Assembly: GCA_000002435.2 (NCBI GenBank)
Contig: CM018793.1
DNA length: 64,000 bases
DNA from: Giardia intestinalis
Taxonomy: Eukaryota
Direction: 5' to 3' (one strand)
Shown: positions 1 to 64,000 of the stretch, one piece after another
How positions within the stretch are numbered: position 1 is the stretch's first letter
How the letters are laid out: the number at the start of each line of letters is the position of its first letter
Program-made: the position numbers and the translations under genes
The notes under the pieces: model-generated
Told to the model about the DNA's origin: nothing
Seen by the model: the letters and a program-made list of their open reading frames with translations, nothing else
The model's database searches: none

Positions 1-459
1 ATATAATTCACGGAGTAACGAATGGGAGTAGCGTATCTTCGCTCCTGCTGCTATCTGCACTACATCTATGGGAAGCCTCACTGCCTGTCTTATTTGATCA
101 TCGGTGTGCACCCTTACACCTATGATATCGTATGCTTGGATCTCTGGCGAGCTGTGCCTCCCCTGCAGCTGAGTGCAATTTGCGTCTAATGTAACGCGAG
201 ACAGAATGGTCAATTGTCGTCCAGAAAGCTGATGAGATACATGCAATGGCGTCTTTCCGTCTGCGCACTGGTACTCAGATAGCATTTCTGCGGGGCCATT
301 GAAGGTAGCTGTGCTAGCATAGTAGTCTATTTTTGGACACATTTTTAGGTCTGCAAGGGCTTTCACATAATGTTCTACAGCACAGTAGGTGTATCCCATT
401 GTGTGCAATCGTTCTAGCGAGCTGGAGACGTCTTCAGAGCACCTTATGCATAAGTCCAT
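1..459 (-). CDS. RNase P/MRP protein subunit Rpp30/Rpp1-like (N-terminal part only; ATG at 459, ORF runs off the window start)
   Basis: Manual translation of minus strand from ATG (459..457): MDLCIRCSEDVSSSLERLHTMGYTYCAVEHYVKAL...LTILSRVTLDANCTQ...YDIIGVRVHTDDQIRQAVRLPIDVVQI. By eye these blocks line up with yeast Rpp1 (LHMLGYTHIAINF / RITLIIDDPS / FDIVAALP...LDIDLL) and human RPP30. No stop before window edge. Not present in supplied ORF track. Confidence 0.5.
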   Translation of the reverse strand, partial: MDLCIRCSEDVSSSLERLHTMGYTYCAVEHYVKALADLKMCPKIDYYASTATFNGPAEMLSEYQCADGKTPLHVSHQLSGRQLTILSRVTLDANCTQLQGRHSSPEIQAYDIIGVRVHTDDQIRQAVRLPIDVVQIAAGAKIRYSHSLLRELY

Positions 460-519
460 GGTTTCGGTTAAAAGGCCAATAAAAATCATAAAATTGCCTG
501 TCTTGTTGGAGCAGAGGCA
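460..519. promoter_or_regulatory. AT-rich bidirectional initiator region between divergent genes (Rpp30-like on minus, 520..933 on plus)
   Basis: Sequence ggccaataaaaatcataaaattgcctg directly between two divergent ATGs. Giardia-type promoters are short AT-rich stretches abutting the ATG. Confidence 0.4.
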
Positions 520-933
520 ATGACACGCTCCATTTGCTTTCTCGGTGCAAGCCCCGCCGTTGTCAAGCGACTAGAAGATACTCTCAAAGAACATTCTATT
601 TCGGGACAAGTTGCGCTCCTAACAGATACACCGCGGCTTCTACAAGGTAAGGTCTTCTTGTGTGTTACACTTGCGGATGTATTTGCGTTGCGGCAGACTT
701 GCGAATGTATATCGGACCCAATGGTGTTGACAGCTCTCTGTCTCTCTGACTTCGATACCCTTGCACAGGAGTTTCCGTCTAGAGAGACGTTTGAGCTCCT
801 GTCGCTGCACATAGATTCAGATGGGGAGTTAGACATAAGTGGATTTATCAAAGAAGCAAACAGTCGTTTGGGCCATCGGATTCTCTGTGACACCATTGCA
901 ACCCAAGGGCTCCTCAGGCGGGCAGTTCGCTGA
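520..933 (+). CDS. hypothetical protein (137 aa), no recognisable domain
   Basis: True ATG at 520 preceded by AT-rich initiator. Composition is protein-like, unlike the overlapping antisense ORF 486..896. Ends 55 bp before next gene's ATG. Confidence 0.4.
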   Translation: MTRSICFLGASPAVVKRLEDTLKEHSISGQVALLTDTPRLLQGKVFLCVTLADVFALRQTCECISDPMVLTALCLSDFDTLAQEFPSRETFELLSLHIDSDGELDISGFIKEANSRLGHRILCDTIATQGLLRRAVR

Positions 934-988
934 ACCTAAAGAAATTGGGAGGGCTGGGGAAAAGCAAGTAAATAAAGCAGGTAAATCC

Positions 989-1747
989 ATGAATGAAACG
1001 GCGTGGTTTAGAGCTGCAACGAAGGGGAACCTTTACATCCTCAAGGAGAGCGTTGTGCAATGGAGGGGGCTTCAAGACACGGATGGGAACAGCGCTATCC
1101 ACTATGCAGCAAAGGCCAACCGGCTTGATGCAGTGAAGTACCTGGCCCCCATGGAGCTTATGATCCGTAACAGACAAGGCCAGACCCCGCTTGATGTAGC
1201 ACGCGAAGCCGGCAGCAAGGAGGTCGCGGCGTTTTTGCGTGATGCAATGAGTGAAACATCCCCTATCAGAATGCAATTTGATTCTCCAATCTGGTTCACG
1301 GCAGCAGCAAACGGAGAGCTCTCCGTTCTCCAAGAAAATCTACGCCGCTTCAAGGGGTATAAAGCACCTGATGGGGAATGGAGGGGGCACACAGCTCTCA
1401 TGATCACGGCAGTGACTGGTAACTTGGCCGCTGCACAGCTCCTGACTACTGTAGAGGCTGGGATAAGTGGACCAGATGGGAAAACGGCTCTAATGCTTGC
1501 CTGTGAGGCCAATTATCCAGAAATAGCTGCTCTTCTGATTCCCCTAGAGGCAGGCCTGGTGGACCACTACGGCTGGTTCGCGCTTCTCTATGCAATAGAC
1601 GGCGCCTGCATAAAGGCTATTCCACCTCTGTATCCCATTGAAGGCAAGATGCGCAACGAGTTTGGTTTATCGGTCTTAGACATAGCCAGGCAGTACAAGC
1701 AAAATGAGGCAACAAAGATTCTAGAAGAGCTGGCCAAAACAAACTGA
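989..1747 (+). CDS. ankyrin-repeat protein (Giardia 21.1-family-like), 252 aa
   Basis: Track start 839 is GTG; first ATG is 989 (MNETAWFRAATKGN...). Repeated ANK consensus blocks (TALMxAA..G..E.V.LL, GxTPLDVAREAG, HTALMITAVTGNLAAAQLL, KTALMLACEANYPEIAALL). Confidence 0.75.
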   Translation: MNETAWFRAATKGNLYILKESVVQWRGLQDTDGNSAIHYAAKANRLDAVKYLAPMELMIRNRQGQTPLDVAREAGSKEVAAFLRDAMSETSPIRMQFDSPIWFTAAANGELSVLQENLRRFKGYKAPDGEWRGHTALMITAVTGNLAAAQLLTTVEAGISGPDGKTALMLACEANYPEIAALLIPLEAGLVDHYGWFALLYAIDGACIKAIPPLYPIEGKMRNEFGLSVLDIARQYKQNEATKILEELAKTN

Positions 1748-1771
1748 CCAATCACTGGTGCAAATTTACCT

Positions 1772-4700
1772 TTACACGTTCATAATGGAGCCAGTTCCTT
1801 TCTGATATTCGAACGTCCTAATGGTGCTCAGCAGCTTGTATTCGTCCAGATCTATTAAGTCTATCAACCCAAGCATGCCAGGGATATAAGGAGTATCGTC
1901 ATTCAGGGGCATATTTATGAACTCTAGCACAGCTCTGCTGAAGCAGAGGATGGGAGACGCGTTTGCACTATTGTCCAAGTCTTCCAAAAAGCGTTTAGTA
2001 TGGTCGTTCAGTTGAATTTCACGCCCGAATATATCAGACAACTGTTTAACAAGATCTAGGCCGATTAGGTACTTATGTTTACCAGCGGGCGATTTTCTTT
2101 CACCGGTTTCATTGAAGACACACAGTGCTGCTATGTACTTTTCTAATACTAAGGAAATGGCTATGAAAATAGAGCAGAAGGTATCTTGTTTTTCAGTAGT
2201 ATCTAGGTATAGCCTATAAAAGTGCTGGTCAAAGCGGCAAAGCTCGAAAACAAACGCACCAGAATCCTTCTTAGATTGATAAAATATGCAATCTACATAA
2301 TCATTAATTATAACATAAAGTAGAAAAGTAGTAAGTGGTCCATTGTGGAGGTATGCTCCATTGGCTATTTTCGTCTGGCACCCTATACTCGGCATACCGG
2401 CCACAAGACTACCTGACGGAATGGATAGATAATAAATCAGCGACCCCGTTTGGTCAAATGTCAAACTTTGGAAATCAGTGGTATGCTTGCTGGCAACTAG
2501 ATCTAAGGACACTGAAGAATCATATGGACAGTAGTTATAAATAGACTCCCATGGTCGCCGAATGATGTTATTGATGTTCCCAAGATTGACAGCGATTGCC
2601 CTGGCGGATACTTTACATGAATTGGCTGATATTGTGCTATACCCAGCCAAGTTAACAGTGACTTTGTCAGTAACCCCATACTTCTCGGTAAACTCGTTAA
2701 AGAAGAAATGTTGTGGTACATAATTTTTAGAAAAGTATTTCAAATAGATTGATTTCTTCAGTAACTTCTCAAGAACAGAATTAAGCTTCTTGAGCATAGG
2801 TGGAAAGATGGCTTTGTGACGCATATCAAAGTATGCTGCAATTTCAGATCCAGGTTTGTCCATGGCTGTCAGGATGTCTGCAAGCGCACAGAGTTTAAAG
2901 TATGCTTTATCATAGCGCTCCACTTCCCGGAGTATCACAGAAAGCGTTGACGCTATGCACCCTTTATCTTCTGCGCATTTTTTCCAACAGCTTTTAGAGT
3001 TGCTGTTGCTGTTGCTGTTGCTGTTCTGGCAATTCTGGCTTTCCTCAGTTTCATTATAACAATAACCATAGGATTGTAATGCACTGACAAGCTCGGTATT
3101 ACTCAAGGGGTAGATGGTCTCTATGAGAAGCTGCTCGTGGCTTGAAGGCTCAGACAGGAGACCAACTTTGGCCAATTTGGAGCGGCAAGAGATAATTTCT
3201 AGCTCAAGCTGTCTCAGGGAGTATGGCGAGAGACAACGCACTAAGCACCACCTGGCCTCCTCGGGTGTTGGATGCTCTGTAGGGACGGGGAAGCGCTCTC
3301 TCCAAAGTGCCAGTATTATTGCAGAAGCAGCCCCATCTGAACACCCATCAAGGGTATACATAGATGGATTGGTGCGGAAAAGGGTGATAGCGGTAAGGTC
3401 ATTAAAGTTCTCCTGATCATAGTCTTCTAACGGAATATCCTTTGGCATCAGATGAGAATAGAAAGATACCTTATCATGAAACTCTACAAAAAAGCTCGGA
3501 CAAATGATGGCTGTGAGAAGCAGAAGTGCCCTGCTTGTTACTGAATCCTTAAGTTTGCTTTTAGAAAGTCTCATCTCTAAATCAGAAATAAATATAGAAT
3601 GATTAATGGCATTGAATGAGAAAACAGCCATACCAGTATACGGAAGTCCCAGCATGAAGTGCCAATAATAACCGAGTGCTTTGTCTAGAGAGTACTTCAT
3701 AATTAGCGGAAGGATTGCTCGCTCGCTAACACCATAATGTTTAGAATTTTTAATCATAGCGACTGTGTCAGGAGGAAGCACATTGGTGCCTTGAGCTTCA
3801 TCGGTTTTCAGCTCATCCTGTGCATTTTCGGTAGGCTCGTCGATGGGCATATTACTTGACTGCTCTTCTGGTTCAATGGAGGACTGCTCTCTATCTTCGG
3901 AGTGATCCTCGGGCTTTTCATCTGCATTTGAATTATCAGCGGAGCAGCGATAGTACTGCGCGAAATACTCATGTGTCAGTTGTATGGGATGATCCTTCCT
4001 ATTACTGATTGTTGTGTCGTACTGAATGACCAAGGAAGAAGCAAGAAGAGAGCGCAGGATGTAGAATATATCCATAACTGTGAAGCGATTGGACGTCAGC
4101 AGAAGCTCGTTGATCAAGGATGAAAGGATAGACCCGGATGACTCCTCTTCGTCCTCCAAGTCGGTAGCGCCAAGAAACGAGAGCAAAACTAGGTATGGCA
4201 AACTGTCCAGCTCGGTCTCCCTAGCATAGCAAGGACTAAGGTATTGAAATGCGTCCATGGGGATCACTGAGTGGTACTCTCCAGGACGCACTCGCCCTAC
4301 CCTGCCCTTCCGTTGAATCATGGACTCGATAGACGTCAAAGTGGTTACAAGTTTCTTCCTGCCAGAATGCAGTGTAAATTGCCTGGTAAGACCTGTGTCT
4401 ATTACATAGTATAGAGTGGGAAGCGTAAGGGAGGTCTCACAAAGATTTGTTGCCAACAAAATGTTGGGCACGGCCTGACTCTTATTCATGGCTGCCAAGG
4501 AGTCTAACTTGTACTCCTCGCTGCACACCGAATGGACAACTAAAATATTATATGCATGCTTATTAATGTTCCGGTTTCTTGCCCAAGCCGTCGCTATATT
4601 ATCAAAGATAGTTATAAAGTCTGTGATGGCGACAATTCCAGGCAGAAATACAATAATATCTCCTCCTCCCCAATTAATGAGTATGTTAAGAAGGATAGAA

Positions 4701-5521
4701 GCTGCTGCTTTAAGGTATGGTCTGTGGTTGAAAATAGCCGAAGATTGTGCATCACGTATAATAGCAGTTATCTTGAGGTTATTGTGGTGTCCAGCTTTCC
4801 TCTTACCTTTGTCACCCATGTCGGCATAAAACTCTTTGACGGGGAAGTTGCCTTGTTGCGCATCAAATCTAGTGCCCGCAATCGCAAAGTGATAGAAGTT
4901 GGGGAAGATTGTCCGCAGAACAAGAGGGTCCTTTGTTGCCGACATAAGCACAAGTTTAAAATTGTATCGCTGTTGGGCGATTTTGCAGATAGCCTTAAGC
5001 TGCTCTATTTGCGGTGACTCCTCGTGAATCTCGTCCAGTATAATGAAATCAAATTCATCTGGACGAGAAACAATACGATTAAAAGCTGCGCCAGCCGTTG
5101 CAATCAGAAGCTGTGTTCTATTGTCAGAGATGTTGCAGCGCCCCATAAAGAAACCGACATCCTCACCGATGGTTGTACCAAGTAAGGACGCTATGTAGTG
5201 AGCTAGGCGTTCAGTAGGAAGTCTGCGAGGCTGGACCAGCAGTATGCGTGAGTCCGGAAAAGCGTATCGGATTGCTATCGGCACCTGAGTGGACTTCCCG
5301 CATCCAGTGGGCCCTGTGACAAGCACAGTGGAAGAAGATCTCAATACGCTAAGAAACTCAGGTATCCACGAAGTATCCAGTTTGAAGGAGGAGCTAAGAG
5401 AAACGTCTGCTAGGCGGGTCGATGCCGTTGTGTTTGGGACTGCCGCACTTCGCTGCTTATTCCGTGCTTGACCCCGTGGCTGAATATGTATCTCTATCTG
5501 CTTTTTCGATTTGGGAGCCAT
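1772..5521 (-). CDS. DEAH/RHA-type ATP-dependent RNA helicase with long divergent C-terminal extension (1249 aa)
   Basis: ATG at 5521..5519 with AT-rich upstream. Helicase motifs in N-terminal half: motif I GPTGCGKST, motif II ILDEIHE (DEIH), motif III SAT, motif VI QRKGRVGR. About 650 aa C-terminal region has no motif I can recognise. Confidence 0.8.
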   Translation of the reverse strand: MAPKSKKQIEIHIQPRGQARNKQRSAAVPNTTASTRLADVSLSSSFKLDTSWIPEFLSVLRSSSTVLVTGPTGCGKSTQVPIAIRYAFPDSRILLVQPRRLPTERLAHYIASLLGTTIGEDVGFFMGRCNISDNRTQLLIATAGAAFNRIVSRPDEFDFIILDEIHEESPQIEQLKAICKIAQQRYNFKLVLMSATKDPLVLRTIFPNFYHFAIAGTRFDAQQGNFPVKEFYADMGDKGKRKAGHHNNLKITAIIRDAQSSAIFNHRPYLKAAASILLNILINWGGGDIIVFLPGIVAITDFITIFDNIATAWARNRNINKHAYNILVVHSVCSEEYKLDSLAAMNKSQAVPNILLATNLCETSLTLPTLYYVIDTGLTRQFTLHSGRKKLVTTLTSIESMIQRKGRVGRVRPGEYHSVIPMDAFQYLSPCYARETELDSLPYLVLLSFLGATDLEDEEESSGSILSSLINELLLTSNRFTVMDIFYILRSLLASSLVIQYDTTISNRKDHPIQLTHEYFAQYYRCSADNSNADEKPEDHSEDREQSSIEPEEQSSNMPIDEPTENAQDELKTDEAQGTNVLPPDTVAMIKNSKHYGVSERAILPLIMKYSLDKALGYYWHFMLGLPYTGMAVFSFNAINHSIFISDLEMRLSKSKLKDSVTSRALLLLTAIICPSFFVEFHDKVSFYSHLMPKDIPLEDYDQENFNDLTAITLFRTNPSMYTLDGCSDGAASAIILALWRERFPVPTEHPTPEEARWCLVRCLSPYSLRQLELEIISCRSKLAKVGLLSEPSSHEQLLIETIYPLSNTELVSALQSYGYCYNETEESQNCQNSNSNSNSNSKSCWKKCAEDKGCIASTLSVILREVERYDKAYFKLCALADILTAMDKPGSEIAAYFDMRHKAIFPPMLKKLNSVLEKLLKKSIYLKYFSKNYVPQHFFFNEFTEKYGVTDKVTVNLAGYSTISANSCKVSARAIAVNLGNINNIIRRPWESIYNYCPYDSSVSLDLVASKHTTDFQSLTFDQTGSLIYYLSIPSGSLVAGMPSIGCQTKIANGAYLHNGPLTTFLLYVIINDYVDCIFYQSKKDSGAFVFELCRFDQHFYRLYLDTTEKQDTFCSIFIAISLVLEKYIAALCVFNETGERKSPAGKHKYLIGLDLVKQLSDIFGREIQLNDHTKRFLEDLDNSANASPILCFSRAVLEFINMPLNDDTPYIPGMLGLIDLIDLDEYKLLSTIRTFEYQKGTGSIMNV
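2997..3027. repeat. hexanucleotide microsatellite (TGCTGT)n, about 5 units, encoding (NS)n on the minus strand inside the helicase gene
   Basis: Direct read: gttgctgttgctgttgctgttgctgttctgg. Translated minus-strand ORF shows NSNSNSNSNS. Confidence 0.7.
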
Positions 5522-5681
5522 CGGCGTTTTAAATCAGCCGATCTTTTTTAGGATTGACTTTTTTTGGATTATCACAAGCAAGCCTAATACGACAATTTAA
5601 AATAAAACTTAAAAAAGTGAGACTAAGAGACATACATCTTAAAAACCTTCCTAGTTACTTAAAGCAAAACGATAAGAGACA

Positions 5682-7016
5682 ATGGCACTGTCTTCACGCC
5701 CAAATACCGCCCGCCGAAGCTCCGCAAGGTCTGGTGCTTTGGGGCCAGACACGTCAACGCAAAATCTTGAGGAGGGGCACATCAATCCGGGGCCCAACGA
5801 AGTTCTCGGTGGCCGCTATGCCATATTTGCTAGGCTCGGCCACGGAACGTTTGGGCGTGTCTATGCGTGCTATGATAAGTCTCGCGACGATACAGAGGTC
5901 GCCGTTAAGGTCATTCGCGCCATAGACAGATACACGGCGGCGGGAAAAGCCGAGGAGGCAGTGCTGAATAAAATTAAGCAGGCAGCGAAAAAAGCCCAGC
6001 ATACAGGCTACTCGTCTAGCCTAATGAATAGCTATTATGCAAAGCTTTGTTGGAATAATTGCAATCTAGCATACTTGGAAAGGAGCTTCCAGCATAACAA
6101 TCACATTTGCCTTGTCTTTCCGAAATATGGCATCAGCCTCCTTGATCTACTTAAAGCAAATAATTTTCGAGGATTCAATATTGACTGGACGCGGGAACTC
6201 AGCCGTAGCTTCATGGTTGGTGTGGGGTTTCTTCATGACCTCGGATATATACACACAGACATTAAGCTGGAGAATATCCTTTCGCGAGAGAAGCCCCGCG
6301 CCACCCGTGTGCGTGATCGGATATTTGTGCATCCCTCTGGTGCAGAGCTTGTGTTGATTGACCTGGGGTCGAGTGTTAGATTAAGTGACCACAGACGTCC
6401 ATCCCTTGTCTGCACCCGACAGTATAGACCCCCGGAGGCATATCTTGGCTTACCCTTCGATCAGACTTTGGACATCTGGTCTTGCGGATGCGTGATCTTC
6501 GAGATCCTGACTGGACGCACTCTTTTTCGTACTCACAATTCTGTCGTTCATCTATGTATGATGGAGAGGCTCCTGGGTCCTATGCCCGATACGGTTATTG
6601 AGCAGATGGACATTTATAACTCTAAATACCAGGAGTTCTTCTGTAGAACAAAGAAGTCGTGGTCTCTTCCTACCGACCTCGATCCTCAGGAGCGAAGGCA
6701 CTACGAGGAGCTCCTTCCTCTTGAGCGTGAGATTGACAAATATGGATACGGGTATCATACGTCTCTTATTCACTTGTTGAGAGTGATGCTCAGTTGGGAC
6801 GCGCGCAAGAGGTTCTCCGTACCGGAGTGCATGGCACACCCCTTCTTCGAGGAAGAGCCCCGTGAATCTAAACAGACACAGACGTCGGGGAGGAATCTTG
6901 CTAACGATCAGAACATGGGGACTTTGATGCGTGACCTTTTGTCGGCAATCGATAGAACCCATCCCCGCTACAATGATCTAAAGAATGCAGTCGATATTGC
7001 TTTCGGGATAAATTAA
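5682..7016 (+). CDS. CMGC protein kinase of the LAMMER/CLK (Kns1/AFC) type, 444 aa
   Basis: Gly-loop LGHGTFGRV, VAVK, catalytic HTDIKLENIL, DLGS (DFG-like), SxxYRPPE. Diagnostic LAMMER-like motif VHLCMMERLLGPMP (cf. EHLAMMERILGPLP). ATG at 5682 after long AT-rich leader. Confidence 0.8.
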   Translation: MALSSRPNTARRSSARSGALGPDTSTQNLEEGHINPGPNEVLGGRYAIFARLGHGTFGRVYACYDKSRDDTEVAVKVIRAIDRYTAAGKAEEAVLNKIKQAAKKAQHTGYSSSLMNSYYAKLCWNNCNLAYLERSFQHNNHICLVFPKYGISLLDLLKANNFRGFNIDWTRELSRSFMVGVGFLHDLGYIHTDIKLENILSREKPRATRVRDRIFVHPSGAELVLIDLGSSVRLSDHRRPSLVCTRQYRPPEAYLGLPFDQTLDIWSCGCVIFEILTGRTLFRTHNSVVHLCMMERLLGPMPDTVIEQMDIYNSKYQEFFCRTKKSWSLPTDLDPQERRHYEELLPLEREIDKYGYGYHTSLIHLLRVMLSWDARKRFSVPECMAHPFFEEEPRESKQTQTSGRNLANDQNMGTLMRDLLSAIDRTHPRYNDLKNAVDIAFGIN

Positions 7017-7085
7017 GAAGTTTGCTTGTCACGCTTGTCGGAGGCGTTCAGAAGTGGTACTGGCATTAGTGGTGGTGCCATTCCG

Positions 7086-9944
7086 CTAATACTCTGCTGG
7101 ACACCATTCTTCACCGCGAAGATTTGCGATTTCTTTGTCGCGCGCGTGGAGCATCTCCTTCAAGCTACCTATTTCATTCTTCAGAACATTGATTACAGTC
7201 GCGTTTGCACTCGCCACGGCACTACGACCTCTAGGAGACAAGCTTGCTTGCGTGCGCTCGTCATTCTTCTCTGCTTCCTTCAGCTGCTGTGAGGCAAGCT
7301 TGGTTAACAGGGGGACGATCTGCTCCGATGTAACCGCCTCATCCTTTGGTGGTGTGTTCTCACAACTTCGGGCGCGACGAGGGCTTAAAGCGCCACTGGT
7401 TGGAGTCATAACACCGCTACGTATATCTGCAAGAGATCGACCCGAAAGCACCTTCTTGAGGGTCTCACCACTGGACTCCAAAGCAGTAATGACTGAGTTG
7501 TTTTCCTTCCCTTTTTCATCCATAGCAATCCGAAGTGACTTGAAGGACTGCTCCTGATTTTGAAGGGCAGCTATGAGGCACTGGATACGCCTGTCCCGTT
7601 CAGCTATATCTTTAGCCATCCCATCCACTGTCAGTGCCGTCTGCACACTCTCAGTCTTATTGTCCATAACTGTTCGAGAAGGTGCAGCTTTCGTTGCATG
7701 AACAAGAGCCGTTGCAGTACTACTTGAAGCCATAGAATGACAATCCATCACATAAGACATAGCTAGTTCTTCTGCAAGGATCTTCATTTGGTCGAGGTCC
7801 AACTCAAGTTTTCGAATTCGCCGCACAGCCTGAAGGGAGCCTTCTCTGCCACGCATACCAACAGGATTGTTAGATAAAGCCTCAATAATCTTATCTTTTT
7901 CTGAAAGCTGCTTATGGAGCGCTATAATTTCCTTTGCATTAAGGCCAGGGTCAATTGTAGAAGTTGGGCCAGAAAAGTCGATAGTAAATTCTTCCAAAAC
8001 ACACTTTAGGTCAGACAACTGTTTTTCTGCGACCAGGAGCTTGTCCTTGAGCCGCTGCTTATCCACGCGGAGAGCGTGAATTTCTGCTTTAGCATTAGAC
8101 CGATTCTTTTCCTCAATCTGATCCAAAAGAGACAGCGACGATGTTAGCTCGGCGAACTGGGCATCCTTCATCTGTGCTTGGGCTTGTAGGCGCGAGTTCT
8201 CCGATTCAAGTAGAGAGACCTTCTCCTTGAGGACCATTACCTCCGATGTCGAAGGCTCAGACCTTGCCATTTTTGAAGAGGCACTCTGTAGACTGGTAAT
8301 CATATCGTCTTTCCGCCGGACATCATCCGCTAACTGTGCAATCTTCCTCTGCAGATCTTCCACTAGTTCATCCCTCTCTTCATTGAGGCTCTTGACCTTT
8401 GCCTGGATATCATCAATCAGCTGTTTCTGTGCTTTGAGCTCAGTGTCTTGCTTGTCAACGATTTGCTGAAGAACCTCGGCACGTTGTGCGTGACGACTTT
8501 CCCCAGTCATTGATTTATGGGATTTTATTGCCATGTGCGCATTGACTTTATTGGCCGCAGCTAGTTGAGCTCGCAAGCTCTGGACTTCCTCCTTAAGTGA
8601 TTTGATCTCCTCCTTGAGTGCATCACAGTTAGCTGCGTTATCTTGATTCTGTGGCAGCGAAGAAAGTGCTGATGCTGGCACTCCCAATTGAGTTGGCCCT
8701 TGGTCAGATGACTTAAGGCTTAGAAGGTCTGTACGCAATTGCATGATTTCATCTTCAAGTCTCTCAACATACGACTCATCTGCAGTTCCTCGTAAATAGT
8801 TAGATGACTTCTGTTTGCTTGGTGAATTCAATTCAGATTGCAGCTTTCCAATGAGCTCATTTTTTTCTTCAATCTCCTCCTTGAGTAGTGCTATCTCTGT
8901 CGTAGCGACTTTATAGGAGAAGTCATCACCACCCTTTTGTCGAGCTTCAAGCTTCTTAACTTTTTCCCTGAGCGATTCTATTTCCTGGGCCATCTTTTGA
9001 GGAGATGAAGCACGAGCAGGAACGTCTGCAGGCTTTGTCTCCAAATGTAGCTTTAACTTCGTAATCTCAAGGTCCTTCATTCGAAGTGCATCGTCTGTAT
9101 CTCTTATCTTCCTTCTGAGCTCAGAAATTGTCTCCTCCAGCTCGGCACAACGCTTCTGCATAGCGCCATCCTCAGTGATGCCGCTCTTCAAGCGTGTCGA
9201 GGCACGGAAGAGGGCGCGGGATCGCCTTGCAGGGGCGATTCGAGCAGTTACAGAGTCGTCTTGGCTATTGAGAGGGTCAGAACACCCAGATAGCTCGTTG
9301 TGAAGCTGAAGCTCATCGTCATCTAACTCGCTAGCGGCATCTACGTGTGGGGCAGCACAAGCAGAGATTTGTGAATGCGTGCTGAGGCTTTGATACTCCT
9401 TGAGGTACTTGAGGATATCCGTGTTGGACTTTGCGCTAGCAACAGTGATCATAAAGGTAAGGTCATCCTGAGAGACAACGAAGTGCTGGAGCAGCGCTTT
9501 GAGACAGTCAAGGTTATTTGTTGCACAAGCGTGATCAGCGGCAGACAGATTTTGTCGATCATTAACCAGGCGGAAGTGCTTAATTATTGCATTGATGACT
9601 GAAACATGTCCATTCTGTGCGGCAACCATCAGAGCATCCTGACCATTCGGGAGTTTGCAGCCCTTCTCCAAGCCGACCAGAAGTTTACAAACGGCGGCGT
9701 GTCCGTTTCTGGCTGCAAGTATTAGTGCAGTTTCCCCAGCATTGTTGGTTAATTTCTGTTCGTAGCCCATGAGGATACGGATGATGTCGGTATTTCCTTG
9801 ACTGGCAGCAATCATAAGACCCGTGTAACCAGCGTCGTCCCGTGTGCCGTTATACTTGTGGGCGTATTGGCTTATCAAAGAACTGCTTTGAGCACGGACA
9901 GCGGCGATCCAATTCTGCGCCGTGGAAATGCCTATGCCACTCAT
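7086..9944 (-). CDS. ankyrin-repeat plus extended coiled-coil protein (21.1-family-like), 952 aa
   Basis: N-terminal about 200 aa of ANK repeats (TGLMIAASQGNTDIIRIL, ETALILAARNGHAAVCKLL, QDALMVAAQNGHVSVINAI). Remaining about 700 aa heptad-rich, charged (E/K/L/Q-rich), typical coiled coil. ATG 9944 with AT-rich upstream. Confidence 0.75.
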   Translation of the reverse strand: MSGIGISTAQNWIAAVRAQSSSLISQYAHKYNGTRDDAGYTGLMIAASQGNTDIIRILMGYEQKLTNNAGETALILAARNGHAAVCKLLVGLEKGCKLPNGQDALMVAAQNGHVSVINAIIKHFRLVNDRQNLSAADHACATNNLDCLKALLQHFVVSQDDLTFMITVASAKSNTDILKYLKEYQSLSTHSQISACAAPHVDAASELDDDELQLHNELSGCSDPLNSQDDSVTARIAPARRSRALFRASTRLKSGITEDGAMQKRCAELEETISELRRKIRDTDDALRMKDLEITKLKLHLETKPADVPARASSPQKMAQEIESLREKVKKLEARQKGGDDFSYKVATTEIALLKEEIEEKNELIGKLQSELNSPSKQKSSNYLRGTADESYVERLEDEIMQLRTDLLSLKSSDQGPTQLGVPASALSSLPQNQDNAANCDALKEEIKSLKEEVQSLRAQLAAANKVNAHMAIKSHKSMTGESRHAQRAEVLQQIVDKQDTELKAQKQLIDDIQAKVKSLNEERDELVEDLQRKIAQLADDVRRKDDMITSLQSASSKMARSEPSTSEVMVLKEKVSLLESENSRLQAQAQMKDAQFAELTSSLSLLDQIEEKNRSNAKAEIHALRVDKQRLKDKLLVAEKQLSDLKCVLEEFTIDFSGPTSTIDPGLNAKEIIALHKQLSEKDKIIEALSNNPVGMRGREGSLQAVRRIRKLELDLDQMKILAEELAMSYVMDCHSMASSSTATALVHATKAAPSRTVMDNKTESVQTALTVDGMAKDIAERDRRIQCLIAALQNQEQSFKSLRIAMDEKGKENNSVITALESSGETLKKVLSGRSLADIRSGVMTPTSGALSPRRARSCENTPPKDEAVTSEQIVPLLTKLASQQLKEAEKNDERTQASLSPRGRSAVASANATVINVLKNEIGSLKEMLHARDKEIANLRGEEWCPAEY

Positions 9945-9988
9945 CTTCCGACGAAAATGAAATTTTAGTCCACAAAAGATTTAGCTAT

Positions 9989-12900
9989 TTAATTTGCACC
10001 TCCGGAATCGGCCTCACCGTTGTCGATAAGTCTTACGTGAAGATCAAACTCATAAATTCTCGAAAAATCCAAACCAATCTCTACCCATATTTCATCAAAG
10101 ATTGTCACCCGGCGAACGGCTCGAACGGCTTGATCTGCAGCGAATACTACATCAATCCACATGTTATTTGGATCAACAGCAACAATTTCGTTTTGCTGCA
10201 GCCGTATCTCAGCGTCAACCCCATAATCTCTAAGAATGACCGATATCCTCCGGTCTCCTATCCGAAGTACACCCGCTCTTCCACGTAGCCATGAATATTG
10301 TGCACCTTTCGACTTGCTACCGTCTGTCCAGGGCATCTTAATAGCGCCACTCCACATCTGAATGACGTACAAGACACTGAAAATCTTATCTGCTTCGCTG
10401 GATGCCCTGTCAGCGCTCTCTTTCCTTGAATTGAGATTGGCACATATCTGGCTCATTACTTCTGTGTTGGAATGGGTTGCAGGGAGGTTAGCTCTTCCGT
10501 CTGCGGCCGCTAAGAGACGGTGGACAAGTATATCTGAGTACCGACGGATAGGTGATGTAAAGTGTGTGTAGATTGGTAAGGCTAAACCATAGTGATAGAA
10601 CTCATCTACGGTATACTCTGAGGAGACAAAATATTTGGCCAGCATCATGCATCGTGTGAGCATCTGCCTAACGATGGATATCTGCTTCATGTCGAGAGCA
10701 CCTTCCTTGATCGCGGTGTGTATGGACGCACTAAGTGTCTTATTTGTCGCTGTATCTAAATCAAAGTGAAAGATGTCCTTAATTTGCTTCTTAAGGACAC
10801 TGAACTGCTCCTCAGTGGGCTTAGGGTGTCTTCTCAGAATTGAAATGCTTGGATACTTCTCAAGTGTGTACTCAGCAGCCAGGCGATTGGCCAGAAGCAT
10901 GAACTCCTCTATCATAGACATTGTTGGGAGGGAAGCGTGCTCGTGGAGGCTTGTTGGTAGTTTTGTAATGGGGTCCAATGTAAACTCCACTGCAGGCGTT
11001 TCTAAAATTAATGCTCCGTTTCGAAGACGTTCCATTTTGAGTAGTTTGCTCAAGAACAATAGAAGCTTAAGGTTTTGTTGAATTTTCGCCACCTTTATCT
11101 GATTTTCAAGAATCTCATCGTTGATATGGTTTCTCAAAGCCTTAGACATATTCCTATAACCTGAGCCCTCATATGCTTCAAAAACACTTGCCGAATCCAT
11201 CTCACAAAGCCACTGGGCTTCGTGATACGCCAGCGAGGCACGTGACCGCACTATCGCTTGGGTAAACGAGTACTGCTTGACCACTAGACGAAGCTTTCGC
11301 TCTTCTGGCGAGAGTCCTGCTACCTTACTCATCTCCATGTCGAGCTCAAGATCTTCGACTCCTGCCTCCTCTCTGTATAATTCCAGCTCTATCAGCACAG
11401 ACATGCTTAACCTATCTACCCCAGACCTAAGTGAGCAGATATCCTCAGTCAGAATAGCTGGGAGCATATCAATCCGTCTGTCTGGAAAATATACACTGGT
11501 GCCTCGCTTACGTGCTTCAAGGTCGATTGCGCTCTCTGGGCGGACATAGAAGCTAACATCTGCTATATGTACACCAATTTCAAACGTCGTGGGTCCCAAG
11601 GTCTTAACGTGTAGGGCGTCATCTATGTCTTTACAAGACGGAGGATCAACAGAGATAGTATACTCATTAGTCAAGTTCAGACGGGCAGTGGGATATTTAC
11701 CACAGCTCTGAATATTTTGAGAAAGCGTTGTTTCAGGGGCGCTGGCCAACGACTCTTGCTGGGTTGGAGGTGTCACTGCAGACGCATAAACTCCGCTTGG
11801 AATGGAGTAAGATCCGGACGAGAACCCAAACGGTTTCAGCTCTAGCATAATGTCCTCATTTTCTTGCAGGTTAGCGTGGGGTATATCATACTCGAAAAGT
11901 ACTACATCAGCCTCGACATCTCTGTCACCGACGTCACCAAGAATAGAGCTCACGCGAGCAGTCGGCGACCTTTCTTCAGAGCCCCACGATTCGATAATAA
12001 ACAGGACTCTTTTCCCAATATAGTGGTCGATAGACGAAAGAGATCTAATGAAAAAGTCAGGGAGATTGCGTCGAAAAGGCCTGAGCATTGCCGTTTTCTC
12101 TGTGTGCGAGGAAAGCTCAGATTCCTGGTGATTAGGTGTTTCTTTTAAGTGCTTTAGTATAAAGGGAATCTTGACTGTCCCACAATATTCATGCCTGGGC
12201 CTGTTCATAATGGCTACGACAATGCCATATATCTTCCCTCCAGGAACAGTAGTGGATAGCTTGTCAATGTAGTCGCAAGCATCATAGCAGATGTGCTGAG
12301 GATCTACATGTGTTGAATCCTCTATGTCTTCCCAGGCCTCTTGCTCTATCAATGCAAGTGCAACCTGGTCCCCCGCAAGGCTTCTATTCAAATAAAAGGG
12401 ATTGCACAGTGTTACCTTCATATGTTTGTAGGAAGTTAAGACTTCCCCGCGCTTTCCACGACCCCAGACGGTCATCTTGCCTGAAAGAAGCTGTCTTTTT
12501 GTTATCATAAACTCTGCTTTCTCGGTAGATATGTGGGGCAAGTAACTGAACGAAGACTTGAGAGTTAGCTGCAAAGTGGAGTCACTGTACAACTCACGGA
12601 AGTCTTCATAAGAAAGATGGGGAGACCCCAAACTGGGCTCGATAAGAGAAATCGAAGGAGAAACGAACTGACAGTAGAATGCGTTGCTGAAGAAGAGCGA
12701 GATGTCAATGGCGACAGGATTCCATGGCTTACTATTCTTAGACAGCATATTATCAAGATTCCCTTTCAAGGCCGATGACTCTGATAGAACCGGAAACTCT
12801 AATTCCTGCTCGGAGCTCTTATTGCATAATACAACAACTGGGCAGGCGGTGGTAGCCTCAGGAGTTGCGTGCGAACTGTGGAGTAAGAAGTAGCGTTGAC

Positions 12901-13321
12901 TAGTCACTAGCGCGTCACAAAGCTGTTCCACCGTACGGCACACAGCGTGGCCATTGGATGTATCCTTGCACGATTTATCGGGAAAGCGAATGCACCCATC
13001 AAATTGAATGTAGCGCTGGAGAGCACGATAGCTGGTGGGATGCTGCTCTCTGATATAATCTATTACGGAATCCAGCACAACGACGGTAAACATCTTCCTT
13101 ATTGTGGTATGCTCAAAGAGAGTGGTGTGTAACAGTAACACAGCGGGAGTGGGGAGGAGAATGGCGCATCTTGGACGCCGGTCAGAAACATCTTTATTGC
13201 AAAGTGTGCAGCCCATAAGCCCACATGTTATATCATCTCGTATGACAACAGACTGCACTGATGGCTTACTTTTTAGGAACTGCGGGGTAGCAGAGACGTT
13301 GGGAACCCGCCGGATGGGCAT
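9989..13321 (-). CDS. DIS3/Rrp44-like 3'-5' exoribonuclease (RNase II/R family, RNB domain), 1110 aa
   Basis: RNB catalytic signature near C-terminal third: HYGLALPIYTHFTSPIRRYSDILVHRLL (cf. HFGLA...YTHFTSPIRRYxDxxVHR). DIDDALH motif (ISVDPPSCKDIDDALHV) upstream of it. ATG 13321 with AT-rich leader. Confidence 0.8.
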   Translation of the reverse strand: MPIRRVPNVSATPQFLKSKPSVQSVVIRDDITCGLMGCTLCNKDVSDRRPRCAILLPTPAVLLLHTTLFEHTTIRKMFTVVVLDSVIDYIREQHPTSYRALQRYIQFDGCIRFPDKSCKDTSNGHAVCRTVEQLCDALVTSQRYFLLHSSHATPEATTACPVVVLCNKSSEQELEFPVLSESSALKGNLDNMLSKNSKPWNPVAIDISLFFSNAFYCQFVSPSISLIEPSLGSPHLSYEDFRELYSDSTLQLTLKSSFSYLPHISTEKAEFMITKRQLLSGKMTVWGRGKRGEVLTSYKHMKVTLCNPFYLNRSLAGDQVALALIEQEAWEDIEDSTHVDPQHICYDACDYIDKLSTTVPGGKIYGIVVAIMNRPRHEYCGTVKIPFILKHLKETPNHQESELSSHTEKTAMLRPFRRNLPDFFIRSLSSIDHYIGKRVLFIIESWGSEERSPTARVSSILGDVGDRDVEADVVLFEYDIPHANLQENEDIMLELKPFGFSSGSYSIPSGVYASAVTPPTQQESLASAPETTLSQNIQSCGKYPTARLNLTNEYTISVDPPSCKDIDDALHVKTLGPTTFEIGVHIADVSFYVRPESAIDLEARKRGTSVYFPDRRIDMLPAILTEDICSLRSGVDRLSMSVLIELELYREEAGVEDLELDMEMSKVAGLSPEERKLRLVVKQYSFTQAIVRSRASLAYHEAQWLCEMDSASVFEAYEGSGYRNMSKALRNHINDEILENQIKVAKIQQNLKLLLFLSKLLKMERLRNGALILETPAVEFTLDPITKLPTSLHEHASLPTMSMIEEFMLLANRLAAEYTLEKYPSISILRRHPKPTEEQFSVLKKQIKDIFHFDLDTATNKTLSASIHTAIKEGALDMKQISIVRQMLTRCMMLAKYFVSSEYTVDEFYHYGLALPIYTHFTSPIRRYSDILVHRLLAAADGRANLPATHSNTEVMSQICANLNSRKESADRASSEADKIFSVLYVIQMWSGAIKMPWTDGSKSKGAQYSWLRGRAGVLRIGDRRISVILRDYGVDAEIRLQQNEIVAVDPNNMWIDVVFAADQAVRAVRRVTIFDEIWVEIGLDFSRIYEFDLHVRLIDNGEADSGGAN

Positions 13322-13384
13322 AGGAATTTGTTACAATTAAATACCCCAGGTATTTGTTGCAGTGGTTCCAGAAGTTATTCGTCG

Positions 13385-13741
13385 CTATTGTTTACTTTCT
13401 GGCTTATAAATCTCTTCAAAGAGACTCACTAGCGTCTGCGTTATGAGTTTGTTTGTGGACCTCTCTGCCCAAACAAGTTCCTCTATCTTAGAATTGAGAA
13501 TAATCTGGATATTGTACTTGGCAGAAAGCATTTCTATTAGTCTCTCGCATGTACATGGACCATCGTCCAGCAAGGTTACGCCCACCGCTGTTCCGGGTAC
13601 ATCCAAACACGGAACCAAAATAGAGAGGGATCCAAGCGCAAGGGGGTCACTGCTTATAGATAAGACACAAGATTTGGAGTGAGCTATCACAACCACTTTT
13701 ATGATTCCAACATCTGTCTCCAATACTTTCTCTATCAGCAT
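13385..13741 (-). CDS. small hypothetical protein (118 aa), possibly roadblock/longin-like alpha-beta fold
   Basis: True ATG at 13741 directly after tataatcatcttaaa. No motif recognised. Weak by-eye resemblance of VGIIKVVVIAHSKSCVLSI to roadblock/LC7 GVQGIIVVNTEGIPIKS. Confidence 0.4.
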   Translation of the reverse strand: MLIEKVLETDVGIIKVVVIAHSKSCVLSISSDPLALGSLSILVPCLDVPGTAVGVTLLDDGPCTCERLIEMLSAKYNIQIILNSKIEELVWAERSTNKLITQTLVSLFEEIYKPESKQ

Positions 13742-15968
13742 TTTAAGATGATTATAGAATGATCCGGGAACCCCTCCTGCAACGAAAGCTTAGCCATCCT
13801 ATTTATCCAGGGGGCATTAGAAATCAAGAGATACATTTAACTGATCATTGCGTGTATTGAACAACTCATACTAATTTCTTTGTCCCCAGTAGCTGACCCT
13901 AATCATCCCAGTAGAGCCCCACATCAGGTATGGATCTTGCGTAGTGCTGAGCCATATCCCCTATGTCAATAGATGCTGCTTCGGTGGCTCCAATTTGAAG
14001 GAGGGAGGCCCTTGTCACTGTATAGATTTGTGTCAAGTGAAAATTATCGTGGGCTTCTTGGAAGACCCGACGGCTCGCTATATTCTGCCATCTCTATGCT
14101 TGCCATGGCTACTGGAAATACCGATGCATGTGTGCAACTCATAAGAGTGAGCTCTGCTTGATTATTTGCTCAAACTGTCCAACCCATGATAATAGGACTG
14201 CTACCAGAGGAGACCATGAACGAAACCCTAGTACTCACGAGGGCACTCTCAGATGAAGTGGTTTGTATGCGCTCTTTAGCCCTCGGAAGCTCAGTGCACA
14301 TGGTTACTCATCCTTTGACACCAGACTCGCCCACAAGACGCACTGGCCACACTATAACACCCTTGGTGGTGAGCCCAGATAAGGGTGCGTGCGCTGATAG
14401 TATTGTATGTCAAAAGACCTTCCTAGTAGCAATGTGCTGGTCACGGTCAAGAAGACATTACCATTTTGATGCATCGAGGGTTGATCGATTCGTTAAGACA
14501 CTGTCGGTATTCTACTCGTATAATCGGGACCCATCTCATCTACAAAGGTTCTACTTGTGTGCACGCTCACCCGGAAACCAGAATCGAGACCTGGCAGGCG
14601 TCACTCGCCCTGCAGCGATTTGGTACGACAGCAAGGGTGGACCTCGGATTGACGGGGGATGCTTCCCGGCGAGTCCCAGGTGCACTGCAGGTGGCGATCT
14701 CAACGTGGATGAGTGCCCAGTCGGTGAAGTCATGGCTCACAGGGAGGCGCCTGGACTACCCACAAGGATTGGGGAGATCCAAGACTGCAGTGTCCGTTGG
14801 TAAGACACACAGTAGGAACGCCTTGTGAGATAGACCAGAAGTCCTCCGCCCAGTCGTGGCTAGTACCTGCAGCTAGTAGCCCCGTGGGCTCGTCCCGGAC
14901 GCTCTTGGTCAAACGGATAGCCGATGCGGTCGTGTCAGAGGTCAGTCTCCGCCTCCACATGGCAGAACAGTGGGAACAGTCGTCTATAGGCAGGGACCTT
15001 CTCTTGAACATAATGCAGCTAACACTGTGCCACAGTACCCATGACTGACTTGGTGGGCTACACTATGGCAATACTTCGCAGAGCCCCAGTTCGCAAGTCA
15101 TAAGGCGATTGCCAATTCAGACCGAGACATCCTTTGTGTACGCTGGGCCTATCTGCAGTATAACGAGCAGCGTATCTGTTTGACCAAGAGGCTGCCGGCG
15201 TGGATATGCACTGCCGTATGCCCAGGCCTATAGTTGAATGACAGACCGTTCAGGTGGGGGATCAGCGATTGCCTTGACGTGCAAGAAGAGCCTCCATGCG
15301 ACATCGTTCCACAACGGTATGCGTAGGATCTGCGGCGAATGGCACCACCACCAAAGCGGACGAGGCGCTGTGCTATCGAGAAAGGAGGCTCATATCTTCT
15401 TATGACCAAAGAGCCTAGCAACAACATTTACACAGCAATGCATACTATCGCAATGGACTTTCCTTGTGGGCAGTGTTAAAATGTTCATGTGCCATGTCGT
15501 GAGGCCATGGCGTATTTTGCATCTCCTGCGCCAACGTCATCGCTGCCTATTAGTGCAGAACCTGGCTATCTTGGAAGGCCTCCTCAAGTTCGTCTATGCC
15601 TTTCTCGAAGAAGGTCCTTGGTAGTGGAGCTCGCTTTATGAGTGCTGTCTACCTCCTAGCAGAGCAAATTGACGGATGATGCACATGCGGGCTATACACT
15701 TTTCCGAAGCTTGTAGGACACGGTGTTATGGCGGCTTTAACGGTACACAAGCCACGCCCGCCTGCAACAGATGGCCTCGATAGGATGCTCTTGAGTAGGG
15801 CACCAGTCAACTAGTCTAGTCCATGGGCACCGCTGAAAAGCACCAGTGTCTTCTTGTTCTACACTGCGGTGTGCTCACAGCGATACGCTGAAGGATGCGT
15901 GCGGCCCGGTGGAGGCGGCCTCTACTGCTATCTGATTGCCCGTTAGTGTGAGCGTGATTCGACGGGCA
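13742..15968. other. 2.2-kb ORF-poor block upstream of the VSP gene (candidate decayed gene and/or non-coding RNA locus)
   Basis: Only short ORFs, in all three plus-strand frames in succession (14186 frame 2, 14466 frame 0, 14797 frame 1), plus overlapping minus-strand ORFs. No AT-rich initiator, no recognisable protein motif. Unusually long for a genome whose other spacers here are 10-200 bp. Confidence 0.3.
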
Positions 15969-17246
15969 ATGTTGTACTTGGCAGGTTTAGCATTCGCTTA
16001 CTTGGCGCTTGCCGATCCAAAATCGTGCACCAACTCTCAAAATTGTGCATCTGGAGATAACTGTCTAGATGTCAATATGAATGGTTCTCCTACAGAGGTT
16101 TGCACAAAATGCGAGCCAAACAACGTCCCGATCGACGGGGCGTGCAAGCCGGCCGCAGACAACACGAACAGCTGCGTAACCTCGGATAGCGGGGCCGGCG
16201 GGGTTTGCGCGTCGTGCCAGGGGAGCACCTACCTCTACAAGGGCGGGTGCTACGCCGCGTGCCCTCAGGGAACACCAAACTCTGAGACTAACACATGCGA
16301 TGGAGTCCCCGCCCCTGATTGCAATCTCGCCAACTGCGAGGTGTGCTCGGAGGACAAGCAGAAGTGCACAAAGTGCCAAAGTAACTACTTCCTCACTCCA
16401 GAGAAGAACGCTTGCTTGGCGTCTTGTCCGGCCGGGTCGTACGCGGTTGGGCAAACGTGCGCGCCCTGCGACCCCTCCTGTGCGGAGTGCAGCGGGGCCG
16501 GCGCTTCCAAGTGCACGGCCTGTCCCGCCGGGAAGATGCTGAGGTACGCCGACGAGAGCAAGCTTAATGAGGGCGGCCAGTGCGTGGAGCAATGCGTGGA
16601 GGGCCCGGAGTGCGAGACGTGCGGCCTAACAATTGGAGGTACCAAGTACTGCTCGAAGTGCAAGGGGAACAACGTGCCGCTCAATGGCGTCTGCACAAGC
16701 AATGCGGCCAGGACTCGGTTCTGCACCACTGTCGCTAACGGTGCTTGCACGGTCTGCGCCGCCGGATACTTCATCCAGGAGGGCGGATGCTACAAGACTG
16801 ACAGGCTCCCCGGGAAAAGCATCTGCACAACGCCCACTGGGGATGGAAAATGCCAAACGTGTGCGAATGGCTTGACAGCTGTCTCGAACATGTGTCCATT
16901 ATGCGACTCCACTTGTGCGACATGCACCGTGGCCAATCAACCCGATAAGTGCAGCACGTGTCCACCTGGCCGTTACTTGGACGCCAGTAAAGCATGCAAA
17001 CTGTGTACAGAGACAAGCGGTAGCATCCAGGGCGTCGCTAACTGCGCGAGCTGCGCTCCTCCAACTGGTAATAGTGGTTCTGTCATCTGCTACGTCAAGA
17101 CGGATGGCACTGACAACGGCGGAAGCACGAATAAGAGCGGCCTCAGCACAGGCGCTATAGCGGGCATCTCCGTCACGGCGGTTGTCGTCGTGGCTGGCCT
17201 TGTGAGCTTCCTCTGCTGGTGGTTCCTCTGTAGGGGCAAGGCGTGA
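15969..17246 (+). CDS. variant-specific surface protein (VSP), 425 aa
   Basis: Track start 15936 is TTG; first ATG 15969 gives signal peptide MLYLAGLAFAYLALA. About 16 CXXC motifs, GGCY motifs (KGGCYAACP, EGGCYKTD), C-terminal TM helix and invariant tail FLCWWFLCRGKA-stop. Confidence 0.9.
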   Translation: MLYLAGLAFAYLALADPKSCTNSQNCASGDNCLDVNMNGSPTEVCTKCEPNNVPIDGACKPAADNTNSCVTSDSGAGGVCASCQGSTYLYKGGCYAACPQGTPNSETNTCDGVPAPDCNLANCEVCSEDKQKCTKCQSNYFLTPEKNACLASCPAGSYAVGQTCAPCDPSCAECSGAGASKCTACPAGKMLRYADESKLNEGGQCVEQCVEGPECETCGLTIGGTKYCSKCKGNNVPLNGVCTSNAARTRFCTTVANGACTVCAAGYFIQEGGCYKTDRLPGKSICTTPTGDGKCQTCANGLTAVSNMCPLCDSTCATCTVANQPDKCSTCPPGRYLDASKACKLCTETSGSIQGVANCASCAPPTGNSGSVICYVKTDGTDNGGSTNKSGLSTGAIAGISVTAVVVVAGLVSFLCWWFLCRGKA

Positions 17247-17260
17247 CTTAGGTAGTAAAC
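17246..17260 (+). promoter_or_regulatory. VSP-type extended polyadenylation signal ACTTAGGTAGTAAAC (matches ACTYAGRTAGTRAAY), overlapping the TGA stop
   Basis: Read directly: ...AAGGCGTGACTTAGGTAGTAAACGTG. The core AGTAAAC matches the general Giardia AGTRAAY signal. Confidence 0.8.
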
Positions 17261-17906
17261 GTGCCCACATACCACAGTATACATCATAAATGGTGTCCAG
17301 GGCTGCCTCTGGTACACTGACGTGCCTCCTGGCGAGAGTAGCGGGGTCCCGCTCCCGAGCTACGGGCTGTGCTGGAACTGGGGGCACTATTTGTAGTGGT
17401 TGGAAAGTAAGCCCTGCAGGGCCGACTTTAGTCGTGAAAGCATCGTATACATCAGCAGTGGCTGAACACTCAGATTTTTTGGTATTACGGCAAAGTCATC
17501 AATGCCTGAAAAATCTACGAGGTTACTTCTATCGACATCTATGCTTCTCTATCGTTCCTCCTAGAAAAGAGCACTCTTGAGAATCAGCAAAACCATATTC
17601 TAAACTAATGAGATTGTTTCTTATTCAGCTTAGTTGATGAGCCAGCTTTATAAACCTGAAAGTATAATGTAGTTTGTGAGTAAATACCAATGTTGGGCGT
17701 TTGCATTGTGGATTCTACAAGTTTAGCATTAAGATCACTGCCTTATATATTCTTGCTGTTAAAGATTCTCAATTAAAGCTTTAACATTCTGTCATTGCCG
17801 CCGTCAGTATTCGCGTCTATCTCCATAACGATATCGACGAAGACCTGGCCCACAACATACCATTTGGCAGCTATTGATCATGATCTAAAAATTCAAATCT
17901 CTCTTC

Positions 17907-20276
17907 ATGTCTCTCTCTGATTGGTTCCAAGGGATTATTATGAACGATTTCGATACGGTAAACAAGCTACTGGCTCAGTACAAATGTTCTGTAGACGCGC
18001 AAGGAGATACGGGACTCATGGTAGCTACGCAAGCAGGCCTTTTGGGAATGGTGCGCTTGCTAGCACCCTTTGAGAGCGGATCTCGCTCATCTTCCGGCTG
18101 TACAGCTCTTATGATAGCATGCATGTCGAATATGCCTGAAATAGTCGAGGTACTCCTTCCCCTAGAAAAGGACTTTAGGCTCTCTGATGGTCGGGACGCA
18201 CTAATGCTGGCCGCTAGTAGCAATTCTGGCGATGTACTAGACATACTCATGCCGAACTTCAGTTTATGCCGCGACAATAATAGCCTATCTGCCCTAGACT
18301 ATGCGGGATATGAGGGTCATCTTTTCATAGTCATGAAGCTCGTGCACTACTTTCGCCCATCCTCCGCTGATCTATCAATTGCACGGGACCTAGCATCTGA
18401 AGCAGGTAGAAGCTCTGTGGTTGCTTATCTAGACTCTCTAGACGCCAATAGCAGTTCCAACCCTATCCAGGATGCATCCAGTGGAGGATTTACTAACGAG
18501 TCAGACATATTAGTCGACAAGAAAGATGGTATGGTCGTTACCACTTCGACCAACGGAGAAGACCGCATTTCTCTTCCACATCCAGATGATCCTTTTACTT
18601 CGGATATGACTACCATCAACCCAACTGCAGAGAAGCACATTGCACTTTTGGAATCAGAAAACAAAGCGCTTCGTTTAAAACTGGAGGCCATAACAGCGAG
18701 CACGGACGAAGAGCGATTGCTGGCTTTTAACAAAATGGAAAACGAGATAGCTTTTTATATGGGCGAGGTTGAAATGCTACAGAATAGCCTCAAGGAGAAA
18801 GATTTAGCCGATTCTGCGAGTATTGAATCTGAAAGCATAGAGTCTTTACAACAGCTCCTTATTGGCGCTAAAGAGGAGCTAGATAAAGCAAGGGAAGATC
18901 TCAATACCAGCTTGGAATCACAGAGTGAGTTGACTGGTCTTTTATTGATTAAAGAGGAAGAAGGAAAGAAGCTAGCGACAGAGATAGATTCTCTAAAGCG
19001 TGAATTGAAGGCCTCGAGGGAAGAGCTTGAAAAGACGGAACTAGAGTTACAAAATACTAAGCAACGATTAAGGGTGTGCGAAGGTGAGGCCGCGATAGGA
19101 AAGCAGTTTGATAACACAATGGTCTTGACAAAATCACTCTATGGCCACGACTTGCGTGAGCAGTTGGCGGTACCTTTACGCAATGTAATACCCACAGACA
19201 TAGATCTCCGATTTATCAAAGGCACCGCGGCGCAATTCAAGGCAAATCCATCAGAGTTAAGGCATCTTATATCTAACTTCAACATTCTCAAGAAGGCCTA
19301 CGTTTCTTTGTTGAGAGACTATGATAAGGTAGAACCGTCTCCCCAACGGTCCGCAACAGGGCTTTGTAAAGGGCATGGATCCTTACGCAATAAAAGTGCT
19401 AGGGCAAGGGACTCTATGGATACACTCATCTCGTCCATAAATACTTCCATAAGGCGGTCAAGTTCCAGAACGGCTCCGTTATCGCGGTCATCGTCGTCAC
19501 AAGTTATACAGATGGCATCTACTCAAGGCGCTGATATTGAACGGGCTCAGTCTAGCTTGGCTGATAACCGCCAAAGGAGCATTGTTTCAGGAACACAAAT
19601 AGGAAGATCAGTTACTGCTAGAAATCGAGCCACAGAGGTTTCGTTAGTGACAGAGGAGATGATGGCTGAATTGTCTAATCAGGAGAACACGCCACTCATG
19701 AGGGCGTTTGTAGAGGGAAATCTGGATGGCGTATTAAATATGCTATCACACGTCGGTAAGCAGCGCAGCGATGGAACAACCGCCCTAATGCTCGCGGCCC
19801 TATTTAATCGCATTAGCGCAATCAAGTATGTTGTCAAAAAGGAGGCACGAATGAAGCGTGTTGATGGAGCCACTGCTCTACATATTGCCCTTCAAAAGGG
19901 GTATTATACCATTGCGGATCTTTTAACAAAATATGAAGGAATTGACGTCAGCGAATATAGTACAGAGGGCAACCGAAAAACTGAGCTCATGTGTGCCGCA
20001 GAAGAAAATGACCTGGTGAAGTTGTGGTGTCTGCGCCCGTTACAAGAACGCTTACAAGATCAGAATGGGAAGACAGCCTTAATGTATGCTCTTGAAAAGG
20101 GGCACCTACACTGTGTGTACCTTTTATTATCCAGTGAAGCAAAGATTCGAGATAGTCAAGGAAACAATATAGTGTCTTATTGCTCCAAGATGAGTCATAC
20201 TTTGCCCGAATCTCTTCGCCAAGAACTTACGTTTATGGCAACGCGCTACTGCAATGAGCAGTATTACATGGAGTAG
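17907..20276 (+). CDS. ankyrin - coiled-coil - ankyrin protein (21.1-family-like), 789 aa
   Basis: ATG 17907 after AT-rich tctaaaaattcaaatctctcttc. N-terminal ANK repeats (DTGLMVATQAGLLGMVRLL, CTALMIACMSNMPEIVEVLL, RDALMLAASSNSGDVLDIL). Central heptad region (ENKALRLKLEA...ELEKTELELQNTKQRL). C-terminal ANK repeats (TTALMLAALFNRISAIKYVV, ATALHIALQKGYYTIADLL, KTALMYALEKGHLHCVYLLL). Confidence 0.75.
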   Translation: MSLSDWFQGIIMNDFDTVNKLLAQYKCSVDAQGDTGLMVATQAGLLGMVRLLAPFESGSRSSSGCTALMIACMSNMPEIVEVLLPLEKDFRLSDGRDALMLAASSNSGDVLDILMPNFSLCRDNNSLSALDYAGYEGHLFIVMKLVHYFRPSSADLSIARDLASEAGRSSVVAYLDSLDANSSSNPIQDASSGGFTNESDILVDKKDGMVVTTSTNGEDRISLPHPDDPFTSDMTTINPTAEKHIALLESENKALRLKLEAITASTDEERLLAFNKMENEIAFYMGEVEMLQNSLKEKDLADSASIESESIESLQQLLIGAKEELDKAREDLNTSLESQSELTGLLLIKEEEGKKLATEIDSLKRELKASREELEKTELELQNTKQRLRVCEGEAAIGKQFDNTMVLTKSLYGHDLREQLAVPLRNVIPTDIDLRFIKGTAAQFKANPSELRHLISNFNILKKAYVSLLRDYDKVEPSPQRSATGLCKGHGSLRNKSARARDSMDTLISSINTSIRRSSSRTAPLSRSSSSQVIQMASTQGADIERAQSSLADNRQRSIVSGTQIGRSVTARNRATEVSLVTEEMMAELSNQENTPLMRAFVEGNLDGVLNMLSHVGKQRSDGTTALMLAALFNRISAIKYVVKKEARMKRVDGATALHIALQKGYYTIADLLTKYEGIDVSEYSTEGNRKTELMCAAEENDLVKLWCLRPLQERLQDQNGKTALMYALEKGHLHCVYLLLSSEAKIRDSQGNNIVSYCSKMSHTLPESLRQELTFMATRYCNEQYYME

Positions 20277-21624
20277 CTTTGCTCATCGCGGCCTTGAGAT
20301 CAAGGACGGCTGACCGTGTGGTAAGTCCTGCATACCGTTTGTACTCATCACTGTTTATGCCGAGAGCCTCTAACCCCGCTATGTGCTGTCTTTCTAAGAA
20401 GTGCTTATCAAATACCTTTTGCCCGTAGTAAAATAACTCTCCACATACTTCGCACAAAAATCGACGATGTAACCCGTGGGCATCGTACTGCCACTTGGGT
20501 ATTTCCTCACCAGTGTTAGGATCATATATCTGTTTCTTAACGGTTATTCTTCCTGCCACGTCACTTACATTGTTTTGCTTAACAACACCCGCCGGTAAAA
20601 GGGATAGAATGGGTACGTATGCATCTCTGCTAACCTGGAGACTAAGCGAAACTGTCAGCTTATAAGATAAGTCAATTAGCTTCTCAGTAAAGTTATTGAT
20701 CCTGTCTTCCTCGTAACACTCTATAAAGGGTTGCGACACGCTTTGTGTGGAGGTATCCCCTAGGGTATTGTAGTTGACCGTCAAAGACATTTCTCTCTTC
20801 AGGAAGTTCAGTAAAAGTAAAGTCTTATGTAAAATAGCAAATGCCTCATAGTGCTCATGATTGGTCTTCTGTGTGCTGTGTCGAACTGCTGCCCTGTGCC
20901 TTCGTCCCATCATGTGTGCCTGCATATCTGCTTCTGTGTGCACTTCGACGTGACACGTACTACAGTAAACCTGCTGCTCTATAAGTGTCTCAACGTACTG
21001 CGCATATTGTTGGTCTAACTTCTGATGCTCATCCAGAGTCAAAACAGTGCCTGTGACGGACTTCCTCATATAGAATAGCTGTGGATACTTTATTTTGTAG
21101 AAATGAAGAAGATGATTGTGCAATAAAGTGATTAGTCGCTTGTTCGTAGTACTCAGTATAATATCATGGATATCAGAAACGAAGTCGGTGTAGCGCAGTG
21201 GATCTTTGGAAGACGTGCTGGCGTTTTTTAACGCAGAGTATTGTTGATAAGCTTTGGATAAATCGATGACTCTATAAAACATTGTTTGAGACGCCCCAAG
21301 CAGGATAACCCGGAGCAGAGCCTTGATCTCTCGTTTCAGAAAAGAGGTAACACTGCTAGTTAGAGGTCCAGGTTCCCCGCTCTGGCTGCCATGGCTCTTC
21401 CAGAACAACCGGCAGTTCTCAGCAAGTGTGTTAGTTCCCTGCTGCGTTATTAATCTGTGCATTGTTTGATACTGCACGTAAGCTATGTGTGCTAGATAGG
21501 CTAGAAGATTTTCCTTTATAAGCTGTTCTTCATACGACTCCGAAGAATCCATCGACACTAGCCCAAAGGCCCGCATTGACGTGCAGTAGACTAGCATTGC
21601 AAAGTGGAACTCTTCTGCCGACAT
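20233..21624 (-). CDS. SF3A3: splicing factor 3a subunit 3 (SF3a60/Prp9)-like protein with matrin/U1-type C2H2 zinc fingers, 463 aa
   Basis: C-terminal block IPKWQYDAHGLHRRFLCEVCGELFYYGQKVFDKHFLERQHIAGLEALGI lines up with human SF3A3 [49 protein letters not shown]. Internal U1-type finger CSTCHVEVHTEADMQAHMMGRRHR. ATG 21624 with 180-bp AT-rich leader. Confidence 0.65.
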   Translation of the reverse strand: MSAEEFHFAMLVYCTSMRAFGLVSMDSSESYEEQLIKENLLAYLAHIAYVQYQTMHRLITQQGTNTLAENCRLFWKSHGSQSGEPGPLTSSVTSFLKREIKALLRVILLGASQTMFYRVIDLSKAYQQYSALKNASTSSKDPLRYTDFVSDIHDIILSTTNKRLITLLHNHLLHFYKIKYPQLFYMRKSVTGTVLTLDEHQKLDQQYAQYVETLIEQQVYCSTCHVEVHTEADMQAHMMGRRHRAAVRHSTQKTNHEHYEAFAILHKTLLLLNFLKREMSLTVNYNTLGDTSTQSVSQPFIECYEEDRINNFTEKLIDLSYKLTVSLSLQVSRDAYVPILSLLPAGVVKQNNVSDVAGRITVKKQIYDPNTGEEIPKWQYDAHGLHRRFLCEVCGELFYYGQKVFDKHFLERQHIAGLEALGINSDEYKRYAGLTTRSAVLDLKAAMSKATPCNTAHCSSALP

Positions 21625-21829
21625 CTACCTCCTGCTTGGTTTTTGTTTTCATTTATGATAATCGCATATTTACAAATGTCACATATGAATTTGAGTAGTG
21701 CAACTTATAACATATAAGGGGAAAGAGACTTACTGTGGTAATTTTCTCGTCTATGGTAAATTTCAAGAGTTTTGAGATTGTATTTAATAAAGAATAGACA
21801 ACAAGGATGTAGTCAAATGGTGGCCACAG

Positions 21830-22810
21830 GGAAACTTAGATGCTATGTTGCTGGGCCCACCTGCAGACGTGGTCCAGAGGCCTTATGAGTGATCCTCGCT
21901 CAATTCCTGGCCATGTCTGAAGATGAAGGCTGGTTGTAGATACCATACTAGGGGTTCTTCTCTAGTAGTGCATCCAAAGCCAGGTGCTTTCCCTAGTCAT
22001 TCTGTGCAGCGTCCGCGTCGCTCAGTCTAGGATTCAGCTTACTCATTGGCATATGTAGCTTGTAAGTTGTATCTCTCCTTGGTCTATCCCCCCGATGAGG
22101 GAGGGCCCCAGCAGTCGATGACCCTGGACCGACGCCTCGGTGGACCGACGCATCACCCCAAGTGTGCTGTGCAGATGGACCAGCCCACACATCACTGAGC
22201 CAGACGCACTGCACAGGGTGAGCGTCGACACGGTCTCGTGCTGGATGACGGACCACCTGCAAGAGCGCACTGCGATCCATGAGCAGAGGGCCGGGCCTCT
22301 TCTCCGACACAACGCATGGGAGTACTCCATCGGCATCTACGCACGCGTACCACAACCTCAAGATAGAGGGACACGGGGAGCGCACCCTCCGATCATACTC
22401 GGGACTGATGACTCGCTTCATGAGGAGACGAAGAGGCACCCCGAGGAACGGGGTAGACACCCGGGGTCATAGCGTATCCCATCTTCGTCATGGAGTACCA
22501 GGGTCCCGGGCCACGTGGAGGCCAGATCGCCGCAACAGACGCAAGGCCCTGAATAGCAGGTGCCCACCAGTGCCAGACGATAGTTGACCCCGATGGGCCA
22601 GAGGAAGGGAGGAACCCTAGAGGTAACGTGAGGAGCAGCGGCTTCCGGGGGACGGGGCACAGAGTCTTCTCCTGTCGGGATCGAGGGCACCTGACTCTCG
22701 GATTTCTGATCCCAGCCGTGTATGGGCGAAAGGCTTGCCTAAGGTAGCAGTGGCTTGCACGGGAGATCACTCAGGTAGTAGGTGACAACCCCACCCTGGT
22801 GAAACGAAGA
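21830..22810. other. GC-rich (about 60-65% by eye) 1-kb orphan block with no coherent ORF (candidate ncRNA or decayed VSP-type fragment)
   Basis: Lies between SF3A3 promoter and the stop of the next minus-strand gene. Many overlapping short ORFs on both strands, typical of GC-rich non-coding sequence. Ends with ACTCAGGTAGTAGGT (22769..22783), a 12/15 match to the VSP extended poly(A) signal. Confidence 0.3.
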
Positions 22811-22827
22811 GTAAATTAGGTGTACAT

Positions 22828-25800
22828 TTACTTTCTAAAGTCCCAGCAGTCCCCGTTGTTTGAAAGCTGGCCGCTCTTGGTGAAGATACTGGTGGTGCTA
22901 TCCACGGGGTCGTAGACACGGCTCACAGACATCTCCGTCGCCGTGCAATCTGATATCATGGGGAAGAGCTCGCTATCGGTCAATGACACCACACTCATGC
23001 TAACCTCGATCATCGTCTCCTTGTAGTCCTTCGAGCGCATGAACTCCATACTATAGAGGTACCTGAACGTGACGTTCTGGCATATTCCACCGAAGAAGAG
23101 CCCGGCCCAGATGAGGTACTGGCAGAAGAAGATGGCTCCGAACGTCTCCAAGAGCCCCGTCCCCAGCGTCAGGCTCCTAATGCTCTCGGGGACCACCTCT
23201 AATACGTAGGGAGTCACCAAGCCCTTGGGCCCTATCAGGATGTCCAGGAGCCTATTGAGCTGGACGTCGAGCGGCTCTATCACGTGCTTGTTGACGGTAC
23301 TTCCAAGCTCCATCAAAACCGTGTCGTACATATGCTGAGAAAACCGCGGGTACAATCCTCCGGACAGGTTCTTCGAGACCATGTTTGCTTCGATGATATC
23401 TAAGAGAATGGACAAAGGGGAGACTACAGCGTTGAGCAGCTCTGTGTATGCATCTATGAAGCTGACCTCATCGGTTGAAAAGCTACTCCAGTTATTGAAC
23501 ACATCCACAAACCGCTCGTAGACCCTTGTTGTGTCTAGCACCACATCTAGTGCCCCGCTGGAGCCATCGTTCGGATTGCTCGCAGCATTCCAGCCAATCG
23601 TCTGGAAGCCCTTTTCCTGAAGCGCATACACGAGGTCTCGCACGGCTGCGTATGTGTTGGAGACGCAAATGGAGGTCTGTTCTACGGTGTCACCTGGGCG
23701 GATCTTCGTGCACAGGTTTCCAACGAGGTCTGGGTATGGAGACCCGTGGACGATGGAGGACAGGCTAGTGGAGATGCTTGGACACGAAGTCTTGAGGTTG
23801 GTTAGTTCGGCTCTTATCTTCTGCATTGTGCTCTTAATACTGCCCTGTGAACACAGATTCTTATCGACGGGGTTATCGGCAAGGAAGGTCACCGAGGGGC
23901 ACTTTGTCATAGCGACCAAAGTATCCAGAAAGTGAATCATGGAAAGGCACTCTGCGACTATCCCCTTCTGGCCCCTAACGGCTTTGGCACTGGCTTCGAG
24001 GGACAGAGCGCTATAGTTCGCGCTGGAGGAAATGCCTCTGATATAGGCCTCAACCTGCGCTGTGACATTCATGGCAGCCAGAGCAGATGCATCAACATCT
24101 CCGTACAAAGCTGTGCGCTTTTCTGTACTGGAATATGTGTCGTTATATAGCTTGTGCCCTGCAGAGAAGTCCCCGAACAGGACGGCGTTCGAGAGCTCGC
24201 CACTGAGGAACGCGTTCCTAATCCCGCTAAGAAACGGATCAATGTCCGGAACAATGAAGGTCTCGAGGTACTGTGAGAGGCTGGAGCGGGGGTTGATAGC
24301 TTTGGGTAGCACCGCGGGCAGCAGCCCTTGGAGCCCGCCCAAAAGATCCGGCAAGCCGAGGATATCGAGGATCCCTCCACCCTTCTTGTTGTAATAGAGG
24401 AGGTCTTTGATGGACATGCGAGTTGTATCCACCCTCGTGGAAAGGCTCAGAGAGGCCATGCTGTCATCAGGTTCGGCAGGAATCCCAAACATGCTCGGCA
24501 GGTTTCCGACGGCAACGGTAGCTGTCACGTTGGCGAGGCTCTTACGGAGAGCATCGTATGTGGTGTAATCCAACACGGCGGACGACGGGGCTGTGTAGGC
24601 TAGGTCGGGGTGCCCCGTGTGCCGGAGCACAAAGGACCCCAGGTCCAGCTGGACCGGCGCAGGGTCTCCTATGACTCCGTTGTCTTTGAGGAGTTGGAGG
24701 ACGGTGTCGTAGTTGTTGCGCAGAAGCTTGTCTGGGTTGGTGAGGAGCCCCGAATAGTACTCCAGAGCGAACTTCTGCAGAACCACCGCGACGATCCCGA
24801 ACAGCATCAGGAAAAGCGACACCCAGCAAACAACGCACCCGTTGCAGCACAAAGAGCAGCCAGCGCACCTCGTCTTGAAGCGCGCAGCGCCCACGATCCC
24901 GCAAATGAACGTCCCGATTGGGACGAGGAGAAGAGCCAGGGCGAGCAAGAAAGGGGCCATCGATATCAGAACGTAATTGCGGCCAACAGGCGGAATCGTT
25001 GCCGGATCAAACCCAGAGAGCTTGCAATTCTTCAACGAGTCCAACGCACCGCCTTCTACAGGCAGGTCTGTTATGTAACCGGGGCAGGCCCCGTTGTTTA
25101 TGAAGGCGTCGAACAGAGCACGCGCAGTCATCTGCTCCTTGTGGTCGTGGAGTTGCAGCACGTAGTTGATGTACTTGGAGAAGCTGGAGACCTGTGTCAG
25201 GGCATCGGTTGCGAGCTTAGGCAGGTTCAGCTGGTCGCTGATAGATCTGGCGAGCTCCTCGTCTGTTGGTCCTCCCTCGGCCCGCGTGGCAGACGCACAC
25301 CACGATAGCTTGCACTTAAGTGCCGGCTTGCCACACGCCCTCCGGACTATGTCCCCCACGGTCGACGTCTTCGTGCTGAGTACTTCAAGCAAGTCAACGA
25401 GTAGTTGTGTGTCATCCTTGCCCTGCTGTTTGCCAGACGCCTTCGGCCTTAACGAGTCTATAACGAACTTTATCACTGTTTCGGGGTTGTTGTTGACCGG
25501 GACATTCAGATCTGCTCTGTCAATAGGTGAATCGGAGGCAGCAGCAACACTGGACTTTGTTGTGCAATAATTATTTCCTGAGTTATCCTTAAAGGCCTGC
25601 TTGCACACCTTTTCAATGATAGTTTGCCACTTGTCTTGAACTGGTGGTTGCTGCTTATCTAGCGACTTCGCTATCCCGTTGGTGATAGAATTGGCTGCAA
25701 AGACAGCCCCGCCAATAAGAGACTTCTTGTTGATGTTCTTGTAGCTGGCCTCGGAGATTGCCGTGTCATCGGGTGGAGACGGAGGTTGCGTTGATCGTAT

Positions 25801-26601
25801 AGAGAAGTTGCCATAAGTTTTCTTGGTTTCTAAATTGTTCTTTACTGATTCTTGTGTCTTTGTGTTCAACAATAAATCTAAGTTTTTCTGTATGTTATCT
25901 GAGAAATCTGTGATAGCACTCAACGAGGGTAGGGACGCAGGCGGCAGAAGGATGGTGCTGACCCCCTCTGCCAGCGAGGAATTCTGCGACAGGACATCAG
26001 AGACCACTCTCAGCGTGCAGCTCTTGGAAATCGCGCTTATGTACTCGCTGGCCTCGTCTGCTGTTTTATTCAAGATATTGGAGATTGGGGAAATGGAACT
26101 ATTATCTGAGCTCGAGATGAGCGCGTTTATAAGACTGTCTGAGGCGCTAATGGTGTCCGAAGCTAGATCGTAGACGCGATCGGTCGTTCGAGCCACGACC
26201 CGAAACATGTTGTCCACGCCAATGAAGGGCTGGGAGACGGCGACGAACATCCCGATGCATCCGCAGAGGCCGATGACGTTGGCAGCGAAGCCCGTGTAGA
26301 AGCAGCAGCAGCGGTACTTGCTGGATGTCTGCTCCATCTCCAGCTTCCGGTGGCAGCATCTGCGACAGCACTGGCTACACCGGCAGGGGGCTATGCAGAC
26401 GAGCGCAATGTTGAAGCAGAGCCCGAGGACAAAGGGAAGAACAAGCAGGACGCCCATGGCAACCAGGAGCGGAAGATACGGCTTGAGGGCAGCCATGACA
26501 TCCACTCCCCCACCCTGGTGCATGAACAGGTTGGCCGTATCTATGATTGTTTCCGGCGGCACCCTCGGGAAGAACGCCGTACTAAAGGCCGTGACCCCCA
26601 T
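22828..26601 (-). CDS. pentaspan membrane glycoprotein with prominin/Tweety-like topology, 1257 aa
   Basis: Track start 26604 is TTG; ATG at 26601. Hydrophobic helices by eye at about aa 40-65, 100-125, 540-570, 585-605 and 1095-1120. Cys-rich short loops after TM1 (CRCSQCCRRCCHRK...YRCCCFY) and after TM3 (RCAGCSLCCNGC). Two large (about 420 and 480 aa) loops with many NxS/T sequons. This is the prominin layout, but with larger loops. Confidence 0.4.
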   Translation of the reverse strand: MGVTAFSTAFFPRVPPETIIDTANLFMHQGGGVDVMAALKPYLPLLVAMGVLLVLPFVLGLCFNIALVCIAPCRCSQCCRRCCHRKLEMEQTSSKYRCCCFYTGFAANVIGLCGCIGMFVAVSQPFIGVDNMFRVVARTTDRVYDLASDTISASDSLINALISSSDNSSISPISNILNKTADEASEYISAISKSCTLRVVSDVLSQNSSLAEGVSTILLPPASLPSLSAITDFSDNIQKNLDLLLNTKTQESVKNNLETKKTYGNFSIRSTQPPSPPDDTAISEASYKNINKKSLIGGAVFAANSITNGIAKSLDKQQPPVQDKWQTIIEKVCKQAFKDNSGNNYCTTKSSVAAASDSPIDRADLNVPVNNNPETVIKFVIDSLRPKASGKQQGKDDTQLLVDLLEVLSTKTSTVGDIVRRACGKPALKCKLSWCASATRAEGGPTDEELARSISDQLNLPKLATDALTQVSSFSKYINYVLQLHDHKEQMTARALFDAFINNGACPGYITDLPVEGGALDSLKNCKLSGFDPATIPPVGRNYVLISMAPFLLALALLLVPIGTFICGIVGAARFKTRCAGCSLCCNGCVVCWVSLFLMLFGIVAVVLQKFALEYYSGLLTNPDKLLRNNYDTVLQLLKDNGVIGDPAPVQLDLGSFVLRHTGHPDLAYTAPSSAVLDYTTYDALRKSLANVTATVAVGNLPSMFGIPAEPDDSMASLSLSTRVDTTRMSIKDLLYYNKKGGGILDILGLPDLLGGLQGLLPAVLPKAINPRSSLSQYLETFIVPDIDPFLSGIRNAFLSGELSNAVLFGDFSAGHKLYNDTYSSTEKRTALYGDVDASALAAMNVTAQVEAYIRGISSSANYSALSLEASAKAVRGQKGIVAECLSMIHFLDTLVAMTKCPSVTFLADNPVDKNLCSQGSIKSTMQKIRAELTNLKTSCPSISTSLSSIVHGSPYPDLVGNLCTKIRPGDTVEQTSICVSNTYAAVRDLVYALQEKGFQTIGWNAASNPNDGSSGALDVVLDTTRVYERFVDVFNNWSSFSTDEVSFIDAYTELLNAVVSPLSILLDIIEANMVSKNLSGGLYPRFSQHMYDTVLMELGSTVNKHVIEPLDVQLNRLLDILIGPKGLVTPYVLEVVPESIRSLTLGTGLLETFGAIFFCQYLIWAGLFFGGICQNVTFRYLYSMEFMRSKDYKETMIEVSMSVVSLTDSELFPMISDCTATEMSVSRVYDPVDSTTSIFTKSGQLSNNGDCWDFRK

Positions 26602-26869
26602 CAATTATTATTTGTACTAATTGTCATGCATCATAAGTACATTTTTCAGAACAGCGCGCCATTCTCCTCCTGGCACACTGGGTACCCTCTGCCACCTTTT
26701 GCCTCCTCAACAGGGATTGCCTGTCTCAATAATTTGTAGACACTTGTCCGACAATTCGCCGTCTTTCCTCTTCTCTTACCGGGGCCAGGGGTCGACGAGG
26801 TTCCTAAAGTTGTATACCAAATCTCGAATTCGTAGATTTCAGATTTAGATTTAAAGCTGCCGAAAATAA

Positions 26870-26876
26870 ATTCACT
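26870..26876 (-). promoter_or_regulatory. AGTGAAT polyadenylation signal (AGTRAAY) overlapping TGA stop of the MATE-like ORF
   Basis: Minus-strand read GAC GAG TGA ATT TAT; plus-strand attcact at 26870..26876. Confidence 0.6.
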
Positions 26877-27489
26877 CGTCGGAGGCTGTCTCGCACTGCT
26901 TCTTGTAGTCCAGGGTCCACTTGATGTAGATGATCATGGACACCAGGCCAGAGACGGCGTCCCCGACCGCGGGCGAGATGAAGATGCCGTGCACGGGGTC
27001 GATCTGGCTCTTGGTCGCCTTGATGATGAGCGGCAGGACGAAGATGCACACGATGGTGACGGCTGCTCGCGTAAGCTGCAGTATCGTGCTGAGGACGGTC
27101 TTCCGCTTCATCTGCGACACAGAGACGGTGATGCTCACGAACAGCTGGAGAGGAAGCCCGGCCAGCCCGAGCCGCACGGCCAAGGCGGAAATGGCCCGCT
27201 CCGTCTCTCCGTCGCCCACAAAGAGATACATAAGAGGGTAGGCCAGGCCCTCGCAGAGCCCCCAGACGGCCAGGGTCATGACCACGCCGATCAGGCTAGT
27301 GTAAACGAGGACAAGGTAGAGCTTCTTGGCCCCCAGGTTATAACCGAGGATGAATGGCAACCGGTAAGATCTAGTCATCAATGCTAGTACAGGTCTGCTG
27401 CTATGCAATTGGTTGCTATACAGAGCATCTGTTTCGTAATATATCACAAAGCTAAAGCCTAACTCGCAATGCATGGTGTAGGTAATCAT
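26872..27489 (-). CDS. multi-pass membrane protein resembling the C-terminal half (TM7/8-12) of a MATE efflux transporter, 205 aa; possibly a truncated gene
   Basis: By-eye alignment with MATE C-terminal halves: RLPFILGYNLGAKKLYLVLVYT (cf. RVSNELGAG.PK.A); GDGETERAISALAVRLGLAGLPLQ (cf. SGDAVSKAVSDLCPLLAI...Q); tail IIYIKWTLDYKKQ (cf. IxxRTDWxKEAxKA). 4-5 TM helices. The 198 bp upstream on the same strand are full of stops, so there is no N-terminal half. AGTGAAT poly(A) signal overlaps its stop. Confidence 0.35.
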   Translation of the reverse strand: MITYTMHCELGFSFVIYYETDALYSNQLHSSRPVLALMTRSYRLPFILGYNLGAKKLYLVLVYTSLIGVVMTLAVWGLCEGLAYPLMYLFVGDGETERAISALAVRLGLAGLPLQLFVSITVSVSQMKRKTVLSTILQLTRAAVTIVCIFVLPLIIKATKSQIDPVHGIFISPAVGDAVSGLVSMIIYIKWTLDYKKQCETASDE

Positions 27490-27687
27490 AACATCAGATC
27501 GTGTACCTCTATACTATTCAGCTACAGTCTCTCCGCAGGACTCCGTTGTTAAGCACTCCTTATGCTGGTGCTAAGACATATTAATACAGTGTGGCCGACA
27601 GATTGTTAACTGCAGCACAGCTTGTAGCTATCAGAAATAGTCAGCAACGGGTCGCGTATCACTGATAGAAGGAGTGAATAGATCGAT

Positions 27688-30492
27688 TTACTTCTTGACG
27701 TCGATGAAGGGGCTCTCATCAGCGATTCCGACAAACTTCTGACTAAAGTCATCGCACTTCGAGATTCGCTCTGTTTCTGCAGGCTTGTCGTCAATACTTA
27801 GGCGTGCGCCAATACGCTTAGTGCTTGCCTTCAAAGCCTTGATATCCAGGCTTCCATCCTCCAAGAGACCTACCTCACTCAGTTTCTCTTTCAAGGATGA
27901 TAGCTCTGCAGTTGTTGTGCGTAGAGACTTTCTAAGAGTTAGGGTCTCGTCGTCTTCTCGATAAAGAATAGGTGACAGAGTTCTGCTATTTCGAGCAGAG
28001 TTAGTTTGAATCTGTGAGGCTGTAATAACGTGTGTAACTGCTCGCTCTTGAGATATTGTTGCATTGCGCATGCTCTCGACCTCTGCTTCCTTATCCCTTA
28101 AGACAGCTTGCAAACCAACAAAGGCTTCTTCTTGTGCTCTGAGTGACTCCAGTAAAGACTGGATTGTTGCATCACGCTCACTCAATTGGTTTGTGAGAGC
28201 ATCCAGTCTTTCAAGCGTTGTATTTGGAGATACGACGGATTCAGATAGGGTCATGCTCATTTTCAGCGTTTCGATTTCTTCGTCTTTTGAGTGTAGCTCA
28301 TCAAGAAGAATGCGGTTAGAGTTTGTGAGCTCCTTCAGTCTGTCACGATCTGTTCCTGCCTTTGCTGTTACAAGTGCATTGGACAGCCGTGCATTTTCCC
28401 GTGCGAGGGCATCGTTTGCTCTTGACAGCTCTTCTAGCTTTTGTTTATGTTCCTCAGAGGTACAACCATGGATTGTTATGGGCCGTGTTTGAAGCTGTAT
28501 TGTGTTAAAAAGTTCTCGCTGAAGATTCGATATTTGATCTTCCTTCTCCTTCAACTGTTTTGTTAACTGTTCAGAATCATTTTGATTCAACTCTTGCTTT
28601 AGCGTGGCAACGTCCTTCTCCAATTGGTTATTCTCCACAATCAAGCATCTTATATCGTGCATTCGTGCCATTATGATTCTTTTAAGGGCGTCTGGGTCAT
28701 CCCCTTCTGGAACTGTAACAGGCGCAAGGGTGTTTAAACTCAATCGTGCAATTTCAGCTTCCTTTTGCTTTAGAAGCTCTTTGTAATACTCAACCCCTTT
28801 GAAATTGTCTATCACGGGGGTAGGTGGAATAGTTTCTTTTTGGTTTTGTGCCTCCCGGGAAGCTATGGCTCCGATAGTCATGTCAGGAATGAGAAGAGAG
28901 CAGCTCTCAGAATCAGGCTGCTGTTGATTTCTTGTCACAACGGGATCAGTAGTAGATGTCTCCACAGACTTGTCCGAGGTTTCAACGAGTTTCTGCGGAT
29001 ATAATTGCTCTGAAGAATGTGGCCCAAATCTGTTAACTGGTTCCACAGCGCAAGGGTACAGTTCTTGAGAGCCATCTAATGGAGTTCTGATCCTTGCAAC
29101 ACTTAGCTCTAACACTTCAGGAGCTTCCTTTCTACCTTCAGACAAATATGCTTTGTTCATATTACCACACAGTCGCTCAAGCAAACTACGCAGAACCTTT
29201 AGGTGCGGGTTCTCTATGAGAACAACGTCCACGTCCGACGAAACATTATCTCCGATGTCTTTCTGAAGCTGTGTTGTGCTTCTGTCAGACTCGCCACTAA
29301 GGCTCAACTCTGCCATCCTATCGACGAATTCATGAACTAGCTGGGCAATTACTTTGTCTCTTTCAGAGATTGCTATTTTGAGGTAATCGGATCCGCCATC
29401 GAGCTTAGTCGCTTTAATATAGTCTCGCAGTTTGCTCTCAAGTGCATCTGCTCTTGTTCGTTCGCTTGCAAGTTGCTGGTCATACCACCTCTTCAGGGTA
29501 TCCATATCATCCGTGTCGCTCTCCGCAGGCATGCGAAGAGAGCCTGCCCGTCTATTGAGGATCTCTGAGTCCACGCTGAACGGGTTCCCATGAGGCGAGT
29601 TTGTGGCAGATATGACACTAATTATATCAGCTGAAGCGTTAAGCTGTTCCTGTAGTGTTTTTACTTGCTCTTTCAAGCGGTCATTCTCTTTCCGAAGAAG
29701 ATTGTTCGAGTTTCGCAGCGTAGTAATCGCCAGATTGTCAGCATCATCTGCCTGGTCCAGGGTCGCGGCGCCTGCCTTGTCCGTTGCTACTGAACTGCGA
29801 GGTGAAGTGTTTTGTGAGAAACTGACGGCTCTCTCATCCGACCTTGTCGTTTGAGATACCGTGGATGCCTGCATAAAGCTATTTCCTAGAGAAGGGTTCC
29901 TGATAAGATGATCATAGCGGTGGCTATCGCGCGAATTAGAACTGAGAAGTGATGCAGATTTCTCCCGTAGTAAGTCGTGGATGTGTGTGTATTCCTTTTC
30001 TACAGCAAGAAAGAGAGCGGTCTCAAGGTCCTTAAGAGTGGTTACACGCATTTGAAGGATGAATTTCACGGCCTGTTCCCGGTTCTCTAGAACAGCGTGA
30101 TCAAGAGCGGAAAAACCTGACTGATCGGTTCGTAATGCAAAGTACGGGTGAATCACCTTCATAACCTCAATGTTCCCGCGAGACGAGGCCAACATGAAGG
30201 CGTCACGCCCGTCCGGCATAGATATATTAGCCTCGAGTGGTGCTAAGAGCTCTGCCGTCTCTGCGCAGTTCATAAGCGCGGCCTGCATAAGTGCTGTTAG
30301 TCCAGCCTTGTTGACCATGCATACCTCCCTCGGGATAAGCACCTTAGCAACATCTAGGGCGTTGTTCTCTGCAGCCAGAATGAGCGCCGTATCTCCCTCA
30401 TCGGAAACGGACCTAGCGTAGACATCCACTGTCTCCATTATCAGTGCACAATTGTTGGCCCGCGCTGCATCGAACCACGTGTGGGGTGCCAT
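27688..30492 (-). CDS. ankyrin-repeat plus extended coiled-coil protein (21.1-family-like), 934 aa
   Basis: ATG 30492 with AT-rich leader. N-terminal ANK repeats (DTALILAAENNALDVAKVLI, LTALMQAALMNCAETAELL, RDAFMLASSRGNIEVMKVI). Long charged heptad-rich remainder (LKEQVKTLQEQL..., ELNQNDSEQLTKQLKEKEDQISNLQRELF). Confidence 0.75.
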   Translation of the reverse strand: MAPHTWFDAARANNCALIMETVDVYARSVSDEGDTALILAAENNALDVAKVLIPREVCMVNKAGLTALMQAALMNCAETAELLAPLEANISMPDGRDAFMLASSRGNIEVMKVIHPYFALRTDQSGFSALDHAVLENREQAVKFILQMRVTTLKDLETALFLAVEKEYTHIHDLLREKSASLLSSNSRDSHRYDHLIRNPSLGNSFMQASTVSQTTRSDERAVSFSQNTSPRSSVATDKAGAATLDQADDADNLAITTLRNSNNLLRKENDRLKEQVKTLQEQLNASADIISVISATNSPHGNPFSVDSEILNRRAGSLRMPAESDTDDMDTLKRWYDQQLASERTRADALESKLRDYIKATKLDGGSDYLKIAISERDKVIAQLVHEFVDRMAELSLSGESDRSTTQLQKDIGDNVSSDVDVVLIENPHLKVLRSLLERLCGNMNKAYLSEGRKEAPEVLELSVARIRTPLDGSQELYPCAVEPVNRFGPHSSEQLYPQKLVETSDKSVETSTTDPVVTRNQQQPDSESCSLLIPDMTIGAIASREAQNQKETIPPTPVIDNFKGVEYYKELLKQKEAEIARLSLNTLAPVTVPEGDDPDALKRIIMARMHDIRCLIVENNQLEKDVATLKQELNQNDSEQLTKQLKEKEDQISNLQRELFNTIQLQTRPITIHGCTSEEHKQKLEELSRANDALARENARLSNALVTAKAGTDRDRLKELTNSNRILLDELHSKDEEIETLKMSMTLSESVVSPNTTLERLDALTNQLSERDATIQSLLESLRAQEEAFVGLQAVLRDKEAEVESMRNATISQERAVTHVITASQIQTNSARNSRTLSPILYREDDETLTLRKSLRTTTAELSSLKEKLSEVGLLEDGSLDIKALKASTKRIGARLSIDDKPAETERISKCDDFSQKFVGIADESPFIDVKK

Positions 30493-30680
30493 TGTTGATA
30501 ACTTAAATGCTTTGGCGCAAATTATTATGCCATATGGTATAAATAATTGAATTGCAAAATGCTATAACACTTACATGGACCATCCGAAGAAGACCGTGGG
30601 CAGCCCTCAATGGAATGGTCATCTTGTCCCCATTCTACATGAAGTTTGTAAAACCAAAAAATTAAATCTGTAGAACCAAA

Positions 30681-31598
30681 ATGCTATTTGCTGTCCTCGT
30701 TGTTGCAGTTCTATCAACTCCGTTCTATAGCCCCCATCTCCTGAAATATTTGAACAAGAAGGAAAACAAGCTCTGGGAGGCGGGAATACCGGCTAAATTC
30801 GCTAATCGAACGCATGATGAAGTTACAAAGATGTTCTTCCCCCATGCGTTCCTTAGACCAAATATTCCCCGCTATTATGGCGTGAATATTACTGAGGATG
30901 ATCTCTATCCTCCGGCCGGCTCCCCTGACCGTCTTGACTATCGCCAGACCCATCCGGAGTGCTTTTTTGAACCGGAAGACCAGAAAGAATGCTCCTGTTG
31001 CTATGCATTTGCAACCCTGGGCGCACTATCTACACGTCGCTGCATCGCAAAGCTTGATCCCCAAGCTGTCTCTCTTTCCGTTCAGCACATGGTCTCGTGT
31101 GACAGCGGCGAGGCCGGTTGTCAGGGAGGCGAGTTCGAATCATCCTGGGCTTTTCTCGAAACAGAGGGAGCAGTAAAAAGTGACTGTCTTCCCTACACCA
31201 GTGGCGAAACTGGTAAATCAGGTGAGTGCCCCACGACGTGCCAGGATGGAACCCCTGTCGAGAGCGCCTTCCATTACAAAGCTGCCTCGGCCAGCCGTCT
31301 TAGCAACTACAATGAGATCATGGTGTCCCTTCTTGCCGATGGGCCAGTGCAAACGGGCTTCTACGTCCACGAGGACTTTCTATATTATGTCGGTGGGATC
31401 TATCACAAGGTTTATGGCACGAGCCTTGGTGGGCATGCAGTTCTTATTGTTGGCTATGGAAGCATGAACAATCACGACTATTGGATTGTTCGTAATTCTT
31501 GGGGGTCGGATTGGGGTGAAAATGGCTACTTCAGGATACTCCGCGGAACAAACGAGTGTGGCATTGAGAAGAATGCGTGGCAGGTAGCAGTGAAGTAA
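30681..31598 (+). CDS. cathepsin B-like cysteine protease (papain family C1), secreted, 305 aa
   Basis: Signal peptide [14 protein letters not shown]. Catalytic Cys in [13 protein letters not shown] (cf. CGSCWAFGA). His in [11 protein letters not shown]. Asn in [21 protein letters not shown] preceded by aaaaaattaaatctgtagaaccaaa. Confidence 0.9.
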
Positions 31599-31600
31599 AC
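31594..31600 (+). promoter_or_regulatory. AGTAAAC polyadenylation signal overlapping TAA stop of cathepsin B gene
   Basis: Read: gtgAAGTAAACgtcc; stop TAA 31596..31598. Confidence 0.7.
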
Positions 31601-31626
31601 GTCCAAAGGCTTTTTGGGAAAAAGTC

Positions 31627-32862
31627 ATGCCCGGGTGTATCTTTGCTGCACGGCCGCGGATAGTTGGATACAAGCGTTCGCCGTTTGGACGTGTTGGTGG
31701 TTCTATTAGCAAGGTGCACCCTAGCATACTGGCAGCAGCCGTTGTAGACGCAACTCTAGCGAGTAGCGAGCTCAATCCTGCAGATGTATCTGCGATGGTT
31801 GTTGGCCACAGCTTGCCATCCTTTTGCGGTCAACACGCAGCTCAGCAAATTGTCTCCAAAAGTACATTGCTGGCCACGCCTGTGCCTGCTATTTCAATCA
31901 ACGTCGTTTGCAACTCTGGTATAGAGGCAGTTATTGAGGCTTGCAGACGCATCAGTGTAGGCGAGGGATTAGCGTATCTCGCCGTTGGGATGGAGAGTAT
32001 GTCTCGCGCACACATGGTGCATTCTAATATCGCTACCGACGTGGCCACCATTCATGACGGGCTTCTAGATGCAGAGACCCAGAGATCTATGGGGGATATC
32101 GCAGAAGAGTATTATTCCAAGCAGCACTATACCCGCCAGCAGCTTGAAGCGGTGGCCGTCGCTTCGTGTGAAGCAGCTCTGGCTCGTGCAAAGCCAGAGC
32201 TTGTTCATATTGAGCTCGACCCGGCGTCAGGCACTGTCAGCGCAGTGACATATACAGCTAGGGGAGATTCTGCTTCTGTTCATTCCTTGAAACTTGTATT
32301 CTTGCCTCCTGCTGCGGTCCCTGTTTCTTTCTGTGAAGATGAACAGCTAATCAGATACAATCGGACGAAACTTCCATCTCTTCGCTCCTGCTTTCGCGAT
32401 GCCGGTCTCTTAACCTCTGGGACAACCAGTGCAATGAGCGACGGCGCTGTCGCAATAGCGCTAGTAGCCCCAACCTATGAAGGAAGCCTTGCACCATGTG
32501 AGCCACAAGCAGAAGTTCTTGGATACTTCTATCTGGTTACATCCGGGTTAGAATATCTCAGAGCGCCGATAGATGCAGCATGCGCGTTATCTTCCTTGCT
32601 CGCGCTACCGCGATCAGACATCTCCTGTATCCGCATTACCGAAGCGTTTGCTGGCTTAGTTCTAGACATACAAGTAGAGTTTCCCGATTCAGTCGTTAAT
32701 AAGAATGGAGACGCACTTGCCTATGGTCACCCTCTAGCTGCTAGTTCGTGCAGAATTGTCGGAGACCTCATGCAGGACTTAGAGCCAGGATGCATTGGTT
32801 TGGCGTGTGCATGCAATGGTGGTGGAGGTGGTTATGCAGTCTGTCTCCGTAGAATCCGGTAA
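31627..32862 (+). CDS. thiolase (acetyl-CoA C-acetyltransferase family), 411 aa
   Basis: N-terminal IFAARPRIVGYKRSPFGRVGGS (cf. VIVSAARTPIGSFGGSL). Nucleophile motif NVVCNSGIEAV (cf. NRLCSSGLQAI). C-terminal VNKNGDALAYGHPLAASSCRIV (cf. NVNGGAIALGHPLGASGARI) and ACACNGGGGGYAVCL (cf. CIGGGQG). Starts 28 bp after cathepsin stop. Confidence 0.8.
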   Translation: MPGCIFAARPRIVGYKRSPFGRVGGSISKVHPSILAAAVVDATLASSELNPADVSAMVVGHSLPSFCGQHAAQQIVSKSTLLATPVPAISINVVCNSGIEAVIEACRRISVGEGLAYLAVGMESMSRAHMVHSNIATDVATIHDGLLDAETQRSMGDIAEEYYSKQHYTRQQLEAVAVASCEAALARAKPELVHIELDPASGTVSAVTYTARGDSASVHSLKLVFLPPAAVPVSFCEDEQLIRYNRTKLPSLRSCFRDAGLLTSGTTSAMSDGAVAIALVAPTYEGSLAPCEPQAEVLGYFYLVTSGLEYLRAPIDAACALSSLLALPRSDISCIRITEAFAGLVLDIQVEFPDSVVNKNGDALAYGHPLAASSCRIVGDLMQDLEPGCIGLACACNGGGGGYAVCLRRIR

Positions 32863-32871
32863 AGCAGAGGT

Positions 32872-35800
32872 TTACTTGGTCACCGTAATTGTTCCGCTGG
32901 CAGGGGGGCGTGTGCATTTTCCGATTAATGGCACAACCCAGAAGCCACCTTGCTTATTGTATACGACAAGGCTTGCGCTATACTCTCCGAAGCTTTGGGG
33001 CGAAAACTTGAGAGAAATAGTAAACGGCTGACCATACGATGCCGCCACCTCGGCCGATGTTAATCCAAAACAAGCAAGATTGTTCTGAATAGCCTTACCA
33101 TCGACGATTCCTAACACTGTTTCTCTCGTCTTGGTTGACACAGCCCCGCTGGCTGTCTTCTTCGAAATAAGCTCATTGATACCTGCTATGTCATGCATTT
33201 CAGTTAGCCCAAGGGCATACACGATTTTCTCCGTCGGCTTTGGCCTGAGATTATTCACAAGGGTAATCGTGAATGGAAGAGTAGTCCCCACGTCAGCCTG
33301 AACCTTCATAGGAGAGGACGGCCGTGGGATGTAACACATAAGCTCAAGAGTGTAATCAACCCGGCACAGCTCGCTCTTCTCCACACCGCTTAAAATTGTT
33401 GATACACCGAAAGACACCTTTGTATTGATAGCCCCCGAGTCAAAGGGGACATATGGATTGAACTTGACTTTGAATGAGTAGGTGCTCGTCTTGTTGTTGA
33501 ACGTAACTGTCTCTGGTGTAATCGTAAGATCATCACGATCATTTGTGGCAGTAAGTGTGAGGGAAGAAATAGTCTTGTTACTGAGAAGAGGGTTTGGTAT
33601 AGTGATGAGCTTCTCCACAGGGTCGCGCACAGTTGTCTCCAGGGCAGCGCGGCCAACAACTGGTGCCCCGCCAGATTCAAAGACAAAGCGATAAATAAGC
33701 TTCTCGTTCGTTTCATGTGCCACAAAAGATAGGGTTCCTGCAAATAGCTTTCCAGATATAAACGGCATAAACCCTAGCTCTATATTCCGAACTGCTCCTA
33801 TAGCGGGAGCATCCACTATCTCCGGATAGTTCAGCTGGCAGAAGGTGCTGAGAGAAGAATCTAGGAACTGGACATCAACGGTGAAGCGCTGCATTCGCTT
33901 TTCCCAATTCCGCAGAGGGAAGGAGAATGTAGTATACCGATAACAAGTGGCCTCCACACCTGTGCAGATGGTCCTCTGGGCCTTTGTGAGGGTATCAATA
34001 AAGCTCTGGGGAAGGCCCTGTGGCACGCCTGCCACTGACGTCTGCTTTCCTTTGTCCTTCCCAACTATAGCCACAGACGCTCCCGATTTGCCAATTAGGT
34101 CGTTGTAATCTGCCTCTTGCATATTAGTAATCACAGCTTCATCCATAGGCTGCCCAACCGTTCCATGCAGGGCCCATATACTTGCCCCTCCATCTGCACC
34201 TGCAATGTAGAGGTCAGCACGATGCAAGTCAGCAGTAGCAAGAGGACTATACATGACCTTAAAATCCATTCCGCCTGGTGGTATACTGAGCCGCTCCGGA
34301 ACCTGGAATTGTCTGGCGTCTGGTCCGTCCAGAATAGAACGTACGACAAAGACAGAATCTGTGTTGTTGTCAACGTGTAGTATGGTGAATGTAGATTCAC
34401 GGGCATTGCAGGACATATGGACTTCTTGGGCGTTAGGTGCTGCCTCCATAGATGCCTTGTCAAGACATACACAGCGAAGGGTGGCTTCCCCGACTACAAT
34501 CATCTTCCCCTCCAGTGTGCACTCTACGGGGATGCTGGGGATAAAGTGCCGGCAAACCTGCTGTGGGGAAAACTTCACTGTGATAGTAGCGTTCGTTCCA
34601 ACTGGAATAAGTCCCGAGACAGGACTAATCGTTACCACCCCCTTCTCAAAAAGCTCCAGAAGGCTCTTCTTAACGAGACCCTTTGGAGGGACAGAGATGG
34701 TATAACGTAGCTCTGTATCGCCAGTATTTTCGATGAAGAAGTTTCTGGACACAAAGGAGTTTATAATACATGGGGGCATCTCTATATTCTGATTTATAAG
34801 CTTTGCTGATGAGCCCAAGACTGCGCCTTTAATGCTGATAATGCTATCAAAAATGATACTATCTTCAATGCTAATCGAGGCCGAAATCTGGAACTGCGGT
34901 GTCCGAGAAACCGGACTGTGCATGATCATAATTGTGCAGAGTTGATTTGGAAGCATTTCACTCTCCTTAGGGAGCCCTGTCAAATAGATTTGCTTAGTGT
35001 TTCTATTGCTCCAGTTATCAAGCATATCCATGCACTTATTAAAGTAATCGTGGTATTGCTCTGTAGGGACTATTGCCAAGAAAAGTCCCTTAGGGACTTC
35101 ATCTGAAGAGACGTCATTGACCGCTACACGCGCATGCATAGTGGCGCTCGTTGTATTCTTGATATTAACGGCCTTGATAATTGGCGGGCTGGAAAGCGAG
35201 GTGCTTCCCAAATTAATAACAGTTAGCGCATGCGACGTACTGAGATTGCTGTAAGAATTGATAAGAGATCCACTCAACACATCATGCAGAGCAAAGCTGC
35301 AATCAATACCTTGACCTGTCAAAGGATAGCGCAACTTATAGAGCCCGTTGACCATAACGGTAAGCATGTCCTTGAACTTTCCGGCGTAGCCGGGTATAAA
35401 CTTGATTGCTACATCATGTGTCCTTCCAACGCGTAGAGGCTCAGAAAGAGGTGGAGTATCGATGAAGAAGTCGTTTGTTCCGAGGAAGTATTCCATGGTA
35501 AGTGGCTGAGTATCCCTGTTCACAAAGGAAATGACCCTTGGAGCATACTTATCGTGGCGGAGAGAATTCAACATGGCTCCATAATCCAAGCGAGTTATTT
35601 CCGTATGCAGCCCAGGCTTCAGCCCAGTTCCTAGAAGTTGCAACTCTTGTGACCCACAGCCCTCTACACTGACCGTGAAGGTTAGACCGAAATCCTTAGT
35701 AAGTCGCAGTTCCAAAGTAGGTTGAAACTTCAGGGTTATGAAGACATGATCTCCTGGTTTGATAGTTTGCTTAGATGTTGCGTTGGTTTCCTTATCTCCA

Positions 35801-38800
35801 TCCGAGGTTTCCACTTCATACTCAAGACAGCTTTTAGCCCGTTTAAATTCTACTTCGTCACGCCTTGCAGTAGAATTATGACGCTTCAGAGAAAGAATGC
35901 ATGTATATCCTATCGTGTGGGAGCCAATATTTGAGAGCCTGAGTGTTCGTGAACGGTAATCCGAAACAAATACGGTTTCAAAATTAAGCTCACTGTGCGA
36001 GCCTAGCTGGTGGGGAAGGCCAACTGGGGTGTCTGGAAGGAGCTCAAGAAGATGCTTTGCATTAAATGACTCATATTTGACATTGAGGGAAAGCGGTACA
36101 GACCGTCGCGGCATCACAATTTTTATCAGTTGATTGATGCGTCCCTCGCATGTAGGCTTCACAGTGAATAGTATAGACGTTGTCGACAGGGGCTGAAGTA
36201 TTCCCGCTGTCGGAGTAATGGTGCACTGGAAGGATGCATTGGCACTATCATCGTCCACCATGTTCTTAGCAGGTTGCGCTAGGCGAATCTTATAATTCAT
36301 TGGATACTTTTCAGTATTAGTCAAGCTCACTTCCTTGGTAGCACAATCACCAACAAGAATGGGATTGAATGACAACTTATTAGTGCTTAGTATAACCTCC
36401 GGCTCAGTGGGCCGCCCGACAACGAGTAGAGGCAACGTAACATCATGTTGAGGAATGCGAAGTATAAAGAAGCCCTCCTCAACTCCAGCACGAGTGCTCT
36501 CTCTGGTGGGGGTATAATCGAAGCGTATGATAGAGGTTTCGCCAGGCGATACGCGGCCACCGGCGCCGAATGTCGACACTATACTGGAGTTGCTTTCGGG
36601 AAGGCGCTGCAGCGTTACATCGTACGGCTGATTAATGCAGTTCAGAACGGTGATATGGTTCGTGATAGTAATCCCAACACCCTGTCCGAGTATTTCTAAG
36701 ACCTTCACTGACTTCGGATTAGAACAAATCAAATTGGCAAATGATTGCGGGGTCTTCATAGAGCCGGGGCGCATCGTCTGGAGGTACACATTGTTGCTGT
36801 TGCATTCTAGATGACAGACAGGCAGGATGGCCATAGCTGAGAGAGACAACGATATGTTGCCAGCAGTGGAGGCGAACACTTCATGATGAGCTCCAGGGAA
36901 GCGAGGCTCATAAGAAATATTATATCGTATCAGGTACCGGTTGATATTTGGATTGCTCGATGTTAGTGCAGTTTGGAGAGCGTTTAAGGCGTTCTTGTCT
37001 ATCTGGGTCTTTGCTCCTATACCAACCTTTGCCATAAGCCCGGAGATAGAGGGAATTTCTGGCAAGGTCGGATAGTACTCACGAACAAGGGAAGCCAGTA
37101 AATCAGGCCTTGCAGGAACCATGGCAATCTCGGTTTTTCCATCGAGAACAGGCTCAACAAGATAGGGACTCTCGGGTTGTGATGTAGCCATAGAATTGAA
37201 TATGACAACAGGACTTGTCTGTGAATCGTTAAGCAGATAGAAGGCAGCAGCAGACTTTTGAAGGATTGGTGTGCTAACCATTGGGAACTCCAAAAGTGAG
37301 TATCCATTGACGCTATCAGCTTTCAATGTCAGCGGCTCTAAGTCTCCAGTTGACGAGCTACTAAAGCACTTAACTGAAAAGTCACCCGCAAAGCCGAAGA
37401 GGTTAAGCTCGAGAAAACTCGACGCCAATGCAATACGGTTGTCCGGCGCATGGATATCAGATAGCACCTTCTGAAGCAAAGCCTGTCTATCAGCAGGGTG
37501 AGCAGCCTTGGTGGACGCCTGCGATGGTCCTTTTCCAGTACGTGGCAAACCGTCGGTAAGATCTCGGGATGAGACCATTTCTTCGAGCAGGCTCCTTACC
37601 TCATCCTCATCTAGATAAACCTGATATTCTGGCTCTGGACAGACAGTCTCTGTGCGAACAGCAACACCGTTAGCATTTGTCACGTAACTTATCGTTGTTT
37701 GAGCATTGTCCCAGTCATTAACGCGTCGCCCTGGCTGGAACATGATTGGGTAATAGCGACAAATCAAGGGAGTGCCGAACAGCACTGTCTGACCATATTT
37801 TGACGGCATTTTCTTGGTTTTTAGCGGTGCTGCCTTACCTCCAGGCACACTGAAAAGAGAAGCAAACTCATCAGCGTTCCCTGGGCAAGTGAGACGAAGG
37901 ATAATCGTCTTCTTTGCCCCTGCATGGATGTGGCCTATTGATGGGTGAACAATTACACCAAGCTTCCGGCAAAGATCTATGTTGAATTCAAATCGGATGT
38001 GGTTTGTACTGGTGTTCTGTAAGATAACCTCTGTATTATATATTGCCGAGGTGAGAGTGGTCATATATTGTGGAATTGGCGGCGGAGAGCTAACAGACAT
38101 TGATGAACTTTGTGAGGGTCTGCTTTTCGGCCGTGCGTTGCTAGGCTCTGTAGATGGCAGTGATGTCTCGCCGAACTTCTCTTCTTCCGAGCCTGCCAAG
38201 TTAAGAGGGAGATCTTTGAGATAGACATTGGCTCGATTGCTGATTGCCTGATTGAAGTGTACATCTCCATACGTAGAGATCTGGTTTTGGCGTAGCTGCT
38301 CGTATGCCTTACTATCCGACAGATGGCTGAGAATCGTCTCAGTCAGCTGTTCTGCCTTAGGGTTGCCAAATGTCCCAAATAGTAGAGCAGTGGTTTCTTT
38401 ATACATGATTTGTATAGCTGTGCTTATAAACCGGCCCTCTATGGCGTTCAGCTTGCTAGAAATGGCGATACACTGGAGAGGAATCTCCGCGACGTTATAG
38501 TCCACGAAGCTCGTCATAACCTTGAGGGTCAGTGTTGCAGTAATAACTTCCCCATTAGGGAATTTGGCCAACGCGGCTGTGTTTGGGGCTATGGTAAAAT
38601 AGTTCTTCGTTGACGCCGGAAGAACGACAAGGCCTGTAAAAAGCCTTCCTTGTGGAATGGGCTCCTTGACATGTATCTCCTCCCCATCCTCTATAACAGG
38701 ATCAGAGGAGCCACGGCCCTGTGATTGCAAAATCACGAAGCAGTCCGCGTGGCGCATATCTTGTGAACTGATGACGATTGCATAAGATGCACTGACGCGG

Positions 38801-41800
38801 CCCGTATTTAAAATGGATATAGGATGTGTTGGAAGGTCCATTTCTGATGCCCCAACAGTAATTTTCCCCAGGTTAACAAACTGTGGGCTGAAGGACACCT
38901 CTGGAAGAACGCCCGTTGCCTCAGCAATAAAGGAGAAGCGGCGACGAGCTACGTCCTGTTCCTGAAGCCCGTCCTCAAGCTGCTGAAGAATGACGTGATC
39001 TTGAGGAGGCATCCCCTTTCCGGTAGGCTGCTTGGATCCTCCACTTTGGAGCTGGGCCAATCCAAAGATTCCGGGGAGGTTGTTCTTTATCAGATCCACC
39101 ACCGCAAAATGATGATCTACAACAACGCAGATAACTTGACAACGGGAAACAACCTGTGCAGAGGGAAAGTACTTGAGCGTCACGTAGGTACTCTCGTTTG
39201 GTAGCAATCGGAAGAAATCATTTTCCAACGACCACGCCTCATTATCGTTCGTGACAAGCGTTGTATCCTTCTTGTCACCAGACGGTTTCGGCGGTTTTGC
39301 TGCTTGTTGAGATGATCTCTCTTGAGAGGAAGGCGTGGCACTCTCCCTTTTGGCATTCTTCTTCAGATTTGCTGATACAAAGTTAACAATCTGCGTGCTT
39401 GTTTCCCCGCAGCGCTCGCTAATCACACCATCAAGAGCTTGCGGAGTCATCCTAGTCTGATCAAAATTAAGAAATATGGCTACTGTGCACGGAACAGAAT
39501 ATGGATTGGTAACTTTAATCCTCTCAGAAAGCTCGCTGCCAATGACACAAGGACCAAGACAGAATATCTTGCTGATAGGTGAAAACGTCGGGCCGCCAAC
39601 AAGCATACTTGGGTTGGCCGGAAGCTGGTTCGATAAGGCTTGCTCTTCAAAGATGTTAGAGTAATTAGACGTTACTATTCCTGGTATTATAGATATTGCC
39701 GATAAAGAGTAGCGCAATAAAGGAAGATTCGTCACGTAGTATTGCAGTTTGGCAAGCCTTTGCTGGACATCCTCATTTTTCGAAATGTAGGTTTGTAAGA
39801 TACTTGGTGCAGTCTTAGCGGAGTCGTTCAGCGAAGCTAATAGAGAAGCAAGGAAAGTCTCCGTCAATGCTGAGCCACCAAAGTAATCTGGAGGCTTGTT
39901 GGTGTAGTCTATGATGAAGTAGTCGCGCCAGTTTCCATTTGCCTGTGATGTGAATGTCACCGTCACCTCTCGAGACTCCTGAGGAGCTAGGTGCAAGAGA
40001 GAAGGTTGTATGATGAATGGCCCAGAGCGGAGCGCAGCTATTGATGCCAGATTAATAGTTGTGGCTGCAGAGCTTCTCTTTTCTACGCTTTTTGATTGTG
40101 CTTTTTGCTCTGTTGACGGGCGAATGAGGCCATTTTCAACGCATAATCTGTATAGCTCGTGAACCGTCTCTAAATGAACACCAAACTGACGTAACGCAGA
40201 AGCATCCAATTCAGAATTGGTTGCCTTTTTTGCATGATCACTGAACGGGCTAGCTTCACCGAAGAGCAGCCATCGTTTTATTACCTGCTCCAAGGGCTCG
40301 ATATAAAGGAGGAATGGGAAATGTCCTTCGTTGCGTATTGAAATCGTCTTTGAAACAACTTTTCCATGCGGGTGCTCGCCGAAGACAATATTCCGTTCTG
40401 GCTGAATCTTGGCCTGGCTAAAGACAGCCTCAGCTGTAAGGTTAACATTGTTTCGCGCCAACATAAGATTTGTGAGAGGCTCAAAAAATGTGACCTGGAG
40501 GATTGGTACCTTTTCATAGATTCGGGCCTCGGGCGCACGGAAGATTAAACTGATCCTAACTTTGCTTGTAGAGGACTCAGAGGCTCCCTTGCCTTGTTTC
40601 TGTGGAGGGTTAGGGCGACTGGACGGCCTATTGGATTCGTCAACTCCGAGAGTGCCACTTTGGATTGTCACCAGTTTGTACATATCTGGATCAATGGGAC
40701 GTGTCTGTGCTGGTGCAGATGACTCTTGCTTCTTGCCTCGCTCTGCTTTTTCTCTTGAATCAGAGTCTTCTATGAGGAAGATTACGTCTTTAAAGCTTTT
40801 GCTGACAACGATTTTGTAGCCAACTTGATAAGGTCCGTTGTTGACAAGCATGAGCTCGGCCTTGAAATACACAAGTGCCCGTACAATCCCAAGATTTAGA
40901 TTGTTGTTCGGTTTAGTTGTATCAAAGGCCGACTCACCGCTCTGAACGGCAGATGGTATCCTGTCCGGACTTTCTGAAATGCCCACAATAGTCGTAAAAA
41001 CATCTACCTTGTGTGATTCGCATATGATATTTAGGGCATGCTCAACGACAGGGTCTAAAAATGCACGTCCAAGTGCATCGAGAGTTGGTAGTCTGGGCCC
41101 GTTGGCCCTTGACTTGTCAACAAGGACGTCGTTTTCGGGAACATTTTTGAGCCCACCTACATGCTGCCGAACAAGCAACTTTCCAGGCATGACTATTCGT
41201 GCTTCTGTGGGACTTGAGTACTCAACATTGAGTACCTTCCTCTCTCCCGGACCAAGATAGAAGCGAGCGTTATTGATCAGAAGGGAATTGTTGACTCTCC
41301 AAGAATATTGTTGGTCGGCAATTCTCGTTGATCTGGGGTACTTCGTGGTCTTGACGGAAGACTTTACAAGGTACTCGGGATAATTAACGACCTGGGTTAC
41401 TGCTGTAAGCATAGAGAGTTCCGTGTGCATAGGACAATACTCGACCATAAGGGGCAGCTGGCTAGTATTTTCAATTGGGATTTCTAAGGACTCAGTCGTA
41501 CTCGTTGGAACGCGGGGGACAAGAAGGTTGTTCAATTGATAGAGGTTCTCGTGAGCCGGATCCTTCCCCTTGGTAGGTGCTTTGGATGCATTCTTTGAGC
41601 CAGATACGATGTCTTTAGCATCTAGCTTATAGCCATTGGCCAAATAACGCGTGCTATTTGCTGCTAAGTCGTCGACATCCTTAGAAATATTACTACACGG
41701 TAAGAGGTCTTCAGCACACTCAGGTAGGCTATATTCAATACGGGGGGTCTGTCCTGCGCAGCTGAACCCGATGGCTAGGTAACTAGGGTTACCATTGACA

Positions 41801-44800
41801 CCTATGAAGAGGGTTTCCTTATAGCTCTTGTCTTCTGGAGGAAAGCATGTGATATAAATGGCAGACCGCTCACCTGGCTGGAGAGTCAATCTGTATGGAT
41901 AAACAACGAACACTGGTTCCACATCGGCAACTGGTGCTCCCTTGGTACCAGGCTTACCTTGCTGCTTTGTTCCGCTCTTACTTGTTTGAAGGGATCCATC
42001 GAATAGTAAATCTTGAAGGGAAAGGGTTGGATCTGTAGATGAGAAGACCTTCTGCAGGCCTTCTTTAACAACAGAGACGACTTCATCGGAAGAGAAGTTA
42101 ATCTCGGTGCCTCTACTGCTGTTAGCATGCGTTAGTTCTGCGAGTCCATGGAGCATGCTATCAAAGATAAAGGCCACGGTAACGGGGAAGTAGCTGTCAT
42201 TGATTATGCTGAGCACCTCCATATGTTGTGGCGTAAATTTGCATATGGTGTCAGCAATAAACTTGCACGCCCTCTGATGGGTTAGAGTATCCAGCTTAGT
42301 CAGAAGACAAGATGGTGATGCTTCAGGCTTATTTCCCTGGTTCTGCCCTTCATCCTTTGGTAATGCAGAGACAGAGGATGACGGCCGTGATCGTACCTTA
42401 GTCGAGGGGCGTTGCTTTGTGCCTGGCATAACGTCAAGAGGGGCCTCAGATGCAGCGTATGGATTGGAAAAGGCTGAGCTCATGGAAAAGAACTCTGGTC
42501 TCTGAAGGCCTGATCGTAAATATCCAAATCCAAAAAGGGCAACGGGCTCCCCTGGCCGAGGCTTTACTGAAACCTCAGCTGGTCGCTGCACAATTGCAAC
42601 TGGCTCCCCTTTCTGATCTGAATCATTAAAGTTAGGGGTTTGTGATACTTCCGCGGCAGCACTTGATTCATCGGGCCCAGGTTGTGTGCCAGATGTTGTA
42701 AGCATGGCTGTAGACATTCCATCTGGTAAAGGAGTGAGAGACTTTCCATTCTTCGTCGCAGTACGGGCCGTAAATATGACGTTCAACTGCTCTATTATAT
42801 GGGGGAAGTCACATTTGCAGACAAATACAAGCGGGAAAACAGTGCTGCAGCCTCGAACACCAAAGTGCACCCGAAGCTTTGTGGTAAGAATGCTATTGGA
42901 GACAAAGCGGAACCCAACGCGTAGGCTGGAATGAGGCTTGAGAATCCAGCGAGTAGATCCCATCTCGCTTGGAAAATCCACGCCACTGAAAAGGGTCCGT
43001 ATGTTTGTCTCAGCGTTGTCCTTTGCCGCCTGTTTTTCTGCCAAACTTTGAGATAGTTGCTTTGCGTTAGCTCCCTTACTAGACAAGGACGCCTGCAAGT
43101 CCTTTATCTCTGCGCAAATAGTCTGCACTTGTTTCTGAGCGTCTTGGAACGAGTAGATGGTAGAAGAATTTGCTGGCAAGACACGGGCGATGCGCTTGAA
43201 AGTCTGTTCGTGTTCATATTGAAAGACCGCAGCATCATACAGGCACTCAAGCATCACCTTGGGGGACATGAATTCCTTATTCATAATGGCACCTGTGACA
43301 TGCTTAAGGGTTGCGAATGCTGGTGAGCGCGCATACTTCTGAAGCATTTTGTTCAGCACCTGGATCGGCGTCTTGGACGTGCGCGACTTCTTTCGATCTG
43401 TGACTTCAAGGGATTCCACAGCTGGAGCAACGGACTCGACATCTGCGCCTGCATCTGTAACAGCCATAGTTCGCTCGGGGTCAGGGATGTCGCTCTCATC
43501 ACTTGCAATTCCGCTAAAGCTCTCCTGTTTGTAGTCGGCAGCATCAAATATAACATCCAGTATCCTCTGGATAGTTTCTATAACGTAAAGGTCATCGCTT
43601 GTCTGCACGTGGAGAAAGCTTGTAAAGGTTCCTTGCCCAGAGATACTTTGCGCAGAGGAATACGTGGCTAAGTTGGTTAGCTTTTTCTGAAGAATCGAGG
43701 TATAGCAAGTATAGGCTTTGCGGACGCGGTGAAGAATCTCTTCAAGGGTCGAGGTTGGATCGATGCGATTTGACGCAGTGGTGTCCATGTACGTCACCAG
43801 AAACATATTTTCTTCATTGATCTTAGTAACAGGGTGTGGAGGAAGAGCTTTTTCAAGCTCAGCCACGACTTTAGTTGCCTCATCGACGGCCTGCTGCAGT
43901 CTTTTCTGGTCTGCCTTCTTTGCTTGTGAAAGCGCTTCCTGAGCTTGCTTCAGCGTATCAAGGGCCTTTTTGTAACTTGCCTCTTCAGGGGAGAAGCTAT
44001 CCATAGATCCTGATGAGCTTCTATAGGCGTCGATGCTAGTTTTGTGCGCTAGGGTGACTAGTTCCTTAATAGCGTGAAGCGCAGAATTAATAAGGGGAAC
44101 AGACTTCAAGTACATTTGATGGGCAGCGCCGTGGGGATCATCGACAACGAAAACAGTGTCATAGAAGGGCGTAACATATGTCGCAGCAGATGCACCAGGT
44201 CCTTGCTCGTCTCCATTAGCCACGGCATCTGTGACAGTGGTTGCAGCAGGGCCTAGATCGGAATCAGATAAGGCAGGAATCTTCTGTCTGGGCGAAAGAG
44301 ATGCTTCTTTTGGCTCCTTAGAATGCAGGGCAAGCTCCTTATCATATTGCTTCTTGGCGCCGGAAAGAGCTAATCTAACCATAGAAATCTTGGTCTCTGC
44401 TTTGCGTGTCTCTGCTGGCTCTGTTTCATCTTGAACTGGCACCCCCATTTCGACGCTTTTATAGTCATTGACAAGGATCTCCATGGCTCTGCGGCGACTA
44501 TCAACTGGAGAGCAGTCCAGGATTATTGTATGGAAAAGTAGCCGTGAAGACACATTCTGTGCAGAGTAAAAGATCGGTTTCATGAAGTGCTTTACAGATG
44601 CCTTTGCAATGACTATGATTGCATCCCCGACATCTCGGACGGCGCTACACGTTAGTGAATCAAAGATAAGCCCGGTTAGACTGTGAGTATAACTAGTTCC
44701 ACCTTCATCTGCCGTTATACCCTCCAATGACGTAGTCCTCGCTCCAAACGTCTCTACGATTGATGTATATAGTGAGTCTGCAAGGGCATCGAGGTAGTCC

Positions 44801-47800
44801 GGCTCCTTCATTGGATCTGTAGCTGGCGCAGCCTCTTCCGTCTTCTTTTTAGGAACATTCTTTCCGCCCGATTCGGGAGGCTTCTTGGAGGCATCCTCCC
44901 ATTGGGAGACTCTAACTAAGATATCCTTATATGCCTTGCTGTTTTCAAGTAAATTCTCTAAGGACAAAATGGGCATCTGCACCCCTTTGCTCAGTGCATC
45001 CACGGCTTCTCTTGGCCTGTTATAGAACGAAGAAATTTTGTTTGCTAGAGTTGTCTTTCCTGCTAAGGGGGCTCCGTGAATGACATAAACGAGAAAGGGA
45101 AGGTTGCTGAGACATGTATCGTTACTAGCGATCCGGTAGCTTCTGCCTTTGATTACAGACGGCGCAATGCGCGCATATTTCTGAGTTAAAAGCTCTATGG
45201 GGCAAAGATCATATGCAAAGTCCTCTTGAGAAACTGGCGCATCTAAATACTGGATGGTCTCATCTTCAGCCGGTAGCTCACACGCATCTACCCGGGATAC
45301 TGGCAACTCAACGGACTTGTCCGCAGCCTCTGACTTGGCAGCTGATGCAACGTTTCTACTTGCCCCCTGAGTATCTGTACTAATAACAGAGCTTGTACGG
45401 TGTGCAGGATCCGGCTTATCGGAGCGCCCCGATGCCCCACGAGACTTACTGATGGTCTTACCAACCGAGACATCTGGTTCATATGTCTCGGTCGCCTCCG
45501 GCGGCAAATAACATTGCTCAAACCAGGCAACTAGCCTAGTCAGTCCCAGCTCCAATAATAACTTCTTAGTTATAGGACCCAAGCCATCCCCTGGAGCAGG
45601 CACTTCACTCAGAAGATGGGAATAGGTAGGGGGACGTGCCTGTTTATTATCGAGAGTAGATAGTATCTTAGTAGGCTTCCTAGCCCGAGCCTCCGTTTGA
45701 GTAAGCATGGGTTCCACAGCGTCGCTAGTCGGTTGCTCATTTGCAGCTAAAAGAGACAAGACATCCGGCTTTCCCAGTAAGGAAAGGACAGACGGACTGT
45801 TAGCGCCGTATGCAGCTGGAGTGTACGATCCCGCAAAGCGGTAAATAGAGTTGTTACTGGGATCTCCCTGAGTCCCATCAGAAGACCTGAGTGCTGGTTG
45901 AATTGTGGTCTTTCTGTCAAAGACAAGCATCTTTCCGCAATTCCTTGCTAACGAAGAGTACAGCAGCTGCTCGATATGATTGAATTTGTCAAACTCTTTC
46001 ACATATAGCTCATATGTCTCATCAGAATCATTCCGCAGCTCAACCACTTCAAAGCTCCCTGGTAACTCCTTAGGATAAATCGGCAAAAACTCAACGATCT
46101 GCTTGCTCAGGCGCACCGCCGGGTGAGTCCCGAGACCTACAAAATGCACCGTAACCTTAGATGAGTTTCCATTTATGCCACCCATCTTTACGTGGAAAAC
46201 TAAGGAGCCCCTAAAGTAGGTTCTATCCGTGCTATCTGGGAAGTAGTCAAACGGCTTGAACACGATATCCAGCAACAAATCGCTGGTCTTTGGAGCTAAC
46301 GAACCGTAGTTTTGGAGAGCGGTGTCCTCTGCAGTAATTAGTGTAAAGATATTGGGGTCGGTCCCAAGGAGCGGAGCCTCTACCGAGAGACCCTTTTCCT
46401 TTCCTTCCTTCAATAGGCCTACTACTCCACTTAGAAACTCAAATGTATAAGCAGCCTGCACGGCTGTCGGATTTTCAAGCCGCAGATTGAACATCTTTGC
46501 TTGTCCGTAAAGCACTTCACCGAAGTTTAACACATATGCGTCGGACTCCTTAATCGGCAGTGCCACAAAATTGGATGAGCATGCAGATAAATTGACCGGC
46601 CGAATTGTCGGTAGCGTCACTGAGACGTTGCAGGTCAAGAAGCCTATGATAGATTGCTTGAACTCAATCGGGATGACGAATACATAATTACCGAGGACAG
46701 CCTTATGATTTGCAGTATACATAATTGTAAGTGTGATGCTTTCGCCGCTGGGTAGACGAGAGACCTTTTCAGGCTCCACAGAGACTCCTGCTGGCAACAT
46801 GAAGCGCTTATCAAATGATAGATGCATGGGGGTGGATCCTTTGTTGTAGATAGTGATCGTCTGAGAGGTCTTTGTGCCGCGAATAACAGGGGGAAGAGAG
46901 ACCGCGACATTAAATAAGACAAACTTGTTGCAAAGATAGTTTGTAGACAGCTTCTCTCGAAGATGGTGATATTGGCCGTCGTTCAAGTGGATTGGCTGCT
47001 TGTTTGATGTAGGTGCTCTGGTAACTGACGATGCTTGAGAGACCATCGATGTCCCATCCAGGAACAGAGTTGTGCCGGGGGTCTCCTTTTTCGCCTGGTT
47101 CGTGGCTGACAATCGGTGAGCTACCGAAGGAGAAAGTAGTCGTGTTCTGGCAATGCTCATCTTCTTCTCAGACGGACGAACAGCATTATGGGCTGACCGG
47201 CTGGCGGCCTCTATGATGTCTTCTGCACCTATAATCGGAAAGGTTCCGTAATATCGATAGAATTCTAGGAAATTTATGCAAAGGTCGCTGGCTACGGAGT
47301 TCAGAACATAATCCTTGTGAAGAGAAGCAAGAAAGCCTTCGCTTGTTATTGTCTCTGTCCCTTTTGGCTCATAACGCACTCCATAGATTTCTAATGAGCC
47401 ATCTGGGCCTATTTTCTTGTGCAAAGTGCTGATTAATTGAGTCGAACAGGGTGATCGCAACTGTATACTGGTTGATGCCGCGTTTGCTTCAGAACTAGCA
47501 GAGTCTTCTGCCAGACATCGCAGACCCACGGCATCCACCTCAACATGACGAATATATAGACTCGCAGCAATCAGAAAGGCGTTATACGGGAGCAGTTCTG
47601 AAAGGGGAGAAGCAGATGCATTGTTGTCCCAAGGAAAAAGGTATTCCATAGGGGGGAGTGTGTTAGAGACTTGCGTGTGGGTCTCCGCCAGCAGGCTCCC
47701 ACCACTAACCAAGAGGGGACGCTCAATATACGCTTTGGCTGTGATGGGCAAAATCAGACGCTCCAAGTATCCTATTTTGATAGATAAAGGAATGTAAAGC

Positions 47801-50800
47801 GGTCCTGGAATGAGGGGTCGAACACTCAATGGTATCTCAAGAACGCTATGTCCATTGAGCTCATAACTAAAGTCAGAAACAGCAGCAGGAGAGGTCAGTA
47901 CCTGGAGTGGAGCATTACTAAGTTTGTTTATGAAGGGTCTGCACTCATAGGGTATGCTAATAACGACAGTAGTTTTCATGGGCGACTTATTGGTAATCGA
48001 TATCGTGCTGGTCTGCTCTGACGAAAAGGTGATATCCCCATAATTTATATAGCTAGGTCGGACATCGGCCTCAAGGTTACTTGTGCCAGCTCGTAATCCA
48101 TAGGAGTAGGACTCTCCCCCATCAATGGAGCATATCATTCTGCACTGATCTGTGCAGATCTCGTTTGTTTGGCCGACAAACGAAACATTGAATTTTGCCA
48201 GGTGGCCCGGAAGAAGGCCAGAGTTACCGTCCACGCCTAATGGAGTGATATCGTACTTGAACTTGTCCGAGCCTTGGGCCATTTGGAGAAGCCACTGGAA
48301 GCGAACCGGAAAACGGGAAATGTTCTTGCACAGTATTATCTGGGTTATGGTAGTGCCAACATTGGCCATTCCAAAGTCAATGATGCCCTTTTCAGGATCT
48401 GTAGAGGAGTTATCAAGCGGTAAGTCGTGCTTGGATGCTTGATTACTAAGGGCAGAATAAGCAGAATACATGTCTAAATTATGCTCCTTGAGGGTCGCCA
48501 ACGAACAGGAACGAAACTCGAGACTTGGGAAGAAGGCTGAAAGCTTCAGAGGCACTGCAACCGTGGGCACAGAAATGGGAAGTTGACCTGGAGGAAGAAG
48601 TCGGATTATAAGCGTAGAGTCAACAAACTTAGGCGTAGAGTCTGAACGAACGTAGTCTGTATCAACACTGATCTCTACGATACAGAATTCTTCTGAGTTG
48701 CCCTTCAGGTCTATAGACACCGTTTGTGCAAAGGCTGGAAAGTGCACCGGGCCGCCGAAAGTAATGGAGCAGGGATCAGTTGGTTGAATGGGTATTTCGC
48801 TGTCTTCTGATGTGCCCTTTTGCAGCCCAAGAGCTTGTCTGAAAGGGGAGCTCACATTGGCAGGCACTAGAGCACTGGCATCCTCATCTAGCTCATCGAC
48901 CGCATGATTTGATGCATCGCTGATAGTAGGTTCTTCGTCTCCATTGTTAGGAGGACATGCCACAGGAGCGCCATCTAGGCATTGCTCAATGGCGCATGGG
49001 GAAGGAGAATTATCTAGTGTTGCGGAAATGAAATCGCCACAATAGCCAGGATCATCAACCCTATCGGCAAGGCCTGCTTCAAGAGCTAGGGTATCGTGGA
49101 TATAGTGGCACACATGCTCATCATCCTTGGCTATAGCGCGAACCCGAAATGGGGCCTGGACAAGAATCTGCATCTTTCCAGGAAGACTGCTTGTATTCAC
49201 CAATTTTATAAACTTTGTTAGCTCGTGGTGTACGTAGTAGTAACCATCTGGTGAAACAAATTTCGCGAGGGGAACCGGCGGATCATTATTAAATGGAATA
49301 TTGTCTGCACCAAGAAATTGCGAAGTAACGTCTGCACGCTCAATGAAGTAATCTGGTGATGCAATAACTGGAAACTCTTCGTAAATAAAGTTTAGAAGAG
49401 AAGGGCGCTGTTTCTTGTTAGATACGCGTGTGCTGGGTCTATCTACAACAGAACCCGCGATACTTTCCGAAACATCAGTAATAGTCAGGGATGATTCAAC
49501 AGGCCTTCGAGTAACTTGTACGAGTGGCGCAGATCCTGGGCTTTGTCCTTTGCATACGAGTACAAGGTGTCGTTCAAGGAAGCTGTACTTTCCCAAGGAA
49601 AGAGGTTCGCAGCGCTCATGATAAAGTGAAGCAGTTTGCAGGCCTTCGTTCAAGGGCAGAACCATCTCGGAGGCAGTTACCTCTGCATTGATAAAACTAT
49701 AACAAAACGTGACCTGAAAGGCTACTTTAGTTTCCTTCCCGGGTACATTAGACTTCAGTTGATAGATCTCTCGACCGTTGGTGATAACAGACGGAACACG
49801 GCCCCTTAGCTTGAATGTATGGAAAGCCCCAGGTTGCAGCTGGACACGGTCTTGCTCGAATTTCAGGTAATGAGTGTTTCCTTGACCCTTTTTAACCCCG
49901 GGATTTCCTATGTAAACCCACGTGCAATTTTGGGCAAAGGCGCCGTGATTTTGAATAACAATGCTGTACTGCAGTTCCTCCGTGACAAACCACGTGCCAC
50001 AGTCAACGTTCGGTTCTTTGTTGAGATCTTGATGGGGGCATAGCAAGTTGGTCCCCTTTGCAGAGGCGTACATAGGCACTTTAATAACACTGCTAGTGGC
50101 CTTGATCGTATCCTCCGAGAGGCTGCAACTAGCATTCGCCAATGTCACATACACTAGCAGGTTCTCACGATAGGTACCTGCCTCAGTTGTGTAGAACGTG
50201 ATAGGAATGCTTGTTTCCTCGCCAGGGGCCACAAGCTTATCGCTAAACTCTTTCTCAATACTGAAGAAGGATCCGTGCTTTTCTGGAATCACTCTGCAGC
50301 GAGCAGAGGTCAGTCCGACGTTTTTCAGAGTGAGCGGTAGGTGCACCACGTCGAGAACCCTGACGTAAGACTCCTTGTTGTTCGGCCGAGTAAACTCCAG
50401 AGGGCCGCCGGCCTCTACACGGGGGCCTCTTGCAGAATACTGAACCATACAGGACAGCGTCTGCTTCTCAAAGGCGTCAGAGGTGAATGCAACTGGGATA
50501 ACCAAATGGCCCTGGGAGCGTGGGATGATTCCGCATTCAAGGGATTCTTCTGCACCAGGAAGAAGTACCCCACTCGCTTTGCTACAAGTAATTAGGCAAT
50601 TATCGAGAACATCTTGGACAGGAAAGCTCCAGTTACCTATCACAGACGCAACGTTCTTAATCTTAACGTTGAACGTATGCCTGTAACCAACGAACCCCTC
50701 TGCAATATTAATCACCGTGGGATCAATCTCAAACTTGGGATTGATGATTGATCCGATTATCTGAATAGTTTGTAGCGGGCGCTGAGAAGATGCGTGATAA

Positions 50801-52248
50801 AGATTTAGATCAATGTCCTTGTAAAACCCAGCACGGCGCTTAGGAAGGATCGTCAAAGAGACATGTGCATCTGCACCAGGTTTCAATCTAAGATGGGGCG
50901 GATTGACGCTAAAGTCTGAACAGGCCAAAAGCATTTCCTGCTTAGTGTCGCTGTTTCCCTGACCTTCGTGGTCAAAAACCCAACGGGACGGCTCAATCTT
51001 GAGCGTAAAGTCACATTCCAGTTGGGAGAGATTGCGCACTCGAAGATCCTTACTACTGGAGAAGCTGAAGGCCACAAGACCAAAGTCAATGATCCTGTCT
51101 TTATCGATCTCGTTAACCGCCAGAAACTCTTTGGTAAGCCAGGACATGTGCTCAACGTCGCTATGCTCATCACTATAATAAACCCCGCGCCGTCCATTGG
51201 CCTCATCAATAATGCGCCGCCGGAGCCGCTTATCGGCGATCAGGACACGAAGGTGTGTTTCGGTGAGACTGTCAGAGAAGACCTTCATCTCGACATTGGG
51301 AGCCACGGAAGTGGCTTTGATTTCAACGACAAGACACTTGCTCAGGCCAAGAATAGACCAGAGAGAAGGGATGATATATTCCTTTATAGAATGGGGGGTG
51401 AATGTAAGCTCTATATTGATATGAGATCTGGGTGGAATAACCCCACTAATACAGCTATATTGCAAAATGTAACTAGGATCATGCTCCTCCGTAGGCATCA
51501 AGTGAAACTCTACCTCTATCTCAGAGTGGTTTGTTAACGTGAGCTCACCCCGTGCAGAAGCACCGACCACGACTGCCCTGAAGCGAAGCTCGTCACAATC
51601 AAACTCAACTTCCGGACCAACCGCTAATGCACGCATCCGGAGAGGCTGACGTTCTTTGCTGCCCGTGCACTCAATCCAAGCGGTGGTGTCGTGCGGACCT
51701 GAAACTGATGGTTGAAAAGTAACTGTGAAAGTACACTTGCTGCTAGGATAGATTGTTCCAGAAAGAGGGAAGACAGAGAAGGGCAGTAGTAGCTCATGAA
51801 AATCGGGGTCTTCCCCGTTCTGAGGACAGGGGTAGGCTTTAACCTTAAAAGTTGTCACGACGTCGGACATATTCATTAGGTCTACATGGGATGTGGCTGT
51901 ATGGGTAACTAGAGTCTTAGGAAAATTATCGAGCACCGTCCGCTCCAACTTAAATTCAGCAGAGTATGAACTACAGATGAGAGCGACGGATTTGTATAGA
52001 GCCTTATTGAGAGAAACATGTAAAGTACCCCGGTTCACCCCAACATTGGTAGGGTGACAGGTAAGAGTGAGTTGCTTGGAAATCATTGGAGGAAGGCTGA
52101 CACTGGTGGGAGAAACAGAGAAGGGCCCGTCAGTGACAAAAGTAAGCCCCATGGGACCGTCACTGTCATTCATCAGAAAGAGAGGCCTTTCAGCAGTGAT
52201 TCCATATGGCGTAGCATCGAAGACCACCTCCGTAGGAAGATCGACCAT
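32872..52248 (-). CDS. giant (6458 aa) single-exon protein, hydin-like (flagellar central-pair protein), with embedded adenylate-kinase-like P-loop
   Basis: Uninterrupted 19,377-nt ORF, ATG 52248 with AT-rich leader. Long series of about 100-aa beta-rich repeats consistent with ASH/PapD-like Ig domains. Internal P-loop VYVIHGAPLAGKTTLANKIS (about 45040..45100), reminiscent of the Hydin ADK-like domain. Size class matches hydin. Not a dynein (no multiple AAA P-loops). Confidence 0.55.
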   Translation of the reverse strand: MVDLPTEVVFDATPYGITAERPLFLMNDSDGPMGLTFVTDGPFSVSPTSVSLPPMISKQLTLTCHPTNVGVNRGTLHVSLNKALYKSVALICSSYSAEFKLERTVLDNFPKTLVTHTATSHVDLMNMSDVVTTFKVKAYPCPQNGEDPDFHELLLPFSVFPLSGTIYPSSKCTFTVTFQPSVSGPHDTTAWIECTGSKERQPLRMRALAVGPEVEFDCDELRFRAVVVGASARGELTLTNHSEIEVEFHLMPTEEHDPSYILQYSCISGVIPPRSHINIELTFTPHSIKEYIIPSLWSILGLSKCLVVEIKATSVAPNVEMKVFSDSLTETHLRVLIADKRLRRRIIDEANGRRGVYYSDEHSDVEHMSWLTKEFLAVNEIDKDRIIDFGLVAFSFSSSKDLRVRNLSQLECDFTLKIEPSRWVFDHEGQGNSDTKQEMLLACSDFSVNPPHLRLKPGADAHVSLTILPKRRAGFYKDIDLNLYHASSQRPLQTIQIIGSIINPKFEIDPTVINIAEGFVGYRHTFNVKIKNVASVIGNWSFPVQDVLDNCLITCSKASGVLLPGAEESLECGIIPRSQGHLVIPVAFTSDAFEKQTLSCMVQYSARGPRVEAGGPLEFTRPNNKESYVRVLDVVHLPLTLKNVGLTSARCRVIPEKHGSFFSIEKEFSDKLVAPGEETSIPITFYTTEAGTYRENLLVYVTLANASCSLSEDTIKATSSVIKVPMYASAKGTNLLCPHQDLNKEPNVDCGTWFVTEELQYSIVIQNHGAFAQNCTWVYIGNPGVKKGQGNTHYLKFEQDRVQLQPGAFHTFKLRGRVPSVITNGREIYQLKSNVPGKETKVAFQVTFCYSFINAEVTASEMVLPLNEGLQTASLYHERCEPLSLGKYSFLERHLVLVCKGQSPGSAPLVQVTRRPVESSLTITDVSESIAGSVVDRPSTRVSNKKQRPSLLNFIYEEFPVIASPDYFIERADVTSQFLGADNIPFNNDPPVPLAKFVSPDGYYYVHHELTKFIKLVNTSSLPGKMQILVQAPFRVRAIAKDDEHVCHYIHDTLALEAGLADRVDDPGYCGDFISATLDNSPSPCAIEQCLDGAPVACPPNNGDEEPTISDASNHAVDELDEDASALVPANVSSPFRQALGLQKGTSEDSEIPIQPTDPCSITFGGPVHFPAFAQTVSIDLKGNSEEFCIVEISVDTDYVRSDSTPKFVDSTLIIRLLPPGQLPISVPTVAVPLKLSAFFPSLEFRSCSLATLKEHNLDMYSAYSALSNQASKHDLPLDNSSTDPEKGIIDFGMANVGTTITQIILCKNISRFPVRFQWLLQMAQGSDKFKYDITPLGVDGNSGLLPGHLAKFNVSFVGQTNEICTDQCRMICSIDGGESYSYGLRAGTSNLEADVRPSYINYGDITFSSEQTSTISITNKSPMKTTVVISIPYECRPFINKLSNAPLQVLTSPAAVSDFSYELNGHSVLEIPLSVRPLIPGPLYIPLSIKIGYLERLILPITAKAYIERPLLVSGGSLLAETHTQVSNTLPPMEYLFPWDNNASASPLSELLPYNAFLIAASLYIRHVEVDAVGLRCLAEDSASSEANAASTSIQLRSPCSTQLISTLHKKIGPDGSLEIYGVRYEPKGTETITSEGFLASLHKDYVLNSVASDLCINFLEFYRYYGTFPIIGAEDIIEAASRSAHNAVRPSEKKMSIARTRLLSPSVAHRLSATNQAKKETPGTTLFLDGTSMVSQASSVTRAPTSNKQPIHLNDGQYHHLREKLSTNYLCNKFVLFNVAVSLPPVIRGTKTSQTITIYNKGSTPMHLSFDKRFMLPAGVSVEPEKVSRLPSGESITLTIMYTANHKAVLGNYVFVIPIEFKQSIIGFLTCNVSVTLPTIRPVNLSACSSNFVALPIKESDAYVLNFGEVLYGQAKMFNLRLENPTAVQAAYTFEFLSGVVGLLKEGKEKGLSVEAPLLGTDPNIFTLITAEDTALQNYGSLAPKTSDLLLDIVFKPFDYFPDSTDRTYFRGSLVFHVKMGGINGNSSKVTVHFVGLGTHPAVRLSKQIVEFLPIYPKELPGSFEVVELRNDSDETYELYVKEFDKFNHIEQLLYSSLARNCGKMLVFDRKTTIQPALRSSDGTQGDPSNNSIYRFAGSYTPAAYGANSPSVLSLLGKPDVLSLLAANEQPTSDAVEPMLTQTEARARKPTKILSTLDNKQARPPTYSHLLSEVPAPGDGLGPITKKLLLELGLTRLVAWFEQCYLPPEATETYEPDVSVGKTISKSRGASGRSDKPDPAHRTSSVISTDTQGASRNVASAAKSEAADKSVELPVSRVDACELPAEDETIQYLDAPVSQEDFAYDLCPIELLTQKYARIAPSVIKGRSYRIASNDTCLSNLPFLVYVIHGAPLAGKTTLANKISSFYNRPREAVDALSKGVQMPILSLENLLENSKAYKDILVRVSQWEDASKKPPESGGKNVPKKKTEEAAPATDPMKEPDYLDALADSLYTSIVETFGARTTSLEGITADEGGTSYTHSLTGLIFDSLTCSAVRDVGDAIIVIAKASVKHFMKPIFYSAQNVSSRLLFHTIILDCSPVDSRRRAMEILVNDYKSVEMGVPVQDETEPAETRKAETKISMVRLALSGAKKQYDKELALHSKEPKEASLSPRQKIPALSDSDLGPAATTVTDAVANGDEQGPGASAATYVTPFYDTVFVVDDPHGAAHQMYLKSVPLINSALHAIKELVTLAHKTSIDAYRSSSGSMDSFSPEEASYKKALDTLKQAQEALSQAKKADQKRLQQAVDEATKVVAELEKALPPHPVTKINEENMFLVTYMDTTASNRIDPTSTLEEILHRVRKAYTCYTSILQKKLTNLATYSSAQSISGQGTFTSFLHVQTSDDLYVIETIQRILDVIFDAADYKQESFSGIASDESDIPDPERTMAVTDAGADVESVAPAVESLEVTDRKKSRTSKTPIQVLNKMLQKYARSPAFATLKHVTGAIMNKEFMSPKVMLECLYDAAVFQYEHEQTFKRIARVLPANSSTIYSFQDAQKQVQTICAEIKDLQASLSSKGANAKQLSQSLAEKQAAKDNAETNIRTLFSGVDFPSEMGSTRWILKPHSSLRVGFRFVSNSILTTKLRVHFGVRGCSTVFPLVFVCKCDFPHIIEQLNVIFTARTATKNGKSLTPLPDGMSTAMLTTSGTQPGPDESSAAAEVSQTPNFNDSDQKGEPVAIVQRPAEVSVKPRPGEPVALFGFGYLRSGLQRPEFFSMSSAFSNPYAASEAPLDVMPGTKQRPSTKVRSRPSSSVSALPKDEGQNQGNKPEASPSCLLTKLDTLTHQRACKFIADTICKFTPQHMEVLSIINDSYFPVTVAFIFDSMLHGLAELTHANSSRGTEINFSSDEVVSVVKEGLQKVFSSTDPTLSLQDLLFDGSLQTSKSGTKQQGKPGTKGAPVADVEPVFVVYPYRLTLQPGERSAIYITCFPPEDKSYKETLFIGVNGNPSYLAIGFSCAGQTPRIEYSLPECAEDLLPCSNISKDVDDLAANSTRYLANGYKLDAKDIVSGSKNASKAPTKGKDPAHENLYQLNNLLVPRVPTSTTESLEIPIENTSQLPLMVEYCPMHTELSMLTAVTQVVNYPEYLVKSSVKTTKYPRSTRIADQQYSWRVNNSLLINNARFYLGPGERKVLNVEYSSPTEARIVMPGKLLVRQHVGGLKNVPENDVLVDKSRANGPRLPTLDALGRAFLDPVVEHALNIICESHKVDVFTTIVGISESPDRIPSAVQSGESAFDTTKPNNNLNLGIVRALVYFKAELMLVNNGPYQVGYKIVVSKSFKDVIFLIEDSDSREKAERGKKQESSAPAQTRPIDPDMYKLVTIQSGTLGVDESNRPSSRPNPPQKQGKGASESSTSKVRISLIFRAPEARIYEKVPILQVTFFEPLTNLMLARNNVNLTAEAVFSQAKIQPERNIVFGEHPHGKVVSKTISIRNEGHFPFLLYIEPLEQVIKRWLLFGEASPFSDHAKKATNSELDASALRQFGVHLETVHELYRLCVENGLIRPSTEQKAQSKSVEKRSSAATTINLASIAALRSGPFIIQPSLLHLAPQESREVTVTFTSQANGNWRDYFIIDYTNKPPDYFGGSALTETFLASLLASLNDSAKTAPSILQTYISKNEDVQQRLAKLQYYVTNLPLLRYSLSAISIIPGIVTSNYSNIFEEQALSNQLPANPSMLVGGPTFSPISKIFCLGPCVIGSELSERIKVTNPYSVPCTVAIFLNFDQTRMTPQALDGVISERCGETSTQIVNFVSANLKKNAKRESATPSSQERSSQQAAKPPKPSGDKKDTTLVTNDNEAWSLENDFFRLLPNESTYVTLKYFPSAQVVSRCQVICVVVDHHFAVVDLIKNNLPGIFGLAQLQSGGSKQPTGKGMPPQDHVILQQLEDGLQEQDVARRRFSFIAEATGVLPEVSFSPQFVNLGKITVGASEMDLPTHPISILNTGRVSASYAIVISSQDMRHADCFVILQSQGRGSSDPVIEDGEEIHVKEPIPQGRLFTGLVVLPASTKNYFTIAPNTAALAKFPNGEVITATLTLKVMTSFVDYNVAEIPLQCIAISSKLNAIEGRFISTAIQIMYKETTALLFGTFGNPKAEQLTETILSHLSDSKAYEQLRQNQISTYGDVHFNQAISNRANVYLKDLPLNLAGSEEEKFGETSLPSTEPSNARPKSRPSQSSSMSVSSPPPIPQYMTTLTSAIYNTEVILQNTSTNHIRFEFNIDLCRKLGVIVHPSIGHIHAGAKKTIILRLTCPGNADEFASLFSVPGGKAAPLKTKKMPSKYGQTVLFGTPLICRYYPIMFQPGRRVNDWDNAQTTISYVTNANGVAVRTETVCPEPEYQVYLDEDEVRSLLEEMVSSRDLTDGLPRTGKGPSQASTKAAHPADRQALLQKVLSDIHAPDNRIALASSFLELNLFGFAGDFSVKCFSSSSTGDLEPLTLKADSVNGYSLLEFPMVSTPILQKSAAAFYLLNDSQTSPVVIFNSMATSQPESPYLVEPVLDGKTEIAMVPARPDLLASLVREYYPTLPEIPSISGLMAKVGIGAKTQIDKNALNALQTALTSSNPNINRYLIRYNISYEPRFPGAHHEVFASTAGNISLSLSAMAILPVCHLECNSNNVYLQTMRPGSMKTPQSFANLICSNPKSVKVLEILGQGVGITITNHITVLNCINQPYDVTLQRLPESNSSIVSTFGAGGRVSPGETSIIRFDYTPTRESTRAGVEEGFFILRIPQHDVTLPLLVVGRPTEPEVILSTNKLSFNPILVGDCATKEVSLTNTEKYPMNYKIRLAQPAKNMVDDDSANASFQCTITPTAGILQPLSTTSILFTVKPTCEGRINQLIKIVMPRRSVPLSLNVKYESFNAKHLLELLPDTPVGLPHQLGSHSELNFETVFVSDYRSRTLRLSNIGSHTIGYTCILSLKRHNSTARRDEVEFKRAKSCLEYEVETSDGDKETNATSKQTIKPGDHVFITLKFQPTLELRLTKDFGLTFTVSVEGCGSQELQLLGTGLKPGLHTEITRLDYGAMLNSLRHDKYAPRVISFVNRDTQPLTMEYFLGTNDFFIDTPPLSEPLRVGRTHDVAIKFIPGYAGKFKDMLTVMVNGLYKLRYPLTGQGIDCSFALHDVLSGSLINSYSNLSTSHALTVINLGSTSLSSPPIIKAVNIKNTTSATMHARVAVNDVSSDEVPKGLFLAIVPTEQYHDYFNKCMDMLDNWSNRNTKQIYLTGLPKESEMLPNQLCTIMIMHSPVSRTPQFQISASISIEDSIIFDSIISIKGAVLGSSAKLINQNIEMPPCIINSFVSRNFFIENTGDTELRYTISVPPKGLVKKSLLELFEKGVVTISPVSGLIPVGTNATITVKFSPQQVCRHFIPSIPVECTLEGKMIVVGEATLRCVCLDKASMEAAPNAQEVHMSCNARESTFTILHVDNNTDSVFVVRSILDGPDARQFQVPERLSIPPGGMDFKVMYSPLATADLHRADLYIAGADGGASIWALHGTVGQPMDEAVITNMQEADYNDLIGKSGASVAIVGKDKGKQTSVAGVPQGLPQSFIDTLTKAQRTICTGVEATCYRYTTFSFPLRNWEKRMQRFTVDVQFLDSSLSTFCQLNYPEIVDAPAIGAVRNIELGFMPFISGKLFAGTLSFVAHETNEKLIYRFVFESGGAPVVGRAALETTVRDPVEKLITIPNPLLSNKTISSLTLTATNDRDDLTITPETVTFNNKTSTYSFKVKFNPYVPFDSGAINTKVSFGVSTILSGVEKSELCRVDYTLELMCYIPRPSSPMKVQADVGTTLPFTITLVNNLRPKPTEKIVYALGLTEMHDIAGINELISKKTASGAVSTKTRETVLGIVDGKAIQNNLACFGLTSAEVAASYGQPFTISLKFSPQSFGEYSASLVVYNKQGGFWVVPLIGKCTRPPASGTITVTK

Positions 52249-52352
52249 GCTTTGGTTTTGCTCTGAATTTCAAAAAAGCTTAAAAATCCAGGGTTGTATA
52301 ATTTTACTCTCTCATAATGCTTTAACGAAAAGATAGCCAAAAGGATTGGTTC

Positions 52353-52970
52353 ATGCAGACGCGCTGCTTCAGGCCCACGCAGAACAAAATTATTGTCCTC
52401 AACGGGCCGTCAGGAAGCGGAAAATCAACCCTCTTTAGGGCCATCACGACAATGGATCGATACAAGGACTATTTTGGATTCTCCGTTTCACATACTACTA
52501 GGGCGCCCAGGCCAGGAGAGCGCGATGGCATCGACTATTATTTTGTCTCTCATGAGCAATTTCAGAGCCTGAGGGAACAGGGTGGCTTCTTGGAGACCGT
52601 CGAGAATTTTGGAAATTTCTATGGAACGTCGTTTGCTGCCATCAACGATGTTCTGAAGAGACAGCATTGCATCCTCGACATTGACTACCGGGGTGCAATG
52701 ACACTAAACGCCGTTCTTGAGCAGGAAAGGAACGTGAAAGCTCTCTTTGTTTTCATCAGCCCACCATCTGTTGAGCTCCTGGAGCAGAGGCTTCGCGGCC
52801 GCCAGACTGAGAGTGAAGAGCAGATCAAAAAGCGTCTTGATACCGCCCTGCGCGAGCTAGACTTCTTTAATGCTAACAGAAGCTTTTATGACGTCCACAT
52901 AATCAATGACAATCTCGAGGAAGCCATCCAGACCCTCGACCTCTCGGTGCGGAGATTCCTCTCGGGGTGA
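52353..52970 (+). CDS. guanylate kinase (GMP kinase), 205 aa
   Basis: P-loop [13 protein letters not shown]; GMP-binding signature [25 protein letters not shown]; length typical. ATG 52353. Confidence 0.85.
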
Positions 52971-52976
52971 GTAAAC
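52970..52976 (+). promoter_or_regulatory. AGTAAAC polyadenylation signal immediately after TGA stop of guanylate kinase
   Basis: Read: ctcggggTGAGTAAACacaa. Confidence 0.7.
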
Positions 52977-53019
52977 ACAATCTGTTAGTTCACTTTAGAC
53001 GACATAAGCTTAAGTGGAT

Positions 53020-53499
53020 CTAGTACTTCTTGACGGTTTCAGAGCTCCCTGACTTTTCCTTGTTGCGGTTATTCTTAAAAATTCTTCTTCTTTTCTTAAA
53101 CGTCGTCGACAATCCCGAACCGACCTTCAGCTCTTTTTCATCCTGGACAAGCTTCACGAAGCACTTGATGACGTGATCATTCACCTTGGCGTTCTTGTAC
53201 TTATTGGCACAGTTCTGCGCATCCTCCCTCGACTTGAAGCGGAGGGCCCATTCGGTTTCCTGGATCTTTGTTACCCTAGTAATGGACTTCTTGTACAGAG
53301 AGAATACCTCATCCTGCACCTCCCTCCAGGTGAGGCCGTCTGGAAGGTTCTTGACAAAAACGTACCACACACCTTCCTTGGTTGCTTGGTTCGCCAGCTT
53401 AACGCTTGCACGTGGACCCTGGCCGGCTTGCTGCAGGATAAGGGACTGCAGGAAGTCTACGCGCTCTTCCAGCTGCTTTATGCGGTAGTTCTGTGTCAT
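53020..53499 (-). CDS. small basic protein with RRM-like alpha/beta core (atypical RNP motifs), 159 aa
   Basis: ATG 53499. VWYVFVKNLPDGLTWREVQDEVF...ALRFKSREDAQNCANKY resembles RNP2/RNP1 spacing of an RRM. Lys/Arg-rich tail. AGTGAAC about 25 nt downstream of stop on minus strand (52988..52994). Confidence 0.4.
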   Translation of the reverse strand: MTQNYRIKQLEERVDFLQSLILQQAGQGPRASVKLANQATKEGVWYVFVKNLPDGLTWREVQDEVFSLYKKSITRVTKIQETEWALRFKSREDAQNCANKYKNAKVNDHVIKCFVKLVQDEKELKVGSGLSTTFKKRRRIFKNNRNKEKSGSSETVKKY

Positions 53500-53560
53500 C
53501 TACCTTTATTTAATAGCCAAGGCTTTTTTTAATTTTTTGGAAACAGTCGGCAACGTTGCC

Positions 53561-56500
53561 ATGCCGCCAAGCGTTTCAACCGCGCAGAATCTTCGGTATC
53601 GCATCTTGGTAGAACATGCATGTCTAGATGCACAACTCCAAGAGTTACGGGAGGTGCTCGGTTGGTCAGAAGGTCAAGCATGTCAATCTGCATACAGTCT
53701 TTCTATGGAGCATGTTATCAGTAACCTGCATTTTTCCAAGGATGTTCTCTTTCCTTTCAAGCTACAGGATGTAACTCTCCAGAATATCACCCCCTCGTGG
53801 CTCTTGGAATACACATCTACAAACGGCATCAACCAGCCGATACAGCTCACGGAGCAGAGCATCCTCGAAGCTCTTGGTTTATCCTCTGTGTTAAGTGTCA
53901 CAAGCTCAAAGTTTGGAGAAGCCAGGATGCCTCTTCATTTGCCGGTGAAAAGACTTCTCAAGGATCCATCAGCGACGTCAATCAAGACATATCCACCACC
54001 ATATCACACGATCAACCATTCAGAGGCACTCCTCACCGCTAGCTCGCCGTCACTAGAATATACAAAGGCCTCTCTTCCAAAGATGCGCCGTGCACACGGG
54101 TTTTCTTCTGTACCGTCTCCGCAACGTTTAGAAGCAGACTCATATTGGGTCCAGAACTTGAAAGATAACATATCAGCCATCATGGAGACTAACTCGTACA
54201 CCAGTCCCGATAATTCAGAGCAGCCCACCCCCATCTTTGACTCACCTCACCAAGCACCTTCAACAGACTCGTCAGATGCCGGCCCTGGCCAGCTAACAGA
54301 GGTCCTCAAGCACAGCTCTCTGGGAATTCATAGGGATATAGGGCACGATTTAAAACCAAATTACTACCATCCAGTAAGCTTTTCTGCAGCACTAAGGAAA
54401 ACGGCTCTGAGCTCATCCGGCAACACCTCTCAGAATACGCAAAGGCGCAGATCTCCTATAGCTACTTCGTCAATATTCAAGACTCTTCTTTCGAAGATAG
54501 AGGCCATTCCAGCGCTTCCTTCACCTGAGATAACTGCAGTGACGCACTACTTGAATGCGGATCGGGTCATCGTTCGCAGCACCAAGAATGCGGTCGTAAA
54601 TGGAGTGATTGATACCAAAACTGATCTAGACCAAGATCTAGACCAGATACAAAGGACATTACAGCTTGGTCCACCGAAAGGAAAGGATTCCATGGAGTGC
54701 GAGCTCTTTTCCTTGCAACCAATGGAGCCATATGACCCTGCACCTTTTGTACTCCCGGAACAAGCCCTTCATGCAGCTACCCTTAGGCGTCACGGAACTT
54801 CTGAGCCTATCTGCGTGAGTTCACTGGCAGTGGAAAAGGTGGCCGAGCTTCAAGCAATCAACAATGTGCCATTTGTTGTTGGATCTCTTAAGGCTACCTT
54901 CTTCATGGGTGAAAAGCTGGCTCGGACCTTTCCTGTGCTACCCGCCTTTAATAGACCGGGAAGCTCGTCCTTTGCCGCAGATGCAGCTGTGTTTCCTGCC
55001 ATACATATGCTTGTTAACACTATGGAGTACAAGCGACCACTCTCGAAAGCAAAGCTCAGTCAGTTTACACGAGCAGCAGTTAAACGGGTATTCCAGATCT
55101 TCACCTCTGTCCCTTCACAGCTTTTAACAAACCAAGACCCCGAAAAGTTCATTCTATCATTTACCTCTTTTGAAGACAAATGCGAGCTATCTGGGAAGAG
55201 TATTCTAACAGAACTTTATAGTGGTATTAGAACCATTCCTGCGTCCCCTATCGATGCACAGCGTACTAGCGCCGTATCTTCTTTACTCAAGCCGCCGGGG
55301 ATACAGGCCACACCAGAAGGCATGCCCGCAGCCAAGGCTACCACCAGTCCTGCCATTCAGGTGCTTCACCTACATGCCGCGGCTGCTGAATATTCGCTAA
55401 ATACAGCAATACCCCAACTAGCTGGGTTTCTCTCTACTGCATCTGTCGATCAAACGGCTGACTCTCTTCGCACCCATCCAACGATTTGCCACTTCCTTGT
55501 GGCTCTACTTGCCCATCAGAAAAATGACAGCTACATATCATCCCCATACTCCCACGCTTCTAACGATCCTCTCTTTTATATGGATGAGACTGGAGTGACC
55601 AGAACTCTTGACGAATCCATTGGTGAGTGCTCCAAGATCCAAGGAAGAAAGTCAGCATTACTGCCGCACATTCTTGTGGCCATACGCGATACGTACACTC
55701 TTGTACCAAACCTGCTTATCCCAGAAGGCGTGCCGGTGACAGAGGCGGTTCTGACCGCTCTCAACTACATGACCTCTCCCTCTGCCGCACTGATTGATGA
55801 GCTGATCCCACAGTGCATCCAAGCCAACCAAGGCAAGCAACTAAAGTTCACAGCCACTGAAAGCCTTTTTGACTCTGCAGGAGGGACACCCTTTCATGAG
55901 ACAGGACCTCAGTTTCATGGATGCTTTGATGCGCTTGAGCCAAGCGCCGTACAGAGCAGCGTGATTGATACGTCCAAGAAGAGCCACAGGTTGCCAGCAT
56001 CTCTTTCTAGCGTTGAGCCGCCACTAAAACAGTCAAAAACACCTTCTAATCCTAGAAATGAGTTATTGTCATCATTTGTCCGTGCAAACACACTTCTCCA
56101 AGCCGCAATCAGTATTTGCTCTTCAGCTACAGGTGGACCTTCTCCAGCTCAATTAGCACACGCTGTTTTGACTAACTCTTGCTCTAAAAACATAGTTTCT
56201 ACAGCCAGTCTATTTAAGCAATACAGAGATTCTGTTGATAACACGTTACTTGATGATCCTCTCACCGATTCTTTGCTCACAATGGCCCAAAACAGAACAA
56301 CGATCAATCTAATTCAACGAGACTACTTTGAAAGCTTCGCACAATATACAATAACTCCTATAAAGTTACAAGGTATTAAGTACGCTGCAAGTGACTATTT
56401 TTCATTTATTAGCGACTCTTCACAGCATCTACGCAAAGCGGACGCATCTCTGAATTCAGCCTTATCTGCCGCTGATAGTAAGGGAAAGATGGCCGGAGAG

Positions 56501-57394
56501 AAGTCCTTTGGAGATGTGAAGCTGCTACTTCCAATGACGGAGCCATCAAAGGCGGCAATTTTGGCCATCACGTCTCCTATGCTGGGCGAGTATCGTTTGT
56601 TAGCCAACACGGGTGCTTCAGGTCCTACTTTTCCTGCTAACGCAACATATTATGGGATTGACATTGCAGTAGTTAACGCTATTGGATACGCCGTCTCTTA
56701 CTTGTTACTTCTCAGTTCCCACGAGTATAAGCTTCTTCCCAAGACTTCTCCAGATGAGCTGATGACTCCCCAAGCGTCACACCTTTACGTACAAACACGT
56801 ATCAATGCCGTTTCTCGCGTTAGACAGGATAAGAATACCACCCTTTCATTCATCAAGGAGGCCTCATTTCAGTATACAAACGGAGAAACACTGGCGTATA
56901 GAGCACAGGAGAAAATGCGATTCTACCTGCTGCCTAATTACCCCTTTGTATATGTCATTCGGGGACACAGGGTCCCGGTCGTTCCCATCCAGAGGTCGCC
57001 TACGCAACGGTTACCAGATATACCTGCAAATCCATCCATTCTACCGAGAACCGTTTCGAAGGCCTTTGTTGTGCGTGACGCACTGGCAAGGCTAGCGGGT
57101 CGATTTGGGACAATTAATGATGTTTCGGACACTTGTTGTGATAGTGGCTTCTACTTTCATCAGGATGACCCAAAGCTCACGTCGGCAATATCAACAATTC
57201 TTGATAGGCTCCACCAGGTCTTTTATGACAAGGAAGCAGAGCGTAAGGTCTGCACTTACATTTCGGCCATGAAACTGTGGATCTACGTTCATGGGAAAGT
57301 GGAGCTGTTCTACGATCCGGCCCTCCGGAAGGACAATCGATACTCCGATTCATATCCTCATGGTCTAGACAATATCTATCAACGGGGAAAATGA
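53561..57394 (+). CDS. large hypothetical protein (1278 aa), Ser/Thr/Pro-rich, no recognisable domain
   Basis: Track start 53537 is TTG; first ATG 53561 (MPPSVSTAQN...). Long open frame with protein-like composition. No motif recognised. Confidence 0.55.
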   Translation: MPPSVSTAQNLRYRILVEHACLDAQLQELREVLGWSEGQACQSAYSLSMEHVISNLHFSKDVLFPFKLQDVTLQNITPSWLLEYTSTNGINQPIQLTEQSILEALGLSSVLSVTSSKFGEARMPLHLPVKRLLKDPSATSIKTYPPPYHTINHSEALLTASSPSLEYTKASLPKMRRAHGFSSVPSPQRLEADSYWVQNLKDNISAIMETNSYTSPDNSEQPTPIFDSPHQAPSTDSSDAGPGQLTEVLKHSSLGIHRDIGHDLKPNYYHPVSFSAALRKTALSSSGNTSQNTQRRRSPIATSSIFKTLLSKIEAIPALPSPEITAVTHYLNADRVIVRSTKNAVVNGVIDTKTDLDQDLDQIQRTLQLGPPKGKDSMECELFSLQPMEPYDPAPFVLPEQALHAATLRRHGTSEPICVSSLAVEKVAELQAINNVPFVVGSLKATFFMGEKLARTFPVLPAFNRPGSSSFAADAAVFPAIHMLVNTMEYKRPLSKAKLSQFTRAAVKRVFQIFTSVPSQLLTNQDPEKFILSFTSFEDKCELSGKSILTELYSGIRTIPASPIDAQRTSAVSSLLKPPGIQATPEGMPAAKATTSPAIQVLHLHAAAAEYSLNTAIPQLAGFLSTASVDQTADSLRTHPTICHFLVALLAHQKNDSYISSPYSHASNDPLFYMDETGVTRTLDESIGECSKIQGRKSALLPHILVAIRDTYTLVPNLLIPEGVPVTEAVLTALNYMTSPSAALIDELIPQCIQANQGKQLKFTATESLFDSAGGTPFHETGPQFHGCFDALEPSAVQSSVIDTSKKSHRLPASLSSVEPPLKQSKTPSNPRNELLSSFVRANTLLQAAISICSSATGGPSPAQLAHAVLTNSCSKNIVSTASLFKQYRDSVDNTLLDDPLTDSLLTMAQNRTTINLIQRDYFESFAQYTITPIKLQGIKYAASDYFSFISDSSQHLRKADASLNSALSAADSKGKMAGEKSFGDVKLLLPMTEPSKAAILAITSPMLGEYRLLANTGASGPTFPANATYYGIDIAVVNAIGYAVSYLLLLSSHEYKLLPKTSPDELMTPQASHLYVQTRINAVSRVRQDKNTTLSFIKEASFQYTNGETLAYRAQEKMRFYLLPNYPFVYVIRGHRVPVVPIQRSPTQRLPDIPANPSILPRTVSKAFVVRDALARLAGRFGTINDVSDTCCDSGFYFHQDDPKLTSAISTILDRLHQVFYDKEAERKVCTYISAMKLWIYVHGKVELFYDPALRKDNRYSDSYPHGLDNIYQRGK

Positions 57395-57411
57395 GTGACC
57401 AATTTATTCCG

Positions 57412-58353
57412 TCACGCTTTGGCTAGATTGCGTTGAACGCGATACCATAACCCATCAACATTGATGTCTCCATAGATAAGGGCGTACACGCGCTCGGAAG
57501 ACAGCTTGACACCGTACTCGTCTAAATATTTCTGAATGATACCCATGTACTTGGATTTGACCTCATCACGACCTTTACTTGCCGCGATAAGGGCTTCATA
57601 GTCATCCAGCTGGCGCAGTATGCAGTCCCAGCGACGCTGAAGTGAATTCTTCTCGGCACAATCAAAATGAGTAGCAATCAGATAGTCAACGTCAAGCTTG
57701 CTGACGATGTCGACAGTCTTGCGCCATGCTGTAGCATCAAACTGCGTTGGCGTTGTGCAAAGCAGTGGGCAGAAGTTGATTTCGCTGAACGAAAAGCCGA
57801 GGCCATCACCCGCAAAGAGGATCTTCAGTGCCTCTGAGTAGAAGACAGCGTGGTGAAAGGCGTGTCCATGAGCGTGGATGACGCGAAGCTTGAGTAGTGA
57901 AGACGCAGCCCCGTAGACGGAGCCATCTTCGGCGCTGATCATGCGGTCGGCGGGCATTCCAACGATCCCTGGATAGTCTTGATTGAAGACCTGTTCGCCA
58001 TATACCTGTATCGCTGCTGGCACTAACTTGTCATGAGGATCAATTATGTGGGGGGCAGCCGCTGGATGTGCCACCACGGTACAGTTGGGCAGGGACTGCA
58101 ATATAAGCCCAGTCCCACCACTGTGATCCAGATGTGCGTGAGTAATGAACATATACTTGACGTTGTTGCAGTCTATCCCCAGCTCTTTTAGGGCATTGAG
58201 TGTGTGAGGAACTGAAATAGTCGACCCCGCCTCGACCAGAATCGCTTCTTCACCGTCCCGAATGATAGTAACTCCGCACATCTTATCGCGAAGGAATTTG
58301 GTGTCCACAACATACACGTGGTTGGGGATAACTGTGCATACGTCCTCCGGCAT
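57412..58353 (-). CDS. metallo-beta-lactamase-fold hydrolase, 313 aa
   Basis: Track start 58476 is GTG; first ATG 58353 (MPEDVCTV...) preceded by caatataaaattg. Zn-binding motif FITHAHLDHSGGTGL (HxHxDH), plus downstream H/D residues (HAHGHAFHH). Confidence 0.7.
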   Translation of the reverse strand: MPEDVCTVIPNHVYVVDTKFLRDKMCGVTIIRDGEEAILVEAGSTISVPHTLNALKELGIDCNNVKYMFITHAHLDHSGGTGLILQSLPNCTVVAHPAAAPHIIDPHDKLVPAAIQVYGEQVFNQDYPGIVGMPADRMISAEDGSVYGAASSLLKLRVIHAHGHAFHHAVFYSEALKILFAGDGLGFSFSEINFCPLLCTTPTQFDATAWRKTVDIVSKLDVDYLIATHFDCAEKNSLQRRWDCILRQLDDYEALIAASKGRDEVKSKYMGIIQKYLDEYGVKLSSERVYALIYGDINVDGLWYRVQRNLAKA

Positions 58354-58424
58354 CAATTTTATATTGAAAAGGGAAACAAATTGACCCACCGAATGACACA
58401 ATTCACAGCTTGCCAAAGGGACAC

Positions 58425-61400
58425 CTATAAACGATATTGGAGAACACTCTCTAGGTCTGTCACAAAGTCCTTCCACTTAAATCCGCTTGTGAACCCGACC
58501 CGGTCCGTTTTATAATAGTCCTGGAGTGTGGCAACTTGGCTTTGATTAAGATTTGCGTGCATAAATGTAAGAGCACTTCCAAGCTTGGACATCTCACAGA
58601 TTCCCATGCGACCCTTATCGAAATTGACGAAGTAGCTCCGAACCTGGGGGCGATAGTTTCTACAGACCTCACCCAATTGCTCCAAAATTCCCTGAAGACT
58701 TGCATCGTACTTTTGCTTATTTGCTGCGTTAGCGAATTCCCTCTTGACAGTCGCATAGTCCTCCTTCTTCGGACGTTCCTGTTCACCATACTTCAGTCTC
58801 TTTAGCTCGATGGCTTCTTCTGGGGAGAGGAATATTGACGAGTCTGGGGGGAGGGAGAGATCTCTGAGGAAAAAGGCATAATCAACCATGCCCAGATAAA
58901 TCGATGAACTGTCAACACACGTATAAAGCTCCATAAGAAACTTAAACGACAGCGGGTAAGCATCAGTGATCTTCTCCATGTTAGCAATAACGAAGGCCCT
59001 GGCAAAGTTATCTTTGCTGACAAATCCCGTGCGTAACTTGTCAAACTCTCGGAAGGCATCCAAAGGTCTGCCAGCCCGCTGGTGAAAGTCTATATAAATC
59101 GAGAGGATGATTGGACTTGCTCTTTGCACCAGCATGAAAAGCCTTTCATTGTTATCAGATGTCACTGAAGACACGGCTTGAGAGAACGACATCGTTCCTT
59201 GACATGTCGTTTGTAGGTCCACTTCCCCGTTCTTTACCTGAAGGGAGAAGCGCTTGAGGTCTCCAATCGAGAACCATTGACCCTTGATGGTTACCCGCTC
59301 GTTGTCATTCAGATTTTTGAATTCGCTACAGTCACCAATGTTGTCGTACTGCTTGTTTGAAGCAGACACGTTGTTGAAAATATCGTTGACTGCTGCAGGG
59401 TCTGTTCTTGTGGTCGAATCCAGACTGGGTTTTACCTTGTAGGAGGTTCCTGTCATACGCGTTGGCTTCCACGCGTCAAATGCCTTCTGAATATCTGCGA
59501 CTAACTTGCCTGTGCATAGCTCCGCATGATCAATGCTATTTGTTATACGGTCTAAGTCCAAATTCTTGCGCAAGATTCTACTAGGATATGGAGTGCTGTA
59601 AGTTGCCTGTGTGGACGGGTTGGTAACATCATGTTCAACAAGTGACGCTGGATACATATAGGCTAACGTCTTTGTCTCGTCTATCGGATTTGGAAAGGCA
59701 TATCCCAGGGAAAGCATCTCAGCATCTGTGAGGGTTATATCGAGACTATAGGACAAAGACCGCTGAATGTTGCGAAGATTGACACAGCCAATAATAGACT
59801 TTGGTCGCAGAGCGTCACCAAATTCACCTAACGCAAGGAAATCTGCAATCTTCAGGTTGCGGACCTGCAAGGAATTCGCAATCTTGTAAACGACGTCATC
59901 TGGGTGGGGGAGTAGGTAATCATTGATATCATGTGGCCGCCTAACAGCCTCACGATCGGGAATTATGTCATCGCAGCGATTCGAAATGAAGTCTATAAAG
60001 TTATTATAATTAACATAGAGGCCTCCCTTTGCCAAGACAGCTGGTGTGCTCGGCGGCTGCTCCACTGTACCCCGTCCAGAAACAGTGGAAGAGGCAAACA
60101 TCTCTGCAAGCCTCTCTAGTTCCGCATCTGTCAGACCGTTGTTCTTTCTGATGAATGGAGAAGTACGAACCTTGGTGTCCACAGGGATGCAGGAGGGTGT
60201 GTAGCTTTCTGGAGTTATGGAAACTATCCCCGATAGAGCTTGCTTGAACTGATGAGACGTTATCACACCCGTATGTCTTTTATCAAATATAGAAAAATGC
60301 TGCAGGAGAGGAGCAGGATGTGCATGTAAGTATGCCTGCAACTTCCTAACAAGATCATAATCGATAGGTTTGCTGTTAAACGTAAATGCTTTCTCTCTCG
60401 GTACAGGTAAATTTGCGGTGTTGGTTTTGTCAAAGTGGTGTCCTGCGTTGGAAACAAATGTGTTAATAGCCTCTGACATTGTAGACTTGGAGGGGGCGTC
60501 GAGGGTTGCATTCTGGATAGCTGCCAAAAAGCTACGGTAGTTAACAGGAAGGCCCTCTGGGTCTGATGTGTTAAGAGGATCACTAACTAAGAACTGCTTT
60601 GCAGCTTCCTCGATGTCCACAAACTCCACGTTCGACCGCCCAGAGTCGGTCAGGGCAGAGGCTAAGGCAGAGCAGAAGTCACGATACGGAAGAGTCCCTC
60701 TATTCATTGTATCACGGGCCAAGAGAAATGTTTTAAAGTCTGGGCGAAACTTGAGCCACGCATCCAACACTCTCTTGAGCCCAGTGTTTCCGACGAAATC
60801 TGGCCGACCAGTTCCGTCAAAATATTTTGCAAACCCCTTGTCGAAGGGACGAGACGCAGCTTTAGCATCCAGCATCAGATCCCCCTCGTCTGCATTGATG
60901 GCAGAGACAAAGATTCTGTAATCACAAATAGTCTCCACAGATTTATGGGAATCGGAAAACTCTTTTCTGACATCCTCAGTCTCCGTTTGGGTGGTTGTGG
61001 GAAACTCGACCAGTCGTTTTGCTTTAAAGGCCTTTGCTAGGAGCTCAAGCTGCTCCTTCGTGGGGAACTTACGTATAAGGGCCTCCCACATATTTGATGT
61101 ACCGCGCATGAACTGATTGGCGGTCACAAGCCCTGTCTTATGCAAGTCAAAATCTTGGTAGAATAGTTTCCCAATGATGGGTCTGCAGTGGACCCAGTGC
61201 CGCAGCTGCTCCAGAAGCTCTCTGCACTGGCGGTCCTCCTCGGGAGTCAAGTGGTCTAGCTCCAAATCCGGAACGACTAGCGTGGAATAGACGGCAGTAG
61301 TTCCCGCGAGAGAGCCTTTGGGTGCCAGAGAAGGGTCTAAGAGAGGCGTCTCAAGTTCATCAACCACGTCTTGATAACAGATCTCCCGTGGGTATGTGGC

Positions 61401-61601
61401 AGTCGCATACTTCTGCTCTAAATAGTAGCGTTCGCTATCGGTGAAAATAAGACCCATCGATTCTAAAGCCCGAAAGAACTGATCCACGGACACAAAACCC
61501 CTGCGCAATTTATCAAAATCTTGGAGGAACTCAAGGATGCGGGGCCTGCGCGTGTACATGATTGTTTTGATGCGTACAAGTGGGTCTTGCTGCTGTTGCA
61601 T
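58425..61601 (-). CDS. protein built of repeated degenerate EF-hand-like pairs (EFCAB6/EFHB-like, possibly flagellar), 1058 aa
   Basis: ATG 61601. At least five repeats of the pattern F-x-x-F-D-K-x-x-x-G-x-V/I-x-x-x-x-F: ILEFLQDFDKLRRGFVSVDQFFRAL, LQHFSIFDKRHTGVITSHQFKQAL, DAFREFDKLRTGFVSKDNFARAF, RSYFVNFDKGRMGICEMSKLGSAL, FYQDFDLHKTGLVTANQFMRG. Confidence 0.55.
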   Translation of the reverse strand: MQQQQDPLVRIKTIMYTRRPRILEFLQDFDKLRRGFVSVDQFFRALESMGLIFTDSERYYLEQKYATATYPREICYQDVVDELETPLLDPSLAPKGSLAGTTAVYSTLVVPDLELDHLTPEEDRQCRELLEQLRHWVHCRPIIGKLFYQDFDLHKTGLVTANQFMRGTSNMWEALIRKFPTKEQLELLAKAFKAKRLVEFPTTTQTETEDVRKEFSDSHKSVETICDYRIFVSAINADEGDLMLDAKAASRPFDKGFAKYFDGTGRPDFVGNTGLKRVLDAWLKFRPDFKTFLLARDTMNRGTLPYRDFCSALASALTDSGRSNVEFVDIEEAAKQFLVSDPLNTSDPEGLPVNYRSFLAAIQNATLDAPSKSTMSEAINTFVSNAGHHFDKTNTANLPVPREKAFTFNSKPIDYDLVRKLQAYLHAHPAPLLQHFSIFDKRHTGVITSHQFKQALSGIVSITPESYTPSCIPVDTKVRTSPFIRKNNGLTDAELERLAEMFASSTVSGRGTVEQPPSTPAVLAKGGLYVNYNNFIDFISNRCDDIIPDREAVRRPHDINDYLLPHPDDVVYKIANSLQVRNLKIADFLALGEFGDALRPKSIIGCVNLRNIQRSLSYSLDITLTDAEMLSLGYAFPNPIDETKTLAYMYPASLVEHDVTNPSTQATYSTPYPSRILRKNLDLDRITNSIDHAELCTGKLVADIQKAFDAWKPTRMTGTSYKVKPSLDSTTRTDPAAVNDIFNNVSASNKQYDNIGDCSEFKNLNDNERVTIKGQWFSIGDLKRFSLQVKNGEVDLQTTCQGTMSFSQAVSSVTSDNNERLFMLVQRASPIILSIYIDFHQRAGRPLDAFREFDKLRTGFVSKDNFARAFVIANMEKITDAYPLSFKFLMELYTCVDSSSIYLGMVDYAFFLRDLSLPPDSSIFLSPEEAIELKRLKYGEQERPKKEDYATVKREFANAANKQKYDASLQGILEQLGEVCRNYRPQVRSYFVNFDKGRMGICEMSKLGSALTFMHANLNQSQVATLQDYYKTDRVGFTSGFKWKDFVTDLESVLQYRL

Positions 61602-61718
61602 TGCTTGCGGCAGCCCTCTAGAATTTTTGATTTTTGTTTGGCAAAGATTAGTTGCGGCGAGCGACCGGAAAATTAGTTTATTGAACTGCCTGTTCTGTGA
61701 AGCACCACATAGCTTAGC

Positions 61719-64000
61719 TTATTCAAATAGCACAGAATCTGCCGGCTTGAATGGAGTAGCGCCGGAAAAATAGCTTCCTGTGTTCGTCGTTTGTGCAGTG
61801 ATAGCAGCAAATGCTTGCTTTTGTTGCTGAAGAAAAAGGTCGGTCGGCAGTGGCTTCAGCTTGGGCTGGTGGTTGTTTTCTGCTTCTATGAGTCGGTGCA
61901 AATGTGGCAAAAACATCTCAACAGTAAATAACTGCTTGCGTTCCGGTTGCTTAGGTATCGATGCGGAGTCTTCATTGTTGGGATCGGGCTCTGAAACTGG
62001 CTCCTCCCCTTGAGATGATGTTAAATCTACAATCCCGATTGTGTTAGAAGGTGCTGAATTGGTAGAAGCATTGACCGAGGGATATTCGGTCAACAAGGAA
62101 GCATTTTGAACACTTGAGTTGCTCTGCTCACCGATAGGTTTCTTCGTTATAAACGGTGGGTCCAAGGTGGCCGATAATTGAGGAACAGGTGCTAGCACAG
62201 AGCTATTTGATTGGCACAGTAAGTTGCTTTCCAAGACAGAGAATGCGTCTGTAAGATTCCTAATCCCAGAGTATTGCGGCGCCAGCTCGTAGCCCTTGCT
62301 GTGGGTAAGACATTTGCGATCTGCTTTCCACTGACAAACCTCGTTCCCAAATGACCAGAGTCCATTTGCTTTCAGAGATCCAGGGTTGGATATGTCGATA
62401 TGAAGAAGCGTTTCATGGAAGCTCATGGCCCTTTGGTCGGCTCGGATGCGACCTCGTGCATACCCCGTTAGCCTTATCCCGTCTATGGTTCTAAGCCTAC
62501 TGAGCGCTACGTATGCCTGTCCAGGACTGAATGCTTTTTCAATATTGATAATTGCTGTATCTAGAGTCATTCCTTGGCACTTGTGGATAGACAAAGCATA
62601 TGCTAGTCCAAGGGGTATCTGAGTGCGTTTTCCTATCACATCATCGTTGCCCTTCTTGATTTCGTACGTGACTGGGTGTATTTGTTGGACTTGATTACCG
62701 ATTTGCACCTCCACCACTACCATCCGCATCCCCACGTTTAGGGTTATCTCATTAGTGCCGGAAGAAAGCTCACCATTAAAGTCAGATCGGTAAAGATCTG
62801 ATGCAGCATTGCGCTTAACGCGACTGCCCTCCTTGGACCAGAAGTAAAAGATATCTTTAACGACACACTGACGACCGTTACACAGACCTCGCTGCACATC
62901 TATGTTCTTTGTTATTATAACTTGGGCTCCAATGGAGATACTAATCACCGGCGGCGGGTCCATCAGATGCTGATGATCAGAAAGGTTCTCGTCAACCGCT
63001 TGCAACTTGAATACTATCTGCTTCCCCTTTAGCAGGTTGCTATTGTTATATTCATCAACGGCCTGTCTGTGAGTATATAGTCTAACAGGAAAGGATGGGG
63101 ACACATACGTTGTCCGGATCTTTTTAACCTCTAGCTCGCATCGCCTACGGTTGATGTGAATTAGATTTAAAAGCATGTGTCTGAAAGATAGGTCATCAGT
63201 GACATCGTCAAGCTTCTCCAGGGCAAATTGACGCTCCTCCTCTGTTTTCTGACTCTCATTCTCTAGGCGCTCAAGTTCTGTAGAGTATTCTTTATACGCC
63301 TTCTCAGATATCTTGTCATGCTCATTGTTCAGCTCATTTTCATGAATCAAGAGAGATTGTAACAAACTATCAGTCTGATTGGAAACACAGCCTATGCGTG
63401 TTTCGTTAAGCATGTTTATAAAACTCTTGTCCGACTGCCGAAAGCAATGTGTCAGTGATGCCTTAAGAGGAATCAACTGAAAAGCCGTTGCTTCAAAGAG
63501 CCACACTAGAGGGTTGTTGGACCTCACCACTGGAGGAAGCTGAAGAAAGTCTCCGCAAAGGATCAACTGGAGTCCACCGAAAAATGACTTGGATGCGCCT
63601 CCACGTAGGTGCCTGGCAACATACTCCAGGCAGTCGAAGTATGTGCCCTGCAGCATAGAGCATTCGTCAATGATGAGGACAGTGGCCTCCACCCACCGCT
63701 TCCTGGTCTGCTTTACACGGCGTACGCGTGCAAGCATATCGGGGAATTTCTGCTCTGTCAAGTTTTCATCCAAAAAACCTGCAAAGCTTTGAATGGTGCA
63801 GCCTGAAATGTTAACAGCTGCTGTTCCTGTGGGCGCCGTCACAACGATCTTCTCATTATCATCCAGCCTGCTTAGCCCTTTAATGATAGCACGTAAAAGA
63901 TGAGATTTTCCCGTTCCTGCAGAGCCTGAGAAGAAGAGGGACTTGCGTCGAACCACAGCTGCATTGAACAATAGTTTCTGCTCAAATGAGAGATCAGTAT
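61719..64000 (-). CDS. PIF1: PIF1-family 5'-3' DNA helicase with about 300-aa C-terminal extension; 5'-partial (runs off window end)
   Basis: Track start 63971 is TTG and the frame stays open to position 64000. PIF1 motifs: FFSGSAGTGKSHLL (motif I), VVTAPTGTAAVNI (Ia), LIIDECSMLQG (II), FLQLPPV (III), further KCQGMTLD / ALSR-type motifs downstream. Confidence 0.8.
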   Translation of the reverse strand, partial: TDLSFEQKLLFNAAVVRRKSLFFSGSAGTGKSHLLRAIIKGLSRLDDNEKIVVTAPTGTAAVNISGCTIQSFAGFLDENLTEQKFPDMLARVRRVKQTRKRWVEATVLIIDECSMLQGTYFDCLEYVARHLRGGASKSFFGGLQLILCGDFLQLPPVVRSNNPLVWLFEATAFQLIPLKASLTHCFRQSDKSFINMLNETRIGCVSNQTDSLLQSLLIHENELNNEHDKISEKAYKEYSTELERLENESQKTEEERQFALEKLDDVTDDLSFRHMLLNLIHINRRRCELEVKKIRTTYVSPSFPVRLYTHRQAVDEYNNSNLLKGKQIVFKLQAVDENLSDHQHLMDPPPVISISIGAQVIITKNIDVQRGLCNGRQCVVKDIFYFWSKEGSRVKRNAASDLYRSDFNGELSSGTNEITLNVGMRMVVVEVQIGNQVQQIHPVTYEIKKGNDDVIGKRTQIPLGLAYALSIHKCQGMTLDTAIINIEKAFSPGQAYVALSRLRTIDGIRLTGYARGRIRADQRAMSFHETLLHIDISNPGSLKANGLWSFGNEVCQWKADRKCLTHSKGYELAPQYSGIRNLTDAFSVLESNLLCQSNSSVLAPVPQLSATLDPPFITKKPIGEQSNSSVQNASLLTEYPSVNASTNSAPSNTIGIVDLTSSQGEEPVSEPDPNNEDSASIPKQPERKQLFTVEMFLPHLHRLIEAENNHQPKLKPLPTDLFLQQQKQAFAAITAQTTNTGSYFSGATPFKPADSVLFE

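Follow-up and report, generated by a model that had tools for sequence, protein, structure and literature searches.

The DNA analysed here, a window of 64,000 nucleotides, comes from Giardia duodenalis WB (assemblage A1). The flanking proteins match exactly (KAE8305217-19), and their genes all lie on one 4.02-Mb chromosome record. The preliminary description singled out a gene-poor block of 2.2 kb immediately before a VSP gene. This block, 2227 bp from 13742 to 15968, is indeed the largest gap in the window and has no convincing gene, but it is not free of ORFs. The features of the locus are as follows.

13385-13741, minus strand: 118-aa gene GL50803_0019364, an exact match to the WB protein
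13742-13800, minus strand: AT-rich initiator and promoter region of GL50803_0019364 (the minus strand reads ...tataatcatcttaaaATG)
13742-15014, no strand assigned: segment I, a single-copy, locus-specific, non-coding spacer of assemblage A only, with neutral-rate evolution
14186-14803, plus strand: hypothetical ORF of 205 aa, GL50803_003847 (KAE8305217.1), from the reference annotation
15015-15359, no strand assigned: segment II, distal portion of the older 5' flank of the VSP, present in L022 and L021 and not in L020 (related VSP loci, see below)
15360-15479, no strand assigned: putative 5' recombination junction, over which WB, the DH syntenic locus and the DH paralogue are 87-98% alike
15480-15968, plus strand: segment III, the proximal non-coding flank of the VSP cassette, matched by L020
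15967-15973, plus strand: VSP initiator (Kozak-like), CAatgTT; consensus PyAatgTT (PMC2996952; bioRxiv 10.1101/2022.03.07.483299)
15969-17246, plus strand: intact VSP of 425 aa (KAE8305218.1 / A8BBX7) with a signal peptide, CXXC motifs and a CRGKA tail
17246-17261, plus strand: extended polyadenylation signal of the VSP, ACTTAGGTAGTAAACG, overlapping the TGA stop (motif in PMC3091692)
17907-20276: Ankyrin repeat protein 1 (KAE8305219.1), the next gene after the VSP

The block stands out less sharply from its surroundings than had been thought. The other spacers of the window had been given, incorrectly, as 10-270 bp; the one that follows the VSP measures 660 bp (17247-17906). In 21625-22827 the sole ORF has 142 codons and no coding signal, with gaps of 368 bp and 406 bp on either side. 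A likely remnant of a non-LTR retrotransposon lies in this other part of the window, at 22137-22795.

Of the ORFs that start with ATG and have 100 codons or more, just one falls in 13742-15968, the 205-codon ORF at 14186-14803 (here ORF205). It is annotated inside the block as GL50803_003847, and therefore the reference annotation does not treat the block as ORF-free either. The short ORFs at 14186, 14466 and 14797 had been read as a succession through frames 2, 0 and 1. They are overlapping ORFs in a patch of 54-60% GC and do not form a frameshift series. TTG is the start codon of the last two (14466 and 14797). The former is wholly nested in ORF205 in a different frame, so that these two overlap almost completely, and none of the three has a coding score. 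The GC content of the block as a whole is 51.7%, against a window average of 48.2%.

The assembly is sound at this position. There are no Ns in the block, two short-read contigs (L001 and L002) span 8216-15440 at 100% and 99.93% identity, ORF205 appears in the protein index for 145 blocks of the assembly collection, and the assembly of isolate DH is collinear with the window over 9000-15858 and again from 17130. Because of these observations we conclude that there is no assembly gap or misjoin, a possibility that had been named at the outset. None of the tandem or dispersed repeats within the window touches the block. A scan for bacterial-type promoters and terminators gave hits at chance level, and such signals are not relevant to Giardia.

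The VSP gene itself has the start and end signals of its family. It had been noted that an AT-rich initiator is missing at the VSP ATG. This is correct as far as it goes and is normal for VSPs, but the VSP-specific CAatgTT is present. This motif has been found in 135 of 136 VSPs, regardless of the label "VSP with INR" (bioRxiv 10.1101/2022.03.07.483299). All five related VSP loci retain both the initiator (CAatgTT in four, TAatgTT in one) and the extended poly(A) signal. The closest VSP relatives have the same N-terminus, MLYLAGLAFA.... In the P15 relatives, the annotated start codon probably lies 33 codons upstream of the true one.

Segments of the region upstream of the VSP gene

Comparison with related loci divides the block into segments of different history. 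The DH (A2) syntenic locus (L022) has the order kinase, Ank, Dis3, 118-aa gene, a 2.18-kb gap, VSP, Ank. Across segment I (13742-15014), 51 of 1250 aligned sites differ between WB and L022 (4.1%), and there are two indels, of 1 bp and 22 bp. The neighbouring genes of WB and DH have CDS identities of 99.2-99.4%, with dS of 0.026-0.049 and dN of 0.002-0.004. Since the divergence of segment I is comparable to this dS, segment I evolves at the neutral rate. Short-read unitigs cross it unbroken, and it has no similarity to L005-L009, L020, L021 or L023. The contigs L005-L009, which their run accessions would place in the dog assemblages C/D (PMC6939161), have homology that ends at 13748-13750; they stop 115-617 bp past the 118-aa gene and have nothing in common with the block.

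Segment II (15015-15359) is shared more widely. It is 98.3% identical to L022 and 27-53% identical to the DH paralogue L020, values in the latter case that amount to no homology. Homology to L021, a locus of P15 (assemblage E), starts at 15015 (position 5277 of L021 and 9073 of L022). WB and DH differ at 6 positions in the 345 bp of segment II, where simple arithmetic from dS gives an expectation of about 13. This shortfall runs against neutral drift, and it could reflect weak constraint or chance.

The remaining 609 bp before the ATG (15360-15968) have a different closest relative. They are 93.9% identical to the DH paralogue L020, with zero indels, and 63.9% identical to L022. The match to L020 covers 15360-17261 at about 90%, and thus includes the VSP gene. 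L020 adjoins Maf1, Mob1 and MutS. The P15 locus L021 matches 15015-17260 at 72.8%, and a second P15 paralogue (L023) has only the last 240-290 bp or so before the ATG in common with WB. Long gaps precede these VSPs too: L020 has its own gene-free gap of 2.0 kb, and the gaps are 2.2 kb at L022 (1.8 kb to a doubtful annotated ORF of 58 aa) and 0.8-1.9 kb at L021.

The flank that is linked to the VSP has diverged about as fast as silent sites. Over 15015-15968 WB and L021 are 68.7% identical, and the resulting Jukes-Cantor distance (JC d=0.405) is close to the published genome-wide mean dS of 0.44 between WB and P15 (PMC3091692). The alignment contains 16 indels (1, 1, 17, 2, 1, 2, 5, 12, 1, 1, 2, 2, 1, 1, 11 and 14), just one of which has a length divisible by three. 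The adjoining VSP coding sequence is 76.9% identical to that of P15, and its indels are 9, 6, 3 and 3. No island in the flank is conserved above chance: the longest stretch without a mismatch has 16 nt, a length that shuffled sequences match or surpass in 22% of cases (P=0.22).

VSP cassettes at the syntenic WB and DH loci

VSP loci had been described in advance as recombinogenic, and this holds here: the syntenic loci of WB and DH bear different VSP cassettes, with junctions that can be mapped. In sliding windows, identity of WB to the DH syntenic locus is 95-100% up to 15479 and 12-78% thereafter; identity to L022 picks up again at 17130, at 98%. Identity to the DH paralogue L020 follows the opposite course, with 27-53% before 15360 and 85-100% from there on. 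Because the sliding identities switch at 15360-15479, these alignments show that the WB cassette, at about 15480-17130, is of a VSP lineage other than the one at the same DH locus. As mapped in this way, the switch points are the shared upstream flank at 15360-15479 and the conserved VSP 3' end at about 17130. The pattern suggests that a cassette was exchanged, and that the 5' junction lies within 15360-15479.

The direction of the exchange can be approached through P15. At the DH syntenic locus, both the VSP signal peptide and the proximal flank look like those of the two P15 copies (compare MLYFAALALIGLASANPPAP with MLYLTALVLIGLASADPPAP), and identity over 9935-10312 of L022 is 87.8%. Because of this resemblance, which is to two P15 copies only, the comparison suggests that WB has the derived state. 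The short-read contigs that come from the left all end at 15433/15440, and those from the right begin at about 16836-17097. Breaks of this kind are the signature of sequence that is repeated elsewhere in the genome, and they imply a second copy of the flank in WB. The contig index has no record of the exact VSP or of the WB paralogue (P0016).

We postulate that gene conversion or cassette exchange among VSP paralogues would use the proximal flank and the conserved 3' end as homology arms. In trypanosomes, VSG gene conversion is bounded by upstream repeats and by the conserved 3' end of the gene. The arrangement in Giardia is analogous in that the exchanged segment is bordered by a tract of non-coding homology on its upstream side and by the conserved 3' end of an antigen gene on the other. 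However, the Giardia locus has neither a repeat array nor an expression site. In addition, VSP switching in Giardia is held to be epigenetic or post-transcriptional and not recombinational, and the exchange proposed here would be an evolutionary event between sub-assemblages rather than a switching mechanism.

Gene, relic and RNA readings of the block

GL50803_003847 is most likely not a real gene. ORF205 lacks the marks of one: its frame is not kept and is not under purifying selection in the sister lineage, and it has neither Giardia codon usage nor an AT-rich initiator. We used a codon log-odds score trained on 16 long genes of the window, with leave-one-out scoring for real genes. Real genes score 0.115-0.233 bits/codon, and small real genes (118-205 codons) 0.116-0.233. 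In contrast, ORF205 scores 0.022 bits/codon, all other ORFs of the block score at most 0.005, and 240-nt windows across the block stay at or below 0.02 in all six frames. In DH (A2), Trp85 of ORF205 is replaced by a stop. This stop is not an assembly error, because the identical 84-aa form recurs on 13 further independent contigs. The dN of ORF205 between WB and DH is 0.038, about 10 times the 0.002-0.004 of neighbouring genes, and its omega of 0.44 falls within the 0.34-1.11 spanned by the other five frames. No clear poly(A) signal follows its stop codon. A word-indexed protein search with ORF205 returned only itself, and an exhaustive HMMER search against 1.84 billion representatives returned itself and four spurious matches; the latter (P0134-P0137) are artefacts, tandem-repeat proteins aligned in 6-8 stretches. 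No genuine homologue was found beyond assemblage A Giardia, and the gene and protein identifiers of GL50803_003847 are unmentioned in the literature and supplements searched.

The length of ORF205 calls for comment. In 2000 composition-preserving shuffles of the block, with local composition kept, 205 codons were reached in 11 and the longest ORF was shorter in 1989 (median longest, 94). Together with the retention of the model in the curated 2020 annotation and the indexing of an exact 195-aa product in 145 blocks of the assembly collection, this favours a genuine young protein-coding gene that is specific to A1, in which case the block would be two ordinary intergenic regions around it. We consider such a gene very unlikely, given the low codon score, the stop at codon 85 in A2 isolates, the elevated dN with an unexceptional omega, the missing initiator and poly(A) signal, and the lack of any homologue; moreover, even a real ORF205 would leave 444 bp and 1165 bp of spacer on its two sides. 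The same unusual length is the sole hint that ORF205 is an unrecognisable relic. Segment I would then be what is left of a gene that has decayed and lost its frame, whether a VSP, another family member or a retroelement. Pseudogenes and remnants of reverse transcriptase are known from the neighbourhoods of VSPs (PMC7000408; bioRxiv 10.1101/2022.03.07.483299), and at the related P15 locus an RVT_1 ORF precedes the VSP by 1.9 kb. Nevertheless, an eroded remnant is unlikely. A six-frame Pfam search of the block found no credible domain (a 7tm_3 match, with E 0.06 and 13 bits, is far under the 33.5-bit cutoff and was rejected), no frame is CXXC-rich and the codon-usage signal is absent throughout. 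Queries with the P15 retroelement ORFs in tblastn gave no match on segment I; the sole match near the block (33 aa, 14989-15087, E 0.001) straddles the start of homology at 15015. Neither Pfam nor tblastn found remains of a reverse transcriptase, zinc finger or endonuclease of the GilM/GilT/GilD type in the block. The preliminary description had offered two readings, a frameshift-decayed gene or non-coding sequence, and had proposed TBLASTX as a way to a decayed parent. When run against the five related loci and the remainder of the window, tblastx detected nothing similar at the translated level. With no detectable parent or domain homology, no homologue, and no consecutive frame segments joined across frameshifts, the reading as a frameshift-decayed gene is not supported. 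Codon usage, Pfam, the homologue search, the A2 stop and dN all agree with non-coding sequence.

The other suggestion made at the outset, that the block hosts an unannotated ncRNA or a regulatory region for VSP silencing, fared no better on the RNA side. We take it here in a broader form, in which the block or its VSP-linked flank is an ncRNA or a cis-regulatory element for VSP silencing or switching. In its favour, a flank of 0.6-0.95 kb goes with the VSP subfamily at four other loci in two further (sub-)assemblages, and transfection data suggest that VSP 5' regions are unlike housekeeping promoters (bioRxiv 10.1101/2022.03.07.483299). RNAalifold on the five related flanks also proposed a structure in which both partners of nine pairs have changed. 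However, these flanks represent two clades, and both the structure and the pair counts derive from the same five-sequence alignment. The structure was rejected, since its consensus energy of -30.4 is no better than that of column shuffles (-33.2 +/- 4.3; z=+0.65). Searches against Rfam of 13000-17000 at E<=1, and of the whole window at gathering score, gave no match, and a tRNA scan was also empty. No stable fold is present: MFE z-scores for 120-nt windows on both strands run from -1.58 to +1.89, with a mean of +0.23, and do not differ from those of a coding control. The neutral divergence of the flank and the lack of conserved islands in it also argue against an element of this kind, and we regard it as very unlikely. 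A regulatory role that is independent of sequence conservation is possible.

The block among known VSP flanks

Published surveys have described what lies upstream of VSP genes. An extended noncoding region upstream is typical of VSPs (PMC2996952, Adam et al. 2010), and VSP surroundings are usually gene-poor (PMC7000408, Xu et al. 2020). The intergenic length at VSPs has a median of 1280 nt and a mean of 2131 nt, compared with 79 and 392 nt genome-wide (bioRxiv 10.1101/2022.03.07.483299). The 2 kb upstream of VSPs have a mean GC of 53.9%, groups of VSPs have common upstream sequence, and adjacent hypothetical genes are unexpressed (Rodriguez-Walker et al. 2022, bioRxiv 10.1101/2022.03.07.483299). 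The block resembles these gene-poor flanks (PMC2996952; PMC7000408; bioRxiv 10.1101/2022.03.07.483299) in every respect. It lies directly 5' of an intact VSP with PyAatgTT, its 2.2 kb is near the published mean and much longer than ordinary intergenic regions, and its GC is above the window average. Its proximal part is common to a VSP subgroup, the adjacent hypothetical ORF has no coding signal and, as judged on sequence, there is no functional protein-coding gene inside. Nothing essential sets it apart from the published flanks, although it can also be divided into a locus-specific and a cassette-linked part.

The cassette-linked part recalls duplicated VSPs. Adam et al. reported VSPs with near-identical upstream regions, and the flanks of duplicated VSPs diverge abruptly 139-729 bp from the coding region (PMC2996952). 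The close match of the WB flank to the DH paralogue, with its abrupt boundary near 15360, is similar to this, and the contig breaks at 15433/15440 are expected if WB carries a second copy. Unlike the paired duplicated VSPs, this VSP belongs to no inverted identical pair within the window. GL50803_003847, for its part, resembles the over-annotated small ORFs of Giardia WB (PMC7000408) in having no domain or homologue, a codon usage that is non-genic and a stop in the sister sub-assemblage. It differs from them in that it outlived the 2020 clean-up and is longer than most.

We conclude that the block is very probably an extended non-coding upstream region of the kind typical of a stand-alone VSP, and contains no gene, recognisable pseudogene or RNA gene. 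We envisage three layers. The first, 13742-15014, would be locus-specific DNA of assemblage A that drifts neutrally, in which ORF205 may be open in the WB type (A1) by chance or as an unrecognisable relic, and was then annotated as hypothetical. The second, 15015-15359, would be the distal part of an older VSP flank. The third, 15360-15968, would be a flank that belongs to the VSP cassette and moves with the VSP on recombination. Apart from the initiator CAatgTT, the flank would have no sequence-specific function, and the long spacer may hold the VSP apart from the constitutive, bidirectional promoters of its neighbours. It is quite unlikely that the flank instead steers VSP exchange or silencing, as a functional homology arm or by giving rise to regulatory transcripts, or that ORF205 is a de novo A1 gene.

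The block is thus an ordinary feature that is already described in published VSP surveys. What is added here is its split into a neutral local spacer and a cassette-linked flank, and a map of the junctions of the A1/A2 exchange. The block has little significance beyond annotation: the gene model GL50803_003847 is probably spurious, and the VSP, which is labelled simply "VSP", nonetheless has the initiator. A modest by-product is a clear map of how one VSP cassette was replaced by another at a locus that is syntenic in A1 and A2, with the 5' junction about 490-610 bp upstream of the ATG and the 3' junction in the conserved 3' end. The AI and AII VSP repertoires evolved largely independently (PMC4570179, Ankarklev et al. 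2015), and this locus would be an example of how a VSP repertoire diverges while the surrounding genome remains 99% identical.

A probable retroelement remnant downstream of the VSP gene

The window contains a second gene-poor stretch at 21625-22827, within which positions 22137-22795 are of special note. A 142-codon ORF on the minus strand (21993-22421) shows no coding signal, with a codon-usage score of -0.016. At a related VSP locus of P15 (assemblage E), an ORF with zinc-finger and RVT_1 retrotransposon domains is followed by an ORF of 290 amino acids, and the latter matches the plus strand of the window at 22137-22454 (131 amino acids, 32% identity, E = 6e-8). At the nucleotide level, the homology reaches 22795. 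The segment 22137-22795 is probably the remnant of a non-LTR retroelement that has been truncated at its 5' end.

Two convergent genes separate the VSP gene from this stretch, one on the plus strand (17907-20276) and one on the minus strand (20233-21624); their 3' ends share 44 bp (20233-20276). The 660-bp spacer immediately 3' of the VSP gene (17247-17906) lies inside a tract that begins at 17130 and is 98% identical to strain DH (A2), and the GC content falls to about 37.5% across 17400-18000.

Annotation and start codons

In DH, a gene of 58 amino acids is annotated on the minus strand (8024-8200 of the syntenic locus, L022), within the block orthologous to that upstream of the WB VSP gene. 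This gene is likely to be one more spurious small ORF. In the DH paralogue P0015 (L020, 10001-11503), a segment of about 75 amino acids is tandemly duplicated within the protein, such that CTKCEATHVPIDGACQ...YAACPQGT is present twice; the WB VSP does not have this duplication. The reference label of the WB gene (15969-17246) is 'VSP' and not 'VSP with INR', despite the presence of CAatgTT.

For both VSPs of P15, the annotated protein begins with MCAMWLAAS..., 33 codons upstream of MLYL (L021, 6164-6262; L023, 6001-6099). Because the conserved CAatgTT and the signal peptide of both proteins begin at MLYL, the true start codons probably lie further downstream than annotated.

Arrangement of the locus across assemblages

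In all of the non-A assemblies retrieved (L005-L009), the short-read contigs stop 115-617 bp past the 118-amino-acid gene, and beyond that gene they carry AT-rich sequence that has no relation to the WB block. Thus, a break in either synteny or assembly recurs at the same point across assemblages.

The sequence directly 3' of one P15 VSP (L021, 7704-7866) is 70% identical to window 21849-22006, which in WB is located 4.6 kb downstream of the VSP gene, with two genes in between. This match hints that the WB and P15 loci may derive from one ancestral VSP neighbourhood that has since been rearranged.

Follow-up and report, generated by a model that had tools for sequence, protein, structure and literature searches.

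Prominin-1 (CD133) is a widely used stem cell marker and a retinal disease gene whose molecular action on membranes is debated, and shed vesicles typically carry prominin. The TTYH proteins (TTYH1-3), of which cryo-EM structures exist (e.g., 7P5J), are a proposed distant relative of prominin; in both, a continuous helix runs ahead of the third transmembrane segment (TM3). We know of no further family in which a 2+2+1 arrangement of TMs goes with a pair of huge loops and a cluster of Cys where TM1 meets the first intracellular loop (IC1). Prominins carry such a cluster at this boundary (PMC10967083), and their most conserved residue, nonmetazoan sequences included, is a Trp of TM5 (W795, in the context W-F-G; PMC11405016). 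TTYH proteins have the same 2+2+1 topology but extracellular loops of ~120 aa and a TM5 without a conserved Trp (PMC11405016), and cryo-EM work has put their pore function in doubt (PMC10967083). Putative nonmetazoan prominins have been described from fungi, excavates, SAR, and green plants on the basis of five TMs in 2+2+1 order, extracellular loops of >300 aa, short intracellular loops, the TM5 Trp, and BLAST/InterPro homology to metazoan prominins (Bell et al. 2024, PMC11405016); Giardia is not named in the text of that article, the species list of which is given in figures.

The window, a stretch of 64,000 nucleotides of Giardia intestinalis (contig CM018793.1), contains on its minus strand a single uninterrupted open reading frame (ORF) of 1,257 aa, GL50803_137713, that runs from an ATG at 26601 to a TAA at 22828-22830. 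By exact-sequence look-up, its product is UniProt A8BBX2 of G. intestinalis WB, labeled "hypothetical protein." A TTG sits one codon upstream of the ATG, an AT-rich stretch lies immediately 5' of the ATG, and the AGTAAAT that overlaps the stop codon fits the Giardia polyadenylation consensus, AGTRAAY; the start and polyadenylation contexts are typical. Peptides assigned to A8BBX2 have been picked up by mass spectrometry (PMC9445159, Table S1). GL50803_137713 is a real, expressed gene for a large integral membrane protein of Giardia trophozoites, for which a five-pass topology is predicted. Hydropathy analysis with Kyte-Doolittle windows delineated five strong hydrophobic segments in 2+2+1 order (Table 1), whereas one or two marginal windows (1.55 to 1.67) carry Asp/Glu and are unconserved among family members. 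The short loops are net basic (K+R/D+E of 7/2 and 3/0) and the large ones neutral to acidic, so that the positive-inside rule predicts an N-out, C-in orientation. Cys residues are concentrated around and after TM1 (positions 62, 69, 73, 75, 78, 79, 82, 83, 98, 99, 100, 113, and 115) and TM3 (567, 579, 582, 585, 586, 589, and 592).

Table 1. Features of the GL50803_137713 locus (window coordinates; residue numbers refer to the 1,257-aa protein)
Feature	Position	Strand	Description and basis
CDS of GL50803_137713, complete	22828..26601	-	ORF list and translation; 1,257 aa plus TAA stop
Putative polyadenylation signal AGTAAAT	22826..22832	-	Seen in sequence; overlaps stop codon
N-terminal segment, aa 1-44	26470..26601	-	Predicted extracellular (alignment; loop charge balance, positive-inside rule); MGVTAF-TA-FP motif common to the Giardia paralogue (alignment)
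TM1, aa 45-71	26389..26469	-	Kyte-Doolittle peak 2.7-2.8; kept in all family members
Cytoplasmic loop 1 (IC1), aa 72-100	26302..26388	-	PCRCSQCCRRCCHRKLEMEQTSSKYRCCC (sequence); 9 Cys, 7 K/R versus 2 D/E; candidate site of multiple S-palmitoylation
TM2, aa 101-124	26230..26301	-	Hydropathy
Large extracellular loop 1 (EC1), aa 125-545	24967..26229	-	421 aa; hydropathy windows, alignment; 4 NxS/T sites; Cys423, 435, 506, and 526 invariant in 5/5 family members
TM3, aa 546-571	24889..24966	-	Hydropathy 2.5-2.7
Cytoplasmic loop 2 (IC2), aa 572-589	24835..24888	-	AARFKTRCAGCSLCCNGC; Cys-rich, basic; length 16-18 aa; 94% identity between assemblages A and B
TM4, aa 590-612	24766..24834	-	Hydropathy 2.7-2.9
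Large extracellular loop 2 (EC2), aa 613-1152	23146..24765	-	540 aa; hydropathy windows; 6 NxS/T sites; low-confidence models suggest a mostly helical loop with a short strand-containing stretch at ~aa 650-723
TM5, aa 1153-1175	23077..23145	-	Hydropathy; most conserved segment of family (identity to window protein: B orthologue 86%, paralogue 52%, remote relatives 34% and 21%); W1165-x-G1167 invariant in 5/5 members (W1165 codon, 23107-23109)
Cytoplasmic C-terminal tail, aa 1176-1257	22831..23076	-	82 aa; topology inference; 62% identity between assemblages A and B; unconserved in paralogue
Block with second copy elsewhere in the WB genome (GL50803_60774 locus)	22823..27352	.	blastn of L003-L005 against the window; 98.4-98.8% nucleotide identity

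This predicted layout recalls that of prominin (prominin-1/CD133 and prominin-2) in the order and orientation of the TMs, in the pair of large extracellular loops that bear N-glycosylation sequons, in the two short basic cytoplasmic loops, and in the TM1/IC1 Cys cluster, which in Giardia comprises the 9 Cys of IC1 plus C62 and C69 in TM1. IC1 is equivalent in length, being basic, 28 to 29 aa long, and endowed with 6 to 9 Cys in the family and in human prominin-1 (28 aa and 6 Cys in the latter). The two also have in common a TM5 Trp in a W-x-G context, but the Giardia Trp lies deeper in the helix: W1165 is mid-helix, whereas human W795 is close to the outer end of TM5. Since the TM5 regions of the family and prominin yield no significant alignment, the equation of W1165 with W795 is no more than a positional analogy. 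Unlike prominin, the Giardia protein lacks a signal peptide in its N-terminal segment and the ~85-aa N-terminal ectodomain, its Cys cluster after TM3 is far denser, and its extracellular Cys pattern is not obviously common to both. An earlier note on this DNA had proposed an N-out, 2+2+1 order of five TMs with a tail, which hydropathy and the positive-inside rule bear out in five divergent members, and Cys clusters directly after TM1 and TM3, which the sequence confirms; it had also put the loops at about 1.5 times the length of those of metazoan prominins. They are indeed longer, but the factor is 1.6 and 1.9 relative to human prominin-1 (421 and 540 aa versus 261 and 289 aa, by the same measuring).

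Orthologues of assemblages B (64% identity) and E keep the same layout, as do the paralogue GL50803_16888 (31%) and two remote relatives from one other organism (P0031 and P0032; 17 to 21%). For GL50803_16888, the UniProt annotation, as reproduced in Table S1 of PMC9445159, likewise gives five TMs. When 1.84 billion representatives were searched exhaustively with a profile, only Giardia proteins and two sequences of one SRA sample came back, with no prominin or TTYH among them. The family is small and fast evolving: Giardia has GL50803_16888 and a near-identical pair of copies, and the other organism has two genes.

In Pfam searches, the sole match of the window protein was Prominin (PF05478; 20.4 bits, E = 1.6e-4), with aa 49 to 160 aligned in register to profile positions 91 to 202, i.e., TM1-IC1-TM2; the second WB copy, 98% identical, scored 23.5 bits (E = 1.8e-5). 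Both scores miss the gathering cutoff of 34.3 bits. The earlier note's proposed assignment to the prominin/TTYH superfamily, for which it had named PF05478 as one check, is partly supported: it stands as regards the architecture, the register, and Prominin being the only match, and falls short in significance (20.4 versus 34.3 bits). The family consensus scores just 9.4 bits and aa 1 to 330 alone 13.5 bits, aa 1 to 700 give no reported match, and neither the B orthologues nor the two 16888 sequences nor P0032 matched Prominin in this search. The top match of the remote relative P0031 is Tweety (PF04906; 20.5 bits, E = 2.1e-4; cutoff, 31.8 bits) over the same TM1-TM2 region, whereas the window protein has no Tweety match; human prominin-1 itself matches Tweety in this region at just E = 1.6e-5. 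Reversed sequences of the window protein and P0031 matched neither model, and 2 of 22 locally shuffled controls matched Prominin, at 8.9 and 11.3 bits, which indicates that the real sequences contain some order-specific signal. A public precomputed table already lists A8BBX2 as a weak Pfam Prominin match.

Direct comparisons gave less. In hhalign against 20 mammalian prominin-1 sequences, the family attained 84% probability (E = 7e-6; score, 59.7), with reversed and shuffled queries at 59 to 80% probability (scores of 50.7 for the reversed query and up to 49.6 to 54.7 for shuffles); when the two subfamilies were run separately, the signal was lost and their scores fell within the control range. 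Profile-profile similarity to mammalian prominin-1 is therefore barely above, or no better than, that of controls, and a mammalian prominin-1 HMM run on the family gave no signal above shuffles. BLASTP against human prominin-1 (E = 0.028) yielded four weak colinear segments, namely, TM1-TM2 with the start of EC1, TM3-TM4, EC2, and TM5. A sequence search of a PDB set without prominin recovered neither TTYH chains nor anything else relevant, and two AlphaFold models built from 6 to 7 sequences (mean pLDDT, 41 to 43) were too poor for fold comparison. Neither outcome that the earlier note had named as contrary, a TM number different from five or an unrelated fold as the best structural match, was encountered, and the models gave no positive structural support either. 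The Giardia protein has the predicted topology, long extracellular and short intracellular loops, and a TM5 Trp, as do the putative prominins of Bell et al. (PMC11405016), and likewise comes from an excavate, but its homology to annotated metazoan prominins is short of accepted thresholds.

Our preferred reading, held with somewhat better than even confidence, is that GL50803_137713 encodes a member of the prominin/TTYH superfamily that has diverged very far and acts as a palmitoylated raft organizer. Common ancestry with prominin, palmitoylation, the orientation, and any membrane-shaping role are what we infer; the comparisons neither demonstrate nor exclude that ancestry. The reading is favored by an architecture identical to that of prominin and kept down to 17% identity, the agreement of IC1 in length, charge, and Cys content together with the TM1/IC1 Cys cluster, the in-register subthreshold Prominin and Tweety matches with controls well below them, the colinearity of the BLASTP segments, the status of TM5 as the most conserved segment with an invariant W-x-G, the putative prominins already known from excavates, and the recovery of A8BBX2 and A8BG86 in a raft fraction (see below). 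It is weakened by Pfam scores far under the cutoffs and erratic among members, an hhalign result barely above controls, the nil signal of the prominin-1 HMM, the lack of a relevant PDB match, the poor AlphaFold models, the absence of the protein from vesicle fractions, and the presence of other membrane proteins in the raft fraction.

The most credible alternative, to which we would assign distinctly less than an even chance, is a pentaspan surface protein specific to Giardia and related fornicates that resembles prominin by convergence, without common ancestry; its large ectodomain, acting as a receptor, adhesin, or structural surface component, would then be carried by a pair of TM hairpins whose turns are basic and rich in Cys and by one further TM. 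Such an origin would agree with the narrow return of the exhaustive search, the loss of the Pfam match in the consensus and most members, an hhalign score that can be regarded as equaled by controls, the excess loop length, and a loop Cys pattern that does not obviously correspond. Moreover, the Prominin signal is limited to a compositionally odd TM-Cys-TM hairpin, for which shuffles of like architecture still reach 8.9 to 11.3 bits, and the low-confidence model places before TM3 a nonhelical, Pro/Gly-rich, Cys-containing linker, unlike the helix of prominin and TTYH. Convergence sits less well with real sequences that align in register and outscore all controls by ~10 bits, and with two members only 17% identical that each pick one family of the same superfamily from 24,736 models. 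Also against it, we know the combination of topology, loops, and Cys cluster solely from prominin and TTYH, and prominins are on record from excavates (PMC11405016).

A narrower assignment, to a TTYH-like ion channel subunit or channel accessory protein and not to a membrane organizer of the prominin type, is very improbable. The Tweety match of P0031 and the shared 2+2+1 topology (PMC11405016) would suit it, but the TTYH loops are a fraction of the 421 and 540 aa found here, TTYH proteins lack both the TM5 Trp that is invariant in this family (PMC11405016) and comparable Cys clusters in their cytoplasmic loops, the window protein matches Prominin and not Tweety, no TTYH sequence of the PDB was matched, and the pore function of TTYH is itself questioned (PMC10967083).

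Published proteomics bear on the proposed role as a raft organizer. Mass spectrometry recorded A8BBX2 and the paralogous A8BG86 in the purified lipid raft fraction alone, with values for control, nystatin, and oseltamivir of 10.6, 6.7, and 4.4 for A8BBX2, which is of low abundance and declines under either drug, and of 36.3, 15.3, and 7.2 for A8BG86; for vesicles, whether large or small, both values were zero (PMC9445159, Table S1). Association with a cholesterol-dependent raft fraction would be a further likeness to prominin, and the lack of detection in secreted vesicles is a further difference. Many other integral membrane proteins (e.g., PMCA and ABC transporters) are present in the raft fraction as well, which may be no more than a fraction of membranes. 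The analyses gave no support to the link with the ventral disc or flagella that the earlier note had suggested. On the model of prominin, we propose that the clustered cytoplasmic Cys would carry S-palmitoyl groups at several sites; with the TM bundle, in which TM5 with its invariant Trp is the most conserved element, they could drive partition into cholesterol/GM1-rich rafts of the plasma membrane, where the bulky, mostly helical, disulfide-braced ectodomain might organize or stabilize membrane domains or curvature. Giardia, a cell with unusual membrane specializations (an adhesive disc, a ventrolateral flange, and eight flagella), has no sterol synthesis of its own; it depends on cholesterol scavenged from the host, and its attachment and encystation require intact rafts. 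If homology is genuine, the superfamily would have arisen as far back as early eukaryotes, and its core function (e.g., raft organization, curvature, and links to cholesterol) could be tested in this single-celled parasite. That the superfamily is as old as the last eukaryotic common ancestor and persists in Giardia as three genes for heavily palmitoylated pentaspans resident in rafts is a tentative proposal, which we rate somewhat below even; Giardia would then offer a simple, genetically tractable system for the action of prominins on membranes. If convergent, the protein is simply a lineage-specific surface protein. The gain is modest, because excavate prominins have already been reported and the public table flags A8BBX2; what is added is a name for each of three Giardia genes annotated as "hypothetical" and a hypothesis about them that can be tested.

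A chance ORF or decaying duplicate, as location in a recently duplicated block and a merely "hypothetical" annotation might suggest, is in effect refuted by conservation and proteomics, given an ORF of 1,257 codons intact in the two WB copies and across assemblages A, B, and E, the detected peptides, strongly conserved TMs and IC2, and typical start and polyadenylation contexts. The duplicated block has its 3' boundary 5 nt beyond the stop codon and extends upstream past 27352, and the gene neighbors at the GL50803_60774 locus are unlike those in the window. The proteins of the two copies differ at 24 positions, 18 of which fall within residues 105 to 539, mostly in EC1.

GL50803_137713 of Giardia intestinalis WB encodes a real, expressed protein that is built like a prominin and that is most economically read, with some hesitation, as probably belonging, with great divergence, to the prominin/TTYH (Tweety) superfamily. 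An exact-sequence look-up showed its product to be identical to GL50803_00137713 (UniProt A8BBX2), labeled a hypothetical protein. Kyte-Doolittle analysis recovered five strong hydrophobic segments (TM1 to TM5; aa ~45-71, 101-124, 546-571, 590-612, and 1153-1175), along with one or two marginal windows that contain acidic residues and are unconserved. The short loop after TM1 (IC1; PCRCSQCCRRCCHRKLEMEQTSSKYRCCC) holds 9 Cys within 29 residues, and that after TM3 (IC2; AARFKTRCAGCSLCCNGC) has 6 Cys in and just past its 18 residues. When the hydropathy windows are used as TM boundaries, basic residues exceed acidic ones in both short loops (7 K/R versus 2 D/E in IC1; 3 versus 0 in IC2), while the large loops EC1 (421 aa) and EC2 (540 aa) are neutral to acidic, with 4 and 6 NxS/T sequons, respectively. 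By the positive-inside rule, these charges suggest an orientation with the N terminus outside and the 82-aa tail inside. The five-pass layout with Cys clusters after TM1 and TM3 that the earlier note had claimed is thus borne out by hydropathy, Cys positions, and loop charges; its claim of longer loops than in prominins also stands, but the factors are 1.6 and 1.9 relative to human prominin-1 rather than 1.5. A comparison of the N- and C-terminal halves for internal duplication matched only the TM hairpins, weakly (12% probability), and such a duplication was rejected.

The sole Pfam match of the protein is to Prominin (PF05478; E = 1.6e-4), with aa 49-160 aligned to profile positions 91-202, i.e., exactly prominin TM1-IC1-TM2; the score is 20.4 bits versus a cutoff of 34.3. 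GL50803_60774, a second copy of the gene, reaches 23.5 bits and is already labeled "Prominin (weak)" in a public precomputed table, and the best Pfam match of P0031, a remote relative (see below), is Tweety (20.5 bits), over the TM1-IC1-TM2 region. For scale, human prominin-1, whose query sequence scored 1028 bits with the Prominin profile, reaches Tweety at only E = 1.6e-5. The reversed window protein and reversed P0031 matched neither model. Among 22 local-window shuffles preserving the TM/Cys architecture, two matched Prominin (8.9 and 11.3 bits); hence, architecture alone draws this model weakly. This bears on the main rival, a fornicate-specific protein that arrived at a prominin-like layout by convergence, which we hold to be quite possible but less likely than divergence; the real sequences score ~10 bits above the shuffles. 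The signal is fragile: it is absent from the assemblage B orthologues, both sequences of the paralogue GL50803_16888, and the second remote relative, P0032, and is not reported for aa 1-700; the family consensus scores no more than 9.4 bits, and the fragment aa 1-330, taken by itself, 13.5 bits.

Alignment of the family with 20 mammalian prominin-1 sequences by using hhalign gave a match spanning TM1-TM2 and the first part of EC1 at a probability of 84% (E = 7e-6); reversed and shuffled queries gave 59-80%. The two subfamilies aligned separately to prominin-1 remained within their controls, the global mode of hhalign returned nothing but trivial end overlaps, and TM5 on its own scored 14.3, below the shuffles. 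With a hidden Markov model of 20 mammalian prominin-1 sequences, the real family sequences scored within the shuffles, and BLASTP with human prominin-1 recovered four weak colinear segments (best E = 0.028). PDB sequence searches with the window protein, two family profiles, and P0031 recovered nothing relevant, TTYH included, from a set without any prominin entry. AlphaFold2 models of aa 1-1195 (7-sequence alignment; mean pLDDT 43.0, pTM 0.28) and of TM4-EC2-TM5 (aa 588-1182; mean pLDDT 41.4) were too low in confidence for use.

A word-index search recovered orthologues from assemblage A variants (97% identity), assemblage E (84%), and assemblage B (63-64%), and nothing outside Giardia with either the window protein or the family alignment as the query. 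Three further members, namely, GL50803_16888 (UniProt A8BG86; 31% identical to the window protein), P0031 (E = 9.9e-6), and P0032 (E = 6.2e-4), came from an exhaustive profile search covering 1.84 billion cluster representatives, in which no Giardia muris or Spironucleus orthologue appeared. P0031 and P0032, the sole relatives found outside G. intestinalis, are two paralogues from one organism, with compact intron-less genes, a standard genetic code, and ~56% GC; the genes adjoining P0031 are not its paralogues. A metagenome contig scan gave 331 pattern matches, none of which was a relative. All members share the 2+2+1 layout, two Cys-rich short loops, four invariant EC1 cysteines, and an invariant W-x-G in TM5, where family-wide conservation is highest; assemblages A and B share 94% identity in IC2. 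In prominins, a TM5 Trp is reported as the most conserved residue, and TTYH proteins lack that prominin Trp and have loops of ~120 aa (PMC11405016). A narrow TTYH-type channel role, toward which the Tweety match of P0031 might point, appears highly improbable.

Coordinates of the gene, its surroundings, and its remote relatives
Feature	Sequence	Coordinates	Strand	Details
GL50803_137713 ORF	window	22828..26601	-	1257 aa from ATG (ORF list, translation)
Extreme N terminus, aa 1-12	window	26566..26601		MGVTAFSTAFFP
Variant-specific surface protein gene	window	15936..17246	+	Pfam VSP, E = 7e-104; ~6 kb from GL50803_137713
Duplicated block	window	22823..27352		at least 4.5 kb, upstream end not reached; 98.4-98.8% nucleotide identity (blastn)
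205-aa ORF	window	26872..27489	-	several hydrophobic segments, without Pfam match
Giant unbroken ORF	window	32872..52248	-	6458 aa
GC-rich region	window	22001..28000		GC 0.52-0.56 versus 0.44-0.46 in flanking 2-kb bins
P0031	L001 (contig of Logan assembly SRR31929897)	8001-11834		1277 aa; profile search
P0032	L002 (contig of Logan assembly SRR31929897)	3917-7711		1264 aa; profile search

Both A8BBX2 and A8BG86 were detected in the purified lipid-raft fraction only, with zero in large and small vesicles (Grajeda et al. 2022; PMC9445159 Table S1); their normalized values for control, nystatin, and oseltamivir are 10.6/6.7/4.4 and 36.3/15.3/7.2, respectively. This listing shows that A8BBX2 is expressed and is what one would expect of a membrane protein associated with rafts; the table also confines other integral membrane proteins to the raft fraction. 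A non-functional ORF is virtually out of the question. On a single normalized value per condition, nystatin left ~63% of A8BBX2 and ~42% of A8BG86, and oseltamivir ~41% and ~20%. Absence from Giardia vesicles is a mismatch with the best-known behavior of prominin, and the protein is missing from a secretome supplement and a 2026 EV-paper supplement. Main texts in the literature gave nothing for the gene identifiers or for prominin together with Giardia.

In CD133, the cysteines clustered where TM1 meets IC1 are described as a possible palmitoylation site (PMC10967083, review). If the window protein is a divergent prominin/TTYH member, its putative cytoplasmic Cys clusters may be palmitoylated, which would help retain the protein in cholesterol/GM1 rafts; its large ectodomain might organize membrane domains there. 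Putative prominins have been reported in fungi, excavates, SAR, and plants (Bell et al. 2024; PMC11405016), and Giardia is not named in the text of that paper. Should the homology hold, this would be a new, highly divergent member from a lineage group with such proteins already reported; three hypothetical Giardia genes gain a testable hypothesis, one of little surprise to the specialist.

Candidate Gly2 myristoylation was dismissed because residue 6 is Phe, which we take to misfit the consensus. The paralogue GL50803_16888, despite its 31% overall identity, has nearly the same first 12 residues (MGVTAFATAFFP), which are far better conserved with it than is the remaining N-terminal segment.

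The protein of GL50803_60774 is 98% identical to the window protein, with 18 of the 24 amino acid differences within residues 105-539, mostly EC1, and its gene lies at another locus flanked by different genes (Sfi1-like, RING finger, and SF-assemblin). The duplicated block ends 5 nt past the GL50803_137713 stop and includes at least 750 bp upstream of the gene; the GC-rich region roughly coincides with it, and the 205-aa ORF lies within it, directly upstream of the gene. An AT-rich stretch immediately precedes the ATG, and the TAA stop overlaps AGTAAAT, a match to the Giardia polyadenylation consensus. The neighbors are ordinary Giardia genes (SF3a60-like, ankyrin-repeat proteins, cathepsin-like protease, thiolase, and VSP), and the window also holds the giant unbroken ORF.

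Follow-up and report, generated by a model that had tools for sequence, protein, structure and literature searches.

What protein is encoded by an uninterrupted reading frame of 19.4 kb, and what does this protein do in a flagellate parasite? The question is raised by a locus of Giardia intestinalis within the stretch of DNA analysed here (64,000 nucleotides of contig CM018793.1; hereafter the window), which the initial annotation had read as a hydin-like flagellar giant with an internal P-loop resembling adenylate kinase (ADK). We examined the gene, its domain composition and its relatives.

Structure of the locus

The coding sequence is a complete single exon at 32872..52248 on the minus strand. 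It opens with ATG and comprises 6458 codons plus a stop codon, with zero internal stops, so that the frame was found as initially described in both the open reading frame list and the translation. By exact-sequence look-up, the product is GL50803_137712 (XP_001708077.1, UniProt A8BBV7), annotated as "hypothetical protein"; the gene and five of its neighbours match proteins of G. intestinalis WB exactly. On its 3′ side the gene converges with a thiolase gene. With the last base of the thiolase stop codon at 32862 and the hydin stop at 32872–32874, the distance from stop to stop is 9 bp, as given by the initial annotation. An AGTAAAC element at 32870..32876 (minus strand) overlaps the TAA stop and fits AGTRAAY, the Giardia polyadenylation consensus. 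On the 5′ side, a divergent intergenic region of 104 bp with 67% A+T (52249..52352, assigned to neither strand) separates the gene from that of guanylate kinase. As this region is so short and the frame upstream of the ATG is full of stops, there is no space for a longer N-terminus.

Full-length orthologues are present in other diplomonads. Those of other Giardia lineages have 6448–6459 aa and share 98%, 82%, and 78% identity with the protein, and the G. muris orthologue (6123 aa, 47% identity) aligns as one HSP. A further diplomonad relative has a 6015-aa orthologue in the retained gene order guanylate kinase, hydin, thiolase. These full-length orthologues support purifying selection on the gene and its age.

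Domain composition and orthology to hydin

Ig-like domains of the ASH type are found in both halves of the protein. The Pfam ASH model (PF15780) scores 92.7 and 70.5 bits on the two halves, above its cut-off of 27 bits, and the HYDIN_VesB_CFA65-like_Ig model scores 129.6 and 79.3 bits, well over its own cut-off. Among solved structures, the top matches are to Chlamydomonas reinhardtii HYDIN (PDB 7sqc F0 and 7n6g 1J; E = 1.6e-21 and 3.2e-21), followed by mouse HYDIN (1.1e-16) and FAP65 (1.6e-13). An iterated profile detects 19 Ig/ASH domains by sequence, where it finds 26–29 in most full-length hydins, and profile–profile comparison in sliding windows with hhalign yields about 18. Aligned counterparts exist in Giardia for 27 of the 28 sequence-detectable Ig domains of lizard hydin. 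A position-for-position alignment makes a total of about 30 Ig domains plausible, of which about 20 are directly detectable. To this extent the dozens of beta-rich repeats of about 100 aa in the initial annotation stand: about 30 are plausible by alignment, and the number visible to direct detection is smaller.

Two blocks of the protein carry much of this signal. The N-terminal ASH/Ig block (aa 1–900; 49549..52248, minus strand) contains the Pfam ASH match at aa 6–87 as well as HYDIN Ig and CFAP65 Ig matches, corresponds to the Chlamydomonas and mouse HYDIN structures in the PDB, and is covered by profile segments aa 1–141, 157–321, and 386–899. The best-conserved Ig block is C-terminal (aa 5127–6456; 32881..36870, minus strand). 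It is delimited by BLASTP and by profile segments 3339–6046 and 6098–6456, and its BLASTP E values range from 1e-36 to 1e-47 against hydins of a jakobid, a starfish, a lizard, an oomycete, and a chytrid.

We then inspected the relatives of the protein, using aa 1–5000 as the query. All 38 non-diplomonad homologues are proteins of 2800–5700 aa with the hydin domain repertoire, and whenever the source name is informative, it reads hydin or hydrocephalus-inducing protein. The same search surfaced neither a second Giardia paralogue nor another Giardia hydin candidate. A full-length hydin profile of 4474 states, built from 24 hydins, matches the Giardia protein with 1130 bits in seven collinear segments, which span profile positions 150–4386 and Giardia aa 1–6456. 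The BLASTP HSPs fall on a single diagonal against each of seven distant hydins, and the domain order is that of hydins from animals, a chytrid fungus, oomycetes, kinetoplastids, and a jakobid. End-to-end collinearity of this kind marks an orthologue and not merely a hydin-like protein. The ASH/Ig scores, the hydin-only homologues, and the full-length collinear match thus uphold the initial interpretation, and from sequence comparison we are confident that the reading frame encodes the G. intestinalis orthologue of hydin, a giant scaffold and the largest structural protein in the central apparatus of 9+2 axonemes.

Three other accounts of the reading frame were weighed against orthology to hydin. 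That so long a frame is an artefact of assembly or annotation, or has arisen by chance, finds no support in our data and is refuted: the chance of 6458 stop-free codons, calculated from base composition, is about 1e-145; the same 6458-aa product is called identically on 33 contigs; and four other diplomonad lineages possess the full-length orthologues (6015–6459 aa) with conserved flanking genes. We give this account no weight at all. A dynein- or midasin-type giant, which the initial annotation had expected to betray itself by several AAA modules, is rejected as well, because the search for such modules found only one Walker A across all 6458 residues and no AAA family appears among the Pfam matches. 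The protein might instead be a different ASH giant, of the CFAP47/FAP47, CFAP65/FAP65, CFAP74, or DLEC1/FAP81 type. These proteins share the Ig-like domain type with it and cross-match in Pfam and PDB; the Pfam models derived from CFAP65, CFAP74, DLEC1, and Cep192 Ig domains score on the Giardia protein too, and FAP65, CFAP65, and DLEC1 are among its solved-structure matches. However, the non-hydin structure matches are weaker (1.6e-13 to 2e-4, against 1.6e-21 for hydin) and reflect a shared Ig fold, and bona fide mammalian hydin returns the identical list of Pfam families. All full-length homologues retrieved are of the hydin type, with none named otherwise. CFAP47, CFAP65, and DLEC1 are much shorter (about 1850–2250 aa for CFAP65 and about 1740 aa for DLEC1), so that the size fits hydin only, and they are neither collinear with the Giardia protein nor equipped with the ADK-like P-loop, which lies in the Giardia protein at the hydin-specific position. 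The full-length collinear profile match and the size together effectively refute a CFAP47, CFAP65, or DLEC1 identity, and membership in this group at large is extremely improbable.

Extra length and the missing N-terminus

Giardia hydin exceeds its vertebrate counterpart (about 5100 aa) by some 1300 residues. This excess had been pointed out at the outset together with the expectation of lineage-specific insertions; both hold, and the extra length can be mapped. Alignment with hmmalign to the hydin profile places about 2500 residues (about 38%) in insert states, outside the canonical hydin core. Inserts of at least 25 aa number 27, total 1821 aa, and are common to three diplomonad lineages; in G. 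muris, 87% of the long inserts is alignable, with 43% identity. The largest diplomonad-specific insert, aa 1036–1307 (48328..49143, minus strand; defined by hmmalign insert states), is acidic in parts, and some of it is probably disordered: an AF2 model of aa 900–1335 from a five-sequence alignment has a pLDDT of 41 and no structure at about aa 1041–1173, and is usable solely as a hint that about 130 aa in a row are disordered. Another diplomonad-specific insert identified by hmmalign, aa 2202–2374 (45127..45645, minus strand), lies directly upstream of the ADK-like module.

At the other end of the balance, Giardia hydin begins at about position 150 of the canonical profile, and little remains of the first canonical Ig domain. 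Correspondingly, BLASTP aligns other hydins to the Giardia protein from their residue 142–197 onwards. The first approximately 150 canonical positions and profile positions 290–360 are absent in all three diplomonad orthologues.

The ADK-like module

The ADK-like P-loop module comprises aa 2381–2559 (44572..45108, minus strand). Its Walker A motif, VIHGAPLAGKTTLANKIS, extends over aa 2389–2406 (45031..45084, minus strand) and includes Gly2392, Gly2397, and Lys2398. The G-x4-GK[ST] pattern occurs once in the whole protein, at 37% of its length, in agreement with the lone Walker A about a third of the way along that was first placed at approximately nt 45040–45100. The same motif is found at relative positions of 0.32–0.50 in 24 of 38 other hydins. 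Downstream, GLIFDSL at aa 2526–2532 (44653..44673, minus strand) is the counterpart of hydin GvVfDGL and of G-F-L-L-D-G-F-P-R in adenylate kinase; its Asp2530 is invariant, while the arginine of "FPR" is replaced. In an alignment of 14 hydin sequences, the two glycines and the lysine of the P-loop and one aspartate are invariant.

For the Hydin_ADK domain initially proposed, the Pfam model falls short of its threshold: PF17213 scores 16.4 bits (E = 0.011), below its cut-off of 27 bits, and its match is confined to 30 residues that enclose the P-loop. Sequence profiles, the invariant residues, the position in the protein, and the secondary-structure order nevertheless support homology with the ADK-like region found in other hydins. 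A custom profile of the ADK regions from 21 other hydins detects aa 2381–2559 with 29.4 bits, and hhalign pairs the module with the ADK-like region of other hydins at a probability of 98.7% over 124 columns. As a precomputed PF17213 match is missing in many protist hydins too, and the custom profile and hhalign both match, the Pfam miss probably reflects the reach of the model and not absence of the domain. The AF2 model of the region has the secondary-structure order of an NMP kinase. Foldseek returned weak, non-significant matches (best E = 0.042), with a mouse central-apparatus chain on top and P-loop kinases next. A profile of diplomonad ADK regions only, searched against the PDB, reached adenylate kinase 9 alone and matched it only along the P-loop, at E of about 1e-3, which means that the link to the hydin ADK region needs intermediate sequences.

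Comparison with known hydins

How hydin is built and where it sits has been described for other organisms (PMC12297659; PMC9113940). Mouse/human HYDIN (PDB 9ijj chain 4G) has 5154 aa and 33 ASH domains; its ADK-like domain lies within the C2b projection. The Giardia protein shares with vertebrate HYDIN the order of ASH/Ig domains, including the lizard counterparts described above, the P-loop "IHGAPL.GK[ST]" (at 40–41% of the length in vertebrates), and a strongly conserved C-terminal third (E of about 1e-44 to 1e-47). It differs in its greater length and its inserts, in lacking the first approximately 190 vertebrate residues, in a pairwise identity of only 20–24% over the aligned parts, in an ADK-like region that has extra loops and stays under the Pfam threshold, and in having only about 20 domains detectable by sequence. 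For Chlamydomonas hydin (about 4900 aa), both the position in the central pair and a part in motility are proven; a single-sequence search between this protein and that of Giardia passes one stretch only, Giardia aa 157–253. The hydins of excavate grade, namely Trypanosoma vivax "Hydin" (4513 aa), those of Leishmania (5549–5554 aa), and Andalucia godoyi "Hydin" (4270 aa), are likewise single-exon and collinear with the Giardia protein. They too are without a precomputed Hydin_ADK match, and their P-loop lies at 0.38–0.39 of the length. Unlike the diplomonad proteins, they keep the N-terminal stretch of about 140 residues and have no diplomonad inserts.

Proposed role in Giardia flagella

Homology to the mouse and Chlamydomonas central apparatus allows a placement of the protein to be proposed. 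The N-terminal domains, with the aa 1–900 block as the C1-anchoring and bridge part, would sit on the C1 microtubule, and the chain would then span the C1–C2 bridge. The mid-portion that carries the ADK-like module is predicted to scaffold the C2b projection toward the radial-spoke heads, and the C-terminal domains, about 15 in number, would run along C2 and overlap adjacent hydin molecules every 16 nm; the conserved block of aa 5127–6456 corresponds by homology to domains on C2. By the same homology, these contacts together would keep the two central microtubules joined and dictate the periodicity of the pair in all eight Giardia flagella.

Both the activity of the ADK-like module and the site of action of the protein can be viewed differently. 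For mouse HYDIN, buffering of ATP/ADP has been suggested, and a role in nucleotide metabolism is proposed (PMC12297659); the Giardia module could likewise be an active adenylate kinase near the radial-spoke heads. Consistent with this, the P-loop residues and the aspartate are invariant from Giardia to vertebrates, and the hydin ADK-region profile matches dozens of true adenylate kinases (E of about 1e-8). But that similarity is essentially confined to the first approximately 50 residues, and the strict P-loop motif is absent in 14 of the 38 other hydins. The enzyme features used as reference were Arg36 and Arg88 of E. coli Adk, D-G-F-P-R, and the NMP-site arginine. The equivalents of Arg36 and Arg88 in Giardia are Glu/Asn and Cys; D-G-F-P-R corresponds to D-G-L-D-S in the hydin consensus and to D-S-L-T-C in Giardia; the NMP-site arginine position falls within L-S-L-E-N-L-L-E-N; and no LID segment is recognisable in the Giardia module. 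Thus, among the features of a catalytic adenylate kinase, the P-loop and the aspartate are present and the NMP/LID arginines and D-G-F-P-R are missing. An active kinase is unlikely, and the module is most likely nucleotide-binding or purely structural. As to the site of action, a descendant of hydin might by re-deployment now serve a microtubule structure peculiar to Giardia, be it the ventral disc, the median body, the funis, or the long stretches of axoneme in the cytoplasm, the extra residues providing new interactions and the lost N-terminus meaning lost C1 anchoring. The large fraction of residues outside the canonical core, the conservation of the long inserts among diplomonads, and the shared N-terminal and 290–360 losses would all fit, and one organelle-proteomics study placed GL50803_137712 in a secretory-vesicle, hence non-flagellar, fraction and classed it as Giardia-specific. 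Against this, the central pair of Giardia axonemes is of the normal 9+2 kind (PMC4931700), the homologue search offered no alternative hydin candidate, and the canonical domain order and number are fully kept, as expected for unchanged lattice contacts; a huge cytoskeletal protein in an organelle fraction would be a common contaminant. Re-deployment is therefore a marginal prospect.

Within an axonemal role, the protein may have changed. In algae and mammals, an N-terminal Ig domain contributes to the attachment of hydin to C1. We tentatively consider, at a likelihood well short of even, that diplomonad hydin might be a remodelled variant that has lost the C1-anchoring N-terminal Ig domain and gained about 1800–2500 insert residues conserved among diplomonads; separately, the ADK-like module might be a conserved nucleotide sensor and not a kinase.

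Significance

In the literature searched, outside which the published flagellar proteome lay, we found no named Giardia hydin and no tagging, knock-down, localisation, or flagellar-proteome record of GL50803_137712. Giardia hydin is an ordinary, expected, and divergent member of a well-known family, and existing knowledge of hydin and axonemes is unchanged by it. The new part is the name for a gene still recorded as a hypothetical protein: a 6458-aa "hypothetical protein" can be named hydin, and Giardia flagellar biology gains a central-pair marker. The very divergent sequence also helps to define the truly invariant hydin residues, namely Gly, Gly, and Lys of the P-loop and one Asp. If the remodelled form proves true, the central apparatus of Giardia would be expected to show lineage-specific densities or contacts at the bridge and on its C2b side, perhaps tied to the unusually long cytoplasmic axonemes. 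Independently of this, the P-loop Lys and the Asp, if kept since the last eukaryotic common ancestor without the catalytic arginines, would point to nucleotide sensing.

A divergent hydin orthologue in Giardia

The initial annotation read 32872..52248 as one uninterrupted, giant hydin-like ORF, and both parts of this reading hold. The ORF list gives a single minus-strand ORF of 6458 aa with an ATG start, its translation has no internal stop, and a stop-free run of 6458 codons has a chance probability of ~1e-145 from base composition. Exact-sequence look-up assigned the window to Giardia intestinalis WB clone C6 and matched the ORF to GL50803_00137712 (XP_001708077.1, UniProt A8BBV7), recorded as 'hypothetical protein'; the assemblage A2 counterpart is recorded as 'MSP domain-containing protein'. 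The Pfam ASH model (PF15780), named beforehand as a check, scores 92.7 bits for the N-terminal and 70.5 bits for the C-terminal half of the protein, HYDIN_VesB_CFA65-like_Ig scores 129.6 and 79.3 bits, and the related Ig models CFAP65, CFAP74, DLEC1, Cep192, and MSP are also matched. A bona fide mammalian hydin has an identical Pfam family list. Among solved structures, the top sequence match is Chlamydomonas HYDIN (E = 1.6e-21 and 3.2e-21); mouse HYDIN matches at 1.1e-16, and behind it come FAP65 (1.6e-13), CFAP65, and DLEC1.

A database search with aa 1–5000 retrieved 43 proteins, namely five diplomonad orthologues and 38 others. All of the latter have 2800–5700 aa and the hydin domain repertoire, and their source names, where informative, are always 'Hydin' or 'hydrocephalus-inducing protein' (e.g. 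Andalucia, Phytophthora, Asterias, Podarcis, and Trypanosoma). Seven hydins from distant lineages (a jakobid, a starfish, a lizard, two kinetoplastids, an oomycete, and a chytrid) were compared by BLASTP, and the significant HSPs lie on one diagonal from the N- to the C-terminus, the strongest being in the C-terminal quarter (E = 1e-36 to 1e-47). Against a full-length profile of 24 aligned hydins (4474 states), the Giardia protein scores 1130 bits; the match is split into seven segments in strictly collinear order, which span profile positions 150–4386 and Giardia residues 1–6456. Once the Giardia protein and a lizard hydin are placed on this profile, Giardia counterparts exist for 27 of the 28 detectable lizard Ig domains; for the first one, only 40% is covered. 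The ASH and HYDIN Ig scores, the hydin-type homologues, and the collinear profile match argue that the protein is very probably a hydin orthologue, beyond mere resemblance.

Ig domains, inserts, and N-terminal loss

An iterated hydin Ig profile detects 19 Ig domains in Giardia versus 26–29 in most full-length hydins, and profile-profile sliding windows find ~18. The mouse HYDIN structure shows 33 ASH domains (PMC12297659). These counts, together with the lizard counterparts, make the initially proposed 'dozens' of repeats reasonable. About one third of the Giardia repeats are too diverged to be recognized alone.

The predicted lineage-specific insertions were found. Of the Giardia residues, 3982 occupy the canonical match states of the hydin profile (the core) and 2476 are in insert states. 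Inserts of 25 aa or more number 27 and total 1821 aa; the largest lie at aa 1036–1307, 2202–2374, 2810–2934, and 3200–3323. Their composition is near that of the core with Asp, Glu, and Ala slightly up, and low-complexity filler is excluded. The inserts are alignable across diplomonads: 87% in G. muris with 43% identity (core 55%), and 81% in a third diplomonad-like orthologue with 32% identity (core 43%). The latter comes from an SRA assembly (Logan SRR31929897 contig, L001 1–26048); its hydin is only about 35% identical to that of G. intestinalis, and the contig has the same order of NFRKB-like winged-helix protein, guanylate kinase, hydin, and thiolase as window 31627–57394. All three diplomonad proteins begin at profile position ~150 and lack positions 290–360, and each of the seven hydins compared by BLASTP has 140–195 more residues ahead of the diplomonad start. 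As the reading frame upstream of the Giardia start codon is full of stops, a longer N-terminus is not possible. By alignment, an N-terminal loss accompanies the diplomonad insertions.

The ADK-like module

The lone Walker A noticed initially is VIHGAPLAGKTTLANKIS (aa 2389–2406, nt 45031–45084, 37% of the length), which contains the sole G-x4-GK[ST] of the entire protein. A P-loop of the form [IV]hGpPlsGK[ST] is located at relative position 0.32–0.50 in 24 of the 38 other hydins; the Giardia one is IHGAPLAGKT at 0.37, and vertebrates have IHGAPLTGKS. The other 14, among them Effrenium (a dinoflagellate) and several sequences from metagenomes, have no strict G-x4-GK[ST] at this position, so P-loop retention is not universal.

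The expected Hydin_ADK domain fell below the curated Pfam threshold, scoring 16.4 bits against a cut-off of 27 (E = 0.011) on a 30-residue stretch surrounding the P-loop, while its homology to the hydin ADK region was borne out by a custom profile and hhalign. A chytrid hydin reaches only 37 bits with this model, and a precomputed Hydin_ADK hit is absent from many protist hydins (Andalucia, oomycetes, kinetoplastids). Many protist hydins without the hit carry the strict P-loop motif, hence the Pfam model covers mainly opisthokont hydins. A custom profile of the ADK region, drawn from 21 hydins outside the diplomonads, matches Giardia aa 2381–2559 with 29.4 bits, aligning the P-loop and GLIFDSL, the counterpart of the hydin consensus GvVfDGL. 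Comparison of diplomonad-only and others-only alignments by hhalign gave 98.7% probability (E = 2e-16, 124 columns). Across an alignment of 14 sequences, invariance is limited to G2392, G2397, and K2398 of the P-loop and D2530, the Asp of GLIFDSL. Searching with a profile of this alignment recovers the ADK-like region of mouse HYDIN (E = 8.7e-22), AK9, and AK8, along with dozens of true adenylate kinases (~1e-8), the latter aligned mostly over the first ~50 residues; a diplomonad-only profile reaches only AK9 (~1e-3). The AF2 model of aa 2368–2662 (pLDDT 69.8, pTM 0.62) has the NMP kinase order of strand, P-loop, helix ... strand (GLIFD), helix, strand (HTIILD), and helix. We read the module as a very diverged homologue of the hydin ADK-like domain. 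The NMP-site and 'FPR' arginines are enzyme residues of adenylate kinases. Since their positions are non-Arg in Giardia and in the hydin consensus, a nucleotide-binding or structural role is more likely than kinase activity.

The P-loop profile also matches four sites in PDB 9fqr chain Xf (1910 residues, labeled 'Cilia- and flagella-associated protein 276'), the same pattern as in adenylate kinase 9 (9d2f_A, 1894 aa). The molecule name on this chain looks mismatched.

Gene neighborhood

Between the end of the convergent thiolase ORF (31627..32862, plus strand) and the hydin stop codon lie 9 bp, agreeing with the gap first noted. With its stop this close on the opposite strand, the 3' ends of the hydin and thiolase mRNAs must overlap. 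The hydin stop codon is part of a minus-strand AGTAAAC (from 32876) that fits AGTRAAY, the Giardia polyadenylation consensus; on the plus strand, no AGTRAAY occurs in the ~100 nt that follow the thiolase stop. At the other end, 104 bp with 67% A+T separate the hydin start codon from the divergent guanylate kinase gene. A single exon and such short intergenic distances are usual in Giardia.

Nearby genes encode acetyl-CoA acetyltransferase, cathepsin B, an ankyrin protein, and guanylate kinase by exact-sequence look-up; those farther out are ordinary housekeeping genes (helicase, RNB/Dis3-type protein, SF3a60-type protein, PIF1-type helicase, and others). No flagellar gene cluster was found around hydin among the window neighbors. 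A 1058-aa ORF at 58425–61601 (minus strand) matches EF-hand models and, weakly, the C-terminal EF-hand of EFCAB10; its product may be a flagellar or cytoskeletal protein that binds calcium. A 1258-aa ORF at 22828–26604 (minus strand; TTG start as listed) has no Pfam match at E <= 1e-5 and sits where the window is richest in G+C (0.54–0.56 vs ~0.47 elsewhere).

Probable role in the central apparatus

The open-access literature searched yielded neither a Giardia hydin by name nor a localization of GL50803_137712. In one organelle-proteomics study, Gl137712 appears among the candidates from the encystation-specific vesicle fraction, labeled 'hypothetical protein, Giardia-specific' (PMC3986054, Table 1). 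The label 'Giardia-specific' is wrong, as this is a pan-eukaryotic axonemal protein with hydin homologues outside diplomonads, and its occurrence in that fraction is probably contamination.

Hydin of mouse sperm and Chlamydomonas binds C1 through its N-terminus near protofilament 11; its Ig chain spans the bridge, contacting CFAP47 there, and then curves into the C2b projection scaffold, where the ADK-like domain is close to the radial-spoke heads. Along C2 lie the last ~15 domains, with an overlap of three molecules every 16 nm (PMC12297659; PMC9113940). Chlamydomonas without hydin has a destabilized central pair and paralyzed flagella (PMC2063982). Giardia flagella are canonical 9+2, with PF16/SPAG6 present (PMC4931700). 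As the domain order is kept, the same role is most likely in Giardia, where by analogy hydin would be anchored on C1, cross the bridge, scaffold C2b, and run along C2. Hydin is a well-characterized, near-universal component of 9+2 axonemes, and its presence in Giardia is therefore expected; the Giardia protein is a divergent addition to the known hydin family.
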